The translations under genes were made by a program, and so were the position numbers. This document shows, piece by piece, positions 1 through 64,000 of a stretch of 64,000 nucleotides of DNA; within the stretch, counting starts at the first letter, position 1; each line of letters begins with the position of its first letter. The notes below the pieces were generated by a model, which saw only the letters and a list, made by a program, of their open reading frames with translations, ran no database searches and was not told where the DNA came from. The stretch lies in UHGV virus genome UHGV-0036582; one strand, written 5' to 3'. Source of the DNA: a virus.

Positions 1-129
1 TGTTTCCCGCAGGCTAAAAACACCAACCTCTTACCTCCAGGCAACCGACAAACCCACCTGTTCCCGTCCGGCTACCGTAACTTTCCACTTTGACGCCTTA
101 TTCGTACAACGATAATTAACACCAACAAG

Positions 130-143
130 AAAACAATTTGTTA
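130..143. promoter_or_regulatory. palindromic operator-like site AAAACAATTTGTTA upstream of first rightward gene
   Basis: Dyad AACAA-T-TTGTT about 20 nt upstream of RBS AAGGAA (152-157) and ATG 164; same 13-bp palindrome family recurs at 9271, 38500, 41432. Confidence 0.4.
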
Positions 144-163
144 TTTACGATAAGGAATTAATC

Positions 164-646
164 ATGAATTTTATCGCTACTGTAAACGCACCCGCACATG
201 GCAATATCGCTGTAACGTTCTCTGACATTGAAAAACGAGTACTTGGTGCATGGCGCGACAATGAGACGGTAGAACTGTCAGCACAAGAAAAATGCATTAT
301 TGCACGCGACATCATTGGCAATCGTCGTTACTCGCGGGTATTTGAAAAAGCGTATGTGGTAAATTCTGGATTCGGAACGTTCGTCTTTCCGGTGCGCTCC
401 GGGCGATTCTGCCAGTCCAAGCTGATTGAGTTCGCTACGCAGATTTCTGTCTGGATTAAAACTCAATCGTCGTTCAAATTTTCCGACGATGAAGCAGTAT
501 CGCAGGGGATGCGGATCGCCAACAATGCAATTAAATGCAAAAACATTACGTATACCGCTGGCGTTGACACATGGAAACTGTTTTGCGCTAACTTTATGCT
601 GAATGTATACGCAAGCAACCGCATCCACATCCTTGATGGCGTGTAA
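164..646 (+). CDS. hypothetical protein
   Basis: 160-aa ORF with AAGGAA RBS; followed by hairpin 655-678; no recognisable catalytic motif. Confidence 0.45.
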   Translation: MNFIATVNAPAHGNIAVTFSDIEKRVLGAWRDNETVELSAQEKCIIARDIIGNRRYSRVFEKAYVVNSGFGTFVFPVRSGRFCQSKLIEFATQISVWIKTQSSFKFSDDEAVSQGMRIANNAIKCKNITYTAGVDTWKLFCANFMLNVYASNRIHILDGV

Positions 647-654
647 CTGAGAAG

Positions 655-678
655 AGGGCCAGAAACGGCCCTTTCTCT
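655..678 (+). terminator. putative intrinsic terminator after ORF 164-646
   Basis: Stem AGGGCC / GGCCCT with 6-nt loop followed by TTCTCT; T-tract weak. Confidence 0.45.
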
Positions 679-775
679 ATAGCCACCAGCTGCCGCAGGG
701 AAATTTTCAGAAACGGCGAGGAACGTATTCATGAGCCGACGGGGAACGGCCAGGATTTTTTCGGGAAACGGCTGC
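660..775. repeat. four direct copies of GAAACGGC-like 8-mer (iteron-like)
   Basis: AGAAACGGC at 661, AGAAACGGC at 709, GGAACGGC at 743, GAAACGGC at 765 inside a 600-bp non-coding convergent region; read directly from sequence. Confidence 0.5.
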
Positions 776-899
776 ATTCGCCTTTATGTAGAAAAAACAT
801 CGGGAAGCTGGTGGAATCCAACCAGCGGTTGTCGGACAGGTGAGCGGGGAAAATTATGATGACTTTCGTCACCTGAGACATCCAGATTTCTTTCGTAGC

Positions 900-1025
900 A
901 TAATCACATACGTGATTAAGTGGTGTGATTATGTGAAAAATCACGCGCACATAATACGCGAGCGGATACAGAACAAAACAAAATGCCGATCCGCACCGAC
1001 AAATAAACGCGGATCACATAGCAAG
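900..1025. repeat. cluster of GTGATTA/TAATCAC and TCACATA short inverted/direct repeats
   Basis: TAATCAC-ATAC-GTGATTA palindrome at 901-918, GTGATTATGTGAAAAATCAC at 923-942, TCACATA again near 1013; non-coding. Confidence 0.4.
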
Positions 1026-1180
1026 ACTAAAAGCCAATGATTAACCATACTCTATAGCGCAATATAACGCGTTTTAAGCGCGTTAATGTGTTAAGTAATG
1101 GGTATGTACTGGCAAGGATATAAAAGCGCGTCTATGGCGTTATTTTGGTGCTTATTTTTATGTTGTTGGAGTGAGTTAAA

Positions 1181-1212
1181 GACAATAAAAAACGCGCCAT
1201 TGATGGCGCGTT
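1181..1212 (-). terminator. intrinsic terminator of leftward operon
   Basis: 9-bp stem AACGCGCCA / TGGCGCGTT, loop TTGA; on minus strand the hairpin is followed by TTTTTATTGTC. Confidence 0.6.
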
Positions 1213-1232
1213 ATTGTGGAAGTATTGGAAAC

Positions 1233-1268
1233 GAAAAAAGCGCCCATAGTGGGCGCTCGATTTTATTT
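1233..1268. terminator. bidirectional hairpin terminator (copy 1 of repeated 19-nt hairpin)
   Basis: AGCGCCCA-TAG-TGGGCGCT at 1239-1257 flanked by AAAAAA upstream and GATTTTATTT downstream. Confidence 0.55.
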
Positions 1269-1493
1269 ATGTAAACTGATTTCAAATCCCATTTCTACAA
1301 ACGCTTTCAGCATTAAAAATATATCAGCGTCGTTCACCTCAGCTTTTTTGCGCTCCTGGTCGCTCAATAAGTCAATTTTGCGCGTCGTTTCATCTATAAG
1401 CTCGACTGCGCGCCCAGCGTAACCAGCGATCCCAGCGATGCGATTAACATAATATTCATTATGGACGTTAACGCCAGCGATAAGAACAAACAT
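1263..1493 (-). CDS. hypothetical small protein
   Basis: 76-aa ORF at end of leftward operon immediately upstream of terminator hairpins. Confidence 0.4.
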   Translation of the reverse strand: MFVLIAGVNVHNEYYVNRIAGIAGYAGRAVELIDETTRKIDLLSDQERKKAEVNDADIFLMLKAFVEMGFEISLHK

Positions 1494-1513
1494 GATTAAG
1501 CTCCTTAAAAAAA

Positions 1514-1762
1514 TTAAATAGAATTTTGAAGTTTTCCGATTAATGCGCTTAAACGTAAGTATTCACGTTTGCGCTTGCAATCTCGCTTGCTGTTAAGCAA
1601 ATCAGAAAACGTAAAATTTAATTGGTCGCGTTGCGCGATCAAATCATCAATTAATTCCAGTTTGTAAGCGCGATACTTTGCGCGATATTCCGCGCGGATC
1701 TTGTCATAGCTGACCATCTTTAAAGCTCCTTTAAAGCGCCCATAGTGGGCGCTTGATTCCAT
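1514..1762 (-). CDS. hypothetical small basic protein (start uncertain)
   Basis: 82-aa ORF; N-terminal 15 codons overlap the repeated hairpin 1735-1753 so the real start may be the internal Met near 1717. Confidence 0.35.
   Translation of the reverse strand: MESSAHYGRFKGALKMVSYDKIRAEYRAKYRAYKLELIDDLIAQRDQLNFTFSDLLNSKRDCKRKREYLRLSALIGKLQNSI
1735..1753. repeat. second identical copy of 19-nt hairpin AGCGCCCATAGTGGGCGCT
   Basis: Identical to 1239-1257; sits between two leftward ORFs. Confidence 0.5.
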
Positions 1763-1765
1763 TAA

Positions 1766-2416
1766 TTACGCTTTAAAAGCATCAGCTAAATAATTGTAGA
1801 AATCATTCTTGATAAAGCGATATTGCTGTGTACCAGCTTTCGCACTCCCAGCTCCTTTGACTTTTTCAACAAGTCCAAGACGTTCGCAAAGATTGATCAA
1901 CTGGTTGGCTTGAGTATAGCCAGCGTCCAATTTAATTTCACACGCTTTTTTAGCTTCATTCATTAAATCGAAAACAGCGCCATTGGTGAACGTGTCGATC
2001 TCGTCGTTAATCATATCGATTAAAGCGAATACACGAGATCCAGACATATCAGCGATGGAATAAACGCATTTACCAGATTTAATTGATTTAACCAGATAAA
2101 CCAGTTTTTCCAGAGAATAACTATTAGTCATTGCATCACGAAAAAATACTTCTGGCGCTTGTTTGCTTGCTTTAATCGCATAGTAGAAAACAGAGCATAA
2201 TTTTTCGTCTTCTACTGCGTTTACGACGTTGTTGATGAAGTAAGCAAGTTTAGTGGTCGCAGCTTGCATATTTGCTTTGTCTGCTTTAGTGTGCGTACCA
2301 TTTTTATAATGTTCGTTATATGTTTGAGTTGCCAGATCTGCTTTTTCGCGCAGTTCATCGGATACAATGGAAGCAGCTTCAATGATGGATTTTTTAGAAA
2401 TGATAATGTTAGCCAT
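1766..2416 (-). CDS. hypothetical protein
   Basis: 216-aa ORF in leftward operon; no diagnostic motifs seen. Confidence 0.5.
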   Translation of the reverse strand: MANIIISKKSIIEAASIVSDELREKADLATQTYNEHYKNGTHTKADKANMQAATTKLAYFINNVVNAVEDEKLCSVFYYAIKASKQAPEVFFRDAMTNSYSLEKLVYLVKSIKSGKCVYSIADMSGSRVFALIDMINDEIDTFTNGAVFDLMNEAKKACEIKLDAGYTQANQLINLCERLGLVEKVKGAGSAKAGTQQYRFIKNDFYNYLADAFKA

Positions 2417-2654
2417 GATAATTTTTCCTTATGTAAATTTAAAATTTATTGTCGTTAGCGTCTTCGCTTTCGACGAGTTCAATTATCGATACGCGAAAAA
2501 AGATTGCAAGTGTTTTTTTAAAATTTTTTGCAGGGATGAAAGTCCTAGAAATAAAAGCGAGATCGTCGAAGGTGTTCCCTAAATAAATAATCGATTCCGG
2601 CTTTCGACCTTATATATATTTAGATTATTTGATTTATAGATATAAAGAAGTGAT

Positions 2655-2687
2655 GTGAAAAATAATAACCGGACTTAGCCGGTTATT
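2655..2687 (-). terminator. intrinsic terminator after ORF 2700-3008
   Basis: 9-bp stem AATAACCGG / CCGGTTATT (2664-2687); on minus strand followed by ATTTTTCAC. Confidence 0.55.
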
Positions 2688-2699
2688 AACCTTATAGAT

Positions 2700-3008
2700 T
2701 TATTGAACAGACTCTACAGCCTTACGATTGGTGTCAAATAGCGCATCAACGAACTGTGCCGATGACTCGCTAGATTCGCAATCCAACATTGCCCGTTCTT
2801 CATTTGCCACTTTCTTACACAGTTCCACATTCTCACCTATCGCTTTTCCTGCTTTTACGGCTGCCGAAAATTGATACATGCAAACTGATACATTCTGAGA
2901 CGTTGAGCACACGTCATTCATCAGCGACTGAATGACAGGCTTATAGTCCATTGCATTTGCCGCAACTGAGCAAAGTAAAAATAATGGTGGTAACAATATC
3001 GATTTCAT
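2700..3008 (-). CDS. secreted small protein with signal peptide
   Basis: N-terminus MKSILLPPLFLLCSVAANA typical Sec signal; several Cys in mature part. Confidence 0.5.
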   Translation of the reverse strand: MKSILLPPLFLLCSVAANAMDYKPVIQSLMNDVCSTSQNVSVCMYQFSAAVKAGKAIGENVELCKKVANEERAMLDCESSESSAQFVDALFDTNRKAVESVQ

Positions 3009-3011
3009 AAC

Positions 3012-3614
3012 TCAAAAAGGCAAAATTCGTTCAACCCAATCGAACAAAACAACTATTTTTCTACCGTTCTCGACACGTAGTGTAACCTGACAAGCATCTG
3101 CGCCTGCTGACACCCCCTCAATTTCACGGCCATCCGCCATGTACACCCTTATAGATTTGTTTGCTTTGTAGGCTTGGTTGCAAATTGCAAAAAAATCGCG
3201 GCGTGATGGCCGATTATCGACATAATCAGGGTGAACTGTTAGTCGACCTTTGAAATCGTGAGCGATACTGTCAACCACACCTGATTCAATTGTACTAATG
3301 CGTTCAAGTGGGAGCCTTATACGATTTTCTTTGTCAAAAGGGGCTGGGCAAAGGTCAACTTTGTTACGAGATGGCATGAGGCCATAAACGTACATGCAAA
3401 ACGCCTGGCCATCTTCGAGAGTGACCCTTACAGGAATTTGTTCTCTGCGCCAGAACATCAGTAGTTTTTCAACGTTAGTGTAATCTCGCGGCCAGAGTTC
3501 AGCTTGGATACCGTAGGTAATATCTTTGGTTGTCATGTCATCACAGAGTTGTTGGCAGAATGTCGATGTCACCAGAATTGCTGGTGAACACCCTGAACGC
3601 TTTTGTGTCTCCAT
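3012..3614 (-). CDS. hypothetical protein (start probably internal Met at 3536)
   Basis: ORF overlaps downstream end of lipoprotein gene; in-frame MTTKD start at 3536 avoids the overlap. Confidence 0.45.
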   Translation of the reverse strand: METQKRSGCSPAILVTSTFCQQLCDDMTTKDITYGIQAELWPRDYTNVEKLLMFWRREQIPVRVTLEDGQAFCMYVYGLMPSRNKVDLCPAPFDKENRIRLPLERISTIESGVVDSIAHDFKGRLTVHPDYVDNRPSRRDFFAICNQAYKANKSIRVYMADGREIEGVSAGADACQVTLRVENGRKIVVLFDWVERILPF

Positions 3615-3963
3615 TCTTCAGAGTCGTTTCTCGCTCTTGACGAGCGGGGTTTAGAGCACATAAACCTGCACCTTCAAGAGATGCACCCACAATTAATTCT
3701 CCGGCATTTAAATGGAAAGTCGCTTTTTCGCCTGTAGCCAGTTTTGCGACAGTTTCGCCGTTGATGAAAATGGAAGCATCACATCCAGCTCCTACAAAAC
3801 CTGTGTCTCTCATTACCACCAACGTAGCTGGCGCTGCGCTTTGATACTTGAACACTTTGGCCTGCGGTGCTGGTTTGGCGTCATGGATTGATATTGGGCG
3901 TGATTGGCACGCGGTAAGCATCAACACTGGTAACGTTAGTAGAGGGAGAAGCGAGTATTTCAT
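3541..3963 (-). CDS. lipoprotein
   Basis: MKYSLLPLLTLPVLMLTAC: signal peptide with lipobox LTAC; track ORF extends to 4005 but the signal peptide starts at the Met at 3963. Confidence 0.55.
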   Translation of the reverse strand: MKYSLLPLLTLPVLMLTACQSRPISIHDAKPAPQAKVFKYQSAAPATLVVMRDTGFVGAGCDASIFINGETVAKLATGEKATFHLNAGELIVGASLEGAGLCALNPARQERETTLKNGDTKAFRVFTSNSGDIDILPTTL

Positions 3964-4031
3964 GATAGTTTTAGAACAGAAAGTGAACAGTATGGGAGAC
4001 TTCATCTTTGTCTCCCTAATTGATAGCGTGA

Positions 4032-4310
4032 TTATTTTAATCTGCTTAATAGCGTTTCGAGATCTTCCTTTGTCATATTAGAGTTCTCATAGATACGCAT
4101 GATTTTCTCACGAGTCTTAGCGGAAGCCCCGACAGAAGATATAACCTTGTCAAAGTCGGCCATTGTCAATTGTTCCAGAATGGTATTTATGACTTCAGCC
4201 TTAGACATTTTGATATTTTTTTCTTTTAGTTTCACTTGAAACTTTCCAAGTTTGTCATTGGCCTTATCAGACAATGCTACCTGACAATAAGTTGTTTTCT
4301 TTTCGCTCAT
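4032..4310 (-). CDS. hypothetical protein
   Basis: 92-aa lysine-rich ORF directly downstream of helicase gene. Confidence 0.4.
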   Translation of the reverse strand: MSEKKTTYCQVALSDKANDKLGKFQVKLKEKNIKMSKAEVINTILEQLTMADFDKVISSVGASAKTREKIMRIYENSNMTKEDLETLLSRLK

Positions 4311-4312
4311 AA

Positions 4313-5872
4313 CTAATCTCGTTTCAGAACTCCAAAATCGAATGCTCCATCAATAGGCAATACACCTTCTGCAAAGCCAGGTGTGGTGTCGATGATGTGT
4401 TTTCGCTCATAAGAGTGAGACAACAGGTATTTGTTGCTAATGTCAATGAAATCAGTGATAAAACACACGTTTGCCTGATTTTTTTTGGCTCGTAAGCCAC
4501 GACCGACACGCTGCCTCATTTCAACTTCTGCTTTCCCACCACCAGCAAGAATGACCGCACCAACGCTTGGCACATCAACACCGACATCCAGAATAGTCGA
4601 GCCTATTAAAACATCTATTTCTCCAGACGCTAAACTGTTCAGCTTTGCTTGCCTTGTCGCCTGGTTAGATTCCCCATAGATGAAGTCAACTCTAAGGCCG
4701 GACTCTTTCATCATTTCCATCAGGATTTGCCCGTGGCGTTTAAGACGAACCAGAGTCATACAATTGAGAGAATGTTGCTTATAGAGCAATGCTTCGCGAA
4801 CAATGGCCTCGTTACGTCCCAAATTATACACGATCCCCAACTGATAAGCCTTTTGGTAGGCGGTGCTCATACCAACTCTAAAATTGAGGTGTTTGTTGGC
4901 AAGTTCGGCCTTGATTCTGGCCTCGTCTGGCTTGTAGGCAACTTTATGATAAAGGAAGTACGGCTTTGCCAGAATGCCTCGATCAATCAGGTACTTTTCT
5001 GTGACTTTAATTTCAATTCGCCCGGCCACCGCCATCAGGCGCATGTTGGCTTCCGTCGAATCCTTCATGAACGGCGTGGCTGTAAGCGCCAGACGATAGT
5101 CTGCGTTCACACATAATCTGGCGATGTCATAGAAATTTGAGCCTGAAGACTCATGCGCCTCTTCCAGAATAAGAAGAGAGACACTTGAAAGGAAGCGTTT
5201 CACCAACTCCCGACGTTTGAGGTGGTAGCTTTTCTTATCTGGTGTTGCATCGCGTGGTGGTTCTTCGAGGAAACTTGCAAGAGTTTGAACTGTAGCGACG
5301 TTGATATGTCGTGATACCTGGAACTCACCCGAGCCAATGACTCCAACCTTTTGGTCTTTTAACCACGGTTCGCCATTTTCGGCGCGGTAGTCGATGGATC
5401 TCTGGAAGTTTTCGGCCATTTGAAACATCAGAACAGAGCGGGTTGTTAAAAATAATGTCATTCGACCGATACGTGCAGCTGCTTTGCAGGCAACGTTAGA
5501 TTTCCCGCCACCAGTAGCGATCTGCGCAATCATCATTCCCTCTCGAACCAGTGTTTCCACAGTCTGATCCTGATACGCATAATCAGGATTGTATGGGAAT
5601 GGGTTAACCGCAGGATTTGGTTTACCAAGCGCCGGGGCTTTGTCTTTGCGGATATGAACACATTTGATGCCCGCCTTGTTCAAGTTCGCCGCTACAGGCT
5701 TGGCAAAGCCAGCAGGGAACGAGTTTTTACTCCAGTTGAACATCGTGCTTGTGCCCTTCCAGTCGCCAGTCTCGACTTCGTAGCTCAACATCTGTTGCAC
5801 CATTTGCTTTACCTTGTCATCTGCGCCAGAAATAAGCGCATTAACTGCGTTAGATACAATCCGAACAGTCAT
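4313..5872 (-). CDS. superfamily-2 DEAH-box DNA/RNA helicase
   Basis: Motif I ATGGGKS, motif II LILEEAHE (DEAH-type), motif III TATP, motif VI QRVGRGLR. Confidence 0.75.
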   Translation of the reverse strand: MTVRIVSNAVNALISGADDKVKQMVQQMLSYEVETGDWKGTSTMFNWSKNSFPAGFAKPVAANLNKAGIKCVHIRKDKAPALGKPNPAVNPFPYNPDYAYQDQTVETLVREGMMIAQIATGGGKSNVACKAAARIGRMTLFLTTRSVLMFQMAENFQRSIDYRAENGEPWLKDQKVGVIGSGEFQVSRHINVATVQTLASFLEEPPRDATPDKKSYHLKRRELVKRFLSSVSLLILEEAHESSGSNFYDIARLCVNADYRLALTATPFMKDSTEANMRLMAVAGRIEIKVTEKYLIDRGILAKPYFLYHKVAYKPDEARIKAELANKHLNFRVGMSTAYQKAYQLGIVYNLGRNEAIVREALLYKQHSLNCMTLVRLKRHGQILMEMMKESGLRVDFIYGESNQATRQAKLNSLASGEIDVLIGSTILDVGVDVPSVGAVILAGGGKAEVEMRQRVGRGLRAKKNQANVCFITDFIDISNKYLLSHSYERKHIIDTTPGFAEGVLPIDGAFDFGVLKRD

Positions 5873-5915
5873 AAACCTCTTTCCTTAGTGCCTTTTGTAT
5901 GTTATTTGGCTATTA

Positions 5916-5938
5916 TAATAAGTAAGTGATTACTTAGT
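5916..5938. promoter_or_regulatory. dyad TAAGTA/TACTTA motif in divergent promoter region
   Basis: ATAAGTAAGTGATTACTTAG between leftward helicase gene and rightward ParB-like gene; member of a recurrent intergenic motif family. Confidence 0.4.
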
Positions 5939-6635
5939 GGATTGTAGCAATAAAATGGATGTAAAAATCACGATTTTGCAGGTTGATGTTGCCAACCTTC
6001 GCCCGAATACCTGGAACACCAATTCGGTTGGTGCGCAGAATTTTGAAAAACTGAAAGGTTCTATCGAAAAATTGGGCTTTTTTAAGCCAATTTTGGCTCG
6101 TGAACTTGAAGATGGATTTTTTGAAATCCTCGGCGGCGAACATCGCTGGCGTGCTGCTATTGAGCAAGGAATTTCAACGGTTCCGGTGCTTTCTGTGGGC
6201 AAAATTAGCGATGTCGTAGCTAAACAGATGTCACTGGTGGACAACGAGCGATACGGTGAAGACGACCAAATCGCATTGCAACGCTTCATTGAAGAAATTC
6301 AGTCAGAACTTGACTATCAACTGTCTGAAATCGCCCCGTATGACGACGAAATCTCGATGGTTTTAGCAAAAGAGGCGGCAATCGACCTTGAAGCACTGGA
6401 GGCGTTGTCTCGTGGTAGTGATGAGCCTGTCGATACCGACAAACGAGAGAAAACCGAACGTGTGGGTGCGGAACATCAGACCATGCGCTTCAAAGTAACT
6501 TTCGATGCGTCAGATCGTGTTGCAGAAACCATAAAAAACATCATCAAAGAGCAGGCTATTAACACCGGTAATGAAATGGAGAACGCTGGTGAGGCTCTGG
6601 TGTGGCTGGTCGACTACTACAAGGAGCGTATGTAA
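5937..6635 (+). CDS. ParB-like nuclease-domain protein 1
   Basis: ParB/Srx N-terminal signature ILGGEHRWRAAIEQG (GxxRxRAA box); GTG start per ORF track. Confidence 0.65.
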   Translation: MDCSNKMDVKITILQVDVANLRPNTWNTNSVGAQNFEKLKGSIEKLGFFKPILARELEDGFFEILGGEHRWRAAIEQGISTVPVLSVGKISDVVAKQMSLVDNERYGEDDQIALQRFIEEIQSELDYQLSEIAPYDDEISMVLAKEAAIDLEALEALSRGSDEPVDTDKREKTERVGAEHQTMRFKVTFDASDRVAETIKNIIKEQAINTGNEMENAGEALVWLVDYYKERM

Positions 6636-7303
6636 TGACCAAAAAGTTTGAAATCGTATATCGCGACCCGGCAGATCTTATTCCCTATGAGATGAATGCC
6701 AAAAAGCATGATGAACAGCAGATCCGAGATCTGGCCGCAGCCATTAAAAAGCGCGGATTTGACCAGCCAATTACGGTCGATAAGAACGACGTAATTATTA
6801 CTGGCCACGGCCGCCGTGAGGCTGCAATTTTTGCTGGACTTGAGCGCGTACCGGTTATTGTTCGCGATGATCTCAGTGATGACGAGGTTCGTGCGAAGCG
6901 CCTTGAAGATAACCGACTTGCCAGCATTGATTACGATGCAATTAAGCTACAGAAAGAGCTTGAGTCGCTTGTTCTGGACGATATCGAGGTTTTCGGCTTT
7001 GAAGAGCGTGAGTTGAATGTTCTCGTTGGCAGTATGACAGAAGAAATGGACACCGACTCGCTAGTTATCGATCTTGGCGAAGAAACTAAACGACAGAAGG
7101 ATGAACACACCGAGATCAGTCGTGAAGTTGCAGCGGAAGAAGTACGTGTTGTCGACGTATTGGGCTTTAAAACGCTCCCTGCTGGCTCTGCCATTGTTGT
7201 TGGTGATTTGCTTGCCCATATGGAAGAAATGACGGGAGAAAGCGGGGTAGACGCATTTGTGGCATATGCGGAGAAGATCTCTTCCGGGGAGATGGCTGCA
7301 TGA
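6602..7303 (+). CDS. ParB-like nuclease-domain protein 2
   Basis: ITGHGRREAAIFAGL ParB-type arginine box; probable true start is the Met of MTKKFEIVY near 6636. Confidence 0.6.
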   Translation: MAGRLLQGAYVMTKKFEIVYRDPADLIPYEMNAKKHDEQQIRDLAAAIKKRGFDQPITVDKNDVIITGHGRREAAIFAGLERVPVIVRDDLSDDEVRAKRLEDNRLASIDYDAIKLQKELESLVLDDIEVFGFEERELNVLVGSMTEEMDTDSLVIDLGEETKRQKDEHTEISREVAAEEVRVVDVLGFKTLPAGSAIVVGDLLAHMEEMTGESGVDAFVAYAEKISSGEMAA

Positions 7304-7965
7304 GCAAATACATCATCAACATATCGTTTCAGACACGCGTAAATAAAACCACGCGCACGTTGGAAATCGCTGAGTCGTTCGGGCTTGGCCTGGACGAAAA
7401 AGAGTGGACGCTTTACGACAATCTGGAGCTGGAAGTGAAGCAGGGCGATGTGGTGTACATCACCGGCCAATCCGGTTCCGGCAAATCCGTTGTGCTGCGC
7501 GAGTTGCAACGACAGATGAAGGATGAAGGGCTGTCTGTAGCCTCCATCGATGATTTTACCTTCGATAATGAGGTTAACGTCATCGATCAGTTGGGCAAAA
7601 CGACCAGTGATGCGCTTGGGTTGTTATCTATGGCTGGTCTGAACGATGCATATCTGTTTGTTCGCAAGCCTTCTGAAATGTCAGACGGCCAGAAATATCG
7701 TCTCAAGATTGCCAAACTGATTGAGTCAGGCGCTAAAGTGTGGGCTGCTGACGAGTTCGGCGCTGTTCTCGACCGTGTAACCGCTCAGGTTGTGGCGTCT
7801 AACCTCCAGCGTGCCGCGCGAAAGGTTGGTGCGACGGTAATGGTGGCGACGACTCACGAAGACCTGAAGAACGCGCTGCGCCCGGATATGCAGATCACCA
7901 AGCACTACAAAGAACGCGTGAAGGTGGAATATCACAATGGTAGTCATGATGAGGTCCATTCATGA
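7300..7965 (+). CDS. stand-alone ABC-type ATPase
   Basis: Walker A GQSGSGKS, signature-like SDGQKYRL, Walker B VWAADEFG, H-loop ATTHED; no transmembrane domain. Confidence 0.65.
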   Translation: MSKYIINISFQTRVNKTTRTLEIAESFGLGLDEKEWTLYDNLELEVKQGDVVYITGQSGSGKSVVLRELQRQMKDEGLSVASIDDFTFDNEVNVIDQLGKTTSDALGLLSMAGLNDAYLFVRKPSEMSDGQKYRLKIAKLIESGAKVWAADEFGAVLDRVTAQVVASNLQRAARKVGATVMVATTHEDLKNALRPDMQITKHYKERVKVEYHNGSHDEVHS

Positions 7966-8852
7966 CGGACATCATCATTAAACGCTACCGCCCTGAAGAG
8001 TTTCCGCGTCATCTGGACTTTCTGGAGCGAATGACTGTTACAAAGGGAACTGTAGAGGACTGGCACGCTCTTAAGTCGCTTCACTACAAAACAGACGGCA
8101 AACCTTTCGCGCCAACTTACTATCGCTGCGAACTTGATGACCGTCTGGTGGGCGTCGTGGTTATGGCTTACCCGAAACTACTGTTGGCACCTCGCCACCG
8201 CATGTTTCCTAAGTTGAAACCAACCACTAATACCACCGTGGCTAACCAGTACTGGGGTCGGTACGTGAATAACAACTTTGCGGTGATCAGTCGCTCAGTT
8301 GTGGATACTCAGTATCGTGGCGTAGGCGTCTCTTATCGAATGATTAACCTGGTTAGCAGGATGCATGACCGGCCAATCATTGAGATCCAGTCCTCGATGA
8401 GCAAATACAATCCCTTCGCCATGAAAGCAGGGTTTAAGTTCATCCGCCCTGAGCGACCGAAGAGCTATGAAAGTGCACTGCGTGTATTCCAGCGCCATTT
8501 TCGTTCCGACCCGGGTGATAACGAGGCGATCGTCAAAGAGTTGTTCGCAATGAGCGAGTCTCGTCGTCGCCGTGCACTGCGTGATCTGGTGGCGGACTAC
8601 CATAAGAACAGTTCCCTGGCAAAAGCTGGGCGGAATCGTGGCACGACGATTCAGGACATTGCCGACAGTCTGGTGGACGAGGCCAGCATTGTGAAGTTGC
8701 TCAAGGACATTCACAACCTGAGCTTTACGTCTCCGTTGTATGGGGTGTATCGAAACCCTGACTTTGGTCGTCGACTGCCTGACACGCTGCCACTGCTGGC
8801 ATTCGACAAACAACCTTTGGATAAACCGTTAGAAATTGCTTTACCGGCATAA
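7962..8852 (+). CDS. GNAT-fold acyltransferase-like protein
   Basis: FAVISRSVVDTQYRGVGVSYRMINL (CoA-binding R-G-x-G) followed by NPFAMKAGFKFI (GNAT motif B); assignment by motif only. Confidence 0.5.
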   Translation: MTDIIIKRYRPEEFPRHLDFLERMTVTKGTVEDWHALKSLHYKTDGKPFAPTYYRCELDDRLVGVVVMAYPKLLLAPRHRMFPKLKPTTNTTVANQYWGRYVNNNFAVISRSVVDTQYRGVGVSYRMINLVSRMHDRPIIEIQSSMSKYNPFAMKAGFKFIRPERPKSYESALRVFQRHFRSDPGDNEAIVKELFAMSESRRRRALRDLVADYHKNSSLAKAGRNRGTTIQDIADSLVDEASIVKLLKDIHNLSFTSPLYGVYRNPDFGRRLPDTLPLLAFDKQPLDKPLEIALPA

Positions 8853-8861
8853 GGATTTGCC

Positions 8862-9128
8862 ATGACGTTAACCGATAAACAAAAGGACATCATCAAAACG
8901 CTCAATCTCGGTTATGAGCGAGGTCATCTACTTGATCTGGACGAATTGCTTGAAGTTTTGCCGTACAAGACAACCAAGCAAAGTATCCAGTTCTCAATTC
9001 GCGCTCTGATAAAAAAGGGGCTTGTGGAGAAAGGGCATACGCGCCAACGCAGTGACAATCGCTATCACCGCCGAACTCTTGGGTTAACCACTTTAGGTCG
9101 AGCCAAAGCGAAGTTACTGGTGATGTAA
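8862..9128 (+). CDS. small hypothetical protein, possible winged-helix DNA binder
   Basis: 88 aa, basic; KQSIQFSIRALIKKGLVEK helix-like segment; no firm motif. Confidence 0.35.
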   Translation: MTLTDKQKDIIKTLNLGYERGHLLDLDELLEVLPYKTTKQSIQFSIRALIKKGLVEKGHTRQRSDNRYHRRTLGLTTLGRAKAKLLVM

Positions 9129-9152
9129 TCGGTCTGGGAGCTTATTTAAAGA

Positions 9153-9207
9153 CCTGCTTCTGTATATATAAATAATAAGTAACTTATTAAATATATACGG
9201 AAGCAGG
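9153..9207. repeat. 55-bp near-perfect palindromic element, copy 1
   Basis: CCTGCTTCTGTATATATAAATAATAAGTAACTTATTAAATATATACGGAAGCAGG, nested inside outer arms GGTCTGGG 9131-9138 / CCCAGACC 9222-9229; second copy at 40508-40562. Confidence 0.7.
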
Positions 9208-9270
9208 CTTAATAAGACATGCCCAGACCTAATTAAACAACCCAGAAAACAAGTTGGTTAGAAAATGCAG

Positions 9271-9286
9271 TAAACAAGTTGTTTTA
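9271..9286. promoter_or_regulatory. palindromic operator-like site TAAACAAGTTGTTTTA upstream of terS
   Basis: AAACAA-G-TTGTTT dyad; imperfect second copy at 9245-9259; further palindrome GAGCGC-ATGGAC-GCGCTC at 9287-9304. Confidence 0.45.
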
Positions 9287-9324
9287 GAGCGCATGGACGC
9301 GCTCTGTGTGTTTTAGAGGGATCT

Positions 9325-9957
9325 ATGACGGTCGAAAAAGACGAGGTAAAAACTCGCCTGACACCAGCGGAGTGGGCCGAAGCTGAAGCCAAATGGACGT
9401 CAGGCGAATATACACTCTCAAAGCTGGAGGAAGAGTACGGCATTCGTCGTGAAACACTCTCCAGACATTTCAAAAAGCGAGGATTAGAGAAAGGCGCGGA
9501 CTCTGTTGGGAAGATGGTTCGTGAGTCTCTTAAATCTGACGCAGAGCTTCGCGCTAAAGCCCGTGCGGAAAAGATAGAAGAACGTCGTACACGTTATGAC
9601 GGCTGGGCGTATGCGTTGGGGCAGATGGTGATGGTCGAAGTCACTACGGCCAAACGTGAGGGTAAGCCTTTAGGGGCGATTGAGGATTCTCTCAAGAGCT
9701 TACAGAGAGCCAGTAATACCCTTGCAAAATGCTTTGAAGTTTCGTCCAAAGCATTGGGCATGGATCATGCGGAAAATGACGAGGAAGAAATTCCGAACCT
9801 GGTATTTGGTGAGCTTACGCCTTCCCAGGTGGCGAAATTACGTCAGGAAGACGACGAGCCTGAAATCATCGATGACGAATTGCTTGAGACGTTGGAAGAA
9901 GAAGCTCTAAGCGAATTTGATGCGACAGATGATGGAAGTGAAGGGGAGGACGAATAA
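9325..9957 (+). CDS. terS: terminase small subunit
   Basis: Directly upstream of terL with stop/start overlap; N-terminal HTH-like segment and acidic C-terminus. Confidence 0.55.
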   Translation: MTVEKDEVKTRLTPAEWAEAEAKWTSGEYTLSKLEEEYGIRRETLSRHFKKRGLEKGADSVGKMVRESLKSDAELRAKARAEKIEERRTRYDGWAYALGQMVMVEVTTAKREGKPLGAIEDSLKSLQRASNTLAKCFEVSSKALGMDHAENDEEEIPNLVFGELTPSQVAKLRQEDDEPEIIDDELLETLEEEALSEFDATDDGSEGEDE

Positions 9958-11213
9958 TGGCAATCCCGTCCTCGCTCAGTCTTGTGCAACTGCATTCTGG
10001 ACAGATGAAAGTCTTCCAGTCTCCGCATCGATTTAAAGTTGTTTGTGCTGGTCGACGCTGGGGAAAATCCCGGTTGTCGATCTCCACTATTATTCGTGCG
10101 GCGGCAAAGGAAAAAAAGCAAAGGGTCTGGTATGTCGCTCCTACTTACCAGATGGCTCGCCAGATTTTGTGGGACGATCTACAGGAAGTTCTGCCTCGTA
10201 AGTGGGTTAGGAAAAAGAACGACACCACGATGACAATCGTGTTGAAGAACGGTTCGGAGATCGCCCTCAAAGGTGCTGATAAGCCTGACACTCTGCGCGG
10301 CGTAGCGTTGCATTTTGTAGTGCTTGATGAATTTCAGGATATGAAGGCTGACACCTGGTACAAGGTGTTACGACCTACTCTTTCATCGACACGCGGCGGT
10401 GCACTGATCATTGGTACGCCAAAAGGTTTCTCGGAATTTCACAAACTGTGGACTATAGGCCAGAACGTAGAGCTGCAAAGAAAGGGACAGTGGAAGAGCT
10501 GGCAGTTTGTAACTGCCGATTCTCCGTTTGTGCCTACGGCGGAAATTGAAGCTGCTAAGAACGATATGGACCCGAAATCGTTCGCTCAGGAGTACCTGGC
10601 GAGCTTTGAGAACATGTCCGGGCGCGTTTACTACCCGTTCGATCGTAACGTGCATGTAAAACCGCTTCAGTTCAACCCTCGGTTGCCTATATGGGTAGGG
10701 CAGGACTTCAACATTGACCCGATGTCTTCAGTAATTTTGCAACCTCAGCCAAATGGTGAGCTATGGGCAATTGATGAATTGGTGCTCTTTTCCTCTAACA
10801 CGGCAGAGGTTTGTGATGAGCTTGAGAGACGCTTCTGGCGCTGGAAATCACAGATAACGGTATTTCCAGATCCGGCAGGTGCTTATCGCCAACATGCTCG
10901 CGGGGAGTCTGACGTCGACATATTCAAAGAGAAGGGATTCTTACGTGTCGATTATTCGAAAAAGCACCCGCCAATTGCGGATCGTGTTAATGCTGTTAAC
11001 CGAATGCTGATGACCGCATCTGGAGATATCCGGTTGTATATCGATCCGAAGTGCAAGCATTTGATTGATTCACTGGAAAAAGTCATCTACAAGCCTGGAA
11101 CACGAGATATGGATAAGACAGGTGGCATTGAGCATAGTGCAGACGCATTGGGCTATCCAGTACATCGTAGGTATCCAGTCAAAAACCGTGTTATTCTTGG
11201 TGGTTCTCGATAG
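9957..11213 (+). CDS. terL: terminase large subunit
   Basis: Walker A VVCAGRRWGKS, Walker B VVLDEFQD, C-terminal nuclease-like region; followed by portal gene. Confidence 0.85.
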   Translation: MAIPSSLSLVQLHSGQMKVFQSPHRFKVVCAGRRWGKSRLSISTIIRAAAKEKKQRVWYVAPTYQMARQILWDDLQEVLPRKWVRKKNDTTMTIVLKNGSEIALKGADKPDTLRGVALHFVVLDEFQDMKADTWYKVLRPTLSSTRGGALIIGTPKGFSEFHKLWTIGQNVELQRKGQWKSWQFVTADSPFVPTAEIEAAKNDMDPKSFAQEYLASFENMSGRVYYPFDRNVHVKPLQFNPRLPIWVGQDFNIDPMSSVILQPQPNGELWAIDELVLFSSNTAEVCDELERRFWRWKSQITVFPDPAGAYRQHARGESDVDIFKEKGFLRVDYSKKHPPIADRVNAVNRMLMTASGDIRLYIDPKCKHLIDSLEKVIYKPGTRDMDKTGGIEHSADALGYPVHRRYPVKNRVILGGSR

Positions 11214-11239
11214 GTAAGTAATTATCTAAGGTTATTCAA

Positions 11240-12814
11240 ATGGAATTGAACGACAAACAAATTAAGGATCTGGTGGCGCGACGCCACCCGGAATACGAAA
11301 AGAAAAAAGAACATTGGGACTTCCTCGCCAGCACTTACGCTGGCGGGCGTGGTTGGTTTACAGACAATATCTTTCGTTACTTTAAAGAGGGAGATCAGGA
11401 GTTTAAGGAGCGAGTTGAGCGTGCTTATCGCTTCAACCACACTCGTGAGGTGGTAAACCTCATCAACAAATATCTCTTTAAAGAAGACATTCATAGAAAT
11501 ATCGAAGAGGCACCAGAGCAGATCCGCAATTTCTGGAAACGTGCGACTCGCCAGAATGCCTCTATTGACTCATTTATGGCCGCTATTGATTTGCAGTCGT
11601 CTATTTACGGTCGCATATGGGTTGTTGTCGATAGCACGATGAGTGGTGATGTTGAGTCAGTAGCTGACGAGAAAAAGAAAGATGCTCGCGCCTACGCCTA
11701 CTGGATTTCACCTCAGCAAATGCTGGATGTGACATGGGACGACGACGGGAATATGTTGTGGGCGTTAATTGTGGAAGTCGCTCGTGATGACGCAGATCCT
11801 TTTACTTCTACAGGTCAGGAATACCAACGTTATCGTCTGTGGACACAAAACGAGTGGTATCTGTTCCGTGAGGAAGTGAAGAAGGGCGCTGGTGGAGCAG
11901 GTCGCCGTCAGGCAAAAGTTATTTTAGAGGATAGCGGTGAGCATAATCTCGGCGTAGTTCCTGTGTTTCCTGTTGATTGTATTGGAGAAAGTGAATCACC
12001 GTATTTCAGCCCATCGTTGATCGATGATATCGCTTATCTTGATCGTGCGGTTGCAAACTATCTGTCAAACCTTGATGCCATTATTCAGGATCAGACATTT
12101 AGCCAGTTGGCTATACCGGTACAGTCGCTTTTACCTGGTGATGAAAACCACACTAAAGTGCTTGAAATGGGCACAAAGCGAGTCTTCACCTACGATTCTG
12201 AAGGTGGAAACCAGCCGTTTTATCTGTCACCAGACCCGAAACAAGCTCAGATGATCATCACTACGATTAAGACGGTGATTAACGAAATCTACCATTCAGT
12301 TGGTGTAGCTGGTGAGCGAACGAAGCAGGACAACGCACAGGGAATCGATAATTCATCTGGTGCCGCAAAAATGTATGACTTCCAGCGTGTAAATAGCTTG
12401 CTTGTCACAAAAGCAGAGCGTCTGGAAAGGGCTGAACGCCAAATCATGCTACTGGTTGCGAAATGGATGGGGGTAGATCTGGACGAAGACCACTCTTTAA
12501 TTGCGTATCCAGAAAGTTTCGATATTCGTGGCCTTACTGATGAATTTTCTGTTGCCGAGAAACTGTCATTACTTCAGGCACCGGACTCTGTACGTCGTCA
12601 CCAGATGGAAATGCTTATTGAGAAGATTTTCCCGAACATTACTGAGGCGATGAAAAAGGAATTTGATAAAGATCTCTTGAATTTTCCTCCAAAAAATGAT
12701 CTAAATACCCTTGAAAATAAGTCAGTACTTACTTATGATCGTGGTGCAGCCCAAGAAAGCGGGCAAGATCAACCCCGAGGGAATGGGGACTCATCTACTC
12801 AAGAGAACGAGTGA
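11240..12814 (+). CDS. portal protein
   Basis: 524-aa ORF immediately after terL; size and position typical of portal. Confidence 0.7.
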   Translation: MELNDKQIKDLVARRHPEYEKKKEHWDFLASTYAGGRGWFTDNIFRYFKEGDQEFKERVERAYRFNHTREVVNLINKYLFKEDIHRNIEEAPEQIRNFWKRATRQNASIDSFMAAIDLQSSIYGRIWVVVDSTMSGDVESVADEKKKDARAYAYWISPQQMLDVTWDDDGNMLWALIVEVARDDADPFTSTGQEYQRYRLWTQNEWYLFREEVKKGAGGAGRRQAKVILEDSGEHNLGVVPVFPVDCIGESESPYFSPSLIDDIAYLDRAVANYLSNLDAIIQDQTFSQLAIPVQSLLPGDENHTKVLEMGTKRVFTYDSEGGNQPFYLSPDPKQAQMIITTIKTVINEIYHSVGVAGERTKQDNAQGIDNSSGAAKMYDFQRVNSLLVTKAERLERAERQIMLLVAKWMGVDLDEDHSLIAYPESFDIRGLTDEFSVAEKLSLLQAPDSVRRHQMEMLIEKIFPNITEAMKKEFDKDLLNFPPKNDLNTLENKSVLTYDRGAAQESGQDQPRGNGDSSTQENE

Positions 12815-12835
12815 TAAGTAACAAAAGGAATTTTT

Positions 12836-13723
12836 ATGAATCTGTGGCAAATGCTTTTGGCCCGTCGTGGTCTGATGGATGTCGCTGAAGCGCATGAGCG
12901 TGGAGGCGCTGGCGGTGTAGCTGCTGATAATGAGCAGAGTACACAAGATCCTGACAAACAGGGTGAACAAAAAGAGCAGCCGAAGGGCGATGACGAATAC
13001 GCTGGCATGACTCAGGAAGAGTTACTGGCCGAACTTCGTAAAACCAAGAAAGCTGGTGCTGAACTGCTGAAGGAGAACATGAAGCGCAAAGAGAAAGAGC
13101 GCACATTGGCCGATCAGCTTGCTCAGTACGGTGATATCGATCCGGCTCGTGCTCGCCAGCTTTTAGAAGCTGAACAGGCCGCAGAAAACGCACGTCGTGA
13201 GGCGGAGCAAGCTGAACTGGAGCGTCGTGGTGAGTTCGATGCTGTTAAAAAACAGATGATCGAAGCACACCAGGCAGAGCTGGCACAGCGTGACGAACGT
13301 TATGCAGCACTGGAAAGTGAAAACGCATCACTGAAATCTCAATTAGTCGAGATGACCGTGGGCGCGTCCTTCAGTAACTCTCTCTTCCTACGTGACAAAG
13401 TTCTGATGACCCCGGCAAAAGCCCGCGTGATCTACGGTTCTCATTTTGAAGTGGGTGAAGACGGTAGCGTAGTGGGTTATGACAAACCGGCAGGTCATAA
13501 AGAACGAGCTGTTCTGGTTGACGGTGAAGGTAAGCCGTTGCCGTTTGAATCCGCGATTGAACGCATTGTGCGGGCAGATCCGGAAGCTGACGCATTGATG
13601 CGTAGCGAAGCCAAGCAGGGTGTAGGCTCACATTCCAAATCGACCTACACAATATCCCAACCGAAGAACAAGTCGACTATGGATAAGTTGGCCTCCGGTC
13701 TGGGGAAAATTGGACTTAAGTAA
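12836..13723 (+). CDS. scaffolding protein
   Basis: Charged alpha-helical/coiled-coil rich, between portal and capsid genes. Confidence 0.5.
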   Translation: MNLWQMLLARRGLMDVAEAHERGGAGGVAADNEQSTQDPDKQGEQKEQPKGDDEYAGMTQEELLAELRKTKKAGAELLKENMKRKEKERTLADQLAQYGDIDPARARQLLEAEQAAENARREAEQAELERRGEFDAVKKQMIEAHQAELAQRDERYAALESENASLKSQLVEMTVGASFSNSLFLRDKVLMTPAKARVIYGSHFEVGEDGSVVGYDKPAGHKERAVLVDGEGKPLPFESAIERIVRADPEADALMRSEAKQGVGSHSKSTYTISQPKNKSTMDKLASGLGKIGLK

Positions 13724-13748
13724 CATCTAAATCAAAGGGAATTGATAG

Positions 13749-14624
13749 ATGCCATTACTGCGTGAAGAAGCTGAAAAGCTGTCTAACAACGAACTTGAAC
13801 AGGGTGTGATCGAAACTATCATCGATCGCGATGACCTGTTTGCCATCCTGCCTTTTATGAAAATTAATTCAAAGGCATATCTGTACAACCGTGAAAAAAC
13901 GCTGAGTGAAGCTACCTTCATCGACGTTAACGACACCATCCCTGAAGGTGCAGCAACCTTCGAAGAATGCGTTGCGAAACTGCGTATTCTGGCTGGTGAC
14001 GTAGACGTTGATAAATTCCTGGCGACCACTATGGCCGACACCAACAACCAGTTGGCTATTCAGGTTCGTCAGAAAGTTAAAGGTCTGGCTCGTGCGTTCC
14101 GTCGCAACCTGATTTTGGGTGACTCCAGCTCCAACAACAAGGCGTTTGACGGCATTCCACGCCTGATGCACGCAGATCAGAAGATCGATATCGCCGGTGC
14201 ATCTATGACTTTCTCTATGTTCGACGAACTGGTCGATGCGGTGAAAGATCTTGGTGCTGACTGCATCATGATGCGTTCAGAGCACCTGCGTGCTTACCGT
14301 GCGCTGCTGCGTACAGTAAACGTAGGTCCGTCTGAAATCATGATGGAGAACTTCGGTCGTCCGATGCTGTGTCATAACGGCGTTCCGTTCATCATCAACG
14401 ACTTCATCCCGACCGATTCTGGCAAAGCAAGCATCTACTGCCTGCATCTGTCAGAAGAGAACGGCGTTACTGGTCTGTATGGCGGCGACAACGCAGGTAT
14501 CGTTGTTGAAAACATTGGTACTGTACAGAACAAAGACGCAGTACGTACCCGTGTGAAGTGGTACTGCTCTCTGGCGAATAAGCACGATAAGGCTATCGCT
14601 GCACTGACCAATGTAAAAATTTAA
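13749..14624 (+). CDS. major capsid protein
   Basis: 291-aa ORF after scaffold, followed by strong terminator 14659-14684. Confidence 0.65.
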   Translation: MPLLREEAEKLSNNELEQGVIETIIDRDDLFAILPFMKINSKAYLYNREKTLSEATFIDVNDTIPEGAATFEECVAKLRILAGDVDVDKFLATTMADTNNQLAIQVRQKVKGLARAFRRNLILGDSSSNNKAFDGIPRLMHADQKIDIAGASMTFSMFDELVDAVKDLGADCIMMRSEHLRAYRALLRTVNVGPSEIMMENFGRPMLCHNGVPFIINDFIPTDSGKASIYCLHLSEENGVTGLYGGDNAGIVVENIGTVQNKDAVRTRVKWYCSLANKHDKAIAALTNVKI

Positions 14625-14658
14625 TCAGTGTAGTAGATAAGTAGTTATCTATGTTAAA

Positions 14659-14684
14659 GGGTGGGCTATACGCCCACCCTTTTT
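14659..14684 (+). terminator. intrinsic terminator after capsid gene
   Basis: GGGTGGGC-TATAC-GCCCACCC followed by TTTTTG. Confidence 0.8.
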
Positions 14685-14697
14685 GTAGGAGCGAGAA

Positions 14698-15618
14698 ATG
14701 CCAGAACAAAAGATGAAGATTACGGAAGAGGCATTTTCGGATTTTACGGGGCATATGTGCCGTGCCGGATTTACCAATTCTATCTCCGATGAACCTTTAA
14801 CCGAGCGGCAACAAAGTCAGCTATCTGCTTGTTTGCAGGCGGTTCCCCTCTCCCAATCCGTAAACATAACCCCGGCTTCACCGTCAGTTTTGGTTGGGAA
14901 AACTGTTCAACTTAGTGCAGGTATTAGTATGGGTAAGAGTGCCAGTTCATTCACCTGGAAGTCAGCCAATGACCAAATTGCAACCGTTAACGGCACTGGA
15001 TTAGTAACTGGCGTAGCCCCAGGCAAAGTAAAAATTACTGCAACTGATCAGGAAACCCAGCTTTCCGCTTCAGTGGAAGTCACCGTAAATCCGGTAGCCG
15101 TTCAATCCGTAACGGTAACGCCAGACTCAACCTCTGTTGAGAAAGGAAAATCAGTCAGTCTGAAAGCGAATGTTCAGCCGTCAAATGCGACGAATAAGGC
15201 TGTTACTTGGTCTTCCAAAAATGAAGATAAGGCAACGGTAGACCAGAGCGGGAACGTAACTGGTGTAGAAGTTGGCACTGCGACGATTGAGATCGTTTCC
15301 CAAGATGGTAGCAAAAAGGCAACTGCAACGGTGGAAGTAACTGCGCCTGTTGTGGCTGTTACCGGCGTCGAAATCGACCCAAATAGCACAACCGTTGAGG
15401 CAAACAAAACTGTTCAGCTGACAGCAAATGTCGAGCCGGCAGGAGCCACAAATAAAACCGTTACTTGGGAATCTAAAAATACCGAGTTTGCAACGGTTGA
15501 CAGCGAAACCGGTGTTGTAACTGGTGTTGCGGCTGGTACTGCCACAATCGAGGTTACTACCCAAGATGGTAGCCACAAAGCGACAGCGACCGTAGAAGTC
15601 ACTGCTGCACAGGAATAA
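14698..15618 (+). CDS. Ig-like (Big_2-type) domain protein, probable capsid decoration
   Basis: Three to four tandem ~80-aa repeats of the Big_2 pattern (VTVTPDSTSVEKGKSVSL...TATIEIVSQDGSKKATATVEVT). Confidence 0.65.
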   Translation: MPEQKMKITEEAFSDFTGHMCRAGFTNSISDEPLTERQQSQLSACLQAVPLSQSVNITPASPSVLVGKTVQLSAGISMGKSASSFTWKSANDQIATVNGTGLVTGVAPGKVKITATDQETQLSASVEVTVNPVAVQSVTVTPDSTSVEKGKSVSLKANVQPSNATNKAVTWSSKNEDKATVDQSGNVTGVEVGTATIEIVSQDGSKKATATVEVTAPVVAVTGVEIDPNSTTVEANKTVQLTANVEPAGATNKTVTWESKNTEFATVDSETGVVTGVAAGTATIEVTTQDGSHKATATVEVTAAQE

Positions 15619-15662
15619 TCAATATTGGGCGGCGAAAGCCGCCCATGTAGAGAGAATGCGTT

Positions 15663-16097
15663 ATGAAACCAGCAAAAATTGTTTTATTAGAACCGCAATT
15701 TTCCGGTTATTCGGGAATGTTGTGCGGCGTTCAGTTCGAGAACGGGGTGTCCGTAGCGGAGTTGCCTTTTATCGATCAGCAAAGGATTTGTGCCTCAATG
15801 CGAGCATCAACAGTCGAGGGCAAAAATGTTTCTCCGTCTGCCGCATACAGTGATCGTGGCGAGTTGACCGCAGACCTGATTACCGAGCCAGCAGCACCTG
15901 ACATTGTGCCAATGAAACGTGGGACACCAGATGAACCGGCCAAACAGATCCAGACTTTCACACGAGAAGAGCTGGAGTCAATTGCAGACAACGAAGGTAT
16001 TGCCGGTCTACGAGTTATTGGTAATCAGGTTGGTGTCAAAGCGAAAGGAATTGTCGAAATGATTGACGGCATCCTGAAAGCACAAGGCGGTGAGTAA
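15663..16097 (+). CDS. hypothetical virion protein
   Basis: 144-aa ORF in head morphogenesis block. Confidence 0.35.
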   Translation: MKPAKIVLLEPQFSGYSGMLCGVQFENGVSVAELPFIDQQRICASMRASTVEGKNVSPSAAYSDRGELTADLITEPAAPDIVPMKRGTPDEPAKQIQTFTREELESIADNEGIAGLRVIGNQVGVKAKGIVEMIDGILKAQGGE

Positions 16098-16930
16098 TGG
16101 CGCAGATCGACTCGTATCGTAGCGGTGAAGCTGTTTCTCTTTCATTTGCCTTCAACGTGCTGGATATCGAATCTGCCACCTACACAGTAAAGGACAGCAC
16201 CGGGGCTATTCTCGTTGATGGCGAGCCGCTAGAAATTACCATCGGTCAAATGTCGATTCCGGTTGTCGTGTCGGCTGAATATAACCAGCTCTCTGAGAAA
16301 GAGCGAGATCTGCGGTACGTCATTGTGAAGGCTGTTGCATCGGGTCTGACGCATGAAGAGCGGCAAATGTATGTTCTGCTGAATAGTTTTGAACTGTCGA
16401 TACCAGAACAGTCGTTTGCAACTGTCGCTGATGCTCAAATGCAGGCGATCGATATGCTGAATGGGGACACTTTGCTGTCGGATGGTGAAGGCTTAATGCG
16501 CAAGCGTCTCATTGAGGCTACCAGACGAATTAAAACTTTACCGTTCTCAATCCGCAAAATTCTACGTATCGACTTTGACCGATACGATCGCCCTCAAAAT
16601 ATGCTGAATGTGTATGACATTCCGTGGGGAGCAGATGGAGCGTACCGGCATGATTTAGTCGATTGGGAAAAGATGACGCAGGAGAAGTTTGAAGAGTTCC
16701 CTGACTACTTCAAAGAAGCGTTGATGCTTGCCGTTGTCAACGAAGCGTGTGAGATCGCAAATGGCAATGATGTAGCCGCAGCACGAGAGGATGGCATTTT
16801 GTCAGAGTCCATCGGTGAAACAACCAACATGTACCGTACCGGTAAAGCTGCAAACGTGCATGTGGCTCGTAGTACCTGGCGCTTGCTGGTCAGTTACATC
16901 AACAACCGTATGATTGTTCGCCGTGCGTAA
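16097..16930 (+). CDS. hypothetical head-tail joining protein
   Basis: 277-aa ORF, start overlaps upstream stop. Confidence 0.35.
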   Translation: MAQIDSYRSGEAVSLSFAFNVLDIESATYTVKDSTGAILVDGEPLEITIGQMSIPVVVSAEYNQLSEKERDLRYVIVKAVASGLTHEERQMYVLLNSFELSIPEQSFATVADAQMQAIDMLNGDTLLSDGEGLMRKRLIEATRRIKTLPFSIRKILRIDFDRYDRPQNMLNVYDIPWGADGAYRHDLVDWEKMTQEKFEEFPDYFKEALMLAVVNEACEIANGNDVAAAREDGILSESIGETTNMYRTGKAANVHVARSTWRLLVSYINNRMIVRRA

Positions 16931-17009
16931 CGCCAGTCGCATTATTTACTTTTGGTCGAAAGGGTTTTTGGCCAGTAATGAGAGCGACCGACAACAACAG
17001 GGAGAGAGC

Positions 17010-17354
17010 ATGAATATTTCATGGCAAACAGAAATTGCGATCTACCGCTTTGGCGCAAAGAACGTATACGGCGAGGCGCAATTACAATTCGTCAGGAAGA
17101 CGAATGTCGGCGTGGTTAAGTTCGAACAGAGTAATGAGAAATCGTCAGTTCGTGCTGATAGCTCTGGTAGTCGTGGTAAGGCGAGTCTGGAGCTGTTTGA
17201 TGCTGTGTTAGTTGTCCCTTTAGAAGCGGCTGTACAACTTGATGATGTGCTGATCCTTGAAGGTCAAAAATTAAAGGTGTCCAGTGTTCATCGCCGCTGG
17301 GGGCTACGAGGAAGACCTGGGCATCTTGAAGTGGGGGCGAATATATGGGTCTGA
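17010..17354 (+). CDS. hypothetical head-tail connector protein
   Basis: ATG at 17010 with GGGAGAGAG RBS; track ORF 16914-17354 has an upstream extension. Confidence 0.35.
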   Translation: MNISWQTEIAIYRFGAKNVYGEAQLQFVRKTNVGVVKFEQSNEKSSVRADSSGSRGKASLELFDAVLVVPLEAAVQLDDVLILEGQKLKVSSVHRRWGLRGRPGHLEVGANIWV

Positions 17355-17818
17355 AATACGATGCGCATCAGTTCAAACGTGCGGGGAATAGACTCAATAA
17401 CAGCCAGAAAGCATTTAAGCGATATCTTATTCGGGACATGGAAAAGCTGGCGCGTTTGGTTGAGCGTCTCAGCCGTGCAATGGCCCCGCTGGAAACCGGA
17501 TCTCTGGAGACAGCCATCTTTGCCAGGGTGATTAAAGAAGGTTATTCAGGGCTGCGCATTGAGCTTTCTGTGTCTGGAGCAAAACCACGTCAGGGGCATC
17601 CGGGCGTAGAAGTCGGTGACTATGCTAAGTACATGGAGCTGGGTAAATACCGACTCGGTTATCTTTCTCGAATGAAGAACGTGACAAACCCACCAATTGC
17701 CGGTGTTAAACCTCGTGTTGGGCCACACTTTCTGGAAAGAGCGGTGGAAATTAGCGAGAAGCAGTTCTCAGAAGCGATTCTTGAGGCTGCCAGAAAAGCC
17801 GGTTTTACGAGAGGTTAA
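17345..17818 (+). CDS. hypothetical tail completion protein
   Basis: 157-aa ORF, overlapping start/stop with neighbours. Confidence 0.35.
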   Translation: MGLKYDAHQFKRAGNRLNNSQKAFKRYLIRDMEKLARLVERLSRAMAPLETGSLETAIFARVIKEGYSGLRIELSVSGAKPRQGHPGVEVGDYAKYMELGKYRLGYLSRMKNVTNPPIAGVKPRVGPHFLERAVEISEKQFSEAILEAARKAGFTRG

Positions 17819-17819
17819 T

Positions 17820-18203
17820 GTGTTTATTGAAGCGTTTGCAAGTTTGATGCAGAAGGCAAAGATTGGCACGGTCGGGGCTGACATTTTCTGTCACTACTTG
17901 CCTGCCAATGTGAAATCTGGCGTCCTGCTTATTAACCCAAATACCGGTATCAGCATCGATCATGAGCTACAGGGCTTTTACCACGAATCATTCACAATAA
18001 TTGTGCGTGGTTCGTCAATTACTACGACGGTTGAGAAAGCCAATAAAATCATTGAGATGTTTCCAGTAGAGGAAACGGAATCTGGTGGTGTTTATTTTCG
18101 ACTGGTACGACCGATGGCGATGCCAATCATTTATCCCAAAAATGATGGAGCATTAATAGAAGCAGGCATTCCTGTTGAATTTGCTGGCTATTTATTGAAT
18201 TAA
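17820..18203 (+). CDS. hypothetical tail terminator-like protein
   Basis: In-frame GTG at 17820 with GAGAGG RBS 6 nt upstream, right after the upstream stop; track ORF starts at 17697. Confidence 0.35.
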   Translation: MFIEAFASLMQKAKIGTVGADIFCHYLPANVKSGVLLINPNTGISIDHELQGFYHESFTIIVRGSSITTTVEKANKIIEMFPVEETESGGVYFRLVRPMAMPIIYPKNDGALIEAGIPVEFAGYLLN

Positions 18204-18277
18204 GTTAATCGGTAAGTATATACTTATTGTTAGCGCAATGAATGCGTAGAATTAACGGAAAAAGGAGTTTTCCATCA

Positions 18278-19024
18278 ATGTCTAATACCCATGTAAAAAA
18301 CATCAAACTTGGTGCCTGTAAGGTGTCGTTTGGTGGTGTGGATTTGGGTTACACCAAAGGTGGTGTTCAGGTTGAAGTAGCCACTGAAACGCTGAAAGTC
18401 ACCGTCGATCAGTTGGGGCAGACCGTAATTTCCGAATTAGTTCAGGGGCGCAACATTACCATCACCGCGCCTCTGGCTGAGTCTGTACTCCAAAACATGG
18501 TTGACCTGATGCCTGGTTCTACTCTGAGCGAAGATGACAACTCTGTCACGATCACATCTGCACAGGGCGTTAATCTGATTGATGTGGCGAAGGAGCTGGT
18601 TCTGACTCCGCAGGACACCACCGACTATGTGTTGACCATCCCGAAAGCGGCAACCGCGGGCAACTTCACTATGACCTACCAGTCTGATGATGTTCGTGTG
18701 TTCTCTGTTCAGTTCAGCGCATACCCGGATGATGAAGGCGTTCTGGGCAAAATGAGCGGTCCTAAACCGGTAAAAACTGTGTCGATCTCACCGGAATCTC
18801 CAACCGTAAAAGCTGGAGAAACTGTGCAACTGACAGCCGAAATCACTCCAGCTGATGCCGCAGACAAAACCGGTGTTTGGGAATCCGAAGACCAGGAAAA
18901 GGCCACGGTAGATCAAACGGGTCTGGTACGTGGTGTGGCGCAGGGTTCTACAAATATCTCCTTCACCAGCAATAGCGGTGGTAAGAAGGCAACTAAGTCA
19001 GTAACGATTAACTCCGCAGGTTAA
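18278..19024 (+). CDS. major tail protein with C-terminal Ig-like (Big_2) domain
   Basis: ATG 18278 after AAAGGAG RBS; C-terminal VKTVSISPESPTVKAGETVQLTAEITPADA...ATKSVTINS Big_2 pattern; followed by terminator. Confidence 0.7.
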   Translation: MSNTHVKNIKLGACKVSFGGVDLGYTKGGVQVEVATETLKVTVDQLGQTVISELVQGRNITITAPLAESVLQNMVDLMPGSTLSEDDNSVTITSAQGVNLIDVAKELVLTPQDTTDYVLTIPKAATAGNFTMTYQSDDVRVFSVQFSAYPDDEGVLGKMSGPKPVKTVSISPESPTVKAGETVQLTAEITPADAADKTGVWESEDQEKATVDQTGLVRGVAQGSTNISFTSNSGGKKATKSVTINSAG

Positions 19025-19037
19025 TCAGTAATTAAGC

Positions 19038-19064
19038 AGAGGCTCAGGATGAGCCTCTCTTTTA
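19038..19064 (+). terminator. intrinsic terminator after major tail gene
   Basis: AGAGGCTC-AGGAT-GAGCCTCT followed by CTTTTAAAAG. Confidence 0.7.
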
Positions 19065-19079
19065 AAAGGATTTTAACCA

Positions 19080-19397
19080 ATGACCAAATTACTCGATCTC
19101 GATTCCATTCTGCCTCCGAAGAAAAGCATCAAATTTGGCGGTCAGGAATATCCCATCGTTGAAATGACGGTAGGTCTGTTCGTTTCCATCAAGCAGATGG
19201 AAGGCAAAGATCTCATGAACATGTCTCCTGTTGAGCAAGTGACAGCTTATGCAGATCTGGTTCGTAAGGTTATCCCTTCAGTACCTGACGAAGTTCTTGA
19301 AAAACTGACTGTTCAGCAACTCCAGCAGATCTTCACCTTCGCTATGGAAGTGATTGATGAAGAAAACGAAAAAGCGGCTGGCGAAGGGGCAAAGTAA
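19080..19397 (+). CDS. tail assembly chaperone (G-like)
   Basis: 105-aa acidic ORF between major tail and tape measure genes. Confidence 0.6.
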   Translation: MTKLLDLDSILPPKKSIKFGGQEYPIVEMTVGLFVSIKQMEGKDLMNMSPVEQVTAYADLVRKVIPSVPDEVLEKLTVQQLQQIFTFAMEVIDEENEKAAGEGAK

Positions 19398-19477
19398 TTT
19401 CCCGCGATGAATCCGGGACAAGGACCGTCTCAATAGATCTCGGATTCTATTTCAGTCGTGTAGTTGCTCACTACGCC

Positions 19478-19747
19478 GTGTCGCCATTAGAGCTACTGAA
19501 CGTTCCTCTCACGATGTTCTGGATGCTCAGTCGCAATATAGACCGTCTGCGTGCGGAAGAGGATGTCCGCAACTTACAAGTCGCTCGTGCGTCCCAGGCG
19601 GATGGCGAGGCTGTGAAGGCGTTCATGGAGGGTTTGCAACTCAGGATTGGAAGACCAGTCGTAACAGATAAAGTCTACGATCCAAGCCAGGATAAGGCAG
19701 ACCCTGACGCCAAAGAGCAACTGATGCAAATATTTGGCAGAGGATGA
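19478..19747 (+). CDS. tail assembly chaperone frameshift extension (GT-like)
   Basis: -1 frame relative to G is open from 19361, overlapping the last 12 codons of G; ends at start of tape measure gene. Confidence 0.45.
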   Translation: MSPLELLNVPLTMFWMLSRNIDRLRAEEDVRNLQVARASQADGEAVKAFMEGLQLRIGRPVVTDKVYDPSQDKADPDAKEQLMQIFGRG

Positions 19748-22700
19748 CAAGGGAATGTCACAAAACGTAGAGTTTATCCTGTCGCTGGAAGACAAACAGT
19801 TTACAGCGTCAATCGATCGTGCGGGGAAACTGCTTACTCGATTTGGTGAGCAGGTAACAAAGCCTGCTCAAAAAATCCAAACCTTTGAACGCTCTTTGGG
19901 TTCGGTCGCCCGTATCATTGGCGTTCTGGAAAGCAAGCTCGATTCTACGGCAGATAAACTACAGGATGTAGCTGCCGGTTTTGAGCTTGCTTCAGATGCT
20001 ACGCGTAAAATGCGTGGTAACATCACCAGCCTCAATTCTGGTCTTAAAGCCCTGATTGAGCGCGTCGATACGACAACTTCTTCAGTAGATAAACTCACCG
20101 CGTCATTACGTAAAGTGCAATCAGAGCTAAATGATTTCTCTGATTGGGCGACCTATGCAAGCAAAAGCGCAAGCCGCTTTGGTACGGAGGTCAAAGAGGC
20201 CTCTGCGTCCGTGAGTGGCATGAATACGCGCCTTAATACCACGACGAAGCGACTCAGTAATTGGGGTGTCACAACGAGTCAGGCTGCCGATGGACTGAAA
20301 AAGGTTCGTGAGCAGATGGACGAAGTTATCGGACGTCAACAACTGATTAGCAAGCCGGTACGCGTTCGTACATCTGGCAGTGGCGATGGTGGCAGCGGGC
20401 GGCGTAGCGGCTCTGGCCATAGCGGTAAAAGTAACGAAGGAGGTATGTTCTCTGGCCTTCGTGGCAATATTTTCCTGCTTGGCGAGATTGGAGATGCAGC
20501 CAGAACGGTTACTGACATCATGTTTGGATGGCAGAAGCCTATTGTTGAAGCTGCGGCCGAAATGGAACGTATGCGGGTGATGCTTCGTGGGTTGAATAAG
20601 GAGAAGTCTAACCCTGGCCAGGCAGCCGCCGATGACATGAAGTACATCGTAGACATGGCTCAAAATGCGCCGTTCGCGATGCAGGCGTTAACAGATTCCT
20701 TCGTGAAGTTTCGTTCTGCTGGCTTAGATCCAACCGATGGCTCTCTGAAGGCGCTGGTGGACTCCGTTGCTCGTTTTGGTGGTGATAGTGAGCTGTTGAA
20801 ACGTGCGGCTGTGGCCGTTCAGCAGATGTCCGGTAAGGGCGTCGTGTCAATGGAAGAGCTACGTCAGCAATTAGGTGAAGCCGTTCCTAACGCGATGCAG
20901 GCAATGGCAGACGCCGCAGGCATCACTATGGGGGAACTGACTAAAGCCGTTGCCAGCGGTACGGTTGAGGCAAAACAGGCGTTGTCTCTGATGTTTGTTG
21001 GTCTGCGTGCGGAGAATGAGAACGCAGCGAAAGACATGATGCAAACCTACACAGGTGCGCTGGCGCAACTTCAGACGTCATTCACGTTATTTGCTGATCG
21101 GGTTGGTCAGGCCGGATATCTGGATTCTCTATCGAAGGGGATGAAAGAACTGGCTTCAATCATGAATAGCGCCGAAGGGATTTCGTTTGCTAATTCTTTA
21201 GGTTCGGGGTTAACGACGGCAATCGATGGGTTGCGTCAGCTTGCTCAATGGTTAGCAAAGAACCAAGAACTGGTAATTAATCTCGGTAAGGTCGTGGCCG
21301 CGATGGTTGCGTTCAAACTGATGCGTGCAGGGATTATGGGCGTAGTTGGTGCTGGCGGCCAGATGGTTAGCACCTTCGCCACGATGGCAACCGCCATACA
21401 GACTCCATTTAACCTCGGCGCTACAGCAGTAACTCGATTCAATCGTGCGGCACGTATGGGGTTGGCTCCGATCCCCTCTCTTATTTTCGCCATCCGTGGG
21501 GCGATTACGGGGCTTAAAGGCGCTTTTGCAGGATTAACGGCGTTCATTGCGGCAAACCCTATAGGGGCAGCATTTACAGTCGCCACTGTAGCTGTTGCTG
21601 GCCTAATCACGTACATGACCATGCTCCGCAGCGAAACTTCAAAGGTCGTTGACGAGATTAGGAAAATACCAGAGGCGATGACGGCGGCCAAACGTGCACA
21701 AATGGCCGACCGCGCAGAAAAGCTCGAAAAGCAGATTCTTGCTGATCAACGAGCATTAAAAACTGGTGAGGGTGTTAATTACGTATCTAACTCTGCCGGT
21801 GTTATTACTCACAAAGAGTCGAAGGCTGACATCGAAGCACGCCTGAAAAAAAATCAGGAGGAGTATCAAAAGATAACCGGCACGATAGCTCTTGGTGACG
21901 GCGCTGTAGCAAAGCGTTTGGCTAAAGAGGCTGCCGAATCTCAGATTGAGAAAATTCGAGCGGAAAACCAGATTTTCGCGGCAACATTCGTGAAAGCCCG
22001 GCAAGAGGCTCTGGATAAGATCCAGAAAATCAATGATGACGGTTCACTTTCAGATGACGAAAAGAACAAGCTATTGGCACCGTTACGTGAAACGGTAAAC
22101 AAAAGCTATCTGGAGCCTGCGCAAAAACTGGTTGATTCACTTTCTTCTCGTAAGAATGCGACCGAGAAGCAAATTGCGACTCTTAATGATCAGCTTGAAA
22201 AAGCCAAAAAGGATGGAAATACCGAGCAGATCCAGAAACTGCAAGGCAGTATTCGTGGTTATCAGGAGCATTTGGAAGCCGTTGCTCAGGAGCTGACTCA
22301 GGCAGAGTTCGAGAGAGATAACGCGGCCAAAACTGGTAAGGGCGTAATGTCAAACCAGGGGACTGTTCTTGGGTTAGGTACAACTGATAAAGCTGCTCAG
22401 AAGGCGCTGGCGCAATATATGCGAAACCAGATGGATTCTGCGACTTATCAACGTACTTTGCCTGACGGCACTCCGATGATGGACTTCGAAGGTAAGCCGA
22501 TTATTGGGCCTAAACAACTCAAGACGCAGCTTAATTTGCAGAAAGCATCCAGTGCCAGCTCTCTGGAGAAAATGAGCGATGAAGAGCGTGCCGCAGCCAT
22601 TGCTGCACTGACTAAAGCTCGTGAACAGGATGCCGCAGCCGCCGAGAAAGCAGCCCAACGATCAGCTAATGCCTCGCAGCGAGCGGCCAAGAAAGAACAG

Positions 22701-24323
22701 GCAGCGCAACAGAAACTGGCGGCCGGATACCAGAAGGCTCTGGATAAAGCCGATCAGCTTATGGGGCAAATGGGTGAAAGCTCTAAGGCTACGGTATCGT
22801 TTGATCAGTCTCTACGCGATACAACGAAATCGCTGACGGATTTGGCTAATGCGGTTCCTAACGAGTTCATCACTCAAGAGATGATCGACAAGGCGAAAAA
22901 ACGTCTTGAAGACCTCAAAAATGCGACACCTGAATATCGCGAGATGTTTAATCGCCGCAATGTTGAGCAGATGATCTCCACTTGGGCACCGGAGGCGGAT
23001 TCCATTATTAGTGCTGGCTATACGCCGTCTCGTGAAGAGAAAGTTGCTGATTTCGAAGACACCTACAACCGCAATCTCAAAGCGTTGATAGAACTTCGTG
23101 ATAAGGCGTCTGATCCTAAAGTCGTGGCGCTTTATACAAAGAAAATCAATCAACTTATTGCTGCTGGCAATACCGCGCTTATTAAAGAGACGGGGACTGC
23201 GACGCAGAAGTTGGCACTGGAATACGAAAGCCTGGCAGAGCAGATCGAAAGCACCTGGACTGATTTGTTTAGTGGCTTAACTGATGTCCTGACTGATTTC
23301 GTTATTAACGGGAAGATGAGCTTCTCCAGCCTATCTCAGTCCATTTTGAAAGATATCACCAATATGGTCGTGAAGTCGCAGATCACGCTGCCTCTAATGA
23401 ACATGTTGGGGATGGGAACCACCGCTGCTGGTAGTTCACAGAGTGGTAATTTGCTGACCGGGGTTGCTTCCGCCGTTGCCAATCAAGGGGTACGAATGGG
23501 CAACACTGTTAACGGCGACAAGTCTGTAGGAGAAGCCACGAAGGAGACGTCCAGTTCGGTAACTGGATTGGGGCAAACAACACAGCAGACCACCAGCGCA
23601 ATTGGCACAGCAACAAATGCGATTGGTAGCTGGGTATCGGGGCTATTTGATAGCACCGAAGCCAAAGATGCTGAGACAAAAGCAGTGAAGGACTCCATCT
23701 TCTCGATGCAGAACCTCAGCTCTGTTACCGGCGCTCTGTCTGCCGCGTTTGCAATGCTTGGAGCTAATGCTTCCGGCTCTGGTAATAAGTGGTTGAATTT
23801 CGGCGCGACAGTTGCATCTGGTTTGGTTTCAGTATGGGCTGGTGGTGGATTCGATGGATTGATGTCCGGTTCTTCTGGCTCAACTTCCGGGTTCAACAAT
23901 CTGACCAGTTCTGCTGCCGATGGCACGAATGGTATTCCTGCAATTCCGAAGTTTGCAAATGGTGGCATATTCGGAAAAGACGGCGTGATCCCGCTCCGGG
24001 CATACCAGAAAGGCGGTATCGCCAACTCACCTCAATTGGCGTTGTTTGGGGAAGGCGATATGAATGAGGCGTATGTTCCATTGCCTGATGGTCGAACAAT
24101 CCCTGTAACGCTCAGTACCGATGGTATGAGTGGAGGAGGAAATGTTCTTTCTCCGGTATCAATTGAGATCAACGTCCATAGTGACGGTAGCACAACTGAA
24201 TCCGGCGATACAGAAAGCATATGGAACAATGCCGCTCAACGGATGAAAGCAATCGCGCTTGAGACTATCGCTCAAGAGAAACGCCCTGGCGGATCACTCA
24301 ACCCAAACACTCAACGTAACTAA
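19734..24323 (+). CDS. tail tape measure protein
   Basis: 1529 aa, alpha-helical, Gly/Ala-rich hydrophobic segments; position after G/GT. Confidence 0.9.
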   Translation: MAEDDKGMSQNVEFILSLEDKQFTASIDRAGKLLTRFGEQVTKPAQKIQTFERSLGSVARIIGVLESKLDSTADKLQDVAAGFELASDATRKMRGNITSLNSGLKALIERVDTTTSSVDKLTASLRKVQSELNDFSDWATYASKSASRFGTEVKEASASVSGMNTRLNTTTKRLSNWGVTTSQAADGLKKVREQMDEVIGRQQLISKPVRVRTSGSGDGGSGRRSGSGHSGKSNEGGMFSGLRGNIFLLGEIGDAARTVTDIMFGWQKPIVEAAAEMERMRVMLRGLNKEKSNPGQAAADDMKYIVDMAQNAPFAMQALTDSFVKFRSAGLDPTDGSLKALVDSVARFGGDSELLKRAAVAVQQMSGKGVVSMEELRQQLGEAVPNAMQAMADAAGITMGELTKAVASGTVEAKQALSLMFVGLRAENENAAKDMMQTYTGALAQLQTSFTLFADRVGQAGYLDSLSKGMKELASIMNSAEGISFANSLGSGLTTAIDGLRQLAQWLAKNQELVINLGKVVAAMVAFKLMRAGIMGVVGAGGQMVSTFATMATAIQTPFNLGATAVTRFNRAARMGLAPIPSLIFAIRGAITGLKGAFAGLTAFIAANPIGAAFTVATVAVAGLITYMTMLRSETSKVVDEIRKIPEAMTAAKRAQMADRAEKLEKQILADQRALKTGEGVNYVSNSAGVITHKESKADIEARLKKNQEEYQKITGTIALGDGAVAKRLAKEAAESQIEKIRAENQIFAATFVKARQEALDKIQKINDDGSLSDDEKNKLLAPLRETVNKSYLEPAQKLVDSLSSRKNATEKQIATLNDQLEKAKKDGNTEQIQKLQGSIRGYQEHLEAVAQELTQAEFERDNAAKTGKGVMSNQGTVLGLGTTDKAAQKALAQYMRNQMDSATYQRTLPDGTPMMDFEGKPIIGPKQLKTQLNLQKASSASSLEKMSDEERAAAIAALTKAREQDAAAAEKAAQRSANASQRAAKKEQAAQQKLAAGYQKALDKADQLMGQMGESSKATVSFDQSLRDTTKSLTDLANAVPNEFITQEMIDKAKKRLEDLKNATPEYREMFNRRNVEQMISTWAPEADSIISAGYTPSREEKVADFEDTYNRNLKALIELRDKASDPKVVALYTKKINQLIAAGNTALIKETGTATQKLALEYESLAEQIESTWTDLFSGLTDVLTDFVINGKMSFSSLSQSILKDITNMVVKSQITLPLMNMLGMGTTAAGSSQSGNLLTGVASAVANQGVRMGNTVNGDKSVGEATKETSSSVTGLGQTTQQTTSAIGTATNAIGSWVSGLFDSTEAKDAETKAVKDSIFSMQNLSSVTGALSAAFAMLGANASGSGNKWLNFGATVASGLVSVWAGGGFDGLMSGSSGSTSGFNNLTSSAADGTNGIPAIPKFANGGIFGKDGVIPLRAYQKGGIANSPQLALFGEGDMNEAYVPLPDGRTIPVTLSTDGMSGGGNVLSPVSIEINVHSDGSTTESGDTESIWNNAAQRMKAIALETIAQEKRPGGSLNPNTQRN

Positions 24324-24365
24324 CTATCGACTGCCCCGACCGGGGCAGTCTCACAAGGATGTGAG

Positions 24366-24701
24366 ATGGAAAGACAAACGTTTAATTGGTATCCAGATTA
24401 TGAATCTGAAAAAAGCGTAAAACCGAATGTAACGGTACTTAATTTTGGTGATGACTACGAGCAGCGACAGGCTCAAGGTCTTAATCGTATTAAAGAAGAA
24501 TGGTCGTTAACCTTTACCAGATCATACAACGAAATTAATGCAATCGATGACTTCCTGACTGAGCGAGCAGGCGTTGAGTCGTTCTATTGGGTTAATCCAA
24601 GAGGAAAACGGATTGTAGTTGTATGTGACAGTCATACGGTCAAGCGATATCAGGGGTACGCAGTATTAACCGCTCCATTCAGACAAGTATTTGAGGCTTA
24701 A
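24366..24701 (+). CDS. minor tail protein (lambda M-like)
   Basis: 111 aa, first gene of M/L/K/I/J-like order after tape measure. Confidence 0.65.
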   Translation: MERQTFNWYPDYESEKSVKPNVTVLNFGDDYEQRQAQGLNRIKEEWSLTFTRSYNEINAIDDFLTERAGVESFYWVNPRGKRIVVVCDSHTVKRYQGYAVLTAPFRQVFEA

Positions 24702-24750
24702 GTATCTGGATAAGTAAGTACTAATTTACTATCATTGTGGCGCTGACAGG

Positions 24751-25482
24751 ATGTTAGCGCCTACTTATTTCAAGGATGAAACAATGGGAATTAAAGCTGA
24801 TATTCAGAGCTTATCTCCCTCTGCACTCATTGAGTTGTTCGTACTGGATATGTCGAACACAACTTCAGGGGGGAAGCTATTCTTCCACGCCGGAACAAAC
24901 GAACTGATGCAACCGGTCGTCTGGCAAGGAGTGACATACGAGCCGTGGCCAATCAAAGCATCAGGCTTTGACAAAACGGGCCAGGGAACGTTGCCACGTC
25001 CAAAAATTCAGGTATCGAACTTTGCCGGAACCGTCTCTGCGGAAGTTCAGGCAAACGACGATCTTGTTGGCTGCCGCATTATTCGCAAGATGACGCTGGC
25101 TCGCTTCCTCGATGCCGTTAATTTTAAAGACGGTAATCCAACAGCAGATCCAAACCAACATTTCCCGGATGAAATGTGGTTTATCGAACAGAAAACGCTC
25201 GAAACTCATCAGGTTGTCGAGTTTGAGTTGTCCAGTGTGTTCGATTTGATGGGGGTGCAACTGCCGTATCGTCAGATCATTAAAAACACCTGCCCGTGGA
25301 AATACCGAGGGCCAGAATGCGGCTATACCGGTCCATATTTCGACAAAAATAACCAGCAGACGTCTATGTCTGGTGCTGATTACTGCACAAAACGTTATGA
25401 CGCCTGTAATGCGCGTCGGAATTATTTTGCCAACGGAGTGATCCATTTTGGCGGGTTTATTGGAGCTACGCGATATGGGTAA
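24751..25482 (+). CDS. minor tail protein (lambda L-like)
   Basis: 243 aa with C-terminal Cys cluster CPWKYRGPECGY...CTKRYDAC. Confidence 0.65.
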   Translation: MLAPTYFKDETMGIKADIQSLSPSALIELFVLDMSNTTSGGKLFFHAGTNELMQPVVWQGVTYEPWPIKASGFDKTGQGTLPRPKIQVSNFAGTVSAEVQANDDLVGCRIIRKMTLARFLDAVNFKDGNPTADPNQHFPDEMWFIEQKTLETHQVVEFELSSVFDLMGVQLPYRQIIKNTCPWKYRGPECGYTGPYFDKNNQQTSMSGADYCTKRYDACNARRNYFANGVIHFGGFIGATRYG

Positions 25483-26272
25483 TAAAGCAATCCCTGAGCT
25501 TGGCTCTGATGTTATGCAGCAAATCTATCTCTGCGCCATAAATCGCTACCCTAATGAAGCGTGTGGCTTTCTGGTGAGAACTAATGGCGACAAATATCGC
25601 TTTATGGAAGCGCGAAATGTTTCGGAGAACCCGCAGAACACTTTTGTAATGCACGTTGACGACATTATGGCGGCAGAGGATGCAGGTGACGTAATCGCAA
25701 TCTGGCATTCACATACTGATGAATCAGCAGAAGCATCTGATGCCGATCGTGCAGGCTGTGAAGCGACGGAAGTTCCGTGGATGATTCTGGCTATTCGCAA
25801 GAATGTTGAGGGCGATGCCCCTTTCCATTTTAGCGAGATGAATGTGATCACACCTGATGGTTTCGAAATGCCATACCTGGGTAGACCGTATGTATTTGGC
25901 GTATTCGATTGCTGGATGTTGTGTCGGGACTATTTGAAGCGTGAGTTTAACGTCGAGCTTAACCCGAACGCACACCTGCATATTCCATCGTGGTACACCG
26001 GCGATAACGACATTCTCGACCAGAACTACCGAAACGAAGGGTTGGTACGGCTTGCGCCTGGAACAGAGCCTCAACGTGGGGACGTCTTCTTTATTCAATA
26101 CGGGAAAATGCCAGATCACTGCGCGGTTTATATCGGCGATGGAATGATTCTTCATCACCAGATCGACCGTCTTAGTTGTCGTGCTTATTACGGCGGAATG
26201 TATCAGAAACATACGACGCATCACTTGCGTCACAGAGACTTGCTCAAGGGAGATGAGACGTGTCTGAGTTAG
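25448..26272 (+). CDS. tail protein K-like (JAB/MPN + NlpC/P60 domains)
   Basis: JAB motif IWHSHTDESAEASDAD (H-x-H...S..D) and NlpC/P60-like Cys/His (FDCWML...ILHH). Confidence 0.75.
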   Translation: MAGLLELRDMGNKAIPELGSDVMQQIYLCAINRYPNEACGFLVRTNGDKYRFMEARNVSENPQNTFVMHVDDIMAAEDAGDVIAIWHSHTDESAEASDADRAGCEATEVPWMILAIRKNVEGDAPFHFSEMNVITPDGFEMPYLGRPYVFGVFDCWMLCRDYLKREFNVELNPNAHLHIPSWYTGDNDILDQNYRNEGLVRLAPGTEPQRGDVFFIQYGKMPDHCAVYIGDGMILHHQIDRLSCRAYYGGMYQKHTTHHLRHRDLLKGDETCLS

Positions 26273-26853
26273 TTCATGTGCAGCTTGGCGGACCTATGGC
26301 TAAACATTTTGGTCGCCACTGGCATCTAAAGGTGCGCAATACAAAACAGGCTCTGGATTTAATTGAAGCCAACAAGCCTGGGTTTAAAGCATGGATGAAG
26401 CGCAATATCAAAACCTATGACAGTTACCACATCCAGATCACCAATAAACAGGGCCACAAGTGGTCTGTTGACGAAAGTGAATATCAGATGATGGGGCAGT
26501 CTGACAACATTGCCAAAATCCGCATTACACCTGTTCCGCGAGGAAGCGGTGGATCTGCTTTTGGGTGGTTTCAGACGGTAGTAGGGGCCGCTTTGTTGGT
26601 TGTATCGGCGGTAGTGATGCCTGCTTTAGCACCTCTCGGTTTGTCACTGATGATGGGCGGCATATCACAAATCATATCGCCGCAAGCCACTAACGAAAGT
26701 GTGAGACAGGCAGATAACTCGAACTCTTATTATTTCGACGGCCCTCAAAATACAGAAAACCAGGGCAACCCAGTACAACTTATCTATGGCGAGGAAATTC
26801 TGGTTGGCTCACAGGTTGTGAGTTCTTCAATCACGATTGACCAGCTAATGTAA
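26260..26853 (+). CDS. tail assembly protein I-like
   Basis: 197 aa with C-terminal hydrophobic segment, between K-like and J-like genes. Confidence 0.6.
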   Translation: MSELVHVQLGGPMAKHFGRHWHLKVRNTKQALDLIEANKPGFKAWMKRNIKTYDSYHIQITNKQGHKWSVDESEYQMMGQSDNIAKIRITPVPRGSGGSAFGWFQTVVGAALLVVSAVVMPALAPLGLSLMMGGISQIISPQATNESVRQADNSNSYYFDGPQNTENQGNPVQLIYGEEILVGSQVVSSSITIDQLM

Positions 26854-26864
26854 ACAAGGATTTT

Positions 26865-29800
26865 TTGAACATGGAACAGTTCAAGAAGAAAAAGCTACCG
26901 CTGTTTATTGCCGGTGCGGGTGGTAAAAAAAGCAGCAAAAGCTCCAGCCGTACACCGGTTGAAGCCGACGATACCGTAAATTCTCGTGCAATGGCCGCTA
27001 TCCTCGATCTTCTTGGGGAAGGGGTAATTGGCGGCTTAGTAAATGGCGCAAGATCTATTTTTATCGACGATCTGCCGATTGTAAATGAAGACGGTTCCTC
27101 CAACTTCAGCGGAATCACATGGGATTTTCGCGACGGTTCACAAGACCAGACTCCAATGTCTGGCTTTGATTTCGTTGAAACGCCTAAATCCGTCAATATC
27201 CAGTTAAAAAAAACACATTATGTAACGGTTTCAATCGATAACGATGAAGCTGATCGGGTTCGTGTCATCATGAAGTTTCCTTCTTTGCGAAGCATAGATA
27301 AAAAAACTGGTGACACGAACGGTACGACTGTTGAGTACAAGTTCCAGATAGCAAATGGCGACTCAACATTTGTAGATGTGGTCGCGGAAGGTGAAAAAAG
27401 CGTTGGCATTAAGCTAACAGCAAAGAAGACCGGCGTTTATTACCGTAGCTACGAGCTGAAGCTGCCTAAGCCTGGACGCGCATACAAGGTTCGTGTAGTC
27501 CGTATTACCGATGATAACAGTAGCCAGTATCTCTATAACGATACATGGGTGGATTCAATCGGGGAAATTGTCGATACACCGATGAACTATCCAAACTCTG
27601 TTTTGGTTGGATTGAAGGTAAACTCTGAGCAATTCGGCAGCACCATGCCATCTCGCTCTTATCTGGTGCGTGGCCTAAAAATTCGAGTACCTTCAAACTA
27701 TAACGAGTCAAGTAACACTTACGCTGGGGTATGGGATGGTACTTTTAAGCTGTTGTCTTCTTCGAACCCCGCGTGGATTCTCTTTGATTTGCTGACCAAT
27801 GCTCGATATGGCCTTGGTCAGTATGTGTCGGAATCTATGATTGACCTTGGTCAGTTGTACCAGATTGGTCGATATTGTGACGAAGAGGTCGATGATGGCT
27901 TTGGTGGCAAAGAGAAACGCTTTGCAATCAATACGCAGATCACCAGTCGACAGGACGCATACCGACTAATTCAGGATATTGCTGGAGCATTCCGCGGCAT
28001 GGTGTTTTGGGCTGGTGGGATGGTTAACATCATGCAGGATAGCCCATCAGATCCGGTAATGATGTTTACCAACTCTAACGTCAAAGATGGATTGTTTACC
28101 TATAAAGGTTCTGCGCGTAAAGATCGCCCATCCGTTGCGCTCGTAACCTACAACAACAAGGAGGACGGTTATAAGCAAAACATCGAGTACGTTGAAGATC
28201 AGGACGCAATGCGCCGTTATGGTGAGCGTAAGACAGAAGTCGTAGCATTTGGCTGTACAAGCCGAGGGCAGGCTCACCGAGTTGGTTTATGGCTTTTATA
28301 TACCGCCAGAATGGAGTCGGATGTAATTACATTTACTGCCGGCTTAGACGCGTCATTTCTGATGCCTGGTGAAACCGTTCTGATTCAGAACAAATATCGC
28401 GCAGGCAAACGTAACTCAGGTCGAATTGTGGCGTTTACCAAAAACAGCGTCACACTCGATGCGCCTGTGTCGTTAGCCAAAGGCGGCTGCTTTATTCGAA
28501 TACTGAATCAGGAAGGCAAAATCGTTGAACGCGATGTTCTTGAAACTGGCGAAAATATAACAAAAGTTACGTTTTCAAAAGCCCTGTCTTCGGCTGAAAC
28601 GCCTGTTTTGAACGGCGTCTGGACTATTACAGAACCAGACCTCGAACCTATGCGCGTTCGCATCGTTAACATCGCGCAGGGGGAAACGCCGGGTAGCTTT
28701 GACATCACCGCTGTTGAGAACAATCCGTCTAAATATGAGGCGATCGACAATGGTGCAACGCTTATCCCGCAAAATACGACGGTATTGGACCCGACTTACT
28801 CCAAGCCGTCTAATTTGCAAATCACCGAAGGGACTTATCTCTCAAGCCCTGGCAACCTGTCAGTAAAACTGACTGCAACATGGGAAGGGAAATCTCCAGA
28901 GTATTGGATCAGTTGGCGACGTTCTGATGAAAACAATGTATCGAACTGGCAATCGGCGCGTGTAACCGAAGAGCAATACGAAATCGTTAATGTTGCGGAG
29001 AATGGACGCTACGACTTCCAACTGTATGCGGTTTCATTCAACGGTAAAAAAACAGAGATTATCAGTACCGTTTATCAGGTGCTGGGCACAATGACACCGC
29101 CAGATGCCCCAACGTCATTAACGGCCGTTGGAGACTATCGTAATGTGATACTGAATTGGGTTAATCCAGATTCGGTAGACCTTGATCACATTAATGTTTA
29201 CGCGTCCCAGACCAATAATCTGGATACGGCGAAACTGATCGCAGAGTCTGCAAGCACCACCTTTACACATGCTGGTCTTGGGGATAGCGAAACGTGGTAT
29301 TACTGGGTTCGAGCATCGAACAAGCGAGGTATGTTAAGTCCTCCGAACTCAAACTTGGGTACAGAGGCGACAACTCGCGATGTACTGTCGTTCCTGACTG
29401 GCAAAATTACATCTTCCGAGCTTGGTCAGGCTCTGCTTGAGGACATCAACAGCAAAGCCTCTCAAGAAGCCGTTGACGAGTTAAATGAGCATATCAACCA
29501 GAGCGTCGAATCTTTGGAGGGGGCGGTAAACGACGTTAAGGAAGATATAGCTGAATTAGATAAGCAGTTCAGCGATAACCTCGCGGATTTTGAAATAAAA
29601 TTCAACGAGCGTAGCGATGCTTTGGAGAACGCACAAACCGAGCTTAAAGGTGAGGTTTCGGCAACGATCGACAAGGTCAATAAAGCGTTTGAAAAAATTG
29701 ATGCTACTGATGCTGCAATTGTTGAAATCGAAAATACCGTATCTGAACACGATAAAGCTCTCGCTAATACAGTCGAGGCAATAAAGGCTGCAAGAGATGA

Positions 29801-31499
29801 AGCGGCGGCTCTTATTGCTAAGGAAAGCGAGGCTCGTGTTGAAGGCGATGCTGCAAACGCTAAACAACTGGAAGTGTTGCAGTCAACGGTAGAGGAAAGC
29901 TCCGCTGCCGTTGAAGAAATGAAAAAGACGGTTGCAGAGGTCGATCGTGCAAGTGCAGAACTGACTACGAACATTGAGGCGTTAGCCAAAACAAATATTG
30001 ACCTGGCTCTTCGTCAAGATGAAGACCAGCACAAGCAGATGGTCAATAACGCGAAGATCGCAACAACACAGAAAACCTTTGCTGATGATATGTCTGCAAT
30101 GGCTACGAAGGTTGAAGAAATTCGCGTAGAAATTGGCGAAGACATTAAGTCCAGTATTCTGGAAGAGTCCACCGCTCGTGCCGATGGCGATGAAGCGTTG
30201 GCAAAGCGTGTCACTCAACTGCAATCTAAGTTTGAAGGAGATATCAGCGCAGCCATTAAGGAAGAGCAAGAAGCCCGAGCAACCGAAGATTCGGCACTGG
30301 CAAGCCAGATCACCCAACTTCAGGCAAAAGTTGATGATGATATTTCTGCTGCAATACGCAGTGAGCAGGAGGCTCGTGCGAGCGGAGACTCTGCGTTAGC
30401 TAAACAAATAAACCAGCTTCAAGCAAAGGTTGACGGTGATATATCCGCCGCCATCACTCAGGAGCAGGAGGCCAGAGCAAGTGCTGACGAGGCGCTCTCA
30501 CGAGAAATTAACAGCCTGCGGGCGCAGACCGGAACTGATATTGCCGCAGCTGTTGCTGTAGAGACAAAAGCAAGGACTGACGCTGATAGTGCATTGTCCA
30601 GCCAGATTACATCTCTTACAGCAAAAGCTAATGATCTCGAGGCGTCTCTTTCCAGAGAGACAACGGCTCGTGCAGATGGTGATACCGCTTTAACAAAAGA
30701 GGTTTCAAGTTTAAAAGCACAGACTGCGAAAGATATTAGTGCGGCCGTTGCAGTGGAAACGCAGGCTCGAACTGATGCTGACTCGGCGTTGTCATCTCAG
30801 ATCACCAAGCTGACCTCTCAATACAAAGAGGATATTAAAGCGGCTGTAGCAACCGAAACGAAAACGCGTACAGAGCAAGATGCGGCATTGGCGACTCAAA
30901 TCACACACTTAGAGTCTCAAACGGCAGCCAACATTTCCGCGGCGGTCACAACTGAAACGACAGCGAGAACGCAGGCAGATAATGCTCTGAGTGGGCGAAT
31001 CGATACTCTGAAAGCAGAGGTGGATGGAAATACCGCGACAATTCAACAGCAGGCAACAGCTATTGCTGATACCAACAAAAAAGTGTCAACCGCGTGGACG
31101 TTGAAAATGGAGACTTCAACGAGCGGAGGGCAGAAGTATGTTGCCGGTATTGCGCTTGGTATTGACACCACTGGGCTATCTCAGTTTTTGGTTCAGGCGG
31201 ACAGGTTTGGTTTGGTCAACTCTGTCAACGGGAAGATCACCACGCCATTTGTTATCGAAAACAGTATTGCCTATATGAATGGTGCTTATATCAAGGATGG
31301 CACAATCACCAATGCAAAGGTAGGCGATCTGCAATCTACCAATTTTGTTAGCGGTAGATCTGGATGGCGATTCGGTAAAAATGGAACGCTTGAAATAAAC
31401 GGTAATAGCGGCGGCAATGGGCGATTGGTCATTAATGGTCAGCGGATTGACGTTTATGACGATAACAACGTCCTACGAGTAAGAATTGGCCGTCTGTGA
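26865..31499 (+). CDS. tail tip / central fibre protein (lambda J-like)
   Basis: 1544 aa; N-terminal region J-like, then about nine tandem ~29-aa repeats (ISAAI..EQEARA..DSALA.QI.QLQAKVD.D) at ~30160-31020. Confidence 0.8.
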   Translation: MNMEQFKKKKLPLFIAGAGGKKSSKSSSRTPVEADDTVNSRAMAAILDLLGEGVIGGLVNGARSIFIDDLPIVNEDGSSNFSGITWDFRDGSQDQTPMSGFDFVETPKSVNIQLKKTHYVTVSIDNDEADRVRVIMKFPSLRSIDKKTGDTNGTTVEYKFQIANGDSTFVDVVAEGEKSVGIKLTAKKTGVYYRSYELKLPKPGRAYKVRVVRITDDNSSQYLYNDTWVDSIGEIVDTPMNYPNSVLVGLKVNSEQFGSTMPSRSYLVRGLKIRVPSNYNESSNTYAGVWDGTFKLLSSSNPAWILFDLLTNARYGLGQYVSESMIDLGQLYQIGRYCDEEVDDGFGGKEKRFAINTQITSRQDAYRLIQDIAGAFRGMVFWAGGMVNIMQDSPSDPVMMFTNSNVKDGLFTYKGSARKDRPSVALVTYNNKEDGYKQNIEYVEDQDAMRRYGERKTEVVAFGCTSRGQAHRVGLWLLYTARMESDVITFTAGLDASFLMPGETVLIQNKYRAGKRNSGRIVAFTKNSVTLDAPVSLAKGGCFIRILNQEGKIVERDVLETGENITKVTFSKALSSAETPVLNGVWTITEPDLEPMRVRIVNIAQGETPGSFDITAVENNPSKYEAIDNGATLIPQNTTVLDPTYSKPSNLQITEGTYLSSPGNLSVKLTATWEGKSPEYWISWRRSDENNVSNWQSARVTEEQYEIVNVAENGRYDFQLYAVSFNGKKTEIISTVYQVLGTMTPPDAPTSLTAVGDYRNVILNWVNPDSVDLDHINVYASQTNNLDTAKLIAESASTTFTHAGLGDSETWYYWVRASNKRGMLSPPNSNLGTEATTRDVLSFLTGKITSSELGQALLEDINSKASQEAVDELNEHINQSVESLEGAVNDVKEDIAELDKQFSDNLADFEIKFNERSDALENAQTELKGEVSATIDKVNKAFEKIDATDAAIVEIENTVSEHDKALANTVEAIKAARDEAAALIAKESEARVEGDAANAKQLEVLQSTVEESSAAVEEMKKTVAEVDRASAELTTNIEALAKTNIDLALRQDEDQHKQMVNNAKIATTQKTFADDMSAMATKVEEIRVEIGEDIKSSILEESTARADGDEALAKRVTQLQSKFEGDISAAIKEEQEARATEDSALASQITQLQAKVDDDISAAIRSEQEARASGDSALAKQINQLQAKVDGDISAAITQEQEARASADEALSREINSLRAQTGTDIAAAVAVETKARTDADSALSSQITSLTAKANDLEASLSRETTARADGDTALTKEVSSLKAQTAKDISAAVAVETQARTDADSALSSQITKLTSQYKEDIKAAVATETKTRTEQDAALATQITHLESQTAANISAAVTTETTARTQADNALSGRIDTLKAEVDGNTATIQQQATAIADTNKKVSTAWTLKMETSTSGGQKYVAGIALGIDTTGLSQFLVQADRFGLVNSVNGKITTPFVIENSIAYMNGAYIKDGTITNAKVGDLQSTNFVSGRSGWRFGKNGTLEINGNSGGNGRLVINGQRIDVYDDNNVLRVRIGRL

Positions 31500-31592
31500 T
31501 GGTGGAAAAAAAATTTTATATCGGTAAAAATAGGTAAGTACTTACTAAATGGCGGGCAAGGATAGCCCGCCAAATCAAGGAGCATATTCAAC

Positions 31593-34500
31593 ATGTGGTA
31601 CAGGGAAGGTACTATCACATTTACACAGGGTAGCAATACTCTGGTTGGGGCAGGGACAGCCTGGAACGTAACAGCTAATGGTGTGTTGCCGGGGATGATC
31701 GTCATTGGCCCCGACAACAAGCTGTATGAGATCAAGCGCGTAACCAGTGATACGAACATTGTTCTCTCAGAACCTTATACCGGCGAAACTCAGTCTGAAG
31801 TTCCGTGCCGAATCATTACGACCTATGAAGGCGACTTAACACAGTTTAGCGCGCGCTTTACTGCACTAATGTCGCGTATGTCGGCTGATTCCAAGTCCAT
31901 GCGCAGTTGGTTGACTGCTCTGGATGAGGTGACAATCGAGCGTGAAGACGGTACAGAAGTGACCGTTAAGCCGCTAATGCAGATCGTCAACGAGCACAAC
32001 GAAAACGTTGAGTGGTATAAAAATAACACTGACGCGATTAATGCTGCTGGCGACAAAGCTCGTGAGGCGGCGGCCAGTGCTGCCGCAGCAGCAGAAAGCG
32101 CCAATACCGCTGGAGAAAAAGCCTCTCAAGCGTCTCAAAGTGCATCCGCTGCGGCATCTTCACAAAGTGCTGCAAGTGCGAGCGCAACTGCTGCGAAAAA
32201 ATCTGAAACGAACGCACAAGCCGCAAAAGAAGCGGCAGCAGAATCAGCATCTGTAGCGTCGGCCAAAGCATCGGAGGCAGCAACATCTGCGTCCAGTGCC
32301 TCTGCATCTAAGGATGCAGCCAAAGTATCAGAGACTAACGCTTCATCGAGCGCAAACGCGGCAGCATCATCGGCAACAGAAGCTGCAAATTCGTCTAAGG
32401 CAGCAAAAACGTCAGAGACAAACGCAAAAGCATCTGAAACGGCCGCCGGGCAGAGTGCAAAGTCTGCAAACAGTTCGAAATCTGCGGCAGAAGCCTCAGC
32501 AAGCGCAGCCTCAGCAAGCGCGGATAGTGCTTCATCAAGTGCAACAGCGGCAGGAAAATCTGCGGAAAGTGCATCGTCATCAGCGACAACAGCTACCACA
32601 AAAGCGACAGAGGCGACGAGTCAGGCTACAGCTGCTAAAAATTCAGCATCGGCAGCAAAAGCCTCTGAAACAAATGCAAAGACTTCAGAAGACAATGCTG
32701 CTTCCTCTAAGGCGGCAGCTGCTGAATCTGCAAGTTCTGCGTCTGCATCAGCTACCTCGGCATCCGCTTCAAAAGATGAGGCGACTAAACAGGCGTCAGC
32801 AGCGAAGGGCAGTGCCACGACGGCATCCACAAAGGCAACAGAGGCGGCAGGCAGTGCGACGGCTGCATCTCAGAGCAAAACTGCTGCCGAATCTGCTGCG
32901 ACCCGTGCAGAAGCAGCCGCAGATCGTGCTGAAGAGATTGCCGGTGCAGTTGCGATGGAAGACGCAACCCTTACAACTAAAGGTGTTGTGAAACTTAGTA
33001 GTGCGACAGATAGCACCAGTGAATCGCTGGCTGCAACGCCAAAGGCAGTTAAAGCAGCCAATGACAATGCGAATAGTAGGGTGCCATCTAACCGAAAAAT
33101 TAACGGGAAAGCACTGACTGCGGATATCACATTAACGCCGAAAGATATTGGCACTTTAAATTCAGTAACGATGTCTTTCTCTGGCGGGGCTGGGTGGTTC
33201 AAACTGGCTACGGTTACCATGCCACAAGCGAGTTCCATCGTTTACATTGCATTGATTGGTGGCGCTGGTTACAACGTCGGCTCCCCACAGCAGGCAGGCA
33301 TTTCAGAACTGGTTTTACGAGCAGGCAATGGAAACCCCAAAGGGATTACCGGAGCTTTGTGGAAGCGTACAGCCGTCGGATTAACGAATTTCGCCTGGAT
33401 CAACACATCCGGCGATAAATATGATATTTACGTTGAGATTGGCAATTATGCGACGAGTGTAAATATCCATTGGGACTGTACTGCAAATGCGTCAGTTTCT
33501 GTTTATACCTCGCCAACATATTCAGCGAGTAAGCCTTCCGGCGTTACCGATGGCGTTGTTTATACGGTGTATAGCTCACACCAGAAACCTACACCATCAG
33601 ATATTGGAGCACTGCCAACAACGGGAGGGACTATTTCAGGTCCGTTGGCTGTTACTGGTGGGATCACCGGAACATTAAATGGCAATGCAAGTACCGCTAC
33701 GAAATTGCAGACTGCAAGAACTATCGGCGGCGTGGCCTTCGATGGCTCTGCGAACATAAATTTGCCTGGTGTAAACACGGCAGGTAATCAGAGCACTACT
33801 GGTAATGCCGCAACCGCTACAAAACTTCAAACGGCAAGAACGATTGGTGGCGTTTCATTTAACGGAACTGCCAACATCGACTTGCCCGGAGTTAACAAAA
33901 CTGGCAACCAAAGCACCACAGGTAATGCTGCTACAGCTACTAAATTGCAGACTGCAAGAACCATCGGTGGTGTTAGCTTTGATGGCACTGCGAATATTAA
34001 TTTGCCAGGTGTAAATACGGCAGGTAATCAGAGCACTACAGGTAACGCGGCCACAGCGACCAAGTTGCAAACTGCTAGAACTATTAACGGGGTGTCGTTT
34101 AACGGCTCTGCGAATATTTCAATACCAACAATTACGTCCAGAGGACGCGTTACTGCGCTCACCGGTACAACACAAGGTGCTGCGACTGGATTGCAGATGT
34201 ACGAGGCATATAACAATGGCTACCCTTCGACTTACGGGAATGTGCTTCATCTTAAGGGCGCAACGGCCGTTGGTGAAGGTGAGTTGTTCATAGGTTGGAG
34301 CGGTACAAGTGGCGCTCATGCACCTGTACATGTACGTTCGCGACGAGATACGGATACATCCAGTTGGTCTGAATGGGCGCAAGTTTATACGTCCAAAGAC
34401 TCAATTCCAGGTGTTAATGCCACCGGTAATCAGAACACTACTGGCAACGCGGCAACCGCCACCAAATTGCAGACAGCGAGAAGAATTAACAATGTGGCTT

Positions 34501-35471
34501 TTGACGGCACGAAAGATATTACTCTAACGCCTGGTAATATCGGCGCTGCTGCTTCGTCTCAGGCATGGCTGAATACTGGCGATTCAGGACAATCATTATC
34601 CACATCGTCATTTATTACGCTGCTGCAAAATAACGGCGCATTCAATCAGCGTACATGGATTGCTCGCTGTTCGTGGGCTTATGCTAATAACGCCTCAATA
34701 CCGGATAGCGAAACAAAATGCGGCACTATTCCGCTTGCTGGCGCACTGATTGAAATAACCAGCTTTGGCATGACTAACTACACAATTAGGATCACCACCG
34801 CAACGACTACCAGCGTTTCCGGTGCAAAAGTAAACGCCGAATTTATTTACGTTTACAATGGGGATGGTTATTCGCCAGGCTGGCGCAGGCAGTACAATAC
34901 TAAAAACCTGCCGACGCCACTTGAGATAGGAACTTACAGCAAATCGGAGATTGACAATTTAAATAGGAATTTTCTCACATCGTCAAGACTTGAAGCTGGC
35001 TCGTTAGATGCAAACTTCCAGACGTTAACTTGTTATTATTTGCAAATATTCGACATTCAGACAACAACCGATAGTCCTAACATGTTCGTAAGTCCGATTG
35101 CTGGCTACAACATGGTTTTTCGTTCGACTTCATCCCGTCGATACAAGACGGATATCGAGTCTTTAGAGAACAAGTACGCGGACGAGCTGTTGAAACTTCG
35201 TCCTGTATGGTATCGCTCGACTTGTGAAAGGGACAGAAAGGACTGGGGACATTATGGCCTTATTGCAGAAGAAGTCGGAGAGATAGCACCGCAATATGTT
35301 CACTGGCGTCCTCTTACAGACGAAGATGATCCAAGTATAGCGTCTGATAATGGGATGGTTGCTGAAGGCGTGATGTATGACCGTCTGGTTGTTCCACTCA
35401 TTCACCATATTCAAAAACTGACAAAAAGGGTTGAGGAGCTTGAAGCGAAGTTAAATTCACCTGAAGAATAA
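31593..35471 (+). CDS. tail fibre protein with C-terminal S74-type intramolecular chaperone
   Basis: Ala/Ser-rich low-complexity region; five tandem ~40-aa repeats GNQSTTGNAATATKLQTARTIGGVSFDGTANI; C-terminal RRYKTDIESLENKYADELLKLRPVWYR...GLIAEEV motif block. Confidence 0.8.
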   Translation: MWYREGTITFTQGSNTLVGAGTAWNVTANGVLPGMIVIGPDNKLYEIKRVTSDTNIVLSEPYTGETQSEVPCRIITTYEGDLTQFSARFTALMSRMSADSKSMRSWLTALDEVTIEREDGTEVTVKPLMQIVNEHNENVEWYKNNTDAINAAGDKAREAAASAAAAAESANTAGEKASQASQSASAAASSQSAASASATAAKKSETNAQAAKEAAAESASVASAKASEAATSASSASASKDAAKVSETNASSSANAAASSATEAANSSKAAKTSETNAKASETAAGQSAKSANSSKSAAEASASAASASADSASSSATAAGKSAESASSSATTATTKATEATSQATAAKNSASAAKASETNAKTSEDNAASSKAAAAESASSASASATSASASKDEATKQASAAKGSATTASTKATEAAGSATAASQSKTAAESAATRAEAAADRAEEIAGAVAMEDATLTTKGVVKLSSATDSTSESLAATPKAVKAANDNANSRVPSNRKINGKALTADITLTPKDIGTLNSVTMSFSGGAGWFKLATVTMPQASSIVYIALIGGAGYNVGSPQQAGISELVLRAGNGNPKGITGALWKRTAVGLTNFAWINTSGDKYDIYVEIGNYATSVNIHWDCTANASVSVYTSPTYSASKPSGVTDGVVYTVYSSHQKPTPSDIGALPTTGGTISGPLAVTGGITGTLNGNASTATKLQTARTIGGVAFDGSANINLPGVNTAGNQSTTGNAATATKLQTARTIGGVSFNGTANIDLPGVNKTGNQSTTGNAATATKLQTARTIGGVSFDGTANINLPGVNTAGNQSTTGNAATATKLQTARTINGVSFNGSANISIPTITSRGRVTALTGTTQGAATGLQMYEAYNNGYPSTYGNVLHLKGATAVGEGELFIGWSGTSGAHAPVHVRSRRDTDTSSWSEWAQVYTSKDSIPGVNATGNQNTTGNAATATKLQTARRINNVAFDGTKDITLTPGNIGAAASSQAWLNTGDSGQSLSTSSFITLLQNNGAFNQRTWIARCSWAYANNASIPDSETKCGTIPLAGALIEITSFGMTNYTIRITTATTTSVSGAKVNAEFIYVYNGDGYSPGWRRQYNTKNLPTPLEIGTYSKSEIDNLNRNFLTSSRLEAGSLDANFQTLTCYYLQIFDIQTTTDSPNMFVSPIAGYNMVFRSTSSRRYKTDIESLENKYADELLKLRPVWYRSTCERDRKDWGHYGLIAEEVGEIAPQYVHWRPLTDEDDPSIASDNGMVAEGVMYDRLVVPLIHHIQKLTKRVEELEAKLNSPEE

Positions 35472-35597
35472 ACAACCTCAACGAGAATTAGTTTAGAAAC
35501 AAGTTCTCATTAGTTTTTTAATATATATAGGTAAGTACACGCCTATTAATTGAGGGGTGAAATATGATATAAATCCGCCATCCCGATTTGGCTTTTC

Positions 35598-35933
35598 ATG
35601 GAGGAAAACATGTCGAACGAGATGGCGGGCGTTACAACAGAGCAAGTTGAGCGTATTGCCGCGATCGTTGCTCGGGAGGTTGTTGGCAAATTAGGTAAAG
35701 AGCTACGTGAAGAAATTGGCCAGGAGGTCAACGATCAGCTGAAAACCTACTTTGGTGATATGACCCCGGCGCAACATAGTATTCAACACTCCAACCTGGA
35801 CAAACTCCTTAACCGGTTAGATTCCATCTCAAGTGGGTTCTTTGGCGGCATTGTTTCTAAAATAACGTCGTTCATTATTACCGCACTGCTTTTGGGGTTA
35901 GCCGCGTATGGCGTAAAAAATGGACTGCAATAA
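35598..35933 (+). CDS. putative holin or lysis-associated membrane protein
   Basis: 111 aa with single C-terminal TM segment ITSFIITALLLGLAAYGV, first gene of lysis block; topology atypical for holins. Confidence 0.3.
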   Translation: MEENMSNEMAGVTTEQVERIAAIVAREVVGKLGKELREEIGQEVNDQLKTYFGDMTPAQHSIQHSNLDKLLNRLDSISSGFFGGIVSKITSFIITALLLGLAAYGVKNGLQ

Positions 35934-36639
35934 CAGGAGATCAAGGATGAAGACTCCGAGAGGCATTCGTAATAATAACCCCGGTAATCTTGATAAAGGA
36001 TCACCGTGGCAAGGTCTGGTTGCGAATCCAGACGAACCGCGCTTTTGCACGTTTAAAGACCCTGTTTGGGGGATTCGTGCACTGGCGGTGACTCTAATTA
36101 CCTACCACGACAAGCGTCGCGCAAAAGACGGCTCAAGTATCGATACCATTCGTGAAGTTATTGAACGTTGGGCACCGCCGAATGAAAACAACACTGACGC
36201 CTACATTAATGAGGTGTCTAAAGCCGTTGGTGTAACCGCAGACATGATTATCGATCTGCATGATTACGACATTCTTCGACCTTTGGTTGAGGCAATCATT
36301 CGCCATGAGAATGGGCGAGGTCCGCTAAAAACGCTGAACACCTGGTATGCGGCAGAAGTTATTGAGGAAGGTCTGCGTCGAGCTGGCGTCGTTAAGCCGG
36401 TGAAAACCGTGAAGGCTGTTCCTGTAACTAAAGAAACGGCAGGCGCAACTGTTACAGCAGGTATTGGTCTGGCGCAGCTGGCCGATGTTATGCCGCAGGT
36501 TTCCGCTGCTATGGATAAAGCACAAGGTCATATCTCTAGCGGGGATACAGTACGCATCATCTTCGGTATTGCCACTATTGTTGTGGCTGGATTTATCGCC
36601 TGGTCGCAGGTAAGAAGACACCAGAAAGGGATGGTCTAA
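35920..36639 (+). CDS. putative endolysin / cell-wall hydrolase with C-terminal membrane anchor
   Basis: Sits immediately upstream of the spanin pair; N-terminal GIRNNNPGNL motif; C-terminal TM IIFGIATIVVAGFIAW; enzymatic class not assignable. Confidence 0.35.
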   Translation: MDCNNRRSRMKTPRGIRNNNPGNLDKGSPWQGLVANPDEPRFCTFKDPVWGIRALAVTLITYHDKRRAKDGSSIDTIREVIERWAPPNENNTDAYINEVSKAVGVTADMIIDLHDYDILRPLVEAIIRHENGRGPLKTLNTWYAAEVIEEGLRRAGVVKPVKTVKAVPVTKETAGATVTAGIGLAQLADVMPQVSAAMDKAQGHISSGDTVRIIFGIATIVVAGFIAWSQVRRHQKGMV

Positions 36640-36640
36640 T

Positions 36641-36892
36641 ATGCTAGGCAGCCTGATGACAAAGCTAAAAGTTGCTTTGATTACGCTGGCTGCCGTTCTT
36701 TTCGTTCTGGTCGGCGCTTACACGATGGGCGGAAATGCGGCGCGACGAGCAATGGAAGAGAAGGCAAAACAGGAAGACAGGAAACGACTTCAAAGCACAG
36801 TGGACGTCAAAAATGAAACACTTGATGAGTTACGGCGCAAGGATGCTTCTACTGTTCATCATGAGTTGCACAATAAGTGGTTGCGTGATTAA
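36641..36892 (+). CDS. i-spanin (Rz-like)
   Basis: N-terminal TM VALITLAAVLFVLVGAY followed by charged helical periplasmic region. Confidence 0.55.
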   Translation: MLGSLMTKLKVALITLAAVLFVLVGAYTMGGNAARRAMEEKAKQEDRKRLQSTVDVKNETLDELRRKDASTVHHELHNKWLRD

Positions 36893-37043
36893 GCCTCAAC
36901 CCGCTGGTGTGCTTTTCTGCGATGCGGCTACACCGCTATACATCAGCCGTGATGATCTCATGACCGAAGAGACTGAAAGAGAGGTGCTTTTTCACAATAT
37001 GATTGGGGAGCGATTGTGTGGATGGGGCAGAAAAGTGCCATAA
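36735..37043 (+). CDS. o-spanin (Rz1-like lipoprotein) in +1 frame overlapping the i-spanin gene
   Basis: MKHLMSYGARMLLLFIMSCTISGC: signal peptide with lipobox ISGC; real start probably an internal Met near 36813. Confidence 0.55.
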   Translation: MRRDEQWKRRQNRKTGNDFKAQWTSKMKHLMSYGARMLLLFIMSCTISGCVIKPQPAGVLFCDAATPLYISRDDLMTEETEREVLFHNMIGERLCGWGRKVP

Positions 37044-37217
37044 CAAAAGTGGCGTTTTCTAACATAAAATTTGCATATTATTAGAGCACAAGGTAGATTT
37101 GATGCATGGATGTCAAGTAAATCATACCTTGTTTTAATAAATCGACGCATACTCGTAGCCTCTAAACCGACAAGGTCGCCGCTATGACATAAAGTTATTA
37201 CCGGCTAAGGTGGAAAC

Positions 37218-37616
37218 ATGCATACTGCACTTAACGCATCTCGTTCTATTCAGACGATAAGAGACTGTACCAAGATGATCGCATCGGTTCCGTTGCGGCA
37301 TTGGAATGACTCGCTCCAAATTCGTGAAATGAACAAACCGGGTATGCTTAAGGATCAGCGTTTCATCGTTAACCTTAAAAGTGACGTTGAAGAAGGCAAG
37401 TTTACCATCAAATTGTTTGCAGAAATGATGGTGCTCAACAATCGGTTACGTTTTCTTGTTAAGCCAGAAAAACAGTTTCCCGATGTTGTGCGTTGTGAAC
37501 AGGATGCTTTCTATGAGATTGAAAGCAAAATAGCTAAATTTATCAAAGATAAATACCGCGTAGATGTTAAAATAGCGAAACTGGATTCATCTACGGATAT
37601 GCGGCTTGCTAACTAA
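37218..37616 (+). CDS. hypothetical protein
   Basis: 132-aa ORF. Confidence 0.4.
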   Translation: MHTALNASRSIQTIRDCTKMIASVPLRHWNDSLQIREMNKPGMLKDQRFIVNLKSDVEEGKFTIKLFAEMMVLNNRLRFLVKPEKQFPDVVRCEQDAFYEIESKIAKFIKDKYRVDVKIAKLDSSTDMRLAN

Positions 37617-38393
37617 ATGTCACCATCATTCATAGCAGAGTATTCAAAAGTACTGTCTGGTTTCCCTGAATGTGAAGCAAGAGAGAAAATCAGAGTTGGC
37701 TACATGGTTAACTCTGATTTTTCTGTTTTACGGCTCACAGAGTGGTCCTTGATCGGGTCTAATTATGATTACTGTTTGACAGTGTCATTTGTAGGCGACC
37801 CTGATGCAGATTGGCTTCAAGAACATGCAATGGATCTTGACGAGCAGGGGTATTCAGAAGCAGAGATAGTTCATAGTGTTCGTGAATTAGTTGGTGATGA
37901 GCAAGAAGATGATGACGGCATTCAGATCGCCAGGTTCGTCTACAAACGATTCCAGTTTCGCTCACAAAAAGGCTCTCATCTTGGGGTCCAGATTAAAGGG
38001 GCATTTGTAACCCCTTCAAAGGAACAAAAGGGACTTGCTAGAAGAGTTTACAATTTCCTTCTCAATTGGCATGACCATGTGGTATGTGATGACCATCAGA
38101 CGGTTTACGGTGCCAGAATTTGGGCGGTCGGTATGCTTCTGGTCGGGCGTGTCCAAATCTATGACAATTTAAACAAAGAATTTATAGATGTCCTTGTTGA
38201 AGGTGGTATTGGGCAGAATGGCGTCAAACCGTGGGACGCGCTGCTATTGAGCAGCGAGGCCCAGTTACGTCACTGGAACCCTATGGCCGTCAGCATAGAC
38301 CCATCTAGTCAGATTCTCGCCATCATCTCCAAAGAAGACCGTCACATTGAAGTGGGCGTTACAACTTTTGACGCCAGGTCTACCAACCATTAA
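37617..38393 (+). CDS. hypothetical protein
   Basis: 258-aa ORF followed by strong terminator. Confidence 0.45.
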   Translation: MSPSFIAEYSKVLSGFPECEAREKIRVGYMVNSDFSVLRLTEWSLIGSNYDYCLTVSFVGDPDADWLQEHAMDLDEQGYSEAEIVHSVRELVGDEQEDDDGIQIARFVYKRFQFRSQKGSHLGVQIKGAFVTPSKEQKGLARRVYNFLLNWHDHVVCDDHQTVYGARIWAVGMLLVGRVQIYDNLNKEFIDVLVEGGIGQNGVKPWDALLLSSEAQLRHWNPMAVSIDPSSQILAIISKEDRHIEVGVTTFDARSTNH

Positions 38394-38398
38394 TTCCT

Positions 38399-38421
38399 AA
38401 ACCCGCTTCGGCGGGTTTTTG
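38399..38421 (+). terminator. intrinsic terminator
   Basis: AAACCCGC-TTCG-GCGGGT followed by TTTT. Confidence 0.85.
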
Positions 38422-38499
38422 ATGTTTCAGTTTCTTTATCAACCTACTAATTAACCTTTACACCGCAGCCGTAGGCATTTAGGCTATATCACATATAAG

Positions 38500-38513
38500 A
38501 AAACAAGTTGTTT
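38500..38513. promoter_or_regulatory. palindromic operator-like site AAAACAAGTTGTTT upstream of parA
   Basis: Same 13-bp dyad as at 9273 and 41433. Confidence 0.45.
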
Positions 38514-38548
38514 CAGACGATAATTATATACGCAAAGGGAACTCTCCA

Positions 38549-39217
38549 ATGACCAAGATCTTTGTGGTTGGCGGCACAAAGGGCGGGCCTGGCAAATCCA
38601 CCGTTGCCCAGCAAATTGCCGTTTGCCTGAAAGTCAAAAAGAAGAAGAAGGTTTATATCACTGATATAGATATTCAGCGCACGACAACAAGCTGGTGTGA
38701 AGACCGTCGACAGAACGAAGACCTTGAGCTGATTCCTTTTGCATACGTTCAGGATGACATCATTAAGCACCTAAAATCGCTTCAGGGTAGAGCTGAGTTT
38801 GTAGTGGTAGATGCTGGTGGCTTTGACTCCGAAATTCAGCGACAAGCGATGCTGATGGCCGACGTTATCATTATCCCGCTGCGTCCTAAGCGTCGTGATT
38901 TGAAATCTTTACGTGACATCGATCCTATTATCGACAATGTTCGTAATGTAAACGATAAAGTGAAGGTCCGCGCGGTCATGAACCAGTGCCCGGCTTTGCC
39001 ATCACAAGTGTCTCGCATTTTGGCGGCTAAAGAGATTGTCGAGACGTTTGGCATCGAGTCTGCGCCAGTCAATTTATATAACCGCAACGTCTATGATGAT
39101 GCGGAAGAGTCTGGTCGTTCTATCTTTGAAATGACCGGTAGCGAGCGCGACAAAAAGGCGGAAGCCGAGTTTGAAGAATTTGTAGATTATCTGTTGAGTC
39201 TGGAGGAAGAAGAATAA
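38549..39217 (+). CDS. parA: ParA-family partition ATPase
   Basis: Deviant Walker A GGTKGGPGKST, Walker B VVVDAGG; 222 aa (small type Ib ParA size). Confidence 0.8.
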   Translation: MTKIFVVGGTKGGPGKSTVAQQIAVCLKVKKKKKVYITDIDIQRTTTSWCEDRRQNEDLELIPFAYVQDDIIKHLKSLQGRAEFVVVDAGGFDSEIQRQAMLMADVIIIPLRPKRRDLKSLRDIDPIIDNVRNVNDKVKVRAVMNQCPALPSQVSRILAAKEIVETFGIESAPVNLYNRNVYDDAEESGRSIFEMTGSERDKKAEAEFEEFVDYLLSLEEEE

Positions 39218-39576
39218 TGTCCATGAAAATGGGTGACCTAGCAAAGCGCAAAGAGTCTGATGCACCGGCTAAGAACACAACTCCTTTGCGCCAACCAGTC
39301 AGACCACAGGGACGCCCGACTCGTGGCAAAGAGAAAATTAAAAGCCGCACAATGTCACTGGAGGACGAATACTTCGAACTGCTGGAGATGATGAAGTTCA
39401 TCCCTCGCTTCGAGAAGTTCACTCGTTCTGACGTGATTCGAGCAGCCATTTTCCATCTGGCAGAGAAGTCACCGCAGGAAATCGAGGACATCGTGAAATT
39501 GAATGAGGCGATCACCGCTGCCGATGTCACGATGCGTACCGATGAAATCAAACGAGAGTTGATGAAGAAAGGTTAA
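39217..39576 (+). CDS. small partition DNA-binding partner (ParG/ribbon-helix-helix-like)
   Basis: 119 aa, basic N-terminal tail, translationally coupled to parA (stop/start overlap). Confidence 0.45.
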   Translation: MSMKMGDLAKRKESDAPAKNTTPLRQPVRPQGRPTRGKEKIKSRTMSLEDEYFELLEMMKFIPRFEKFTRSDVIRAAIFHLAEKSPQEIEDIVKLNEAITAADVTMRTDEIKRELMKKG

Positions 39577-39580
39577 AAAT

Positions 39581-39613
39581 CATGCATTGGCGTAATGTAC
39601 GCGCCAATGCATG
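39581..39613. repeat. perfect 12-bp inverted repeat CATGCATTGGCG / CGCCAATGCATG with 9-nt loop
   Basis: Between convergent par operon and GIY-YIG gene; no T-tract; possible factor-dependent terminator or centromere-like site. Confidence 0.5.
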
Positions 39614-39628
39614 AGTACAATGTCAGTT

Positions 39629-40396
39629 TTATGCCGCGCTAACACTATGTTCAGTCCTAACCACTCCAACCTTCACAAAAGGGCTACCGTAGCTTGGTGG
39701 CTTCTTGATTAATTTGCCAACATACAGTTTTCTAATATGCTCATCGGCTATTCTGCCAACAAATTCATAACGTTTTGTGTCGGGGCCAAGAGCTATATCC
39801 CTTGTAAAGTACTGCTGAGAACCGGCTTTGACCCAGCATTCAATCTGATAAACTTCCATTATCAGCCCACCATATGTAGCGTAGGCATATTTGAGATTCT
39901 CGTCTCTTGGAACCTTTGCCCATACGCCACGCGTAGCTTCATATAATGCCAGAGCGGACATTCCTGACTTGTAGGTGCTGTTTAGCAGGAAGGCAAGACC
40001 GGCGTGCTCAGGAGCAATTTCAGTTTCCTCTTGCAGCACTAAGTGATGGTAGGCGTCCAGTGATATTCTGCCCATCATGGAACCACTTCCTCGTACCTTA
40101 TTCGTAAGCTCTCCGACCCCCATAAGGTCGATGCATGTCGCCTCAACAAGTTTGGCTGTGGTTTCATCCATACCATGACGAAGTATATCTATGCCTAATT
40201 TTTTATTAGCCAAAAGTTCTTTGATCCGCATGGATTTGGGAGAGTCATCGGGATACTTGATGTGATCGAGACAACGAGTCGATTTGCCTTTTCCTATGTA
40301 AAACGGTCTTTTCATCTTGTCTTCTGTATCATAGAGACAGTAAACATAGTATTTAGCCTTATCCAATGATCTCGCGTATACCGATAAATCGTCCAT
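39629..40396 (-). CDS. GIY-YIG family endonuclease (homing-endonuclease-like)
   Basis: N-terminus YVYCLYD-(10 aa)-FYIGKGKSTRCLDH matches GIY...YIG...R..H spacing. Confidence 0.6.
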   Translation of the reverse strand: MDDLSVYARSLDKAKYYVYCLYDTEDKMKRPFYIGKGKSTRCLDHIKYPDDSPKSMRIKELLANKKLGIDILRHGMDETTAKLVEATCIDLMGVGELTNKVRGSGSMMGRISLDAYHHLVLQEETEIAPEHAGLAFLLNSTYKSGMSALALYEATRGVWAKVPRDENLKYAYATYGGLIMEVYQIECWVKAGSQQYFTRDIALGPDTKRYEFVGRIADEHIRKLYVGKLIKKPPSYGSPFVKVGVVRTEHSVSAA

Positions 40397-40507
40397 TATT
40401 GCATCTCTTAGCTACTGACTAATGCGTTCTATTTTACACATAAGTTTTTAATCAATTTAACAGGCTCAAAGTGTAGAGCTTCTGGGCGTCTAAGACGACA
40501 AGTTATG

Positions 40508-40562
40508 CCTGCTTCTGTATATATTTAATAAGTTACTTATTATTTATATATACAGAAGCAGG
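40508..40562. repeat. 55-bp near-perfect palindromic element, copy 2 (inverted relative to copy 1)
   Basis: Reverse complement matches 9153-9207 at 54 of 55 positions. Confidence 0.7.
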
Positions 40563-40671
40563 TCTTTTAAAAAGACACCCACCAGAACAACTCCCTTCCG
40601 TTTCCACTTCCAAAAACTGTCACCAGTCGCTATCATCCGCTCATTGTGATAAGTAAGTAACTACCTACCAG

Positions 40672-41421
40672 GTGAGCCACATGAGCCAAATCTTTTTCGA
40701 TACCATTGACAACGACCAGTACGACTTCATGACAGAGTGGAATACCGCTGTTATGGACAAGTGGGTCGCTGAAAACATTGGTTTGTCGCGCTGCAAAGAC
40801 GAGGCTGAACTCTTCGAGACGAAGTGGTTTGATTACCGCGATATGCATCCTCTCATGGCCACCTGTCTTTTTACGGAGGCATACAAACGTCAGTACTCAA
40901 ATATCATGCTGACGCACGGTCGCGAACACTTTGAAACAGCTCCGTTCACCACCGGGTTAAAACGCCTGCCTTATCAGGAGTTGTCGACTGCCAATAAAAC
41001 GTCTCTATGGAAAGCACGCCAGTTTGCTGACCGCTATTGCTGCTCATACGACTACTTTATCTCCACCGTTCTTTCCGCAGCTGCACGACGTCTGTGGGAC
41101 AAGCTGCCGCGTCCGCAGCATTTATGGCAGCCAGAACTGATTGAGATATTTGAAGAGAAATTAGCCAGACGCGCAATAACCCGTCTGGATGACTCTCTGG
41201 TTAGCTTTAAGCATATGGGAGACATGCAGTTCAACCCGATTCAGGAAAGCTATTTTGAGTGGATTCTGGAGCGTTTGCGCACCATCCCTCGCAGCAAGCG
41301 CATACGCGCAATTTTCTCCGCTATCTGGCTAATGGAAATCGTTCCAGAGCGCCTTATTTCCGCCCACTTTCCAGAAGAACTGGAAGAAGCACGGCGGTTT
41401 ATTGATCCCCTATCTAATTAA
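40672..41421 (+). CDS. hypothetical protein upstream of replicative helicase
   Basis: 249-aa ORF, first gene of rightward replication operon; no motif identified. Confidence 0.4.
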   Translation: MSHMSQIFFDTIDNDQYDFMTEWNTAVMDKWVAENIGLSRCKDEAELFETKWFDYRDMHPLMATCLFTEAYKRQYSNIMLTHGREHFETAPFTTGLKRLPYQELSTANKTSLWKARQFADRYCCSYDYFISTVLSAAARRLWDKLPRPQHLWQPELIEIFEEKLARRAITRLDDSLVSFKHMGDMQFNPIQESYFEWILERLRTIPRSKRIRAIFSAIWLMEIVPERLISAHFPEELEEARRFIDPLSN

Positions 41422-41431
41422 CTAATACTAG

Positions 41432-41445
41432 AAAACAATTTGTTT
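41432..41445. promoter_or_regulatory. palindromic operator-like site AAAACAATTTGTTT upstream of DnaB-like gene
   Basis: AAACAA-T-TTGTTT dyad 20 nt upstream of ATG 41465. Confidence 0.45.
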
Positions 41446-41464
41446 AAAAAACAAAGGAAAGCAC

Positions 41465-42805
41465 ATGACCGAACTTTGCCATACAGGACGCGGGCTGTCC
41501 GAAGAGTTTGATGAAGATTTTCAGAACAGATTGACGGCCTATTTTTGTCGTGATCACGAGTTTCTTACTCGTGCTGGAGATCTGGTTGTACCTAGCCAAT
41601 TTGCCAATGCGGCCAATGCCATATTGGTTAATATGGTTTCGGGCTATTACCGTATGTACAAGAGCGCGCCCTCTTCATCTGCGATTCTGGATATGCTTAA
41701 GCGTGCGAAACGCGATAAGACTATCCGTGAGGAACTATTCGCCGATGTTGTTGCTGCGTTTAAGCGCATCCTTGCAGAAAAATTGTCTGATACCTCGTAC
41801 ATGGTTGACCAGGTATCAACCTTCGCAAAAAGCGTAGCGTTTGATGATGCTCTGATTAAGGCTGCTGAACTGAAAGAGAAGGGCGACTTTCAGGGGGCGA
41901 TGGCAATCATGGCCAAGGTTCAGCAGATTGGATCGAACGAAGCGACCGGAATCTATGACTACTACACCTCCGCAAGTGAGCGATTGAAAGCGCGTGAATA
42001 TGAGGCTTCAGAGGAGTATGTGCCAAACAGCATTACAACTGGACTCCCTCTGCTCGATAGGTTGCTGTACCAAAAAGGCTGGGCGAAGCGTGAAATGGTG
42101 CTCTTCATGGGGTTCGCTAAATCCGGTAAATCGACCGCAATGGGTGAGTTTTCCATAAACGCAACGCTTGCTGGCTACAATGTTCTGTATCTCTCGCTGG
42201 AGGTTCACACCAACATTTTGTCCGACCGCTTTGATGCAAGATTGTCGGAGACGGAAATGTCCAAGCTGGTGGAACGGCGCGATGAAGTTCATCGTAAGTT
42301 GGCAGAGTTGGGAGCCACTAAGGGGATTGGTAGTTTGTGGGTTGTTGAGCGTCCGTCAGGAAGTATGTCACCGGCAGATCTGGACCGTATGCTTAACAGT
42401 ATGAAAGCCAATGGCATGGTGCCTGACATGGTTGTTGTCGACTACGCAGATTTGATGCGTGCCAGTTATGACCTTCGTGATGATCGCGCCAATATTCGTA
42501 GTATCTACACCGATTTACGTGCTCTTTATGACAAGCATAACGTTGCTGGGATCACGGCATCGCAGACAAACCGTGAAGGTGGCGCGTCAGAAGTTGCCAC
42601 AATGATGCACGCCGCCGATAACATCGAAAAAGTACGTATTGCTGACCTGGTAATAACGATCAACAAAACCGAAGAAGAAGAAGCGAAAGGAGAGGCTCGT
42701 CTCTACTTTGCTGGTTCACGTAACCAGCAGGGTGGGATCAGCATTCGCGTTAAACAAAACCTCGAACAAATGCGTTTCATTGAGCGAATCTTAGACGTTA
42801 CCTAA
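41465..42805 (+). CDS. dnaB: DnaB-like replicative DNA helicase
   Basis: Walker A GFAKSGKST, Walker B MVVVDYADLM, ITASQTNREG arginine-finger region; N-terminal helical domain. Confidence 0.8.
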   Translation: MTELCHTGRGLSEEFDEDFQNRLTAYFCRDHEFLTRAGDLVVPSQFANAANAILVNMVSGYYRMYKSAPSSSAILDMLKRAKRDKTIREELFADVVAAFKRILAEKLSDTSYMVDQVSTFAKSVAFDDALIKAAELKEKGDFQGAMAIMAKVQQIGSNEATGIYDYYTSASERLKAREYEASEEYVPNSITTGLPLLDRLLYQKGWAKREMVLFMGFAKSGKSTAMGEFSINATLAGYNVLYLSLEVHTNILSDRFDARLSETEMSKLVERRDEVHRKLAELGATKGIGSLWVVERPSGSMSPADLDRMLNSMKANGMVPDMVVVDYADLMRASYDLRDDRANIRSIYTDLRALYDKHNVAGITASQTNREGGASEVATMMHAADNIEKVRIADLVITINKTEEEEAKGEARLYFAGSRNQQGGISIRVKQNLEQMRFIERILDVT

Positions 42806-42814
42806 AAAATAAGC

Positions 42815-44068
42815 GTGGAGAACACCTCCACGCTTGATTCATTTGTGAAACAACTTTTCTTTTGCCAAACCACAAAAGAAAAACACATGAGCCTTTATGT
42901 TATATCAACATTTAGGTTGGTCACAATATTGCCTGTTAAAAGTGGAATTATCGTGAGCGAGCTGAAAGAGCTAATTGCCGAATTAGATTTTGAACAATGG
43001 TTGGATACTGAAGGTATCGTTTATCGACGTGGAGGCGTGAGTGCTCGCGGTCGTGAAGTGAATATCAAGGAATGTCCGGTATGCGGCAGCTCCAACTGGA
43101 AGGTATATTTCAATCTGACCAGTGGCGTCGGCAAATGCTTTGCTGGTGATCATCCCGAAGAGATTCAGTTCAATAAGCTGGTCTTCCTCAAGCACTACAG
43201 CGGCAAATCACGACGACAGTTCGAGGAATATGTGCAGAACGCTCTTCTTTCCCAGGGGTGGGCACCAAAGAAAGAAGAGATAGTGCTTGCAAGCACAGTC
43301 GAGTTAGAGGGACCAGTTGCCCTCCCTCGTCATTACGAACTTCCTATAGATGGCCGTCTTCCAGACTATCTGGTTGAACGAAACATATCGCCTGAAATGG
43401 CAAAGTATTTTGACCTACGATACTGCGTCGAAGGCAAGCACGCTTATGTAGATCCGTATACAGATCAGGTAAAAGGACAGATATTCGATATGCGAATACT
43501 CATACCGGTTTACGATCTGGATGGGGTAATGAAGACATTTCAGGGACGAGACATTACCGGTACAGCAGAACGTCGCTACCTCTTTCCTATGCAGCTTCCA
43601 GCTTCAGGTAAGTTTCTCTACAACGGCCATAATGCAGTCGGCAAACAGACGGTAGTTGTCTGTGAGGGGGCGTTCGATGTTATGGGGGTCAAACGAGCTA
43701 TTTTTGACGAAGAAACATTACGTGATTACGTGGAACCAATAGGAACGTTCGGGATGCATCTATCTGGCAACACCACTCAGGATGCAGAAGATCAGCTGGG
43801 CGCGTTCCTGACGCTCAAGGCGCGTGGATTACGTAATGTGATCATGATGTGGGATAGTGAAAAGCAAGCTATACGCAACACTATGGCCGCAGCTAGGCGA
43901 CTCACAAGTATTGGCCTTAATGTCAAAGTTGCGTGTTTGGGCGAGGAAGGACTCGACCCCGGCGATGCGACACCGGGGCAGATTATCAAAGCCTACTATT
44001 GCGCAAAACCTTATTCACGACAGCTTGAACTCTTAAGCAAGGTGAAAGGCATTGCAGCACTAGTTTGA
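42815..44068 (+). CDS. DNA primase (zinc ribbon + TOPRIM)
   Basis: CPVCGSSNW...GKCFAGDHP zinc ribbon; TOPRIM-like VVVCEGAFDVMGV and MMWDSE; start uncertain. Confidence 0.7.
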   Translation: MENTSTLDSFVKQLFFCQTTKEKHMSLYVISTFRLVTILPVKSGIIVSELKELIAELDFEQWLDTEGIVYRRGGVSARGREVNIKECPVCGSSNWKVYFNLTSGVGKCFAGDHPEEIQFNKLVFLKHYSGKSRRQFEEYVQNALLSQGWAPKKEEIVLASTVELEGPVALPRHYELPIDGRLPDYLVERNISPEMAKYFDLRYCVEGKHAYVDPYTDQVKGQIFDMRILIPVYDLDGVMKTFQGRDITGTAERRYLFPMQLPASGKFLYNGHNAVGKQTVVVCEGAFDVMGVKRAIFDEETLRDYVEPIGTFGMHLSGNTTQDAEDQLGAFLTLKARGLRNVIMMWDSEKQAIRNTMAAARRLTSIGLNVKVACLGEEGLDPGDATPGQIIKAYYCAKPYSRQLELLSKVKGIAALV

Positions 44069-45097
44069 ACCAGTATTAGTCACGTAAACATTGACCGAAA
44101 ATGATTTAACTTCTGTGTTGAAGTTGTCAGTCATTACCGCGAGGTAGGCATTCTTGGTATCTCTGAATTGCTTCAGGATGATTTGAACGTTATCGGTGCA
44201 AACAAACGAGGTAGCCAGATTGCCTCCTTTCTCTGAAAAATCCTTTAGGAAAGTGCAGTCAATTTTGCCATCATTAGCGGTGAAGGTGGCATCATCACCC
44301 TGCCAGGTAAATGTTGCGTTAACGCCTTTATCAATGGATTTAGCAATAAGTCGCTGAGTGGAGGATTTTGCTTTAGATCTTGCTGCTGATGGTTGGTATT
44401 TACCGCTTTCTTTTAGTTCTGCAATGTAATCACAGCCATTTTTATCTTCTTTATCGCAAGCTGCCTGATAAAGCTCAGCTGCTTTTTTATAATCTTTTTT
44501 AACCCCTTCACCATACTCATACATAATGCCAAGATTCGCCAATGCAGATGCACTGCCTAGTTCGATTCCTTTTTTATAATACTCTATTGCCTTTTTGTAG
44601 CTTTTTGGCACGCCTGCGCCAACATAATATAACTGTCCTAAATATGACGCAGATTCAGGGTCGCCAGCCTCTACTGCAAGTTTGTGATATTTCAGGGAAA
44701 GTTTTTGGTCTTTCTTACCCGCAAGTCCTTTATGATAAATAACACCCAGATTGTGATAAGAGTTGCCTCCAGCTGCATCACCAGCTTTCTTAAAGAGTTC
44801 CTCTGCCTTTTTGAAATTTTTATCAACCCCATACCCAAGGGCATACATTATACCTAGAGCATTAAACGCTTCTTTGTTCCCCTTAGAAGTCGCCAGTTCA
44901 AGCCATTTTCTGGCTTCATCGTAGTTTTTTTCGACACCATGAATACCTTTCATATAGTCGATACCTAAAGCACTCTGTGACTCAACGTCGCCTGCTTTTG
45001 CCGCATCGATCAGCTTTTGTATTTCATAGGCATGTGCACTCCCCGAAACAAGTAATAGCGACAACATAAAGAAAGATATTGGTTTGAAATGTTTCAT
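44060..45097 (-). CDS. secreted Sel1-repeat (TPR-like) protein, moron
   Basis: Signal peptide MKHFKPISFFMLSLLLVSGSAHA; at least six Sel1-type ~36-aa repeats; antisense to flanking operon; sampled line about 37 percent GC. Confidence 0.75.
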   Translation of the reverse strand: MKHFKPISFFMLSLLLVSGSAHAYEIQKLIDAAKAGDVESQSALGIDYMKGIHGVEKNYDEARKWLELATSKGNKEAFNALGIMYALGYGVDKNFKKAEELFKKAGDAAGGNSYHNLGVIYHKGLAGKKDQKLSLKYHKLAVEAGDPESASYLGQLYYVGAGVPKSYKKAIEYYKKGIELGSASALANLGIMYEYGEGVKKDYKKAAELYQAACDKEDKNGCDYIAELKESGKYQPSAARSKAKSSTQRLIAKSIDKGVNATFTWQGDDATFTANDGKIDCTFLKDFSEKGGNLATSFVCTDNVQIILKQFRDTKNAYLAVMTDNFNTEVKSFSVNVYVTNTGSN

Positions 45098-45278
45098 TTT
45101 TGGATTTTCACAAGATGGTTAGGTGGTTGTGGCTACTCGGTGTAAGGCTTTGTAATCACCGATTGGTAAGGTTACTTCAATTTAGCTTAACTGTCAGCAT
45201 ACCCAATCGCCGAAAAGATAAGTAGATGATTACTTATTGGTGTGTAAGAATACTGCCATCTGTTAGCTAGGAGTTGGT

Positions 45279-46061
45279 ATGAAAGAAGAAATTAAGAGAT
45301 TAGCCTGCAACATCATTGATAAAACTGGTTTAGAAATCAGCGAGAGCAATCGGCTAGACATCATTGAAAAAGCCGTCAATACGGCAATGGATCATATCGC
45401 CACTCGTTTGGTCGAGATCCCGCTACCGGGGCTACCTTATCTGAAGGTTAAGTTGCGCGTATGGGGCGAACCTGCACATGCACGACGTTCTGCATTAGTT
45501 GTTTTTGTACGCAAAGAAAACTTACGAACTCTAAAAGTGCAGGTTGGGGCGTGGTTTGATGGCAGAGTCATCTATACAGATACCATTATCTGTCCTCCAG
45601 GTGACGAACATATTGAAGCCGTCATTCGAGAATCAATTCGAGCTATGCGCAGTTTAGCTTTGCTGGAAGACAAGCAAAACTTTGAAGATTACTTGCTGTC
45701 GGTAAAAGCTGAACCAACATTGTCTCTGAAAGCCGATTTCGTCACCCCGACAAATCTGTTGGAGGTTTTGATTAATAAAGGGGCTAATGATGCTGTAAAC
45801 CTAATCAGGGAAAGCGAATATTCGACTCTTTGCGACATGTGCAAAAGCCAGTTGGATCTTGTGCATATCATTGTTGATGCGGGGAAGGCGTGTGATGGCG
45901 TAATGGCGGAATTTGCTGGGAAGATGGTCAGGATTGCTAATGAATTACCGATGATAGAGCAAGAGGCCAAATCATACGCCACCAATCATGTCACAGAGCT
46001 TCTTGCCCCCTATCGCTTAGAAAGCGATCAGCGCAAGATGATTAGCTGGGGAAGTTGGTAA
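45279..46061 (+). CDS. hypothetical protein
   Basis: 260-aa ORF preceded by dyad TAAGTA motif at 45217. Confidence 0.4.
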   Translation: MKEEIKRLACNIIDKTGLEISESNRLDIIEKAVNTAMDHIATRLVEIPLPGLPYLKVKLRVWGEPAHARRSALVVFVRKENLRTLKVQVGAWFDGRVIYTDTIICPPGDEHIEAVIRESIRAMRSLALLEDKQNFEDYLLSVKAEPTLSLKADFVTPTNLLEVLINKGANDAVNLIRESEYSTLCDMCKSQLDLVHIIVDAGKACDGVMAEFAGKMVRIANELPMIEQEAKSYATNHVTELLAPYRLESDQRKMISWGSW

Positions 46062-46128
46062 GCTCTCTGTGTGTCGTTTTTTACGCAAATAATGATAGGT
46101 AAGCACAAGATTATTTCTGGCGGTAATT

Positions 46129-46599
46129 GTGAAAGCTGATTTGTCAAAAATCCCTTCTATTTCAGGAAATAACGGTTATTCACTTCGTTGTGAGGAAGTA
46201 AAGATAAACGGTGAGTCGGCATATTGCAGCTATTCCGTTTGCCAGCACACCATTCTTGCCTTCAAAGAAAACCGTCTTCCTCGAACTTCTTTCCAGTCGT
46301 GCGCAACCGCTATTAAAGCAGGCAAATGTAAGGCGTTAAAAATGATGGTTGAAGAGATTCGTAAAGGAGAATCTCTGTATTTCGAAGATATGACCGCACT
46401 CATTAAGGAGGTTGAAGAACGGAATAAACAAGCCAGAACTTTAAAACGAAAACGTGACAGTGTAACTATTAATAGCATGGTTAAGAAGAGCGCCACATCA
46501 CAAACATCGATCTCTGACGTGTATGCGGCATTGCTTGAAGAAACAACAAAAGAAACACATGAGCAAATCGATCAACATATGGAGGCAAAACAACAATGA
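46129..46599 (+). CDS. hypothetical Cys-rich protein
   Basis: 156 aa with N-terminal C-x-C...C..C cluster. Confidence 0.4.
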   Translation: MKADLSKIPSISGNNGYSLRCEEVKINGESAYCSYSVCQHTILAFKENRLPRTSFQSCATAIKAGKCKALKMMVEEIRKGESLYFEDMTALIKEVEERNKQARTLKRKRDSVTINSMVKKSATSQTSISDVYAALLEETTKETHEQIDQHMEAKQQ

Positions 46600-47918
46600 A
46601 AAAGTTGATCGCACTTAAGCATAAGCTGGACGAAATGAAAGCTATGGGAACCAATGCAAAAAAAGAGGCATTGGCCAACATGGATGACTTCGAGCAAAGC
46701 ATGGTTTCATTGATGCTCAACCCTTTCATCCGTTTTGGGGTAAAGAAATACAAAGTGGCAGAGCCGCTTAGTGAGTCCGTCCCAAGTGACGAAAAAGCCA
46801 TTGATGTACTGAATAAGCTGGCCTCTCGCGAGCTGACGGGGAACGCAGCAATAGCTGCTGTTGAGTCTATCGTGGCGTCAATGTGCGCCGATGGGCAGGA
46901 CGTGTTCCGTCGTTTCCTCTTAAAAGACCCGAAAGCGGGTGTTGGGATTAGCCTATGCAACAAGGTTTTTGAAAATCCCATTCCGAAATTCGAGGTGCAG
47001 CTGGCGTCACCGTATAAAGAAAAAGGCGACAAATACCCCTTCAAGCCAAACCCTAAAGCAAAATGGCCGATGATTGGCAGCCTTAAGCTCGATGGTTTGC
47101 GAGTAATTTGCGAGGTTATTGTTGACGAAGAAGAGGTTAACTTCCTTTCTCGTACTGGTAATCCAATCACGTCTCTCGATCACCTAAAGCCAGCCATGCT
47201 CGAATTAGGCAAACTTTCAGGCCACAAACACATCTTCTTCGATGGTGAAGGCACAGCCGGTTCATTTAACCAGTCCGTATCTGCATTGCGCAAAAAGAAC
47301 GTGCAGGCAATTGGCGCTATTTATCATGTTTTCGACTTCTTCCTACCGGAATGGCGAGCACAGGCTAAATCCAAAGAGTATGCAAAGACAGGTATGAAGC
47401 TGAAAGAGCGCCTGGCTATGCTCGTGGCGTTGTTCAAAAACGATCGCAGTGAAGGCTACGCACAAGACATTCACCTGCATCCGTTCTACATCATCCATAG
47501 CCACGAAGACTTCATCGAACGCTTCATGAAACGCCTGGACGATAACGAAGAAGGGGAGATGGGCAAAGATCCGAACTCTGTTTACGAGTTTAAACGTACC
47601 CGCAGCTGGTGGAAGTTAAAAGACGAAGATTCAGAAGATGGTGAAATTATCGATTTTGAGCCGGGCGACCCGGACTCTGGTTTTGCCAACACGCTTGGGA
47701 AAATTGTTATTCGTCTTGAAAACGGCGTCATCGTTCGTGCGAGCGGCATTAAGCATAAATATCTGGACGAGATCTGGAACAACAAAGAGAAGTACCGTGG
47801 TCGTATTGTCGAGGTTCATTGTCACGAGAAAACACCTGATGGCAGCTTACGCCACCCACGACTGAAATGGCCGCGTTGCTTACGCGATACCGAAGATCGA
47901 ATCGGAGATAAAGAATGA
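46596..47918 (+). CDS. ATP-dependent DNA ligase
   Basis: Nucleotidyltransferase motif I K-x-D-G-x-R in SLKLDGLRV. Confidence 0.65.
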   Translation: MKKLIALKHKLDEMKAMGTNAKKEALANMDDFEQSMVSLMLNPFIRFGVKKYKVAEPLSESVPSDEKAIDVLNKLASRELTGNAAIAAVESIVASMCADGQDVFRRFLLKDPKAGVGISLCNKVFENPIPKFEVQLASPYKEKGDKYPFKPNPKAKWPMIGSLKLDGLRVICEVIVDEEEVNFLSRTGNPITSLDHLKPAMLELGKLSGHKHIFFDGEGTAGSFNQSVSALRKKNVQAIGAIYHVFDFFLPEWRAQAKSKEYAKTGMKLKERLAMLVALFKNDRSEGYAQDIHLHPFYIIHSHEDFIERFMKRLDDNEEGEMGKDPNSVYEFKRTRSWWKLKDEDSEDGEIIDFEPGDPDSGFANTLGKIVIRLENGVIVRASGIKHKYLDEIWNNKEKYRGRIVEVHCHEKTPDGSLRHPRLKWPRCLRDTEDRIGDKE

Positions 47919-48130
47919 TCGTATTAAGTAAACGGGAGAAAGAAACGCTTCATGAAATAAGTAAGTGGCCGGAGTTCCCTGAGTACTGGAAGCCTAAAAC
48001 GCGAGCTAAGTTAGAGCGTTTAGGGTTGGTTGCAAACGTTTCTGAAACGTGGTGCTCGGCCAACTACCAGTTAACTGATAAAGGGAAATTATTGCTACAG
48101 CAATTAGTAGAATCAGGAGCCTTTAAATGA
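47915..48130 (+). CDS. hypothetical small protein
   Basis: 71-aa ORF coupled to ligase gene. Confidence 0.35.
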   Translation: MIVLSKREKETLHEISKWPEFPEYWKPKTRAKLERLGLVANVSETWCSANYQLTDKGKLLLQQLVESGAFK

Positions 48131-48275
48131 TTCCATACATCTCATTAGCTTTTATGGCTGGCTTCCTTATCGGCTTCGGCATCTGTCGTGATTTGATTAA
48201 GCAGGAACTTAAAACCAAAACACTGTGCATCGGGAAGCGTGTGTATCGGGTAGTTCATGAAACAAAGGTGAGAAA

Positions 48276-48566
48276 ATGAGTAATTTAACTTCTTGGGAAT
48301 GGTGGTTGGCAACCTATTTTATGGCAGCCGGAGTCGCATTCGCTTTTTACGTAGGGCAGTTAGTCGTAAAACTGCTGCTGATTAAATTTGCTAGCCATAA
48401 ACGTATTGATGATGGCCTGTGGCGTCTTGGTACCCTTGTGGAAACTCGCTACGGGCAACTTAATGAGAACGAAACCATTACTATCCAAGCGAAACGATTC
48501 ACTGCCACGATCACAAGAACACCTGATCGTAGAGTGGCCTTGATCAAAAAAGTCACAACCGAATAA
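48276..48566 (+). CDS. small membrane protein
   Basis: N-terminal TM WWLATYFMAAGVAFAFYVG. Confidence 0.4.
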   Translation: MSNLTSWEWWLATYFMAAGVAFAFYVGQLVVKLLLIKFASHKRIDDGLWRLGTLVETRYGQLNENETITIQAKRFTATITRTPDRRVALIKKVTTE

Positions 48567-48801
48567 AAACATCTCGATAAGTATTTACTTACTTATCTTT
48601 TATGTATAAGATGACTTTGTTTTCGTTGAGACGCGACTGTTTGAACTTAAATACAAGTGCAAACGAAGAAGTCTATCTGGCAGTAGCCTAATAAGCCAAA
48701 CACCAGCGAGGTCAGTTTCCAGCCTCGTTACCGAAATGGGACACACTGAGCGAGTGTGATTGCAGAACGCAGGAGGGAACATTCATGTTCCCTCCGATGA
48801 A

Positions 48802-48880
48802 GTAACAGAATGGGCGGTTGGTATATTTTCAACTCCATATGACTCCCGGATTCTTAGCCACTGACCGCCCATCCTGTTAC
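48802..48880. repeat. long-range inverted repeat (17-bp arms, 45-nt spacer) in tRNA leader
   Basis: GTAACAGAATGGGCGGT vs ACCGCCCATCCTGTTAC (16 of 17 complementary); enclosed by further hairpins (GGAGGGAACAT / ATGTTCCCTCC at 48771-48794). Confidence 0.55.
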
Positions 48881-48956
48881 GTCATTTTGTTCAATTATGT
48901 CGTTTATACTGGGTTAAAAAGCGGCGACGTAGCCCGGCTGGTATGGTTAGCCAGCA

Positions 48957-49079
48957 CACAACGTTGAGGCCATTACATTTTTATCAATTCTAAGGTTCTA
49001 TTCACAGAGATACCGGCGAGCGTTGATATGTAACATGTTGGGCAAACATTCAATCGGAGTAGTGGCCTCAACGTTGTGA
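48957..49079. repeat. long-range inverted repeat (16-bp arms, 91-nt spacer) in tRNA leader
   Basis: CACAACGTTGAGGCCA at 48957-48972 vs GTGGCCTCAACGTTGTG at 49063-49079. Confidence 0.55.
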
Positions 49080-49342
49080 AGACGGGATTGTTGTGTAGGT
49101 TTAACCACTGTTGCCATTGGTGCCTGTTTTCACAACAAATGATTCCATACATCACATTGTATAAATTACAAAGTAGGTGCTGTCCTCAGAAACATCATCT
49201 ACTTAAAGATTTTGCCTTCTATTGAGCGAAGTCGAAAACGTCTGGCACTAACGGAAAGTGCAAGTAGCGGTGCGTTTCCTGGCAGAAACTAACACCGCCG
49301 CGATTGGCACTGTTGAGTAATAAATACTGGCAGTGCTGAATT

Positions 49343-49417
49343 GATGGTGTAGCTCAGCGGTAGAGCAGTTGGCTGTTAACCAACTGGTCGGTGGTTCGAA
49401 TCCACCCACCATCGCCA
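49343..49417 (+). tRNA. tRNA-Asn (anticodon GTT)
   Basis: Cloverleaf folded by hand: acceptor GATGGTG/CACCATC, D-stem GCTC/GAGC, anticodon stem GTTGG/CCAAC with loop CTGTTAA, T-arm GGTGG-TTCGAAT-CCACC, 3' GCCA. Confidence 0.85.
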
Positions 49418-49422
49418 ATTTA

Positions 49423-49509
49423 GGGGAGTTAGTCCGTAGGGGCAGCGGGGTAGACTGTAAATCTACTGTCATTGCGACTCGGGTGGTTCGACTCCATCAC
49501 TCCCCACCA
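49423..49509 (+). tRNA. tRNA-Tyr (anticodon GTA), long variable arm
   Basis: Acceptor GGGGAGT/ACTCCCC, anticodon stem GTAGA/TCTAC with loop CTGTAAA, long variable arm, T-arm GGTGG-TTCGACT-CCATC, 3' ACCA; D-arm pairing irregular. Confidence 0.6.
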
Positions 49510-49513
49510 AATT

Positions 49514-49589
49514 GCCGGTTTAGCTCAGTTGGTAGAGCGCCTGCCTTGTAAGCAGGATGTCAGCGGTTCGAGTCCGCTAACCGGCACCA
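49514..49589 (+). tRNA. tRNA-Thr (anticodon TGT)
   Basis: Acceptor GCCGGTT/AACCGGC, D-stem GCTC/GAGC, anticodon stem CCTGC/GCAGG with loop CTTGTAA, T-arm AGCGG-TTCGAGT-CCGCT, 3' ACCA. Confidence 0.85.
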
Positions 49590-49813
49590 ATACAACGATA
49601 AGATCATTACGGTTAATCGTCGTTCATGTGCACAATGACTGGTCGAAAGGTAGTGATCTTACCGTTGTGGTGGATTCGCAGACTGATGCGATAGCTTTCT
49701 TGGATGTTAGGGAAATGCGGCCGCAAATCTTCCCTTTCGCGAGCGGTGATCGTCCGTAGTCCTAATTGGCTGCACCGTATGCCGGAGATTCAGTACCGGC
49801 CACCACAACGGCC

Positions 49814-49900
49814 GGAGAGTAGGGAGCATGGTGCTCAAGCGGTCTTGAAAACCGTCCCATTGCGCAAGCGATGATGGTTCGATTCCATTACTCTCCGCCA
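49814..49900 (+). tRNA. tRNA-Ser (anticodon TGA), long variable arm
   Basis: Acceptor GGAGAGT/ACTCTCC, D-stem GAGC/GCTC, anticodon loop CTTGAAA, long variable arm, T-loop TTCGATT, 3' GCCA. Confidence 0.7.
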
Positions 49901-49902
49901 GA

Positions 49903-49980
49903 CACAGCGTTGAGCGGTTTGGCCTTTTAATCAACTCGATTAAGACTCCGCTAACATAAACCAGACCGCTCAACGCTGTG
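49903..49980. repeat. 16-bp perfect inverted repeat directly after tRNA-Ser
   Basis: CACAGCGTTGAGCGGT vs ACCGCTCAACGCTGTG with 46-nt spacer; arms resemble those of the 48957/49064 repeat. Confidence 0.6.
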
Positions 49981-50054
49981 ATAGACAATTACGGCAGACG
50001 TTCTTAACCATAGCTTGCTAACATCCTAGCAACACTTTTTTCAGCGCAAAATTC

Positions 50055-50078
50055 AAAGGGGCTTCGGCCCCTTTTTTG
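50055..50078. terminator. bidirectional intrinsic terminator
   Basis: AAA-GGGGC-TTCG-GCCCC-TTTTTT; ends both the tRNA transcript and the convergent minus-strand gene. Confidence 0.85.
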
Positions 50079-50092
50079 TTGAACAGTGCAAT

Positions 50093-51355
50093 TTACTTTG
50101 CATAGTCGCCCAATTTTAATATTTCGCGCTTATATTCATTAACCATGCTACTGGATTCAGTATAAATTCGATTTAAAAGATTATCGTTATCTTTATTTTC
50201 ATTTATCTTAATTAGTGCTAATTTATATTCATAGTCATCAAATGCCACAATTAAATGGTGGCCTGGGATTATATCTTCGTCACTCTTAAAGTATATATCT
50301 TCAAGTATGTAATCTAGTTGATTAGATTTTCTTTTCTCGATGTAATCTTCAGCCATAGCTATTACATCATTCCTGTCATTTAACCTGTTTTTTTCGGAAG
50401 GCACATCTTCGTAATGTTGCACGATTGAACAACCAATAAGGCGTGGGATGTAAACGTCAAAATGAGTAACTCTATCATTCGCGGTTTTAAGTAGTTCCTC
50501 AAAGTAGTTTCTTACATGTAAAGGCAACTTCTCAAAGTAATCATTAATTATAGGAGAACAAGGAGTTTTATAATTCATAAGAACCGACGGTACGAGCTTT
50601 GGGTGTCGAAACATCCAGTCCCTTTTAACGTCCGATGGAACATAATAACTTTTAATGATATTATCAAAATAATTTATCATTCGAGATTTGAATATTTTGT
50701 TGAATCTAAGGTTTATGAATGTATCCAGATAAGGCATATTTGAATAAGCATCATCAAAAAATATTTCATCATTGAAAAAATCATATTTATTCAATAAACA
50801 ACACAGTTTTTCCGAATTAATATGTTCACAATAATCGATTTTTAATCCAAAGATAGCAATGATCAACTTCATCTGAGGTGGGATTTTAAAAATTAATTGT
50901 GACACATACGCTCTTTTTTCCTTGAGACATTCCCCATCAATATAAAATGAACCATCCACATACTCAAATATATTAATAATATGCTTCACATACTGTATTA
51001 CCTCATGCTGTCTTACCAATGGATAATATAGTCTATGTAACTCATCGCTGTTTAAATTAATTTTGTGTTTATCGATAATTTGTTTTGCAAGAAGACATAA
51101 CTCATCATGTTGATTTAATAAGGAATCAAACCATTGTTTAAATGCACTCTTTCGCATTTCGAACAATGATTCAGTTGTTAATTGAAGGGCTGAAAAAGCT
51201 GCTTTTGCACTTTTTCTCGCTTCGTAGGCATTCCATGCTGTTGCTATAAAAGCAAATGCTGTAGCCAATGTTCCAACAGTTTGACCATTTAAAACAACCC
51301 AATCCCAAAAAATGACGGTGAGCAGTAGTATAATAATGAAAATTAAAAAAGGCAT
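50093..51355 (-). CDS. AT-rich moron: membrane-anchored protein of unknown function (candidate exclusion/abortive-infection factor)
   Basis: 420 aa; N-terminal hydrophobic segments (FLIFIIILLLTVIFWDWVV, VGTLATAFAFIATAW); hand-counted GC about 20-28 percent in sampled lines versus about 50 percent in structural genes; opposite strand to flanking genes. Confidence 0.6.
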   Translation of the reverse strand: MPFLIFIIILLLTVIFWDWVVLNGQTVGTLATAFAFIATAWNAYEARKSAKAAFSALQLTTESLFEMRKSAFKQWFDSLLNQHDELCLLAKQIIDKHKINLNSDELHRLYYPLVRQHEVIQYVKHIINIFEYVDGSFYIDGECLKEKRAYVSQLIFKIPPQMKLIIAIFGLKIDYCEHINSEKLCCLLNKYDFFNDEIFFDDAYSNMPYLDTFINLRFNKIFKSRMINYFDNIIKSYYVPSDVKRDWMFRHPKLVPSVLMNYKTPCSPIINDYFEKLPLHVRNYFEELLKTANDRVTHFDVYIPRLIGCSIVQHYEDVPSEKNRLNDRNDVIAMAEDYIEKRKSNQLDYILEDIYFKSDEDIIPGHHLIVAFDDYEYKLALIKINENKDNDNLLNRIYTESSSMVNEYKREILKLGDYAK

Positions 51356-51529
51356 GTATGTATTTCACTCTACTAACTATAAAATATTAGGCTAATGTTA
51401 ACCAAACAATGCCTTAATTAATAGATTGATCGAGGCTTTAATAGCTTTATAATGCAGACTGTAAAGATAAGTATGCACATACCTATCTTCTTTGTAAGTA
51501 AAGTTGCATATCAATTCTATGAGGTAACA

Positions 51530-51775
51530 ATGACGATCACTATCTACGGACGAGATAACTGCTCATACTGCAAACGTGCGGTCGAGCTGGCGAAGCAACT
51601 AAAGGGACATGGCTACGGTGATTATGAGTACATCGACATCACCACTGCCGGTATCGACAAGGAAAAACTAAGTGAAATTGTTGGTAAACCGGTAGAGACT
51701 ATCCCCCAAGTGCTGATCGATGGCCAACCGATTGGCGGATACACAGAACTGGCTGCATACGTCAGCACCCTCTGA
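51530..51775 (+). CDS. glutaredoxin (NrdC-like)
   Basis: ITIYGRDNCSYCKRA CxxC active site; C-terminal PQVLIDGQPIGGY; ATG 51530 after GAGGTAA RBS. Confidence 0.75.
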   Translation: MTITIYGRDNCSYCKRAVELAKQLKGHGYGDYEYIDITTAGIDKEKLSEIVGKPVETIPQVLIDGQPIGGYTELAAYVSTL

Positions 51776-51780
51776 TTTTA

Positions 51781-51805
51781 ACGGCTCACAGGAGCCGTTT
51801 TTATT
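51781..51805 (+). terminator. intrinsic terminator after glutaredoxin gene
   Basis: ACGGCTC-ACAG-GAGCCGT followed by TTTTATT. Confidence 0.8.
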
Positions 51806-51854
51806 CCCACCAAACTCACTCCCGTTTCCCTTAAAATTCAAAAAACAACGTCAA

Positions 51855-51887
51855 AATGATTCCATACCTACTATGTATGGAATCATT
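51855..51887. promoter_or_regulatory. 12-bp perfect inverted repeat upstream of recombinase gene
   Basis: AATGATTCCATA-cctactatg-TATGGAATCATT; left arm is the third copy of the AAATGATTCCATAC repeat. Confidence 0.5.
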
Positions 51888-51985
51888 GCTGAAAATGAGT
51901 TACTTTTACTCTTGATCCTATAAGAATCTATGCCTAATATACTGTTTACTTATACAGTGCATCGGCGTAACTCGGTGATTGTCAT

Positions 51986-53089
51986 ATGAAAAATAGCTTT
52001 GACAGAGCACGCGCTGCGGAGAACACCTCAAAAGAGGCGATAGAGTATCTCGAAAGAGCATCTCAAATGCAGGCCGTTATGATCTCCCAGGTCAGCAATG
52101 ACATGAGATTCTCGGACGCATTCATGTTATTCACTCGCTTATCTCTGCTGATAACCAGACGTCGGCCAGAGATCGCTGTTCATTGTATTTTGATACATGT
52201 TTTGCCGCACCTTGCCGATGTAAAAGTAAGTGACATTAATAGGTTCATGGTGAACCAACTGGTCAACCCACTAATACTGGATGGCAAAATTGTTATGGGC
52301 CGCCGCGTTTTCTCTCTGATGAAGCAGTTCCTTAGCTGGTGCGCCTTCCAGGGGATGATAGACGTGTCACCGTTAAACGATATGTCACTTAACAATGTTG
52401 CCGGTGGCGCAAAGCCCACACCTCGCGAGCGGAAGCTGACCGACGCAGAGGTATGGGTGTTCTGGAATATATGGGACTACTTCAATGTGTGCGCTGGTAC
52501 AAAATGGGCGGCCAGGCTATGTCTTGTATCCGCAAGACGACCTGACGAAGTACTGCGGGCTAAAAAAAGTGAGTTCAACCTCCAGCGTGGGGTTTGGAAT
52601 CAAGGCAAGAGAAACAAATCAGCCCGTGAGCATTCTCTGCCTTTAAGCACATTAATGCGCACATGCATTGAAGAGTTATTCGAATATGGTAAAGGCAGCC
52701 AGTGGCTTGTGCCTTCGAATAAAAAAATCGGGAATGATCTTCCGATGTCTAAAGTGGCAATAGCCCAGGCATTACGCCGTATCCTGGAACGACCAGAACT
52801 GATGGAGCTTGAGCCATTTACACCCCGAGATTTGCGTCGTACTGCGCGTAGTTACTTCCCAGCATTAGGCATAAGCCAGGAGGTATCACGCAAAATCATG
52901 AACCACAGTCTTGAGGGGATAGATCGGGTCTACGACCGGCACGATTATATGGACGAGATGCGAGACGCCTTAGAAAGTTTCTCGACGTACATCGCATCAA
53001 TCGTAGAGCAACCGGATTTAGACGAAATTGACCACAAATTCAAGGGAGATCGTCTATCAACAGAGCTTATTCGTGTAAATTTTTCATAG
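51986..53089 (+). CDS. tyrosine recombinase / phage integrase family
   Basis: C-terminal catalytic block PRDLRRTARS ... MNHS ... VYDRHDY (Arg/His/Tyr positions of the tyrosine recombinase fold); 367 aa. Confidence 0.7.
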   Translation: MKNSFDRARAAENTSKEAIEYLERASQMQAVMISQVSNDMRFSDAFMLFTRLSLLITRRRPEIAVHCILIHVLPHLADVKVSDINRFMVNQLVNPLILDGKIVMGRRVFSLMKQFLSWCAFQGMIDVSPLNDMSLNNVAGGAKPTPRERKLTDAEVWVFWNIWDYFNVCAGTKWAARLCLVSARRPDEVLRAKKSEFNLQRGVWNQGKRNKSAREHSLPLSTLMRTCIEELFEYGKGSQWLVPSNKKIGNDLPMSKVAIAQALRRILERPELMELEPFTPRDLRRTARSYFPALGISQEVSRKIMNHSLEGIDRVYDRHDYMDEMRDALESFSTYIASIVEQPDLDEIDHKFKGDRLSTELIRVNFS

Positions 53090-53470
53090 AGACTTTATGG
53101 CCTCAACAACCTTTTGTGATGCGCCTTTCTCTTTACCGAATCGCTCGTTATATGCAGCAAGAACCTGTTTTTCGTCCTCGTTAAGAGGCGCAGTGCCTTC
53201 TTTGTATAAAAATGCTGCGAGTTCAGGTTGGCGTTCTTCCAGCACCATCATCATAAGACGACTTGGCTCAATACCCAGCGCCAGCGCCAGCGGACGAACC
53301 TTATCGATAGGCAAAGGAATTTTGCCACTTTTAATTAAAGAAAGGTTGTTGGCATTTTTATAACCAATAAGTCTAGCTATTTGGGCCTGACTCATAGGTG
53401 AGGATTCAATCAGCCCTGCGATAAAAGCAGCATAGCGACTTTCTATAAATTCAATCTTGTTGTCAGACAT
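53084..53470 (-). CDS. XRE-family HTH transcriptional regulator (repressor-like)
   Basis: SQAQIARLIGYKNANNLSLIKSGK helix-turn-helix; no peptidase domain; convergent with recombinase, divergent from downstream operon. Confidence 0.7.
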   Translation of the reverse strand: MSDNKIEFIESRYAAFIAGLIESSPMSQAQIARLIGYKNANNLSLIKSGKIPLPIDKVRPLALALGIEPSRLMMMVLEERQPELAAFLYKEGTAPLNEDEKQVLAAYNERFGKEKGASQKVVEAIKSL

Positions 53471-53501
53471 TGTTACAACCTTTGCGCGTTTAATTCTCTC
53501 T

Positions 53502-53515
53502 GGTAAGTGCTTACC
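53502..53515. promoter_or_regulatory. GGTAAG...CTTACC palindrome in divergent promoter region
   Basis: GGTAAGTGCTTACC; further GGTAAG/CTTACC half-sites at about 53617 and 53685. Confidence 0.45.
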
Positions 53516-53721
53516 GATATTACATCAAAGGTTAGGGTTGTAAAGCTATTATCATTTTTTTCGGCAGGCACTTGTAAGACCGAGCAAAGGCCCACGCATG
53601 GAGAAAAACTAGCCCAAAATAGGTAAGAAAATTAACTTGCATCTGATATGGATGTATTCAGTATTGATATAATTTTTAGTAGTATTCCTTACCATAGTAT
53701 AAGTTAGAATGGATTGATTGA

Positions 53722-53934
53722 ATGAACACCACTATTTCCAGCCTAATCGCTCTTGAGATCGGACACGTACAAAAATTAGCTGATGAATGTGTAGCTGACA
53801 TTCTCACCGATCTACCGAATGAGCAGATTCAGGTTGGTGTGAATGACACAACTGGCTTTATATTCGAACTTAACAACAAACGCTTCACGCTTCTCAATAC
53901 CGGCTCCGGGTCTTTAGCCGTCAGAATCTGTTAA
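53722..53934 (+). CDS. hypothetical small protein
   Basis: 70-aa ORF divergent from regulator gene. Confidence 0.35.
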   Translation: MNTTISSLIALEIGHVQKLADECVADILTDLPNEQIQVGVNDTTGFIFELNNKRFTLLNTGSGSLAVRIC

Positions 53935-54032
53935 CCCCTCTTCTCCCTGCGCGAATGGCTTAGTTCCCTGTTCGCGCAGTGCTACATTAAACATACTAGT
54001 AAATAATTTGTTTTCATAACAAAGGATTAGCC

Positions 54033-56132
54033 ATGTCTAAAAAACGTTCCATCAAAGAGGTTCAGGACTTCCGTGACAGTGTAAAACGAGTAGTCGCTCT
54101 CCTTTCAGGTAAAAACATCCCTGTTGCAGAACGAGGGGACGACGCTTATGTACGCTATAACGATGATGGAGAGCCAATTCTCGTAAACATCCCATCAATC
54201 CCGGATAACGCAACACCAGCATTGATGAATGCTGTGCGCGGATTTCTCGATCATGAGGTTGCTCACATTTTGTTTACCGATATTCATGTGTCCAACAAAA
54301 TGAGAGAAAAAGGACGCGTTCCTTCCTGGTCGCTATGGAATGCCTTAGAAGACGTGTTTATCGAGCGAAAAATGGGGCAGGTCTTTAACGGAACAAGACG
54401 TAATCTGATGGCAACTCAGCGCCTTATAATCGAAAAAGTCTTTAAACCAAAGGCTTCAGAGGCTATTACTTATTGTGGCAAAGATCAGCGCGCGCTTTTT
54501 CTAAACTTCTTTCTCTGTCCGGTTGTAAGAGCCTGGGATGGCCAAGCACCGTTCGTAGATTTCATGGATGAATACTGGCCTGTCATTGAGAAACCAATTT
54601 CATTATTAAAAGAACATGGTATCGATGTGGCCGTGCGTAACATGTCTTGCACCGGGGATTGTTTAAAGGTGGCTGCGACCATCGCTAAGATCCTCAAAGA
54701 CACAGAAAGTGAAAGCAAAGGTAAGGAGTCAGCTCCGGGAAAAACTTCCGATCCTTCAGACGCTGATCACGCGGATTCCTCTGGAGAAGGCGATGAAGAT
54801 CACAAGACACCCGAATCGTTAGATAATCACATATCTATTAAAGAAAATTCAAAAGGTAAGCACAAATACGATAATAACAACAGTGATAATTCAGATAACT
54901 CTGAATCATCAGAAACAATATTCGATGATACAGAAAATGATAAAGAGGTATCAGATTCTGGTGCTTCTGATAACGCGGCGTCAGAAGCATTGACCACTGA
55001 CCACGAAAAAAGAAAATCGACAGAAGACGGCTCTTCAGACATTCCAACTCCGTCAAAAATGAGTCTGGAAGAGGCTTTAGAGGAGTTGGATAGCATGGAA
55101 GATGAAGTCGGAGGCATGACAGAAGATGCGCTATCCGAAACGATTAAAAGCGAGTTAACAGAAAGCTCGAAAAGCGAATACAGGCCATACAATCGCTCAT
55201 ACGACTTCATCGGCTCGATTGATCAGGCAGAAGCCCATATCAAACGGCTTATTAAAACATTCTCCGATATTGATTTAGGTGGATATCCAATCAGCCGTTA
55301 TCGCATCGTTCCTGAAGGCAACCAACTCTTCGACAAATATATTGAAAAGCACCTTTCGTCAGGTGTTTCGTCGACGCTGGCAAAAGACCTGGAACGTGCA
55401 ATAGCAAGCAGAAACAGAGTTCAGTTTATACCTGGCCAGCGTCGGGGGCGCATTCATGGTTCAAGTATCTACAGATTAACAATGAATGATGATCGCGTGT
55501 TTCGTAAAAAAGAAGAATCTAAAGCCGTTAACGCCTGTGTTCAACAAGTGATTGATTTATCAGGTTCAATGAGTGGTATAACGATACAATTGGCTCTTGC
55601 AAGTGCATATACCATCGCCGATGCCCTTGATCGAATAAATGTTCCCAACATTATCACCGGCTTCACTACATTTGGTAGTCATATGGCGGCAGGAGAACTT
55701 AAGGCTGTCAAGTATGAGTTCTCTCGCTTTGAATCTTTAATGCTACCTATCATCAAAAATTGGAATGAAAAGGTAAATTCTCGCGAAGTTCGCTCACGTA
55801 TGGGGTGCGTAGGCTACACATTCCCACTTCTTAATAACGTGGATGGTGAAAGCATAGCCAGCCTTGCATCGTTATTTTCCGGTCGCATGGAGGACAGGAA
55901 GATCATGCTTGTTCTGAGTGATGGCGCGCCGTGGGCTGTTGGGAGAGGTTTTGACGCTCATTTGCGTTCGGTTGCGAAGCAAATTGAAACGCAGACTGAT
56001 ATTGATTTGATGGCAATTGGCATCATGACTGACGCACCGGAGAGATTTTACTCAAATCATGCCCTGGTAACGAGCGTTGATAGTCTTGGTTCATCTGTAG
56101 TTACTGAACTATCTCGTATCATTTTAAAGTGA
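54033..56132 (+). CDS. CobT-like von Willebrand factor A (VWA) domain protein
   Basis: C-terminal MIDAS motif VIDLSGSMSG; long acidic Ser/Asp/Glu-rich insert at about 54700-55100. Confidence 0.7.
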   Translation: MSKKRSIKEVQDFRDSVKRVVALLSGKNIPVAERGDDAYVRYNDDGEPILVNIPSIPDNATPALMNAVRGFLDHEVAHILFTDIHVSNKMREKGRVPSWSLWNALEDVFIERKMGQVFNGTRRNLMATQRLIIEKVFKPKASEAITYCGKDQRALFLNFFLCPVVRAWDGQAPFVDFMDEYWPVIEKPISLLKEHGIDVAVRNMSCTGDCLKVAATIAKILKDTESESKGKESAPGKTSDPSDADHADSSGEGDEDHKTPESLDNHISIKENSKGKHKYDNNNSDNSDNSESSETIFDDTENDKEVSDSGASDNAASEALTTDHEKRKSTEDGSSDIPTPSKMSLEEALEELDSMEDEVGGMTEDALSETIKSELTESSKSEYRPYNRSYDFIGSIDQAEAHIKRLIKTFSDIDLGGYPISRYRIVPEGNQLFDKYIEKHLSSGVSSTLAKDLERAIASRNRVQFIPGQRRGRIHGSSIYRLTMNDDRVFRKKEESKAVNACVQQVIDLSGSMSGITIQLALASAYTIADALDRINVPNIITGFTTFGSHMAAGELKAVKYEFSRFESLMLPIIKNWNEKVNSREVRSRMGCVGYTFPLLNNVDGESIASLASLFSGRMEDRKIMLVLSDGAPWAVGRGFDAHLRSVAKQIETQTDIDLMAIGIMTDAPERFYSNHALVTSVDSLGSSVVTELSRIILK

Positions 56133-56227
56133 ACAAAACAGCCTTAATGATAAGTAACCACTTACGATAGATAATGATATATTTATATAAGAAGTTGAAC
56201 GCTCATTAGAGAACAAAGGAAAAACGC

Positions 56228-57463
56228 ATGACGACTACTGCACTGCAAAATGAAAAAAATCCTTCTGATTACCTTGTTTGCAAGTGGTGCGGCAAATCAT
56301 TTCACTATTTTAAGTCCCATGTAGCCAATGGTAATTGCGAGGGCATTCCTGAGTCAGTAAAAGATGCCGATCCTGACACCGTACTGAAAATGTACACAAC
56401 GCAGTTTCCAGATGAACCAACGCTATCGAAAAAGGCACTTGATGCAATTCAAGCTAAACGTGCCGAGCAAAAAAGCGAAATGGCCAAATCTTCTGGCTTG
56501 ACCAGTAGCCCTGGCTACACAGGCACAGTTGAGTACAAGACAGATCTGGTCGCAGCTCACGAACTGCTAAACGTAACGGTGGAAGAACTCGGAACAAAAC
56601 GTGGGACGCCGCTCATGGTTAGCGTCAACGTCAATACGCCGTATCCAGAGTTCGTTCCCGAAGTGAAGAAAGGCTACGTATATGGCGACTTCGAACTGAT
56701 CAAAGATATTTTCATGATGCTTGAACTTGGCATACCTGGCTATTTGTGGGGTCATGCAGGAACAGGCAAATCGTCATTGCCTACACAGCTATGTGCTTTG
56801 CTCAATCGTCCGTTGATCCGTGCCCAACATACAGCATCAATGGAAGAGGCACATGTTACGGGGCAAATTCTGGCGCGTGATGGCTCTACGTATTTCGAAC
56901 CTGGCTTGCTTGCGCTCGCAATGAAGCATGGCTGGGTTTACCTCGCAGATGAATACGACTTTGCGTTTCCACAAATTCTTGGCGTGTATCAGCCAGTGCT
57001 GGAAGGTGAAGCGTTGGTCATCAAAGAGGCAACTCCAGAATGGCGTCGCATTACTCCGCATGAACGGTTTGCTTTCATTGGCACTGGCAACACGAACGGA
57101 TCTGGTGATGAAACCGGCTTGTACCAGGGTACAAACATCCAGAACGCCGCGAACTTTTCGCGTTTTGGCATCGTTTCGAATGTGAAATACATGAGCAAAG
57201 ACGCAGAGATCAACATGTTGACAAATGCAGGCATCGTGGATGAATACGCTGAAAAGATGGTTAAGTTTGCCGGTATCGTTCGCGATGGATACGAAGAACA
57301 CCTTATTAGTCAGCCAATTGGCCCTCGTGAACTTTTGTTGTCGGCCAAGATTGGAATGATGCGAGGCGACTTTGTGACAGGTATTGAGCGTTCTTTCATT
57401 AACAAACTCCCTTCAGCTTCTGCACAAGCGGCTCGTGAAGTTGTTCAAAAAATATTTGGTTAA
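56228..57463 (+). CDS. CobS/MoxR-like AAA+ ATPase
   Basis: Walker A GHAGTGKSS, Walker B VYLADEYD; N-terminal Cys cluster CKWCGK...GNCEG. Confidence 0.75.
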   Translation: MTTTALQNEKNPSDYLVCKWCGKSFHYFKSHVANGNCEGIPESVKDADPDTVLKMYTTQFPDEPTLSKKALDAIQAKRAEQKSEMAKSSGLTSSPGYTGTVEYKTDLVAAHELLNVTVEELGTKRGTPLMVSVNVNTPYPEFVPEVKKGYVYGDFELIKDIFMMLELGIPGYLWGHAGTGKSSLPTQLCALLNRPLIRAQHTASMEEAHVTGQILARDGSTYFEPGLLALAMKHGWVYLADEYDFAFPQILGVYQPVLEGEALVIKEATPEWRRITPHERFAFIGTGNTNGSGDETGLYQGTNIQNAANFSRFGIVSNVKYMSKDAEINMLTNAGIVDEYAEKMVKFAGIVRDGYEEHLISQPIGPRELLLSAKIGMMRGDFVTGIERSFINKLPSASAQAAREVVQKIFG

Positions 57464-57465
57464 TC

Positions 57466-57669
57466 GTGCGTAAAGGATGTTTCGGCTCTCTTATCGCTGC
57501 TTCTGAAACTGGTAAGGCTTGTCTGGTGTGTCCAGACAAGCCCGATTGTCACCAATCAGCAAAAGAAGTTGCGATTTCGATGCATGGGAAGTTCGTAGGC
57601 TTCCCCAATGACAAAATCAAAAAAACCAGAAAGGTAAAAACACATGAAGGCACTGATGGTTCGAACTGA
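57466..57669 (+). CDS. small Cys-rich (zinc-finger-like) protein
   Basis: 67 aa with C..C...C..C..C spacing; overlaps start of DnaE gene. Confidence 0.3.
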   Translation: MRKGCFGSLIAASETGKACLVCPDKPDCHQSAKEVAISMHGKFVGFPNDKIKKTRKVKTHEGTDGSN

Positions 57670-60600
57670 CTTCTCACTTGGGGAGTCGGCTCTAAAAGCA
57701 GAAAACGCGGTGAAGATTGCCAGAGAAGCTGGCTACACCGCTGTAATTTCAGCAGATAGCATGAATATTGCGAGCGTTATTCCACTACAACGTGCCGCTG
57801 GTGACGACATGGCGGTTATTTGTGGTGTGAAACTAAACATTGTTGATGATCCCACATACGAGCACCGGGCTAAACTTGCTAAAGAATCTATGAGATGTAT
57901 GGAATCATTAGAGCGGGGACGTAACTACTCGTTTACCGCTCTAATTAAAAATGAGCAAGGATATCGCGACATCTGCGAACTAATGACGGTGGCCAACACA
58001 CGAGAACAGTTCTACTTTGTACCGCGTCTCTCGCTCGAACAGTTGGTTTCTACATATGCCAAAGGCAACATCATCCTGCTCACTTCCGACATCGGTAGCG
58101 TGTTCCAACGCAACGATTTTGCAAAAATCATAAGCTCACTGATTACAGCGGGCGGGAAAGACAACTTCTATAGCGTGGTTTATCCGCACCCTACCCCATT
58201 CTACGACCAGATTAACGTCCGAGCGATGAAAGTAGCCAGCGCACTGAAAATAGAGCCAGTAGCGTTCTATCCCGCTTATTACGAATCGATCGACGATGCA
58301 GACATTAAAGACATTGCGCACATGGTTACGAACAACATAAAAATCGACCAGCCGCATCGTCTGCGTATCCCCCACCAGCGAGATAACGCCATCAATGGTC
58401 GTCGCCATCTCCTTGAGGCGCTTAAAGCCTTCTCCGTTCGCATGGATGTGCCGGTAACAGCTGCAATGGCCTCAACAACGCAGGACTCCATTATCGATGC
58501 CTGCACATGGCGCTGGCATGAATTGCCACCAGCACTGCCCAAGATGGCAGACGACGAACCTGCAACGCTGATGAAACTGGCTGTTGCAGGGCTGCGTAAA
58601 CGTCTTACCACAAAAGAGTTTGGATACACACCACCTGCTTCTGAGAACAGGGTTTATGTTGAGCGGCTAAAGTACGAAATGGACACGCTGACTCGCCTGG
58701 GATTCTGTGGTTACTTCCTGATGGTACGCGATCTGATGAATCACAGCCGTGAAACTGGCATTCCTGTCGGGCCTGGTCGTGGTTCCTCTGCCGGTTCTCT
58801 GGTGGCGTGGTGCATAGGCATAACCAACGTCGACCCAATCCGTCACGGTCTTCTGTTTGAGCGTTTCATCAACCCTGAGCGTCTCGACTTGCCGGATGCG
58901 GACTTGGACTTCAGCCAGGCACGTCGCCATGAGGTGATCGAGTATCTGAATGAACGCTACGGCGAAGATTACGTTGCAGGCATTCCGAACTTCACCTACC
59001 TGGGCGCAGCCTCTGCACTACGTGACACCGCTCGTATTTATGGTGTGGAGTCCGCAGATATGGCGGTATCAAAAGAACTGAAGAACGTCGAGGATGATAG
59101 CCTTCCATTGGAAGAGCTGCGCGAACAACTGGCAAGTCTCGACAAATACGCAACAAAATATCCTGATGCATTCAATGCAGCCTGCAAGTTACAAAGCCTT
59201 ATGCGTGGCTTTGGTAGACATGCGGCAGGGATGATCGTAGCAGGTGTTCCTCTGACAGAACGTACACCGGTTGAACGCCGTGGTGACGCGCGTTGTATCG
59301 CATTTGACAAGCGTTACTGCGAGGCTATGGGCCTAATTAAGCTGGACGTACTTGGTCTGGCAACTCTCGATTTGCTCGATAGTGCAAAACGCTACATAAA
59401 AGAGAACACAGGTGAAGATATCAATCTTGATGCCATTTCTCTTGAAGATCGCAAGGTGCTGGATGGTTTTGCTGCTGGGTACACTCAAGGTGTTTTCCAG
59501 CTTGAATCAGGCCCAATGCGCAAGCTGCTTAAAGATTTAGGTGGTGGAATTGAGCCAATGAGCTTTAAAACGGTTGTTGCTACGACTGCGCTCTTCCGGC
59601 CGGGTCCAATTCAGTCAGGCATGTTGGATGACTATGTTTCTGTAGCCAAAGGCTTTATGACGCCGGAATCATTACACCCCGTTCTTGATGAACTTACCGC
59701 AGAAACAAATGGCGTGATTCTCTATCAGGAACAGACGATGAACGCGACTCGATTGCTTGCTGGCTTCACAATGGCTGAAGCTGACGGCGTTCGTAAAGCG
59801 ATCGGCAAAAAAGACATGGAAAAAATGAAGAGCATGGGCGAGAAGTTCATCGTTCAGGCTCAAGCTGGCTGGATAGACGTTGAGCTGGAAGATGGCACTA
59901 CACAGCGCATTCACCGTGCGGAACATTTTAAATGCGAAGACGGAACTCTGAAAACTGTCGAAGAGGCACTTGAGTACGGCGCAAAACTACCTATAAACGC
60001 AGTACGCGTTACAGCGTCACATCCAGGGCTATCAGAGATGAAAGCGAAGGAGATCTGGACCGCATTCGAAAAGAATGGTGCCTACCAGTTCAACAAATCA
60101 CACTCTGTTGCTTACTCCTTAATCAGTTATCAATCTATGTGGTTGAAAACTCATTATCCCGCGGAGTTCTTCGCTGCTGCTCTCACTATTCTTGGCGAAG
60201 ATAAACACCAGGGGCTGGTTAAAGATGCGCTGACCTATGGTATTCGCGTATTGCCACCAGACGTTAACGTGTCATCTAACCGAATCGAGATCCGCACGCT
60301 TGAAGATGGCAGCCAGGTGCTGTATGCGCCCTTCTCTGCTGTGAAAGGGTGTTCTGAGAATGGCTGCCAAGCCATCATGAGAGCGCGAGAAAAAGTTGGC
60401 GGCAAATTCGAGTCACTGGCGCAATTCGAAGAAGCTGTCGAGAAACGTGCCTGTAATAGTCGAGTGCGCGAATCACTGCAAAAAGTAGGTGCGTTTGCAT
60501 CCATCGAGCCAGGTAGTCTGCCAGCAACTGATCCAGAGCGTCTCCGCGACCAGGCTGAATTGATGGGAAACCTTGTCATAGACGCAGTTAAAGCCTCACG

Positions 60601-61162
60601 TCCGTTTGAGATGAACCCCAAACGTTCGGCTGAGATTAACGTGCTCATGACACGGATGGCGGCTGAAATGGGATTAGGTGATGAACTAATCCGCCCTAGC
60701 ATTGGCATTAAGCCGAAAATCATGATCATTCTGGACAATGCGAACGGCAATGATGCTCGAACCGGTTACTTTATGGAGAACGGATACGACGACTTTAAGG
60801 CCAAGCTATTGACGGCTGGAGATTTACGCATGGGCGATCTCTATGTCACAGGCGTTTGCAAGAAGGTTAAAGACAAAGAAAAAGACTACACCAAAGACGA
60901 GATCGGCCAGTTCACCGACTTTATACGTGAAGAGATCAATCTGGTGCGTCCGACCTATGTGCTGACGTGTGGCAGCCGGGCAACGGCATTGTTTAACAAC
61001 AAAAACAAGCCATCCGATTTGGTCGGCAGGAAGGAGTACCTTCCAGACCTTGACGTTACTGTCTTTTACGGGTTTAACCCCAACATTCTTTACTTCAGAC
61101 CTGAAGAGGGAGAACGACTAGAAGCGATATTAGCCGACGTAGCAGAAACCATTAAGACGTGA
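57644..61162 (+). CDS. dnaE: DnaE-type DNA polymerase III alpha subunit (PHP + polymerase core)
   Basis: 1172 aa; N-terminal PHP-like region, conserved blocks GFCGYFLMVRDL, GPGRGSSAGSLVAWCIGIT, LDFSQARR, GVFQLESG. Confidence 0.9.
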   Translation: MKALMVRTDFSLGESALKAENAVKIAREAGYTAVISADSMNIASVIPLQRAAGDDMAVICGVKLNIVDDPTYEHRAKLAKESMRCMESLERGRNYSFTALIKNEQGYRDICELMTVANTREQFYFVPRLSLEQLVSTYAKGNIILLTSDIGSVFQRNDFAKIISSLITAGGKDNFYSVVYPHPTPFYDQINVRAMKVASALKIEPVAFYPAYYESIDDADIKDIAHMVTNNIKIDQPHRLRIPHQRDNAINGRRHLLEALKAFSVRMDVPVTAAMASTTQDSIIDACTWRWHELPPALPKMADDEPATLMKLAVAGLRKRLTTKEFGYTPPASENRVYVERLKYEMDTLTRLGFCGYFLMVRDLMNHSRETGIPVGPGRGSSAGSLVAWCIGITNVDPIRHGLLFERFINPERLDLPDADLDFSQARRHEVIEYLNERYGEDYVAGIPNFTYLGAASALRDTARIYGVESADMAVSKELKNVEDDSLPLEELREQLASLDKYATKYPDAFNAACKLQSLMRGFGRHAAGMIVAGVPLTERTPVERRGDARCIAFDKRYCEAMGLIKLDVLGLATLDLLDSAKRYIKENTGEDINLDAISLEDRKVLDGFAAGYTQGVFQLESGPMRKLLKDLGGGIEPMSFKTVVATTALFRPGPIQSGMLDDYVSVAKGFMTPESLHPVLDELTAETNGVILYQEQTMNATRLLAGFTMAEADGVRKAIGKKDMEKMKSMGEKFIVQAQAGWIDVELEDGTTQRIHRAEHFKCEDGTLKTVEEALEYGAKLPINAVRVTASHPGLSEMKAKEIWTAFEKNGAYQFNKSHSVAYSLISYQSMWLKTHYPAEFFAAALTILGEDKHQGLVKDALTYGIRVLPPDVNVSSNRIEIRTLEDGSQVLYAPFSAVKGCSENGCQAIMRAREKVGGKFESLAQFEEAVEKRACNSRVRESLQKVGAFASIEPGSLPATDPERLRDQAELMGNLVIDAVKASRPFEMNPKRSAEINVLMTRMAAEMGLGDELIRPSIGIKPKIMIILDNANGNDARTGYFMENGYDDFKAKLLTAGDLRMGDLYVTGVCKKVKDKEKDYTKDEIGQFTDFIREEINLVRPTYVLTCGSRATALFNNKNKPSDLVGRKEYLPDLDVTVFYGFNPNILYFRPEEGERLEAILADVAETIKT

Positions 61163-61170
61163 TCCCATAA

Positions 61171-61197
61171 ACATGGCCTCTATGGCCATGTTTTCCC
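61171..61197 (+). terminator. putative terminator after dnaE
   Basis: ACATGGCC-TCTAT-GGCCATGT followed by TTTCCC; T-tract weak. Confidence 0.5.
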
Positions 61198-61287
61198 TTA
61201 TCCCCTCATATCCCCTATCCTCGAACTCCTTGCCTTATCATCACAATGATATAATCAATATAAAATGATAAGTAAAAAGGAAAGCAC

Positions 61288-61719
61288 ATGATCACCGATA
61301 TTTACGAGAAAATAATGTCTGATCTCGAGTTTGACCGAGACAATCTGGAGGAAGTCTGGCGTAGACAACCCCGCCTTTTAATGGAGTATGGCTCAAAACT
61401 CGCTCATGCAGAAAGAAGTGTCGCAGAGGCAAAACTTAACCTTGAAGCTGTTGAAGCAAAGCTATACGACACAGAGCGTAAGAACTTGAGTATGAACGGC
61501 ATTAAGTTCAACGAGTCTGTACTGGACGCTAAGGTTAAAACAAACCCACAGTATCTGTCTAAACGGCAGAAGTTGGATGAAGCACGGCACATCGCAGACA
61601 TATACAAACATGCTGTCGCCGCCTTTTCGCATCGCCGAGACATGATCGTTCAGGCGTCAAAGATGGCCATCGTTGAATTAGAGCGATTAGGCTCTGAACG
61701 CTTTATTACTCCCCGTTGA
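61288..61719 (+). CDS. hypothetical protein, possibly UvsY-like recombination mediator
   Basis: 143 aa, helical; loose resemblance to the T4 UvsY N-terminal pattern; position upstream of SSB. Confidence 0.3.
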   Translation: MITDIYEKIMSDLEFDRDNLEEVWRRQPRLLMEYGSKLAHAERSVAEAKLNLEAVEAKLYDTERKNLSMNGIKFNESVLDAKVKTNPQYLSKRQKLDEARHIADIYKHAVAAFSHRRDMIVQASKMAIVELERLGSERFITPR

Positions 61720-61836
61720 TTTTTGATAGATAATAAGTAAGTACTGATCTATCATTTAACAGCTCGAAAGAGCCACGAATGAACGAAAGCCCAACGCGCA
61801 TAGCGCCATCGGCCAAATCACAACAAGGAGAAACAC

Positions 61837-62865
61837 ATGTCTAAGACATTACTTGATTTGCTTAACAAAACTCGTGAAGACATTGCCGCCAAACGTGGTA
61901 ACAACGTTGATCTGACTCGCTTAAAAGACGGCGTCAACTATATCCGCATCTTCCCGAATAAAGACGACCCAAACGGTAAGTTCTTCCAGACTTTCGGTAT
62001 GCACTACGTTAAGTATCAGAACGAGGAAGGTAAAGAAGCAACCAACGCTTATATTTGTGAGCAACATACTCACGGTCGCGCTTGTCAGCTATGCGAAATG
62101 GTGATGGAAGGTCGCGCTCGTCACAAGGGTAACAAAGCAATGGAAGAACGCATCGGTCAAATGCGTGCCACTCCTCGCTACCTGGTCAACGGCATTCTTT
62201 CTGCTCGTGAGGATTTCGCAGATGCTGAGAAATGCCAGTTAATCGAGCTGCCGTCTACTGTATTCGATGATATCTGCAAAGCAATCACCGAAGACATCGC
62301 TGATGATATCGGCAATCCACTGAGCAAAGAGGAAGGCTACGCATTCCTGATTAAACGTACTGGCTCTGGTCGCGATACCAAATATGACGTCTCGCCTAAG
62401 CGTAAAGTCTACAAAGGCGATATCGAAGATAAATTCTGGAATACCCAGCATGATCTGATCGCATACGCAAATCAGGCTGATGAAACTCGTCTTCTGTCGA
62501 CAGTTCGCACTATGGGTCGTCTGATTGGCATCGCTGCACCAACTGCCGCAGCATCTGCACCAGCAATTTCCTCAACCGCGAAAACATCGGCTGCGGCACT
62601 ACCTGGATTTGGCTCTGTCACTGGTCATACAGAAGGAGCGACGGCTGTAGCAACCGCGCACACACCGGCTTCTGAACCAACCAGTCTGGTTGATGAAGAA
62701 ATCCTCCGTGCCGTTGAAACTGAATTTAAACCAGAGGCAAGTTCCGCTGCCGTTGCTGTATCAGTCAAAGAGTCTGAAGCAGTCGCAGCGACATCTGTAG
62801 CAACCGCATCTGCGACGGAAGATGAAGGTCTGGATGACCTACTGAGAGAGCTGGACTCTCTGTAA
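61837..62865 (+). CDS. gp32-like single-stranded DNA-binding protein
   Basis: IRIFPNKDD...HYVKY...YICEQHTHGRACQLCE parallels the T4 gp32 zinc site (His, Cys x3); acidic C-terminal tail DEGLDDLLRELDSL. Confidence 0.6.
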   Translation: MSKTLLDLLNKTREDIAAKRGNNVDLTRLKDGVNYIRIFPNKDDPNGKFFQTFGMHYVKYQNEEGKEATNAYICEQHTHGRACQLCEMVMEGRARHKGNKAMEERIGQMRATPRYLVNGILSAREDFADAEKCQLIELPSTVFDDICKAITEDIADDIGNPLSKEEGYAFLIKRTGSGRDTKYDVSPKRKVYKGDIEDKFWNTQHDLIAYANQADETRLLSTVRTMGRLIGIAAPTAAASAPAISSTAKTSAAALPGFGSVTGHTEGATAVATAHTPASEPTSLVDEEILRAVETEFKPEASSAAVAVSVKESEAVAATSVATASATEDEGLDDLLRELDSL

Positions 62866-62880
62866 TCCCATTACGTGACC

Positions 62881-62912
62881 AGTAAGGCGTCTACGGACGC
62901 CTTACTTTTTGG
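62881..62912 (+). terminator. intrinsic terminator after SSB gene
   Basis: AGTAAGGCGTC-TACG-GACGCCTTACT followed by TTTTGG. Confidence 0.7.
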
Positions 62913-62925
62913 AAGGAATGTACCG

Positions 62926-63870
62926 GTGAATTATCTCTTCGTAGATGGCAATAGCCTGGGTTATTACCACCAACAATCTGACAAATTGCACAACGGCGAA
63001 ATGGAAGTACAGGCTGCTTTCGGCTTTGTTAAGAACGTCCGTCGTTATGCCTCCATCCTCCATGCCCGACCTATGATTCTTTGGGATGGATTTAGTGACA
63101 AGCGTCGCGACTTTTACCCGGACTACAAAGCAAATCGCGACGACGATCCTGATATGAAAAAGATGAAGGAAGGCTTTGCTATCCAGAAGCCATACATCCT
63201 CAAAATGATGACCGCGCTTGGTGTTAACCAAATCATTGCAAAAGATGCAGAAGCGGATGATCTGGCCGGGCTGCTGGTATCCCGCATGGCACCGCAGCCA
63301 ACCGTTGAACACATCTATCTGTTAACAGGCGATAGCGACTGGCTTCAGTTAGTTCGCGAAAACGTAAGCTGGGTAAGCCTGCGTGAAGACGCCAAAAACA
63401 AGCAGGTTAATTTTGAGCAATTTGCGGAGCTGACAGGATTCGCCACGCCTCGCGCATTTTTGGAAGCAAAAGCATTACAAGGCGATAACTCGGACAACAT
63501 TAGCGGTGTTGGTGGCATTGGTGCTGGCGGTGCGAAAGAGCTGCTGCATGAATGGGGAAGTGTCGCAACGATGGTACGCGGCATCAACGACGGCTCAATC
63601 GTGGTTAATAAAGGGCGTCATAAGACCGCCTTCAACAAACTAGCGAAGAATGCCTTCAACGAGAAAACAGGCTGTCGAATGCTCGAAGCGTTCAAGAGAA
63701 ACATCACCCTAATGAACCTGATTGAGACGAAGTTTCCGCCTACCGAAATCGAAACAATCAAAGGCAATCGTGACGTGAAAGCATTCGAGCAACTGTGCTA
63801 CGAGCTGAATTTCCGTTCGTTCCTTGAAGACCTTGAAGTGTTTGTTCTTCCATTCGAAAGGTATTGCTAA
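62926..63870 (+). CDS. 5'-3' exonuclease / flap endonuclease (FEN, PIN + H3TH)
   Basis: LFVDGNSLGYY, LTGDSDWLQL, GVGGIGAGGAKELL motifs; GTG 62926 after GGAAGG RBS; track ORF start 62875 lies inside the upstream terminator. Confidence 0.85.
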   Translation: MNYLFVDGNSLGYYHQQSDKLHNGEMEVQAAFGFVKNVRRYASILHARPMILWDGFSDKRRDFYPDYKANRDDDPDMKKMKEGFAIQKPYILKMMTALGVNQIIAKDAEADDLAGLLVSRMAPQPTVEHIYLLTGDSDWLQLVRENVSWVSLREDAKNKQVNFEQFAELTGFATPRAFLEAKALQGDNSDNISGVGGIGAGGAKELLHEWGSVATMVRGINDGSIVVNKGRHKTAFNKLAKNAFNEKTGCRMLEAFKRNITLMNLIETKFPPTEIETIKGNRDVKAFEQLCYELNFRSFLEDLEVFVLPFERYC

Positions 63871-64000
63871 TGCTTAAATCGATTATCAATGGCGCTACAA
63901 CCACCCCTGCCCAACTGGCAAAAGAGATTGTCTTTTATCACGGTGAGTACGCTGTCATCGCACTGCCGTCAATTCTAGGCGCTGCCGGAATGAAAGCGAC
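63870..64000 (+). CDS. partial ORF running off window end
   Basis: ATG overlaps FEN stop (TAATG); 43 codons visible. Confidence 0.3.
   Translation, partial: MLKSIINGATTTPAQLAKEIVFYHGEYAVIALPSILGAAGMKA

Follow-up and report, generated by a model that had tools for sequence, protein, structure and literature searches.

Analysis of the window, a 64,000-nucleotide stretch of an SSU5-like phage-plasmid of Escherichia, together with its relatives revealed a 13-bp dyad, AGAAAACAA-n-TTGTTT, that looks like the shared operator of one regulator across about 18-20 transcription units in a family of enterobacterial phage-plasmids. Judged from the sequence, the dyad is best read as a putative operator for a dimeric DNA-binding regulator linking the packaging, partition and replication operons. 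No description of the dyad was found in the literature searched.

Distribution of the dyad

Exact AAACAANTTGTTT occurs three times in the window, compared with 0.01 copies expected from dinucleotide shuffles (0 of 100 shuffles reached three), and three further copies differ by one mismatch (Table 1). This strong excess bears out the original prediction of a recurrent palindrome, whose coordinates were correct within 1-2 nt, and the phenomenon proved larger than first described. Matches with two mismatches were not above chance in the window (10 seen compared with 6.3 expected). A weight matrix derived solely from two phages, SSU5 of Salmonella and pJN2-26 of Klebsiella, scored the six window sites at about 17-28 bits and, at a threshold of at least 12 bits on both strands, yielded 15 window matches compared with 1.35 in shuffles. 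All six sites lie in five intergenic regions ahead of + strand genes, 19-40 nt from the start codon (65 nt for the upstream terS copy); none of the minus-strand units of the window is preceded by a dyad, and minus-strand matches are confined to coding sequence. A related inverted arrangement previously listed at 54004-54023 is no separate site, as it arises where the 54001 dyad pairs, through its right arm, with AACAAAGG at the ribosome-binding site.

Table 1. Dyads, neighboring elements and candidate regulators in the window
Feature	Position	Strand	Sequence and matrix score	Context	Occurrence elsewhere
Dyad site 1	128..146, core 131-143	+	AAACAATTTGTTA, extended AGAAAACAATTTGTTATTT; one mismatch; 16.6/18.9 bits	20 nt before ATG of gene 164-646	Orthologous sites in SSU5, pJN2-26, pFra
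Predicted promoter of gene 164-646	90..116	+	TTGACG (90-95), 15-nt spacer, GATAAT (111-116)	-10 ends 14 nt before dyad	Promoter block kept in SSU5, pJN2, pFra
Dyad site 2a	9244..9262, core 9247-9259	+	AAACAAGTTGGTT; one mismatch; 23.1 bits	Upstream member of terS pair; -10-like CCTAAT at 9228-9233, 13 nt upstream	Kept in SSU5, Cyrano, pFra
Dyad site 2b	9269..9287, core 9272-9284	+	Exact; 25.9 bits	40 nt before terS ATG (9325); 25 bp start-to-start from site 2a	
Terminator-like hairpin	9285..9316	+	TAGAGCGC-ATGGAC-GCGCTCTG plus T-rich tail	Between dyad 2b and terS start codon	Kept in SSU5, pJN2, pFra
Terminator	38399-38418			Upstream of parA promoter	
Predicted parA promoter	38457..38485	+	TTTACA (38457-38462), 17 nt, TAGGCT (38480-38485)	-10 ends 15 nt before dyad	
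Small palindrome	38485-38497		TATATCACATATA	Beside parA dyad	
Dyad site 3	38498..38516, core 38501-38513	+	Exact; 25.2 bits	35 nt before parA ATG (38549)	Kept as AAACATCTTGTTT in a Klebsiella plasmid with a ParA partner at only 52% identity
Dyad site 4	41430..41448, core 41433-41445	+	Exact; 27.7 bits	19 nt before DnaB-like helicase ATG (41465); -10-like TCTAAT at 41413-41418, 14 nt upstream	Clear phylogenetic footprint, central base free
Dyad site 5	53998..54016, core 54001-54013	+	AAATAATTTGTTT; one mismatch; 20.3/22.2 bits	19 nt before CobT-like ATG (54033); -10-like TACATT at 53983-53988, 12 nt upstream	Footprint spans Escherichia, Salmonella, Klebsiella, Yersinia elements
FljA-family protein (PF03614), candidate RNA-level regulator	3012..3536	-		Tandem Hfq/Sm fold	
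ParB-like proteins	5937-6635, 6602-7303				
88-aa protein, candidate regulator	8862..9128	+		Directly upstream of terS dyads; weak winged-helix matches (Lrs14/Sta1-like)	
RHH partner of ParA	39217-39576				
XRE protein	53084-53470				

The window carries about one third of the full dyad set, and comparison with PhiR41_1, a near-identical complete genome, placed most copies outside it, before small accessory or early genes. At no more than one mismatch, complete relatives have 17-20 sites each and PhiR41_1 has 18; SSU5 has 20 dyads. No 6-mer dyad ranks above this sequence in the window, in PhiR41_1 (9 exact copies), in SSU5 (11) or in pJN2-26 (11); it leads in E. coli, Salmonella and Klebsiella elements alike. 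In PhiR41_1, intergenic DNA makes up 11.2% of the genome and holds 17 of the 18 sites (P=1e-15), and shuffled intergenic sequence of this genome yields 0.07 sites. At the orthologous DnaB-like and CobT-like promoters the flanks have diverged and the dyad persists, with T, A, C or G as central base. The dyads reach their highest density in the hypervariable region, where small accessory genes lie, and 5-7 copies are present even in IMG/VR loci that share little nucleotide sequence with the references.

The proposal that the palindrome marks the starts of functional modules holds for the heads of transcription units and not for modules in general. Many + strand units of the window have no dyad, namely the lysis genes, 45279, 46129, 48276, cobS-like 56228, polIII 57644, 61288 and 61837. 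Several dyad-less + strand gaps of the window hold a different palindrome. A second dispersed palindrome, older than the AAACAA dyad, was also found.

Geometry and proposed operator function

At about 16-19 bp, the functional element extends beyond the 13-bp core, and its position follows the -10 region. Where the left flank is AGA, about two thirds of the sites have their best -10-like hexamer ending 13 or 14 nt upstream, and where the right flank is TCT, GATAAT, TATTAT or GAAAAT follows exactly 19 nt downstream in all eight cases; in PhiR41_1, SSU5 and pJN2, paired dyads 51 bp apart flank one -10. Spacing from the dyad to the start codon is variable (11-35 nt), indicating that the promoter, rather than the ribosome-binding site, anchors the element. 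Paralogy is visible among many cassettes, which share a block such as GATAATtaaaccaacaagaAAAACAA, and the constant spacing may therefore partly reflect descent rather than selection. A strict σ70 consensus scan called no promoter at any of the five window loci, the loci having weak -35 elements or a 15-nt spacer, and the transcription start positions used here are accordingly assumed.

We propose, with somewhat more confidence than doubt, that the dyad is the core of a predicted 16-19-bp DNA operator for one symmetric-dimer protein, most likely repressing in the plasmid-prophage state. This reading builds on the established non-randomness, intergenic restriction, cross-genus conservation and -10-like geometry of the sites and on the lack of predicted RNA structure; what we infer is that the hexamers function as promoters, that the sites are bound by a protein with a repressive effect, and what the binder may be. 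The core, AGAAAACAA-n-TTGTTT(TCT), would stand at fixed positions beside the -10 of about 18-20 + strand promoters, serving accessory and early genes, nucleotide metabolism, the DnaB-like helicase, the CobT-like operon, parA and the terS-led late operon, and one sequence-specific symmetric dimer would occupy all sites. In the majority of units the site follows the -10-like hexamer at 13-14 nt and would span about +7 to +19, over the transcript start; in a second cassette type, with the site exactly 19 nt upstream of the -10, it would span about -44 to -32; and at some promoters both types would flank one -10, 51 bp apart, with the longer arms facing the promoter. Bound sites would block RNA polymerase or promoter escape, which makes repression in the plasmid-prophage state the most likely role, and induction would bring coordinated release of the repressed units. 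Activation is an equally possible role for a dyad located upstream (about -38) of a weak promoter. For the late operon, the hairpin in the terS leader may imply an additional layer of attenuation or antitermination.

In published transcriptomic data from the Cyrano lysogen, 13 of the 16 units headed by a dyad were near background (median 9.8), and the parA operon was the only one clearly on, at 50-89 (PMC9928086 S1 Table). None of the minus-strand units expressed in lysogeny has a preceding dyad. Because most phage genes are silent in the lysogen anyway, these data are compatible with repression without discriminating; expression of the parA operon despite its exact dyad speaks against it.

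Alternative explanations

An operator acting at the RNA level, in which the transcribed A-rich/U-rich dyad sequence AGAAAACAAnUUGUUU in a short 5'-UTR is bound by a FljA-family tandem-Hfq protein that blocks translation and destabilizes the mRNAs, appears unlikely, although several observations fit it. In most units the transcribed dyad would end 11-35 nt short of the start codon, class A dyads being located immediately 5' of the ribosome-binding site, and the window encodes a full-length PF03614 member (E 2.5e-84) whose confident AlphaFold model (pLDDT 84) has two tandem Sm domains and only Hfq among its top PDB matches (TM to target 0.7-0.84, rmsd about 1.2 Å), pointing to an RNA-binding fold and not an HTH. 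Among phages the gene, like the dyad, is confined to SSU5-like elements; it is found in 831 plasmid records, including 341 from Klebsiella and 62 from Yersinia (Y. pestis among them), and is transcribed in the lysogen, at a low level in LB and higher in other conditions. Neither K. pneumoniae nor Y. pestis is known to produce flagellin, so that the target of the family there should differ. Against this explanation, second-class sites, being upstream of the -10, fall outside the regulated mRNA leader, and the dyad keeps a constant distance from the -10 but not from the start codon. The exact reverse-complement symmetry extends out to AGA/TCT, as predicted for a DNA-binding dimer, whereas single-stranded RNA recognition offers no evident reason for it. 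The dyads are not predicted to form a stable hairpin: folds were no better than shuffles (z -0.05 to -0.7), and variants disrupt base pairing as often as they preserve it. FljA-family alleles are highly variable (52-98% identity; 67% for the window against PhiR41_1), in contrast to the invariant dyad. The apparent match of the dyad to the Salmonella fliC leader CAAGTTGT is not significant: it scores -3.6 bits compared with 15-28 for real sites, 15% of random segments equal it, and Citrobacter has an identical leader. We consider it improbable that the dyad has no dedicated regulator and is the conserved part of a copied promoter cassette, persisting by descent, as a short homology patch for module exchange or through an effect on promoter escape. 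Long blocks common to many sites, cTTTTAYgccttat...gcGATAATtaaaccaacaagaAAAACAA and TTGTTTtctRccttttSttatYtgWGATAAT, do indicate common ancestry of the cassettes, the clustering among hypervariable accessory genes and the retention in divergent IMG/VR loci agree with it, and the two terS dyads of pJN2-26 are fused through an exact 25-bp deletion, showing that dyad copies recombine. The DnaB-like, CobT-like and parA promoters, however, keep the dyad alone where the cassette has diverged or is not shared, with the central base free, a signature of direct selection on the dyad, and copying leaves the symmetry itself unexplained.

Very improbable in our view is a centromere or operator bound by the RHH partner of ParA or by a ParB-like protein, doubling as a global silencer in the manner of KorB (RK2) or omega (pSM19035). 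The parA promoter does carry an exact dyad, and of the dyad-headed units it is the par operon that the lysogen expresses, as autoregulation predicts. The 119-aa ParA partner (basic tail, strand, two helices) weakly matches the RHH aCcr1 family, ParB-like protein 1 aligns with Spo0J/ParB/Noc, HTH region included, and the KorB operator is likewise a 13-bp 6-1-6 palindrome. Yet pFra/pMT1 lacks the ParA/RHH module and keeps six dyads. In the Klebsiella plasmid with the 52%-identical RHH protein, the parA and dnaB dyads are unchanged and the small palindrome TATATCACATATA is replaced by a different one, so that this palindrome would be a more likely RHH site than the dyad. Rhizobium phage B1VFA has both ParB-like genes in matching synteny and no dyad even with two mismatches allowed, and the Cyrano orthologues of the ParB-like proteins are silent in the lysogen.

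Candidate regulators

None of the candidates examined as binder of the predicted DNA operator passed the available tests, and each has a problem. The idea of one regulator's operator stood as far as the sites are non-random, intergenic, at unit heads and kept across genera; the XRE protein proposed to bind them fared poorly. It is absent from SSU5 despite the 20 dyads there, is 47-64% identical in Klebsiella and Yersinia elements in which the dyad is unchanged, and has a divergent promoter region with no AAACAA dyad and GGTAAG-TG-CTTACC instead, making it an unlikely dyad binder. The 88-aa protein is a possible candidate by its weak winged-helix matches and its conservation, being restricted to SSU5-like phages and showing 84-89% identity across all complete motif-bearing genomes covered; in the lysogen, expression of its Cyrano orthologue does not rise above background. 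The conserved candidate DNA binders encoded nearby, namely this protein and the ParB-like proteins, are not expressed in the Cyrano lysogen.

Comparison with known systems

The C1 repressor of phage-plasmid P1 has well over a dozen operators scattered round the genome at lytic and accessory promoters. For this phage, PMC11652158 cites Lobocka et al. (2004). The dyad system resembles it in being a plasmid prophage with dispersed promoter operators rather than one immunity region, but the P1 operators are asymmetric 17-bp sites (ATTGCTCTAATAAATTT) and the dyad is symmetric (6-1-6 or 9-1-9). No C1 homologue was noticed, and homology between the systems is not claimed. KorB/KorA of the IncP plasmid RK2 has about 12 promoter-proximal or more distant sites (TTTAGCSGCTAAA), through which KorB, a ParB-family protein, coordinates replication, partition and transfer operons. 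Some KorB sites are centered near -39, close to the upstream dyad class at about -38, although the sequences are unrelated and the ParB-like proteins here do not track the dyad. The stoperators of mycobacteriophage L5/Bxb1 gp71 (about 30 copies) are also dispersed 13-bp intergenic sites related to transcription direction, lying in short gaps, many downstream of promoters, and silencing the prophage. They are, however, asymmetric, monomer-bound, orientation-dependent and act on elongating polymerase, in contrast to the symmetric dyad locked to the -10 region.

Promoter-early stem-loop (PeSL) cassettes of T4-type phages likewise place a repeated promoter plus palindrome before many small variable genes, in hyperplastic regions where modular shuffling is implicated; their palindromes are transcription-terminating stem-loops upstream of the promoter, whereas the dyad lacks a stable hairpin and is also present at core replication, partition and packaging promoters. 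FljA of Salmonella is reported to block translation of, and destabilize, fliC mRNA. The dyad system differs from it in having no significant similarity to the fliC leader and some dyads outside any leader, and resembles it in the PF03614 protein of the window and in the placement of most dyads in predicted 5'-UTRs.

Occurrence of the dyad in SSU5-like phage-plasmids

The palindrome AAACAA-n-TTGTTT (hereafter the dyad; a 13-bp core within a 16- to 19-bp extended form) matched AAACAANTTGTTT exactly at three positions in the window where 0.01 were expected, and with one mismatch at three more, while matches with two mismatches occurred at chance level. These six good sites lie in five intergenic gaps, each 5′ of a plus-strand gene, and all were recovered, at 17 to 28 bits, by a weight matrix trained only on Salmonella phage SSU5 and Klebsiella phage pJN2-26 (pJN2). 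Matrix matches of at least 12 bits on both strands numbered 15 in the window compared to 1.35 in shuffled sequence; two of the minus-strand matches (4282-4300 and 3044-3062) fall within coding sequence and carry two core mismatches each, and were therefore treated as chance. In an unbiased tally of all 6-mer dyads with gaps of 0 to 8, AAACAA-N1-TTGTTT topped the ranking for the window as well as for each of the three complete genomes tallied (PhiR41_1, SSU5 and pJN2-26).

The complete genomes of Escherichia phages PhiR41_1 and Cyrano each contain 18 sites with at most one mismatch (nine exact in PhiR41_1), SSU5 contains 20 and pJN2-26 contains 17, indicating that the palindrome of the original prediction is real and non-random and that it extends to 17-20 sites per complete relative. 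Nor is it equally frequent in coding DNA, since by the deposited annotation 17 of the 18 PhiR41_1 sites are intergenic in a genome of which 11.2% is intergenic (binomial P = 1e-15), compared to 0.07 sites in shuffled intergenic sequence. The other genes headed by dyads in PhiR41_1 are nrdB, genes for TciA-like and UmuD-like proteins, and about ten small genes clustered directly upstream of the segment corresponding to the window. The further generalization that the dyad marks the starts of functional modules was not supported.

Yersinia pestis pFra/pMT1 contains six sites, located where SSU5-like DNA survives. In a scan of IMG/VR, loci with multiple copies were confined to SSU5-like contigs of 90-112 kb, with no independent dyad-bearing phage family and with single matches elsewhere that look like chance, and Rhizobium phage B1VFA, a distant phage with the same gene order, had no dyads at up to two mismatches. 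The dyad is thus specific to the enterobacterial phage-plasmid branch.

Across an 8-kb stretch, the window is ~97% identical to PhiR41_1 and ~82% identical to SSU5, and it was matched by 737 plasmid records from Klebsiella, Escherichia, Enterobacter, Salmonella and others; these matches identify it as a 64-kb part of an SSU5-like phage-plasmid of ~108 kb. Such elements abound in Escherichia, Klebsiella, Salmonella, Enterobacter and Yersinia (database searches yielded ~740-830 matching plasmid records) and have been reported to carry resistance genes (PMC9600943). Full-text searches of the searchable literature returned no description of this dyad, or of operators or a master regulator for SSU5-like elements, and a review covering their regulation names a master regulator for none of them. 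The element is of a familiar kind, and the control circuit of this abundant, clinically relevant family appears to be undescribed.

Positions of the dyads and other features in the window
Feature	Position (nt)	Remarks
Dyad ahead of gene 164-646	131	one mismatch to AAACAANTTGTTT
Dyad ahead of terS, upstream copy	9247	one mismatch to AAACAANTTGTTT
Dyad ahead of terS, downstream copy	9272	exact match to AAACAANTTGTTT
Dyad ahead of parA	38501	exact match to AAACAANTTGTTT
Dyad ahead of DnaB-like helicase gene	41433	exact match to AAACAANTTGTTT
Dyad ahead of CobT-like gene	54001	one mismatch to AAACAANTTGTTT
Putative operator as 19-mer		AGAAAACAAGTTGTTTTCT
Second palindrome	5919-5936, 11212-11227, 12718-12735, 18213-18226, 24711-24724, 31531-31548, 40650-40667, 45219-45236, 48578-48595, 51468-51485, 53501-53516, 56151-56164, 61734-61747	(A)TA(A/G)GTAAGTACTTAC(C/T)TA(T), approximate
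Small palindrome abutting the parA dyad	38485-38497	TATATCACATATA (TATAT-CAC-ATATA)
AT-rich palindrome	9154-9206	CTGCTTCtgtatatataaataataagtaacttattaaatatatacgGAAGCAG
Terminator-like hairpin	9285-9316	T-rich tail
Hairpin upstream of CobT-like promoter	53947-53979	CTGCGCGAA...TTCGCGCAG
XRE divergent region	53471-53721	GGTAAG-TG-CTTACC at 53501-53516; half-sites at 53621 and 53688
FljA-family gene	3012-3536	minus strand
ParB-like genes	5937-6635, 6602-7303	
ABC-type ATPase gene	7300-7965	
296-aa protein gene	7962-8852	
88-aa protein gene	8862-9128	
ParA partner gene	39217-39576	
XRE protein gene	53084-53470	

Two mirror-image classes of site

Alignment of 38-55 sites revealed a conserved element of more than 13 bp and two classes of site that mirror each other. 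Class A sites, with the consensus AGAAAACAA-n-TTGTTT, lie 11-35 nt upstream of a start codon, and in about two thirds of them a −10-like hexamer (GATAAT, TATAAT, TATTAT or CACAAT) ends 13-14 nt upstream of the site. Class B sites, with the consensus AAACAA-n-TTGTTTTCT, have a −10-like hexamer exactly 19 nt downstream in eight of eight cases, several with a TGn extension. The two classes also occur as pairs, 51 bp apart, around a single −10 element (PhiR41_1 30177/30228, SSU5 88319/88370 and pJN2 28539), with the longer 9-bp arm of each site turned toward the promoter. The complete symmetric element thus reads AGAAAACAA-n-TTGTTTTCT. The window sites resemble class A except for the downstream terS site, which has AGT/TAG flanks and lacks a −10-like hexamer at the class A spacing; at terS the two sites, 25 bp apart, are followed by a terminator-like hairpin and then the start codon.

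The spacing to the −10-like hexamer is fixed, yet none of the five window loci yielded a promoter call in a strict σ70 consensus scan. The best promoter-like case is TTGACG-15 nt-GATAAT ahead of the first site, and the corresponding elements at parA are TTTACA-17-TAGGCT. Because the promoters are predicted from −10-like hexamers and conservation, the site coordinates of +7 to +19 and −44 to −32 are predictions of the same kind. As judged by eye, the conserved block is a poor candidate for a phage-type promoter, since the annotations of the relatives include no phage RNA polymerase or σ factor, or for a σ28 promoter, for which the spacing does not fit.

The dyad as a putative operator

At the DnaB-like and CobT-like promoters of the Escherichia, Salmonella, Klebsiella and Yersinia elements, AGAAAACAA-n-TTGTTT has been kept amid diverged flanks, with T, A, C or G as the central base. 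Similarly, a distant Klebsiella plasmid has retained the sites at parA and dnaB in upstream regions that otherwise cannot be aligned. This pattern argues for direct constraint on the dyad rather than simple cassette inheritance, although many accessory-gene cassettes are nevertheless clearly paralogous.

Several observations bear on whether the dyad is recognized as DNA or as RNA. Single sites folded no better than shuffled sequences (ΔG −0.8 to −2.3 kcal/mol, z −0.05 to −0.7), and in the minimum-energy structures the dyad arms were usually not paired with each other. Natural variants were changes in a single arm, those compatible with G-U pairing being equaled by incompatible ones. The poor folding and the lack of a bias toward pairing-compatible variants led us to reject a structured RNA element such as a hairpin, a boxB-like site or an attenuator. 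Moreover, the sites keep a constant distance from the −10 but a variable one from the start codon; class A sites lie in predicted leaders, and class B sites are not part of the regulated leader. These features, combined with a reverse-complement symmetry that is exact over nine positions, favor recognition of double-stranded DNA by a symmetric dimer. Of the readings weighed, that of the original prediction, a candidate operator for a dimeric DNA-binding regulator, is the best supported, given the over-represented dyad symmetry and the footprint shared by orthologous promoters with diverged flanks, and we consider it somewhat better than an even proposition. The predicted operator would most likely be repressive.

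The remaining RNA-level explanation is that the FljA-family protein recognizes the dyad in 5′-UTRs. This protein is a full-length member of PF03614 ("repressor of phase-1 flagellin"), a family with no solved structure detectable by sequence for any member. A model built on an alignment of 35 sequences (pLDDT 84) contained two tandem helix-plus-five-strand units whose top PDB matches were all Hfq; the protein is thus confidently predicted to comprise two tandem Hfq/Sm domains, an RNA-binding type of fold consistent with reports that FljA represses translation of fliC mRNA. The gene is universal in SSU5-like elements, including hundreds of Klebsiella and Y. pestis plasmids, and among phages the protein was not found outside this lineage. 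Klebsiella and Y. pestis are not known to make flagellin. The fold, the lineage restriction and the presence in elements of non-flagellated hosts all speak for recognition of the dyad by this protein. However, the class B sites, the promoter-locked spacing and the DNA-type symmetry of the dyad speak against it, as does the contrast between an invariant dyad and FljA-family alleles that are unusually diverse (52-98% identity; the window and PhiR41_1 alleles are 67% identical, in elements that otherwise share 97%), making this explanation unlikely. Less likely again is the wider proposal, drawn from the model, that the protein is not a flagellin regulator but silences, globally and post-transcriptionally, the lytic genes of the phage-plasmid as well as those for replication and partition, recognizing AGAAAACAAnUUGUUU in about 15 short 5′-UTRs. 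Silencing of the element's own genes would explain retention of the gene in Klebsiella and Y. pestis plasmids, and an Hfq-like lysogeny "repressor" acting on RNA would, if true, be a new kind of lysogeny control. The Salmonella fliC 5′-UTR contains CAAGTTGT ~20 nt before the ATG, but its similarity to the dyad was not significant (−3.6 bits against the site matrix, a score equaled by 15% of random segments), and the same leader is found in Citrobacter.

Candidate dyad-binding proteins

In addition to the FljA-family protein, four element-encoded candidates for a DNA-binding regulator were weighed: the XRE protein, the ParA partner, the two ParB-like proteins together and the 88-aa protein. The XRE protein, one of two candidate regulators named in the original prediction, is an unlikely binder and did not survive comparison with the relatives. 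It is absent from SSU5, which retains 20 dyads, and is only 47-64% identical in pJN2, pFra and the distant Klebsiella plasmid, where the dyad is invariant; in addition, its divergent region lacks an AAACAA dyad and has GGTAAG-TG-CTTACC instead. Neither a location at its own promoter nor co-variation was thus found for a cI/Cro-type immunity operator. The divergent region itself, which separates the XRE gene from a divergent 70-aa gene, looks like a classic immunity switch. The integrase-XRE-70-aa module is wholly missing from SSU5.

The ParA partner, for which the annotation of phage Cyrano gives a RelE/ParE toxin, has a basic tail and looks like a ribbon-helix-helix (RHH) protein that would bind the centromere. 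pFra lacks the ParA/RHH module yet has kept its dyads, and in the distant Klebsiella plasmid the RHH protein is 52% identical while the dyads are unchanged. The co-occurrence and co-variation with a centromere-binding protein that a type Ib partition centromere or operator (ParG/omega-type) would show were therefore not seen, and this protein is also an unlikely binder. What differs in the distant plasmid is the small palindrome abutting the parA dyad, which is replaced by TTATG-CA-CATAA; this possible co-variation suggests that TATATCACATATA is probably the true RHH site and par operator. The first of the two ParB-like proteins aligns to Spo0J, including the helix-turn-helix region, and KorB offers an attractive precedent for such a binder. 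However, B1VFA has both ParB-like genes in conserved synteny and no dyad, so that site and protein do not co-occur as in a KorB/ParB-type (parS-like) operator, and their orthologues in Cyrano are not expressed in the lysogen; both findings disfavor the ParB-like proteins.

The 88-aa protein, also named in the original prediction, fared better. Its gene adjoins the terS dyads, it has weak winged-helix matches, and it is confined to the SSU5-like lineage, with 84-89% conservation across all the complete dyad-carrying genomes that were examined. Against this, it is expressed at background level in the Cyrano lysogen. It is a possible dyad binder; if it binds, the dyad would serve a lytic-phase switch rather than lysogenic repression. 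Alternatively, the binder may be encoded by the host, which would fit the invariance of the site across four genera.

Expression in the lysogen and comparison with known regulons

Published data for a Cyrano lysogen in LF82 showed that 13 of 16 dyad-headed units were expressed near background (median 9.8), the helicase was ~2-fold and CYRAN_111 ~2.6-fold above background, and the parA operon was clearly on (50, 89 and 55) (PMC9928086, S1 Table). Strong expression was mostly from minus-strand genes without dyads, namely toxin-antitoxin pairs, repA, the XRE protein gene and CYRAN_117 (PMC9928086). Silent dyad-headed units and an autoregulated par operon are what the operator of a lysogenic repressor predicts, but the fit discriminates weakly because most phage genes are silent in a lysogen. 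Ciprofloxacin induces Cyrano 39-fold. Far above the rest of the element in the lysogen, at ~700-fold over background, was CYRAN_43 (OV696614 40268-40822, minus strand, "hypothetical protein"), a candidate non-coding RNA or very strong moron; no equivalent was seen at the corresponding place in the window (~49-51 kb).

We class the dyad set, from its sequence and placement, as a putative dispersed operator regulon of a plasmid prophage, a kind already known. The RK2 KorB operator is a 13-bp 6-1-6 palindrome, as is the dyad, and the closest functional precedents are the RK2 regulon controlled by KorA and KorB, the C1 operators dispersed over phage-plasmid P1 and the L5/Bxb1 stoperators. The T4 PeSL modules are similar in their cassette-like spread. 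None of these four systems is homologous in sequence to the dyad. A 16- to 19-bp operator common to ~18-20 promoters would provide a direct handle on the plasmid/phage life switch, and the dyad could be used as bait for regulator pull-down, as a marker in promoter annotation of SSU5-like elements and as a target to force induction or curing.

Other elements

A second, unrelated dispersed palindrome, often within a longer region of dyad symmetry, is present at many intergenic junctions. Some of these lie within the structural-gene block, and others precede the ParB-like operon or fall in the promoter region of the XRE gene. SSU5 and pJN2-26 contain ~20-30 copies. The 60%-GC genome of B1VFA has 13 copies of a nearly identical form (TAAGTAAGTGCTTACTTA) within 50 kb, which marks the palindrome as an ancient signal of the whole lineage; it may be an operator or a late or middle promoter.

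SSU5, pJN2 and pFra all retain the hairpin that separates the terS dyads from the start codon of terS, suggesting either that antitermination is needed for late-operon expression or that the leader attenuates. The long, AT-rich, near-perfect palindrome between the 88-aa gene and the terS dyads has a center resembling the second palindrome and may be a terminator, pac-related or regulatory. In pJN2-26 (38628), the two terS dyads, at 9247-9284 in the window, are merged by an exact 25-bp deletion, one repeat unit, indicating that dyad copies can recombine with each other. The hairpin upstream of the CobT-like promoter is not followed by a T-tract and shows compensatory changes in SSU5 and pFra (CTGTACGAA...TTCGTACAG), indicating that its structure rather than its sequence is conserved. 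Finally, the ABC-type ATPase and the 296-aa protein, encoded in an operon ahead of terS, are 96-99% identical across the Escherichia, Salmonella, Klebsiella and Yersinia elements, a conservation exceeding that of the large terminase (95-96%).

Follow-up and report, generated by a model that had tools for sequence, protein, structure and literature searches.

A conserved iteron-like repeat array between convergent terminators in SSU5/pHCM2/pMT1-type phage-plasmids

Results and discussion

The 64,000-nucleotide stretch of viral DNA analysed here (UHGV-0036582, hereafter the window) contains, between two convergent gene ends, a real, non-random array of direct repeats with the core GGAAACGGC, and this array sits between ordinary Rho-independent terminators, one reading rightward and two in tandem reading leftward. 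By analogy with known replicons, we tentatively favour the view that the array is an origin-type iteron set (a lytic or auxiliary origin, or its cis-acting control partner), although we give this reading rather less than an even chance. A set of this type would, as a guess, resemble the iterons of lambda ori or the ori/crr pair of P4. The sequence-only reading had proposed that the repeats are replication-origin iterons or terminase binding sites: what stands of this is a conserved, helically phased array of variable copy number and of the protein-binding type, and what falls is its identification as the plasmid origin or as a cos/pac site.

Genomic context of the gap

The gene-free gap is 616 bp in length (window 647-1262) and is bordered by the stop codon of a 160-aa gene on the plus strand (164-646) and that of a 76-aa gene on the minus strand (1263-1493). 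A 636 bp query covering it (window 640-1275) is 100% identical to the E. coli plasmid CP091393 and matches 783 plasmids from Klebsiella, Escherichia, Enterobacter, Yersinia (pMT1), Salmonella (pHCM2, SSU5), and Citrobacter; overall identity is 65-75% over Yersinia, Salmonella, Klebsiella, and Escherichia. The element is an SSU5/pHCM2/pMT1-type phage-plasmid and the gap is its conserved non-coding junction, at which a rightward early transcription unit meets a leftward operon and both terminate. Coding potential in the gap was rejected: ORF frame, start, and length vary among lineages, and no ORF keeps its position or frame throughout the eight lineages compared. The varying ORFs include a hydrophobic one ('MALFW...') and a minus-strand one that runs through the array, and the frames of the small ORFs over the conserved block at 1144-1160 also differ among lineages. 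The features of the gap are listed in Table 1.

The 160-aa neighbour belongs to an orphan family restricted to these elements, which PHROG lists without a function. Neither Pfam nor a PDB sequence search gave a match. The structure model of the protein is good when based on an alignment (pLDDT 86.6) and poor when based on the single sequence, and a scan of genome contigs with this protein recovered six relatives, all of them close. It was considered as a repeat-binding protein and set aside. PDB sequence searches with the 216-aa, 92-aa, and 249-aa proteins likewise returned no matches. Further regulatory repeats abound in the early region: triple units of 30 bp immediately precede the promoter of the 160-aa gene, and five repeated promoters share a palindromic operator.

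Table 1. Features in and near the gene-free gap (window coordinates; strand left empty where none applies)
Feature	Position	Strand	Details
Terminator of the rightward 160-aa gene	649-677	+	-19.3 kcal/mol, z = -3.45
Iteron-like array	706-772	+	Cores CAGAAACGGC (708-717), CGGGGAACGGC (740-750), CGGGAAACGGC (762-772)
Conserved block CCTTTATGTAGAAAA	781-795		Conservation 0.95
Degenerate further unit TCGGGAAGCTGGTGGAATC	800-818	+	74% identical to unit 761-779
Conserved block CCTGAGACATCCAGATTTCTTTCGTAG	871-897		Conservation 0.86
Inverted-repeat nest	899-957		Half-sites GTGATT/AATCAC and ATTATGTG/CACATAAT
-10-like hexamer TATTAT (TATCAT in other lineages)	951-956	-	Within invariant block ATACGCGAGCG
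Conserved block GTAATGGGTATGTACT	1095-1110		Conservation 0.95
Conserved block TTTGGTGCTTATTTTTA	1144-1160		Conservation 0.93
Second (distal) terminator of the leftward operon	1191-1212	-	-16.8 kcal/mol, z = -5.1; AACGCGCCAUCAAUGGCGCGUU then UUUUAUUG
First terminator of the leftward operon	1239-1257	-	-15.5 kcal/mol; AGCGCCCACUAUGGGCGCU then UUUUUCG
Identical hairpin copy	1735-1753	-	-15.1 kcal/mol; 12 nt after the stop of the 216-aa gene

Terminators at the convergent gene ends

The two terminator-like hairpins that had been noticed in the gap are present at 1191-1212 and 1239-1257, and a third lies at 649-677. Each of the three consists of a GC-rich hairpin and a U tract after a stop codon on the transcribed strand. 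The stem at 649-677 is formed by GGGCC/GGCCC lengthened by A-T and G-U pairs and is followed by UUUCUCU; in other lineages it reads GGGGC/GCCCC. Among 29 lineages most of its pairs persist by one-sided changes (GC/GU, AU/GU), with two inner-stem positions (655/672 and 659/668) dropping to about half, which probably reflects a one-base shift of the loop or of the alignment.

On the minus strand, the hairpin at 1239-1257 begins 5 nt past the stop of the 76-aa gene and its stem is invariant in 29/29 lineages; that at 1191-1212 has an essentially invariant stem and a variable loop. As minus-strand RNA, each is trailed by a run of six U. The hairpin at 1239-1257 is also terminator-like on the plus strand in the E. 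coli lineage to which this window belongs. No stem covariation was found among the 29 lineages; as the stems never vary, its absence says nothing for or against structure.

One of the hairpins had been reported to recur identically 500 bp away inside the operon, and AGCGCCCATAGTGGGCGCT is indeed found again at 1735-1753, 496 bp off, where it constitutes another copy of the same terminator cassette. The likeness of the two copies extends to 34 nt at 88% identity. The inner copy directly precedes the ribosome-binding site that serves the next cistron, and only UUU follows it, which makes it an attenuator or stabiliser between cistrons. SSU5-type relatives lack the 76-aa gene and retain only one hairpin copy. 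Like tandem terminators at other convergent gene ends, those of the gap have GC-rich stems and U runs right after the stops on both strands; nothing about them differs in kind, and what is unusual is a stem that is invariant across genera and a single hairpin that is used twice in the operon.

A conserved, phased array of direct repeats

Four direct repeats had been claimed at 662-772, and copies of GAAACGGC (GRAACGGC) are found there at 662, 710, 743, and 765, all on the plus strand. These make up 4/8 matches to GRAACGGC on both strands of the 64-kb window, where 4.0 are expected, and in 150 first-order Markov simulations no more than 2 copies ever clustered on one strand within 120 bp, against the 4 observed. 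Copy 1 (GAAACGGC, 662-669) forms the loop and 3' stem of the terminator at 649-677, and most other lineages have GAAACGCC at its site, so that only copies 2-4 make up the conserved array.

These three units (710, 743, and 765) are conserved across genera, start 33 and 22 bp apart, and have T-tracts between them. The 22-bp spacing corresponds to two helical turns, so that the proximal units face the same side of the DNA. Column conservation among 29 distinct relatives is 0.94-0.99 in the cores, compared to 0.76-0.86 in the spacers. The number of units ranges from 2 (lineage L011) to 5 (L014, which has an exact extra 22-bp unit), pCPE35 carries an exact 22-bp duplication in the array (spacing 22, 22), and in L013 both proximal cores are changed together to GGGGAAAGGC. 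The CGGGA of the degenerate unit at 800-818 is conserved in all lineages.

A second, larger array (array A) is found approximately 3.6 kb upstream in relatives, with up to six units spaced 22, 22, 22, 31, and 22 bp apart (L016, L001, L002, and five viral contigs). It matches the gap array (array B) at 85% over 33 nt, and sequence comparison indicates that the two are paralogous. Arrays A and B are followed by unrelated sequences.

RNAalifold detected no structure besides the terminators on either strand, whether applied to three sub-regions or to the nine most similar lineages (92% identical and too alike for covariation). The idea that the repeats form a CsrA sponge, raised by the many GGA triplets, was dropped because two conserved cores read CAGAAACGGC, which contains no GGA.

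Other conserved blocks

The block CCTTTATGTAGAAAA starts 9 bp after the last core, and its TATGTA hexamer (785-790) lies 12 bp downstream of that core. A TATRNAG-like motif is found after array A (GGTATAGAG / GGTATAGCG) and after the iterons of the lambdoid origin discussed below (CTCTATACAGATC), so that it trails the last unit in all three array types; this motif was outside the search pattern. The block at 871-897 contains weak sigma-70-like sites on the plus strand (GAGACA-18-CATAAT; consensus and PWM scans). On the opposite strand, a PWM scan places the -10-like hexamer at 951-956 in the same alignment column in 28/29 lineages, with a long spacer of 19 bp.

The cluster of GTGATTA/TAATCAC and TCACATA repeats described for 900-1020 was recovered as well, with GTGATTA at 912 and 925, TAATCAC at 901, and TCACATA at 904 and 1014. 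Four GTGATT/AATCAC half-sites fall within 50 bp, whereas simulations gave at most 3 (3 in 3/150 runs). They form nested inverted repeats (AATCAC-ATAC-GTGATT at 902-917; CATAATCACA/TGTGATTATG at 899-933) and the nest as a whole looks like an operator. Only the E. coli lineage has it in this elaborate form, a single TGTGATTATGTGAA being kept elsewhere, and there are no other copies in the window. Inspection of the 900-960 repeats for Xer/dif-like or CRP sites gave no convincing match. A ParA-like gene and its partner are located at 38549-39576, and no GRAACGGC occurs near them, whereas a partition centromere would have its repeats beside the par operon and co-varying with it.

The array as a possible origin-type iteron set

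The element encodes its own helicase and primase as well as dnaE (DnaB-like helicase, primase, and Pol III alpha), so that it can be expected to have a lytic origin separate from that of RepA. We infer that the array acts as DNA, its units being bound cooperatively by a protein from the conserved phage-plasmid core; arrays A and B could pair or loop, early transcription ending at the array edge would switch the origin on, and the array would serve the replisome of the element itself. The non-random clustering, the conserved cores, the unit number of 2-5, the concerted core change, and the second array all argue for an origin-type set. A role at the DNA level is also consistent with the array having no conserved ORF, no Rfam family, and no consensus RNA structure.

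A lambdoid precedent exists for the core, for the 22-bp spacing, and for the TATRNAG motif after the last unit. Klebsiella lambdoid prophages (e.g., ST405-OXA48phi1.2) carry GAAACGGC-N6-GCCGAATG units at 22-bp spacing inside an O-like gene (phrog_9773), the product of which has a C-terminal domain related to that of lambda O. The gap array and these iterons share the 8-bp core GAAACGGC, direct orientation, 22-bp spacing, and 4-5 repeats; the unit layout GAAACGGC-N6-GCC is shared in part, and one unit matches the lambdoid iteron at 14/15 nt (CCGAAGGGAAACGGC vs CCGAATGGAAACGGC). As in lambda-type origins, at least three direct repeats of approximately 19-22 bp lie approximately two turns apart (units 710, 743, and 765). 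The lambdoid array, however, lies within the gene of its initiator, and three ACAGATC repeats come after it in a GATC/AT-rich stretch, whereas the gap array is intergenic, with no cognate O-like gene around or beside it, and has no AT-rich stretch: AT content is 40-57% in 760-840, and only a 12-bp A-rich patch (TAGAAAAAACA) is found downstream. The gap array mostly lacks GCCGAAT, the 3' half of the lambdoid unit. Homology between the gap and the lambdoid origin was considered and rejected: in local alignments against shuffles, the likeness is limited to the core and approximately 7 nt (z = 1-5 only, driven by the core). Since core and spacing were themselves the search criterion, the likeness is to be read as analogy rather than as demonstrated homology.

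Several points weigh against an origin-type set. Searches of the window and of CP091393 with the N- and C-terminal domains of O-like initiators (tblastn, hmmsearch, hhalign) detected none, with hhalign probabilities of at most 2%. The array has no AT-rich unwinding element beside it (adjacent AT is at most 57%, and the 72-78% AT found in the gap occurs only near the terminators), no IHF site, and no GATC excess, and the one DnaA box in the gap (932-940) is not conserved. GC skew at the gap changes only as gene orientation predicts. In addition, as a lytic-origin candidate the array is at best equal to an AT-rich 55-bp palindrome at 40508-40562, which directly precedes the replication genes.

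Split iteron sets offer a second comparison. As in the present element, P4 ori/crr, P1 incC/incA, and RK2 oriV have two clusters of one short direct repeat in the same orientation a few kb apart. The initiator need not adjoin such sets (RK2 oriV is served by a remote trfA), and the iterons of RK2 have a period of approximately 22 bp. In the P4, P1, and RK2 systems, however, the binding protein and replication are proven and DnaA boxes or AT-rich repeats are present at the origin.

Alternative explanations

The main rival of the origin-type reading is an array for transcription control, with tandem activator or repressor sites acting on a weak downstream promoter or on neighbouring early units; transcription would then yield a non-coding or antisense RNA directed toward the leftward operon. 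We regard this as possible, but less probable than an origin-type set. Direct repeats around -35 are bound by the CII proteins of lambda and 186, and in both arrays the last core is 10-12 bp upstream of a conserved TATA-like hexamer (TATGTA at 785-790; TATAGC/TATAGA after array A), albeit one without the critical final T of a -10 element. Promoter-like sites are conserved on both strands of the gap, and the early region is full of other regulatory repeats such as the triple units and the five-promoter operator. Nevertheless, there is no rightward gene for array B to act on, neither an ORF nor an RNA structure is conserved downstream, the sequences following the two arrays have nothing in common, six units exceed the number usual for such activators, and the Y. 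pestis sRNA-seq lists contain no sRNA in the pMT1 gap.

It is unlikely that the gap functions at the RNA level, encoding either a 3'-UTR-derived small RNA of approximately 85 nt that contains both minus-strand hairpins or a leftward GCCGUUUCC-repeat transcript. The two hairpins, their U-tails, and the spacer are almost invariant across genera (0.83-0.97), the -10-like site at 951-956 is conserved on the minus strand, and the adjacent operon encodes, 2 kb from the gap, a PF03614 (FljA) protein with a weak match to Hfq that could possibly bind the GCCGUUUCC transcript. There is also a weak likeness to two-hairpin sRNAs in Rfam (MicX, E = 0.0012), well below the gathering score: in the gap no family is found at the gathering threshold or at a relaxed E-value, MicX being the best at 27 bits vs a threshold of 75, and only three tRNAs reach threshold when the whole window is searched with Rfam 15. 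The array has no consensus structure, pMT1 has no reported sRNA at this position (two pMT1 sRNAs from Y. pestis RNA-seq map outside the gap), and the exact 22-bp phasing and T-tracts suit recognition of DNA better than that of RNA.

That the gap does nothing beyond termination, with the repeats as functionless leftovers of local duplication, appears quite unlikely. The terminators alone do account for a convergent junction, and the copy-number change in pCPE35 shows that slippage occurs; against this, the cores are better conserved than the spacers across genera at 65-75% overall identity, a paralogous array is kept elsewhere, and the cores change in concert.

A more speculative and improbable proposal is that both GGAAACGGC arrays are initiator-less mimics of a lambdoid origin, which would exclude a rival phage by titrating its O protein or be replicated in trans upon prophage induction; in a milder form, they would constitute an ori/crr-like lytic origin with an initiator of a new family. 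Lambdoid prophages that share the core and spacing occupy the same hosts as the phage-plasmid (Klebsiella).

The cos/pac interpretation, under which the gap would be recognised by the small terminase, is very improbable. Its only basis is that repeat arrays in general look like cosB or pac sites. The genes terS (9326-9958; phrog_867, DNA-binding) and terL (9958-11214; Terminase_6N) are 8 kb downstream of the gap rather than adjacent to it, the hairpins are plain terminators, and a unique packaging site would not be expected to have a second array copy 3.6 kb away. Both ends of the deposited linear SSU5 genome, which is virion-derived, are located in a palindrome of 55 bp that precedes terS by 130 bp (window 9153-9207, at the equivalent of the junction between 9189 and 9190); these record ends serve as a proxy for the virion ends and could also be an assembly break.

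Least probable of all, and refuted for practical purposes, is that the gap is the plasmid (prophage-state) origin used by RepA, to which iteron-like repeats in a region without genes had lent some appeal. The RepA origin of this family (Rep_3/RepB-type, IncFIB-like) does consist of direct repeats in gene-free DNA; unlike the gap array, it surrounds repA approximately 40 kb away and has GATC and DnaA-box sequences, with 15 copies of the iteron ACCGCTGACAGCATA on both flanks of repA in CP091393 (region 1081-2834). No copy of ACCGCTGACAGCATA occurs in the gap, the array is common to lineages with different replicons (rep_cluster_488, IncFIB, and rep_cluster_763), and the whole-plasmid cumulative GC skew, which had been suggested as a check, turns (minimum and maximum) at repA and not at the gap.

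Conclusions

Phage-plasmids of the SSU5/pHCM2/pMT1 type occur commonly in clinical Klebsiella, E. coli, Salmonella, and Yersinia pestis. Resistance genes are present in some of them, and the close relative CP091393 carries blaCTX-M-15. A literature search found no paper on the termini, the lytic origin, or these repeats in SSU5-type elements. The present analysis removes two wrong leads, the gap as plasmid origin and the gap as packaging site, and indicates the paired 55-bp palindromes (9153-9207 and 40508-40562) as better candidates for packaging and lytic initiation. The two-turn-phased array, which occurs twice in the early region, is a testable candidate for the switch from RepA-dependent to lytic replication or for the landing pad of a regulator.

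Genomic context and terminators

The sequence derives from a phage-plasmid of the SSU5/pHCM2/pMT1 type. Its first 3 kb match Escherichia phages CMS-2020a, PhiR41_1 and Cyrano at 94–98% and Klebsiella and Salmonella relatives at approximately 80%. The 636 bp spanning the gap (647–1262) match E. coli plasmid p788309_2 (CP091393) at 100% identity; this plasmid is not identical to the window overall and was used only as a close, fully annotated relative. Gap-like sequence was found on 783 plasmids from Klebsiella, Escherichia, Enterobacter, Yersinia (pMT1), Salmonella (pHCM2) and Citrobacter, with identities of mostly 65–75%. In every lineage the gap measures approximately 590–650 bp, with a rightward 483-bp gene (160 aa) on one side and the end of a leftward operon on the other; no open reading frame within it is conserved in frame or extent when lineages are compared. 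Elsewhere in the window, three tRNA genes lie in a row at 49343–49586 (+; Rfam tRNA 76.5, 75.5 and 39.7 bits), and a low-GC island at 50001–52000 (34% versus ~47% in the surroundings, with negative GC skew) is probably acquired cargo.

The gap is a convergent terminator zone, and its terminators (listed below) are ordinary. Across 29 lineages, GC/GU and AU/GU changes preserve most pairs of the stem at 649–677, which reads GGGGC/GCCCC in other lineages; two inner-stem positions fall to about half, probably reflecting a one-base shift of the loop or alignment. Both tandem stems of the leftward operon are essentially invariant. As the sequence-only reading had noticed, hairpin AGCGCCCATAGTGGGCGCT at 1239–1257 recurs within the operon; as only UUU follows this second copy, it represents an intercistronic form of that terminator cassette. 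The 76-aa gene is missing from SSU5-type relatives, which have a single hairpin copy.

Features of the gap and of related regions (window coordinates unless L016, the lineage matching CP091393, is named)
Feature	Position	Strand	Remarks
Terminator of 160-aa gene	649–677	+	Fold −19.3 kcal/mol
Array B	706–772	+	Three conserved units, cores at 710, 743, 765; T-tracts between
Block CCTTTATGTAGAAAA	781–795		Conservation equal to array B cores
Degenerate unit after array B	800–818	+	
Conserved block, then lineage-specific inverted-repeat nest	871–957		
−10-like TATTAT/TATCAT	951–956	−	Within invariant block ATACGCGAGCG; in 28/29 lineages
Two conserved blocks	1095–1110 and 1144–1160		
Tandem terminators of leftward operon	1239–1257 and 1191–1212	−	Six-U run after each
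Hairpin copy	1735–1753	−	12 nt past 216-aa gene stop, just ahead of next ribosome-binding site
Small terminase (phrog_867, DNA-binding) and large terminase (Terminase_6N)	9326–11214		
Plasmid replicon of relative	L016 1081–2834 and 2880–2960		Outside window; repA and 15 ACCGCTGACAGCATA

A conserved repeat array and its paralogue

The four direct repeats previously noted near 662–772 are real: GRAACGGC occurs at 662, 710, 743 and 765, always on the + strand, which is half of the eight matches on both strands of the window, and the largest same-strand cluster within 120 bp in 150 Markov simulations held at most two. The first is the loop and 3′ stem of the 649–677 terminator and reads GAAACGCC in most lineages. 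Across array B, column conservation is 0.94–0.99 in the cores and 0.76–0.86 in the spacers. The reported cluster of GTGATTA/TAATCAC and TCACATA repeats is also present, its half-sites (GTGATT/AATCAC, together with ATTATGTG/CACATAAT) forming nested inverted repeats at 899–957. Near 1050–1090 (3405–3450 in the relative L145), a 10–11-bp unit, CGCGCTAAAA, varies in copy number by lineage (two in pMT1, three in most, five in a Buttiauxella plasmid), and positions 1050–1215 hold some seven occurrences of the related motifs AAAACGCGC / GCGCGTTT, in both orientations.

A second array with the same core (array A) lies ~3.6 kb upstream in relatives, outside the window. It occupies 39142–39268 in CP091393 (spacing 22, 22, 22, 31, 22); Cyrano has all six units, PhiR41_1 five (21, 22, 31, 22) and Klebsiella-type elements three, and several IMG/VR contigs also carry the array. 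Two adjacent units of arrays A and B are 85% identical over 33 nt, each array stands directly behind the intrinsic terminator of a rightward early transcript, and TATRNAG follows the last core by 10–12 bp in both. Relatives carry two to five array B units, with an exact extra 22-bp unit in pCPE35, and in one Citrobacter lineage both proximal cores are altered jointly to GGGGAAAGGC. Array B is therefore a conserved, phased repeat array with a paralogue. Protein-binding iterons are classically recognised by features seen here: two-turn phasing, variable copy number, concerted change and a partner array at a distance. We infer that array B serves as the DNA platform to which a protein encoded in the element's conserved core binds.

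Other repeats occur in this region. Tandem 30-bp units (ACCNACCTSTT-N8-CAGGCTACCG) fill window 1–85, directly upstream of the 160-aa gene promoter (TTGACG at ~91); relatives have three, the first being truncated here by the window start. The triple unit recurs ~3.6 kb upstream in relatives (L016 38478–38574), again ~590 bp ahead of a GGAAACGGC array, so both repeat types form one duplicated module. Five small rightward genes (window 88–142; L016 37700–42240) each have a copy of one 55-nt promoter and leader, in which a palindrome just past the −10, AAACAAnnTTGTTT, resembles an operator common to an early regulon. L016 38300–39075, outside the window, includes an ORF-free, strongly A+C-rich ~600 nt (GC skew −139 per kb, AT skew +165) with internal GCCATTACCCAA repeats and a strong terminator at its end, just ahead of array A; a long non-coding RNA is a possible product.

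Possible functions of the array

We tentatively favour array B as a candidate origin-type iteron set, either an origin itself (lytic or auxiliary) or a cis-acting partner comparable to P4 crr. Such a set would serve the element's own replisome and would be activated by early transcription ending at the array edge. Chance matches aside, a scan of IMG/VR for GAAACGGC-N13-15-GAAACGGC returned two classes, SSU5-like elements and ~40 kb lambdoid phages. The latter have four to five units of AATGGAAACGGC-N6-GCCGAAT at 22-bp spacing midway within the gene for a 364-aa 'replication initiation O-like' protein (phrog_9773), whose C-terminal domain is related to lambda O; CTCTATACAGATC...ACAGATC...ACAGATC follows in an AT-rich stretch. 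This is a textbook lambda-type origin, so arrays of the same core and spacing do work as origins elsewhere; core and spacing were, however, themselves the search criterion. The alignment of the gap with the lambdoid origin shows little similarity outside them (z = 1–5), and the likeness is one of analogy, to which some suggestive details are added: a unit with 14/15 nt in common, the TATRNAG motif and the GAAACGGC-N6-GCC layout. Neither the window nor CP091393 encodes an O-like initiator by tblastn, hmmsearch or hhalign (probabilities ≤2%), and no unwinding element adjoins the array.

The main rival, an array that controls transcription, is rather unlikely. The −10-like hexamer at 951–956 has a 19-bp spacer to its best −35 and could drive a leftward transcript antisense to array B and the 160-aa gene.

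An RNA-level element is improbable, and is kept as a minor rival because a regulator of the FljA family, an RNA-binding type (PF03614; weak Hfq similarity), is encoded in the neighbouring operon; the two near-invariant terminators and their spacer also leave room for a 3′-UTR-derived small RNA. However, the gap has no Rfam match at threshold, weak two-hairpin sRNA similarities merely reflect the tandem terminators, RNAalifold yields no conserved structure for either strand of the array, and the two pMT1 sRNAs from Y. pestis RNA-seq lie elsewhere on the plasmid. The regulator itself, annotated 'transcriptional regulator' (3012–3539, −), belongs at full length to the FljA family (E = 1.6e-84) and matches the Hfq domain weakly; in Salmonella, FljA represses flagellin by binding mRNA. 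That the gap has no function beyond termination is slightly less probable still.

The proposal that the gap is a cos/pac site is not borne out and is very improbable: no evidence for it was found, the terminase genes lie elsewhere, and the deposited linear SSU5 genome starts and ends (junction equivalent to 9189|9190) inside the homologue of a 55-bp AT-rich palindrome at 9153–9207, ~120 bp upstream of terS. Whether this junction marks a genuine terminus or a break in assembly at a repeat, the palindrome is a better packaging-site candidate than the gap. A near-identical palindrome (40508–40562) lies in a divergent gap upstream of a replication module comprising a 249-aa protein (no assigned function), a DnaB-like helicase and a primase. 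The pair, CCTGCTTCTGTATATAT ... ATATATAC(G/A)GAAGCAGG, may represent cos/pac, a lytic origin or an operator common to the lytic operons.

Least probable of all is a RepA plasmid origin, which we reject; the repeats are a genuine iteron-like array, but not that of RepA. In CP091393, repA (RepB-family initiator; 1619–2833) and the gap are ~40 kb apart. Its 15 iterons, unrelated to the array B core, lie on either side of repA, and DnaA-box-like sequences (TGTGGATATGTGAATAA) and GATC repeats adjoin it upstream. The plasmid's true replicon is located here and is P1-like in layout (incC-repA-incA). Cumulative GC skew, proposed as a check, has its minimum and maximum over the whole plasmid at repA and not at the gap, where it dips only as the orientation of the leftward operon predicts. 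Within the gap there are one non-conserved DnaA box, two GATC sites (2.8 expected), no IHF site and no AT-rich block adjoining the array. The array is conserved across lineages of different replicon types, so RepA is not what binds it.

No description of the array appeared in the literature searched. We class it as a new and so far uncharacterised representative of the iteron/direct-repeat binding-site class in a clinically common phage-plasmid family, and offers a testable handle on how these phage-plasmids replicate or regulate their early region.

Follow-up and report, generated by a model that had tools for sequence, protein, structure and literature searches.

What do four overlapping genes do that lie directly ahead of the packaging genes of an SSU5-type phage-plasmid, and do they belong together at all? 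The window, i.e. the whole stretch of DNA that was analysed, comprises 64,000 nucleotides of the virus genome UHGV-0036582. In a sequence-only reading, the four products had been described as two ParB-like proteins, a soluble ABC-type ATPase and a GNAT-like protein, and three roles had been offered for them: DNA modification or anti-restriction, a packaging accessory, or anti-defence. The following features are relevant for the question.

4313..5872, minus strand: UvsW-like SF2 helicase (Pfam ResIII, DEAD, Helicase_C), divergently transcribed
5937..6635, plus strand: g1, ParB/Srx-fold protein, start at GTG 5937 (232 aa) or ATG 5955 (226 aa)
6635..7303, plus strand: g2, second ParB/Srx-fold protein and paralogue of g1, 222 aa
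7300..7965, plus strand: g3, soluble ABC-type ATPase, 221 aa, with the full set of catalytic motifs
7962..8852, plus strand: g4, GNAT-fold acyltransferase domain plus helical C-terminal domain, 296 aa
8862..9128, plus strand: g5, 88-aa basic protein (pI 10.2) matching phrog_900 (1.9e-45, function unknown)
9131..9306, no strand: putative intergenic control region at the end of the cassette (palindrome, repeats, hairpin)
9131-9229: AT-rich imperfect palindrome
9233-9282: 25-nt direct repeats
9285-9306: terminator-like hairpin
9325-9957, plus strand: terS-like gene (phrog_867)
9957-11213, plus strand: TerL, the packaging gene that the cassette precedes

All four open reading frames were found on the plus strand where the earlier reading had placed them, and the overlapping stops and starts it had noted are real, with overlaps of 1, 4 and 4 nt along g1 to g4 (TAATG at the g1/g2 junction, ATGA at both g2/g3 and g3/g4). 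The start of g1 is ambiguous between GTG 5937 and ATG 5955, the latter being preferred by the annotators of Cyrano. The real ATG of g2 lies at 6635, and the 233-aa frame from GTG 6602 is only the mechanical maximum.

The ATPase motifs that had been noticed can all be read in the translation of g3, namely Walker A (G56-S63), the SDGQ signature (S128-D-G-Q131), Walker B (D151-E152) and the H-loop (H186), and the protein matches Pfam ABC_tran (PF00005) with 50.1 bits (5.8e-13; cut-off 25). Its ABC domain resembles the nucleotide-binding domains of transporters, the match to SMC_N is weak (17 bits), and the domain contains neither a coiled coil nor another feature of SMC/Rad50/RecF proteins. There is no membrane or permease gene in or beside the cassette, so that the genes do not qualify as an ABC transporter. 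Instead, g3 aligns with the N-terminal part of a family of fused ABC-GNAT proteins, A2 (hhalign probability 100%, E 3.3e-72, 49% identity, template columns 8-219 of 484), and g4 with the C-terminal half (probability 100%, E 1.5e-40), so that the two jointly span columns 8-467. The cassette and the fused family have in common the motifs GxSGxGKS, LSDGQKYR and DEF of the ATPase and RGxGxG and YNPF..KAG of the GNAT, and Walker A, signature and Walker B are invariant throughout the fused family. Judged by these alignments, g3 and g4 are the split version of one two-domain enzyme of the COG2401 type. Both halves of the annotated but uncharacterised COG2401/'MK0520'-type ABC ATPase-acetyltransferase fusion are matched by the cassette, as aligned to family A2; however, this fusion is a single protein, whereas in the cassette it is divided between g3 and g4, which overlap by 4 nt, and two ParB-like genes lie ahead of them. 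A literature search on COG2401 and MK0520 returned no relevant paper.

The second half of this enzyme, g4, consists of the GNAT-fold domain (residues ~1-165) and the helical C-terminal domain (~170-296) and is strongly basic (pI 9.8, charge +15). It has the GNAT fold including the motif-A pyrophosphate-binding loop (R/Q-x-x-G-x-G/A). No GNAT family of Pfam is matched by g4 itself; the homologous halves of Enterococcus 9184 ORF024 (27.5 bits) and of the representative P0237 (25.6 bits) reach Acetyltransf_1 (cut-off 20.7). Nor does g4 match the Pfam family of Mom (PF25680): the likeness to Mom exists at the level of the fold, which is common to other GNATs, and g4 is equally close to Mom and to dozens of ordinary GNATs. 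Homologues of g4 carry a COG2401-type name at JGI and in the Cyrano record, and g4 contains no P-loop despite being named an 'ATP-binding subunit'.

ABC+GNAT fusions make up 57 of the 148 deep-search representatives listed, and the fused form occurs in viruses of bacteria and archaea. Four metagenomic cluster representatives (P0197, P0221, P0223 and P0227) additionally possess an N-terminal ParB-like domain, which is recognised by a subfamily HMM (1e-9 to 2e-15), although it stays below the threshold in Pfam (best E 0.01). Their DGxNPN, GEQR and RQVLNK boxes align to g1/g2, and from these similarities they are probably ParB-ABC-GNAT triple fusions. PolB, ABC and GNAT are joined in a single frame in L131 and in P0204 and P0178. 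The fusion partners seen with the ATPase are GNAT, ParB, PolB, an intein and a TFIIB repeat, and never, among the proteins examined, a transmembrane domain. A profile search yielded 893 relatives, at least 598 virome loci contain a relative of one subtype, and the hosts of the viruses concerned include Proteobacteria, Firmicutes, Actinobacteria, Spirochaetes, Planctomycetota, Bacteroidota and Archaea.

The ParB-like arginine boxes reported for g1 (GGEHRWRAA, its box II) and g2 (GHGR) are real, and both proteins exceed the cut-off of Pfam ParB_N (PF02195; 26.3 bits) with 49.9 bits (3.3e-13) and 35.2 bits, respectively. They share the N-terminal fold of ParB with conserved residues of boxes I, II and III, including the GxxR arginine finger, and both are acidic (g1: pI 4.6, charge -18; g2: pI 4.5, charge -22); the C-terminal half of g2 is helical. 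The g1 protein matches phrog_723 (2e-79) and is 31-40% identical to its counterparts in nickie, RHEph10, BUCTxx99, L003 and L004; within the g2 family the GHGR, NAKxH and DNR boxes are invariant. Outside its own family, the ParB domain of g2 is closest to ParB-DNA-methyltransferase fusions (phrog_498, 1.2e-31; PADLOC MTase_II PDLC03229, 2.8e-17). No DNA-binding domain was recognisable in g1, the model shows no helix-turn-helix (HTH), and TIGR00180 remained below its cut-off (43 bits vs 58.45). As the central HTH, a TIGR00180 match above the cut-off and a partner parA next to the genes are all absent, these are not canonical partition ParBs. Their sequences rather suggest ParB-fold, NTP-binding partner proteins that do not themselves contain a domain for DNA binding. 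It is likely that g1 and g2 form a heterodimer, since relatives get by with a single ParB.

Downstream, g5 follows g4 after a spacer of 9 nt, and relatives likewise have it between g4 and terS (homologues in L003, L004, L005 and L007). It is probably a fifth gene of the same operon; weak matches to Sta1/Lrs14 winged HTH proteins indicate that it is possibly a winged helix.

The gene set and its position ahead of the terminase recur in related and unrelated phages, a neighbourhood check that had been proposed along with the first description of the cassette. The order ParB, ABC-GNAT, terS/TerL is present in the Gordonia phages BiggityBass and Jace, Leptospira LE3, Pasteurella Pmp13, Lactococcus P335, Streptococcus phiNIH1.1 and prophages of Planctomycetota. 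In 80 virome loci, all related to a single query protein and not independent of each other, a ParB gene overlaps the start of ABC-GNAT in 65 cases, TerL starts a median of 406 nt downstream, and the adjoining terminases represent no fewer than four Pfam types. Synteny of the cassette is strict in lytic and temperate members of its own lineage, and g3 is 54-59% identical across this lineage, the same level as TerL. Had the four been unrelated housekeeping genes, co-occurrence would not be expected, but they do co-occur and even fuse. The proposal that they form one functional unit is thus sustained by the two halves of a fused protein, the probable triple fusions and the recurrence in unrelated phages; on the sequence level this goes beyond what overlapping stops and starts alone could give. 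The combination had not been recognised as a described system, and we likewise found no description of a ParB-ABC-GNAT module in the literature.

We consider g1 to g4, probably together with g5, to be one enzyme module directed at nucleic acid. Its function is something that we infer, and of the three roles offered before, DNA modification and a packaging accessory are the two leading explanations. The best reading, which we hold tentatively, is that the module, driven by ATP and assisted by the ParBs, transfers an acyl group to phage DNA before this is packaged. The module would be expressed from its own operon right ahead of terS/TerL; the ABC domain would dimerise with ATP and engage DNA; the ParB-like proteins would activate the enzyme or hold it on double-stranded DNA, comparable to DpdB and the ParB activators of thymine dioxygenases; and the GNAT would then move an acyl group from acyl-CoA to a base in the newly replicated genome.

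Pointers to DNA as the substrate are the charge of g4, the members of the family that abut PolA or PolIII-alpha or are fused to PolB, the proximity of g2 to ParB-methyltransferase fusions, and the modification enzymes whose genes relatives have inserted into the module or next to it. The latter include SAM methyltransferases, a Mom-like GNAT, a formyltransferase, a PAPS-reductase-like protein, an amidoligase with GGACT, 2OG oxygenases, a glycosyltransferase and ASCH/DUF3850 proteins. Against acyl transfer speak that g4 is not specially Mom-like, that the polymerase-linked and archaeal-virus forms have no detectable ParB, that the triple fusions have a ParB domain below the Pfam threshold, and that core-gene-level conservation and the tight position before terS/TerL suit packaging equally. 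SSU5 encodes a canonical thymidylate synthase, DHFR, Dam and a DUF4942 methyltransferase; no precursor pathway for an acyl modification was found in it, and we found no literature report of a modified base in DNA of the SSU5 group or of Nickievirus. Acyl transfer may moreover not be a constant activity of the module, because the GNAT has shrunk to 126 aa in P335 and is replaced by an ASCH protein in phiNIH1.1, with ParB and ABC kept in both.

A far-reaching version of the acyl-transfer reading, which we regard as rather unlikely, would see here a widespread new phage machine, in which a ParB switch controls an ABC-ATPase-driven GNAT that acylates a genome base before packaging, for instance to an N4-acylcytosine-type base. 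PanD or CoA-transferase neighbours might then supply the donor in some phages, and ASCH/DUF3850 (PUA-like) proteins might serve as readers or erasers.

Known systems provide partial precedents. Thymine dioxygenases (5mYOX/ParB; O'Toole et al., PNAS 2026) need a phage ParB-like activator for activity on double-stranded DNA, and their neighbourhoods contain ParB in 27% and a terminase in 19% of cases (PMC13229309). This small ParB shares the architecture of g1/g2, in which a nucleotide-binding and a C-terminal domain are combined and no domain for DNA binding is obvious, and its gene lies next to that of the enzyme and often near the terminase. However, that system combines an Fe/2OG dioxygenase with one ParB, whereas the cassette has an ABC ATPase, a GNAT and two ParB paralogues. 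A ParB without a DNA-binding domain that is encoded with or fused to the enzyme is a feature of ParB-assisted modification systems, and this is the gene layout of the cassette. ParB-DNA-methyltransferase fusions, with the ParB domain nearest to g2, tend toward the late or pre-terminase region; the cassette differs from them by having no methyltransferase and a separate ATPase and acyltransferase as effector. They are listed as typical phage ParB fusions, and ParB-acetyltransferase fusions have been reported as well (PMC12704722). The same source describes DndB as a ParB-like protein, and DpdB is a ParB-like NTPase partner of the DNA-modifying enzyme DpdA in 7-deazaguanine modification (PMC12839542). 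The pairing of a ParB-like NTPase with a DNA-modifying enzyme is what makes these systems comparable to the proposed module, the comparison being one of the shared ParB fold; TGT-like and Dnd enzymes are absent from the cassette. Mom of phage Mu is a GNAT-fold DNA methylcarbamoyl transferase that, unlike the cassette, works without an ATPase or ParB. A parallel in design is TmcA/NAT10, an ATP-dependent RNA cytidine N4-acetyltransferase in which a P-loop ATPase is joined to a base-acetylating GNAT. However, this ATPase is helicase-like and the substrate is tRNA or rRNA, whereas the cassette ATPase is of the ABC type; as none of the TmcA-type Pfam domains (GNAT_acetyltr_2, tRNA-binding) was matched in the cassette, it does not belong to TmcA/NAT10.

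A real if somewhat unlikely possibility is that the module does not modify DNA but assists packaging or DNA maturation. The ParB switch, together with the ABC ATPase, would arrange or mark concatemeric DNA or pass it on to terS/TerL, as ParB loads the ABC-type SMC ATPase, and the GNAT would acetylate a packaging protein (terS, TerL, portal or the ParBs) for timing. The location right before terS/TerL in so many lineages, the short distance to TerL, the linkage across at least four terminase families and the TerL-like conservation of g3 argue for it, as do 51 of 80 Bathyarchaeia-type viral loci with the ABC-GNAT gene directly after TerL and the many viral contigs that end just after this gene. 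However, a separate terS-like gene is already there, the inserted neighbours are small-molecule and base-modifying enzymes instead of morphogenesis genes, and the PolB fusion and the adjacency to PolA, PolIII-alpha, DnaB and primase without a terminase nearby are hard to account for.

These very neighbourhoods would suit a factor of replication, recombination or repair, i.e. a DNA-repair-type ABC ATPase that works with the phage replisome and adjoins the terminase only as an effect of the module boundary, a role that we consider improbable. Besides the PolB-ABC-GNAT frames, the fused gene abuts PolA (L156) or PolIII-alpha (L092, L222), comes after DnaB and DHH in L008 and after primase and DnaB in L219, and is flanked by primase and helicase in Nonlabens P12024S; the UvsW-like helicase is kept as upstream neighbour throughout the lineage of the window. 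However, the ABC domain is transporter-like and lacks SMC/Rad50/RecF features, the conserved acyl-CoA loop of the GNAT has no obvious role at a replisome, and the ParB-linked forms are in a late or packaging position in most sampled loci.

We give equally little credence to a host-takeover or anti-defence effector, in which the substrate acylated by the GNAT would come from the host (a signalling nucleotide, polyamines, a protein of a defence system or, as for TacT-type toxins, aminoacyl-tRNA) and the acidic ParB-like proteins, given their charges, would perhaps be DNA mimics. The genes fall into the PHROG category 'moron, auxiliary metabolic gene and host takeover', and insertions are concentrated between ABC and GNAT, where Rhizobium phages have a DUF2829 gene, presumably of the family of the anti-Thoeris protein Tad2. 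However, matches in PADLOC are limited to the methyltransferase ParB domain and generic P-loops, and the breadth of host phyla including Archaea argues for a universal substrate and not a host-specific target. The earlier suggestion of an accessory anti-defence role is disfavoured by an ATPase conserved like a core gene (54-59%), strict synteny and a family spanning bacterial and archaeal viruses.

A plasmid partition system with an ABC transporter, as the GenBank, RefSeq and PHROG names ('ParB-like partition protein', 'ABC transporter', 'ABC transporter ATP-binding subunit') and the phage-plasmid nature of the element would have it, is practically untenable and was rejected, since ParA is not adjacent, the model shows no HTH, TIGR00180 is under its cut-off, there is no permease, g4 is a GNAT without P-loop, the ATPase partners in the proteins examined are never transmembrane, and the same genes occur in strictly lytic phages such as nickie.

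These labels are consequently wrong in hundreds of phage and plasmid records. The carriers comprise phage-plasmids of the SSU5 type in clinical E. coli, Klebsiella and Salmonella, model dairy phages (P335), S. pyogenes prophages, many actinophages and archaeal viruses, and so conserved a gene set at the packaging genes without an assigned function is a gap in basic phage biology. If the module modifies DNA, it would bring new chemistry and a third enzyme class under the recently recognised regulation of DNA-modifying enzymes by ParB folds, with relevance to restriction evasion, the host range of therapeutic phages and sequencing artefacts. An acyl mark in particular would mean an epigenetic or protective DNA mark in clinically common phage-plasmids of Enterobacteriaceae, in P335 phages and in S. 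pyogenes prophages. If the role lies in packaging instead, the module would be an unrecognised terminase accessory.

Beyond g5, the terS-like gene and TerL overlap as well (ATAATG), and both SSU5 and Cyrano are linearised in GenBank within the putative control region ahead of them.

Between a divergent helicase gene and the packaging genes lie four consecutive genes at 5937-8852 on the plus strand, which are called g1 and g2 (ParB-like), g3 (ABC-type ATPase) and g4 (GNAT) here. All four open reading frames described in the sequence-only reading are confirmed, and so are the overlapping stops and starts, which read TAATG at g1/g2, placing the start of g2 at the ATG at 6635, and ATGA at g2/g3 and g3/g4. 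The assignments were borne out by Pfam scores above the gathering score, namely 49.9 bits (g1) and 35.2 bits (g2) with ParB_N and 50.1 bits (g3) with ABC_tran, while the RGVGV string pointed out in g4 corresponds to the GNAT motif-A loop, with R119 and G122 invariant across the family. The cassette shares 99.3% identity with Escherichia phage Cyrano (the phage-plasmid pLF82 of E. coli LF82), 85.6% with Salmonella phage SSU5 and approximately 82% with Klebsiella SSU5-type elements. The features of the region are as follows.

4313-5872, minus strand: UvsW-like helicase, divergent, on the other flank of the cassette
5937-8852, plus strand: g1 to g4
8862-9128: 88-aa basic gene, beginning 9 nt past g4
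9131-9229: AT-rich imperfect palindrome of about 99 nt, inner 16-nt arms 88% complementary
9233-9282: two 25-nt direct repeats
9285-9306: terminator-like hairpin just ahead of terS
9325-9957: terS-like packaging gene
9957-11213: TerL
11240-12814: portal

The position of the 88-aa gene is kept in relatives, and it is a probable fifth member of the cassette. The 196 nt between this gene and terS (9129-9324) may serve as a pac/cos site or in late control. A scan for promoter and terminator consensus sequences stayed at chance level, save for one hairpin ahead of terS. The GenBank records of SSU5 and Cyrano are linearised within the palindrome, at about position 9190 of the window.

Among SSU5-type phage-plasmids and their relatives, the gene order is helicase (minus strand), ParB, ParB, ABC, zero to three small inserts, GNAT, small basic gene, terS, TerL and portal. 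This order is kept at 41-45% identity of g4 in a chromosomal prophage, an Ectothiorhodospira element and the phages nickie (Pseudomonas), RHEph10 (Rhizobium) and BUCTxx99 (Stenotrophomonas). Across these members g3 shows 54-59% identity, next to 56-62% for TerL, 47-56% for the portal and 50-60% for the major capsid protein; judged by these values, g3 is conserved at the level of a core gene, in lytic and temperate members alike. Relatives have an insertion hot spot at the ABC/GNAT junction, whereas g3 and g4 overlap in the window without an insert. The inserts comprise an 84-aa gene in SSU5 (L002 9994-10248; L-numbers denote the loci examined), a 111-aa gene in nickie (L005 5646-5981), a DUF2829 and a 66-aa gene in RHEph10 (L006 6393-6895), a Phage_gp49_66, a 96-aa and a RyR-domain gene in the Ectothiorhodospira element (L004 8961-9999) and a 96-aa gene in L003 (9705-9995).

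The relationship between g3 and g4 becomes clear from their homologs. When 1.84 billion representatives were searched with a g4-family profile, 893 relatives emerged, many of which are 450-500 aa long and carry, according to Pfam, an ABC domain N-terminal to the g4-like part. In comparison to an alignment of 36 such ABC-GNAT fusions (484 template columns), g3 matches the N-terminal half with an hhalign probability of 100% (E 3.3e-72, 49% identity) and the g4 family the C-terminal half with a probability of 100% (E 1.5e-40), so that both jointly span columns 8-467 of the 484. By this alignment, g3 and g4 are one protein divided into two genes. The family is named 'ABC-type ATPase fused to a predicted acetyltransferase domain' in COG, at JGI and in the Cyrano record, and further split forms occur in Planctomycetota, Enterococcus phage 9184 and two metagenomic phages. 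Since the ATPase motifs and GNAT motif A are invariant in split and fused forms alike, the predicted ATPase and acyltransferase activities are probably both genuine. A sequence search of the PDB with the g4 profile gave no meaningful match.

Some members of this family are unusual in annotation or architecture. ORF024 of Enterococcus phage 9184 (L226 5516-6346), which supplies the GNAT part of a split ABC-GNAT (27.5 bits with Pfam Acetyltransf_1), is annotated as 'DNA polymerase', a label probably taken over from PolB-ABC-GNAT fusions. Homologs of g4 are widely labelled 'ABC transporter ATP-binding subunit', yet they have no P-loop. Among the protein representatives from the profile search, P0166 (847 aa) has an ABC domain interrupted by an intein with a LAGLIDADG endonuclease, P0237, P0192 and P0203 (878-908 aa) are extended N-terminally by about 430 aa that match no Pfam family, and the archaeal-looking P0154 (665 aa) has an added C-terminal TFIIB repeat. 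A faint LAGLIDADG match is also present in the primase of locus L219 (1-1499).

The two ParB-like proteins are paralogous, as one HMM trained on the pair matches either protein from end to end. They are very acidic (pI about 4.5, charges of -18 for g1 and -22 for g2), in contrast to the very basic g4 (pI 9.8, charge +15). ParB-DNA-methyltransferase fusions contain the domains most similar to the ParB domain of g2 (phrog_498, 1.2e-31; PADLOC MTase_II, 2.8e-17). Four further representatives (P0197, P0221, P0223 and P0227; 666-699 aa) possess an extra domain ahead of ABC-GNAT, which matches the g1/g2 HMM with E-values of 1e-9 to 2e-15 and whose boxes DGxNPN, GEQR and RQVLNK line up with g1 and g2. 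These proteins are probable ParB-ABC-GNAT triple fusions, graded no higher because the general Pfam ParB_N profile gives marginal support (weak, with E 0.01 in one of the four).

Outside the SSU5 lineage, ParB proteins of the same subfamily (HMM E-values of 1.7e-10 to 5e-31) are encoded directly upstream of ABC-GNAT genes, and a terminase gene is nearby in every such phage except Arthrobacter phage EastWest. In Gordonia phage BiggityBass, ParB and ABC-GNAT are genes 1 and 2, followed by a formyltransferase-like gene 3 and the terminase as gene 4; Gordonia phage Jace, Leptospira phage LE3 and Pasteurella phage Pmp13 also have ParB directly upstream of ABC-GNAT, as does EastWest. The order is Alt, ParB, ABC, a 126-aa GNAT remnant, terS and TerL in Lactococcus phage P335 and ParB, ABC, an ASCH protein and TerL in Streptococcus phage phiNIH1.1. 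In Planctomycetota prophages, ABC, GNAT, ParB and TerL are all present in a different order; HMM hits were used for these high-GC contigs, as greedy ORF picking is unreliable there. The 216- and 228-aa genes ahead of the ABC gene in L219, considered as a possible ParB pair, were rejected by the subfamily HMM.

Since a scan of IMG/VR with the g4 alignment returned near-identical SSU5-type loci only and was uninformative on independent contexts, it was repeated with fused-family alignments, and seven short fusions detected at least 598 virome loci with a relative. Among the best 80 of these at least 598 loci, all of which are relatives of one query and not independent samples, a ParB gene lies directly upstream in 53 of the 70 with enough upstream sequence, a single ParB cluster is found in 65 of the 80 with a median overlap of 18 nt with the ABC-GNAT start, and, of the 48 loci that extend 4 kb downstream, 29 have a TerL (nine-protein panel), at a median distance of 406 nt. 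A representative of this ParB cluster scores 29.1 bits with Pfam ParB_N, above the cut-off. At least four Pfam types are represented among the adjoining terminases, so the linkage is not explained simply by co-inheritance with a single terminase family.

The ABC-GNAT gene is also associated with replication genes. PolB, ABC and GNAT are joined in one ORF in L131, P0204 and P0178, and elsewhere the gene abuts PolA (L156) or PolIII-alpha (L092, L222), follows DnaB and DHH (L008) or primase and DnaB (L219), is flanked by primase and helicase in Nonlabens phage P12024S or comes after the polymerase in Enterococcus phage 9184. In Bathyarchaeia-type viral contigs (L090-L169), where no ParB was detected, the fused gene starts 5 nt after TerL in 51 of 80 loci. 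It is often the last gene on these contigs, and about 17 of the 80 break off no more than 2 nt from its stop codon. The genes downstream are not conserved, and the end of a genome or the edge of a provirus may lie at this position.

Conservation of the neighbourhood across related and unrelated phages upheld the view of the cassette as one unit, with ParB, ABC and GNAT recurring together and also fused. On the comparisons of sequence and gene order, we regard it as established that they form one module, widespread in bacterial and archaeal viruses. The module is placed at the interface of replication and packaging.

In relatives, most genes inserted into the module or next to it encode modifying enzymes. 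Methyltransferases and a Mom-family GNAT lie between ABC and GNAT (L215, L219); others are formyltransferase-like, PAPS-reductase-like, amidoligase with GGACT, aspartate decarboxylase, CoA-transferase, 2OG oxygenases, glycosyltransferase and ASCH or DUF3850 proteins. The latter, PUA-like proteins recur beside the module as individual sightings, directly after a 908-aa fusion (L214 9859-10119), 4 kb from the module (L219 12097-12522), in place of the GNAT in phiNIH1.1 (L224 6113-6490) and as one neighbour cluster in the virome set (L234-L313).

Our favoured, though tentative, reading is that the module would transfer an acyl group onto phage DNA ahead of packaging, with ParB assisting and ATP driving the reaction. 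It is favoured by the strongly basic g4, the linkage and fusion of the family to polymerases and terminases, the modification enzymes among the inserted neighbours, the similarity of g2 to ParB-methyltransferase fusions, and several precedents. Of these, the GNAT fold of Mu Mom is able to modify DNA. Thymine dioxygenases are activated on dsDNA by phage ParB-like proteins that lack a DNA-binding domain, and the genes met most often near these dioxygenases include ParB (27%) and terminase (19%) (PMC13229309). ParB-fold fusions to methyltransferases and to acetyltransferases are on record (PMC12704722), and DpdB has been described as a ParB-like ATPase (PMC12839542). However, these phages are not known to contain a modified base, g4 resembles Mom no more than it resembles other GNATs, and ParB and ABC persist where the GNAT is truncated (P335) or replaced by an ASCH protein (phiNIH1.1). 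SSU5 encodes a thymidylate synthase of the standard Pfam family, DHFR, a MazG-like protein, Dam and DUF4942, and a search of its genes for a hypermodification precursor pathway gave no pointer to hydroxymethyl-pyrimidines. The papers on Nickievirus and Cyrano report nothing about DNA modification or about the cassette genes.

The main rival is a packaging accessory, which the conservation and position of the module suit equally well, and which we consider rather unlikely. A role in replication or repair appears improbable to us, to the same extent as one in host takeover or anti-defence. Plasmid partition and ABC transport are highly improbable and were both rejected on tests. As canonical partition ParB proteins, g1 and g2 fail, with a score of 43 bits for the profile TIGR00180 against a cut-off of 58.45 and no neighbouring ParA; the database annotations 'partition protein' and 'ABC transporter' are wrong.

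No functional description of the module came up in literature searches or in the papers on Cyrano, Nickievirus and LE3, which agrees with the initial impression that the combination is not a described system. Searches for COG2401/MK0520 yielded nothing relevant to it, and a query for ParB-like, acetyltransferase and ABC ATPase in phages surfaced only a BREX survey. The module would belong with ParB-partnered nucleic-acid enzymes, as one without an earlier functional description. It matters for its breadth, conservation and position, and it is directly testable.

Apart from the cassette, the GC content falls to 0.344 at 50001-52000, compared to 0.44-0.51 elsewhere in the window, around a 420-aa minus-strand ORF (50093-51355) that may be a recently acquired moron.
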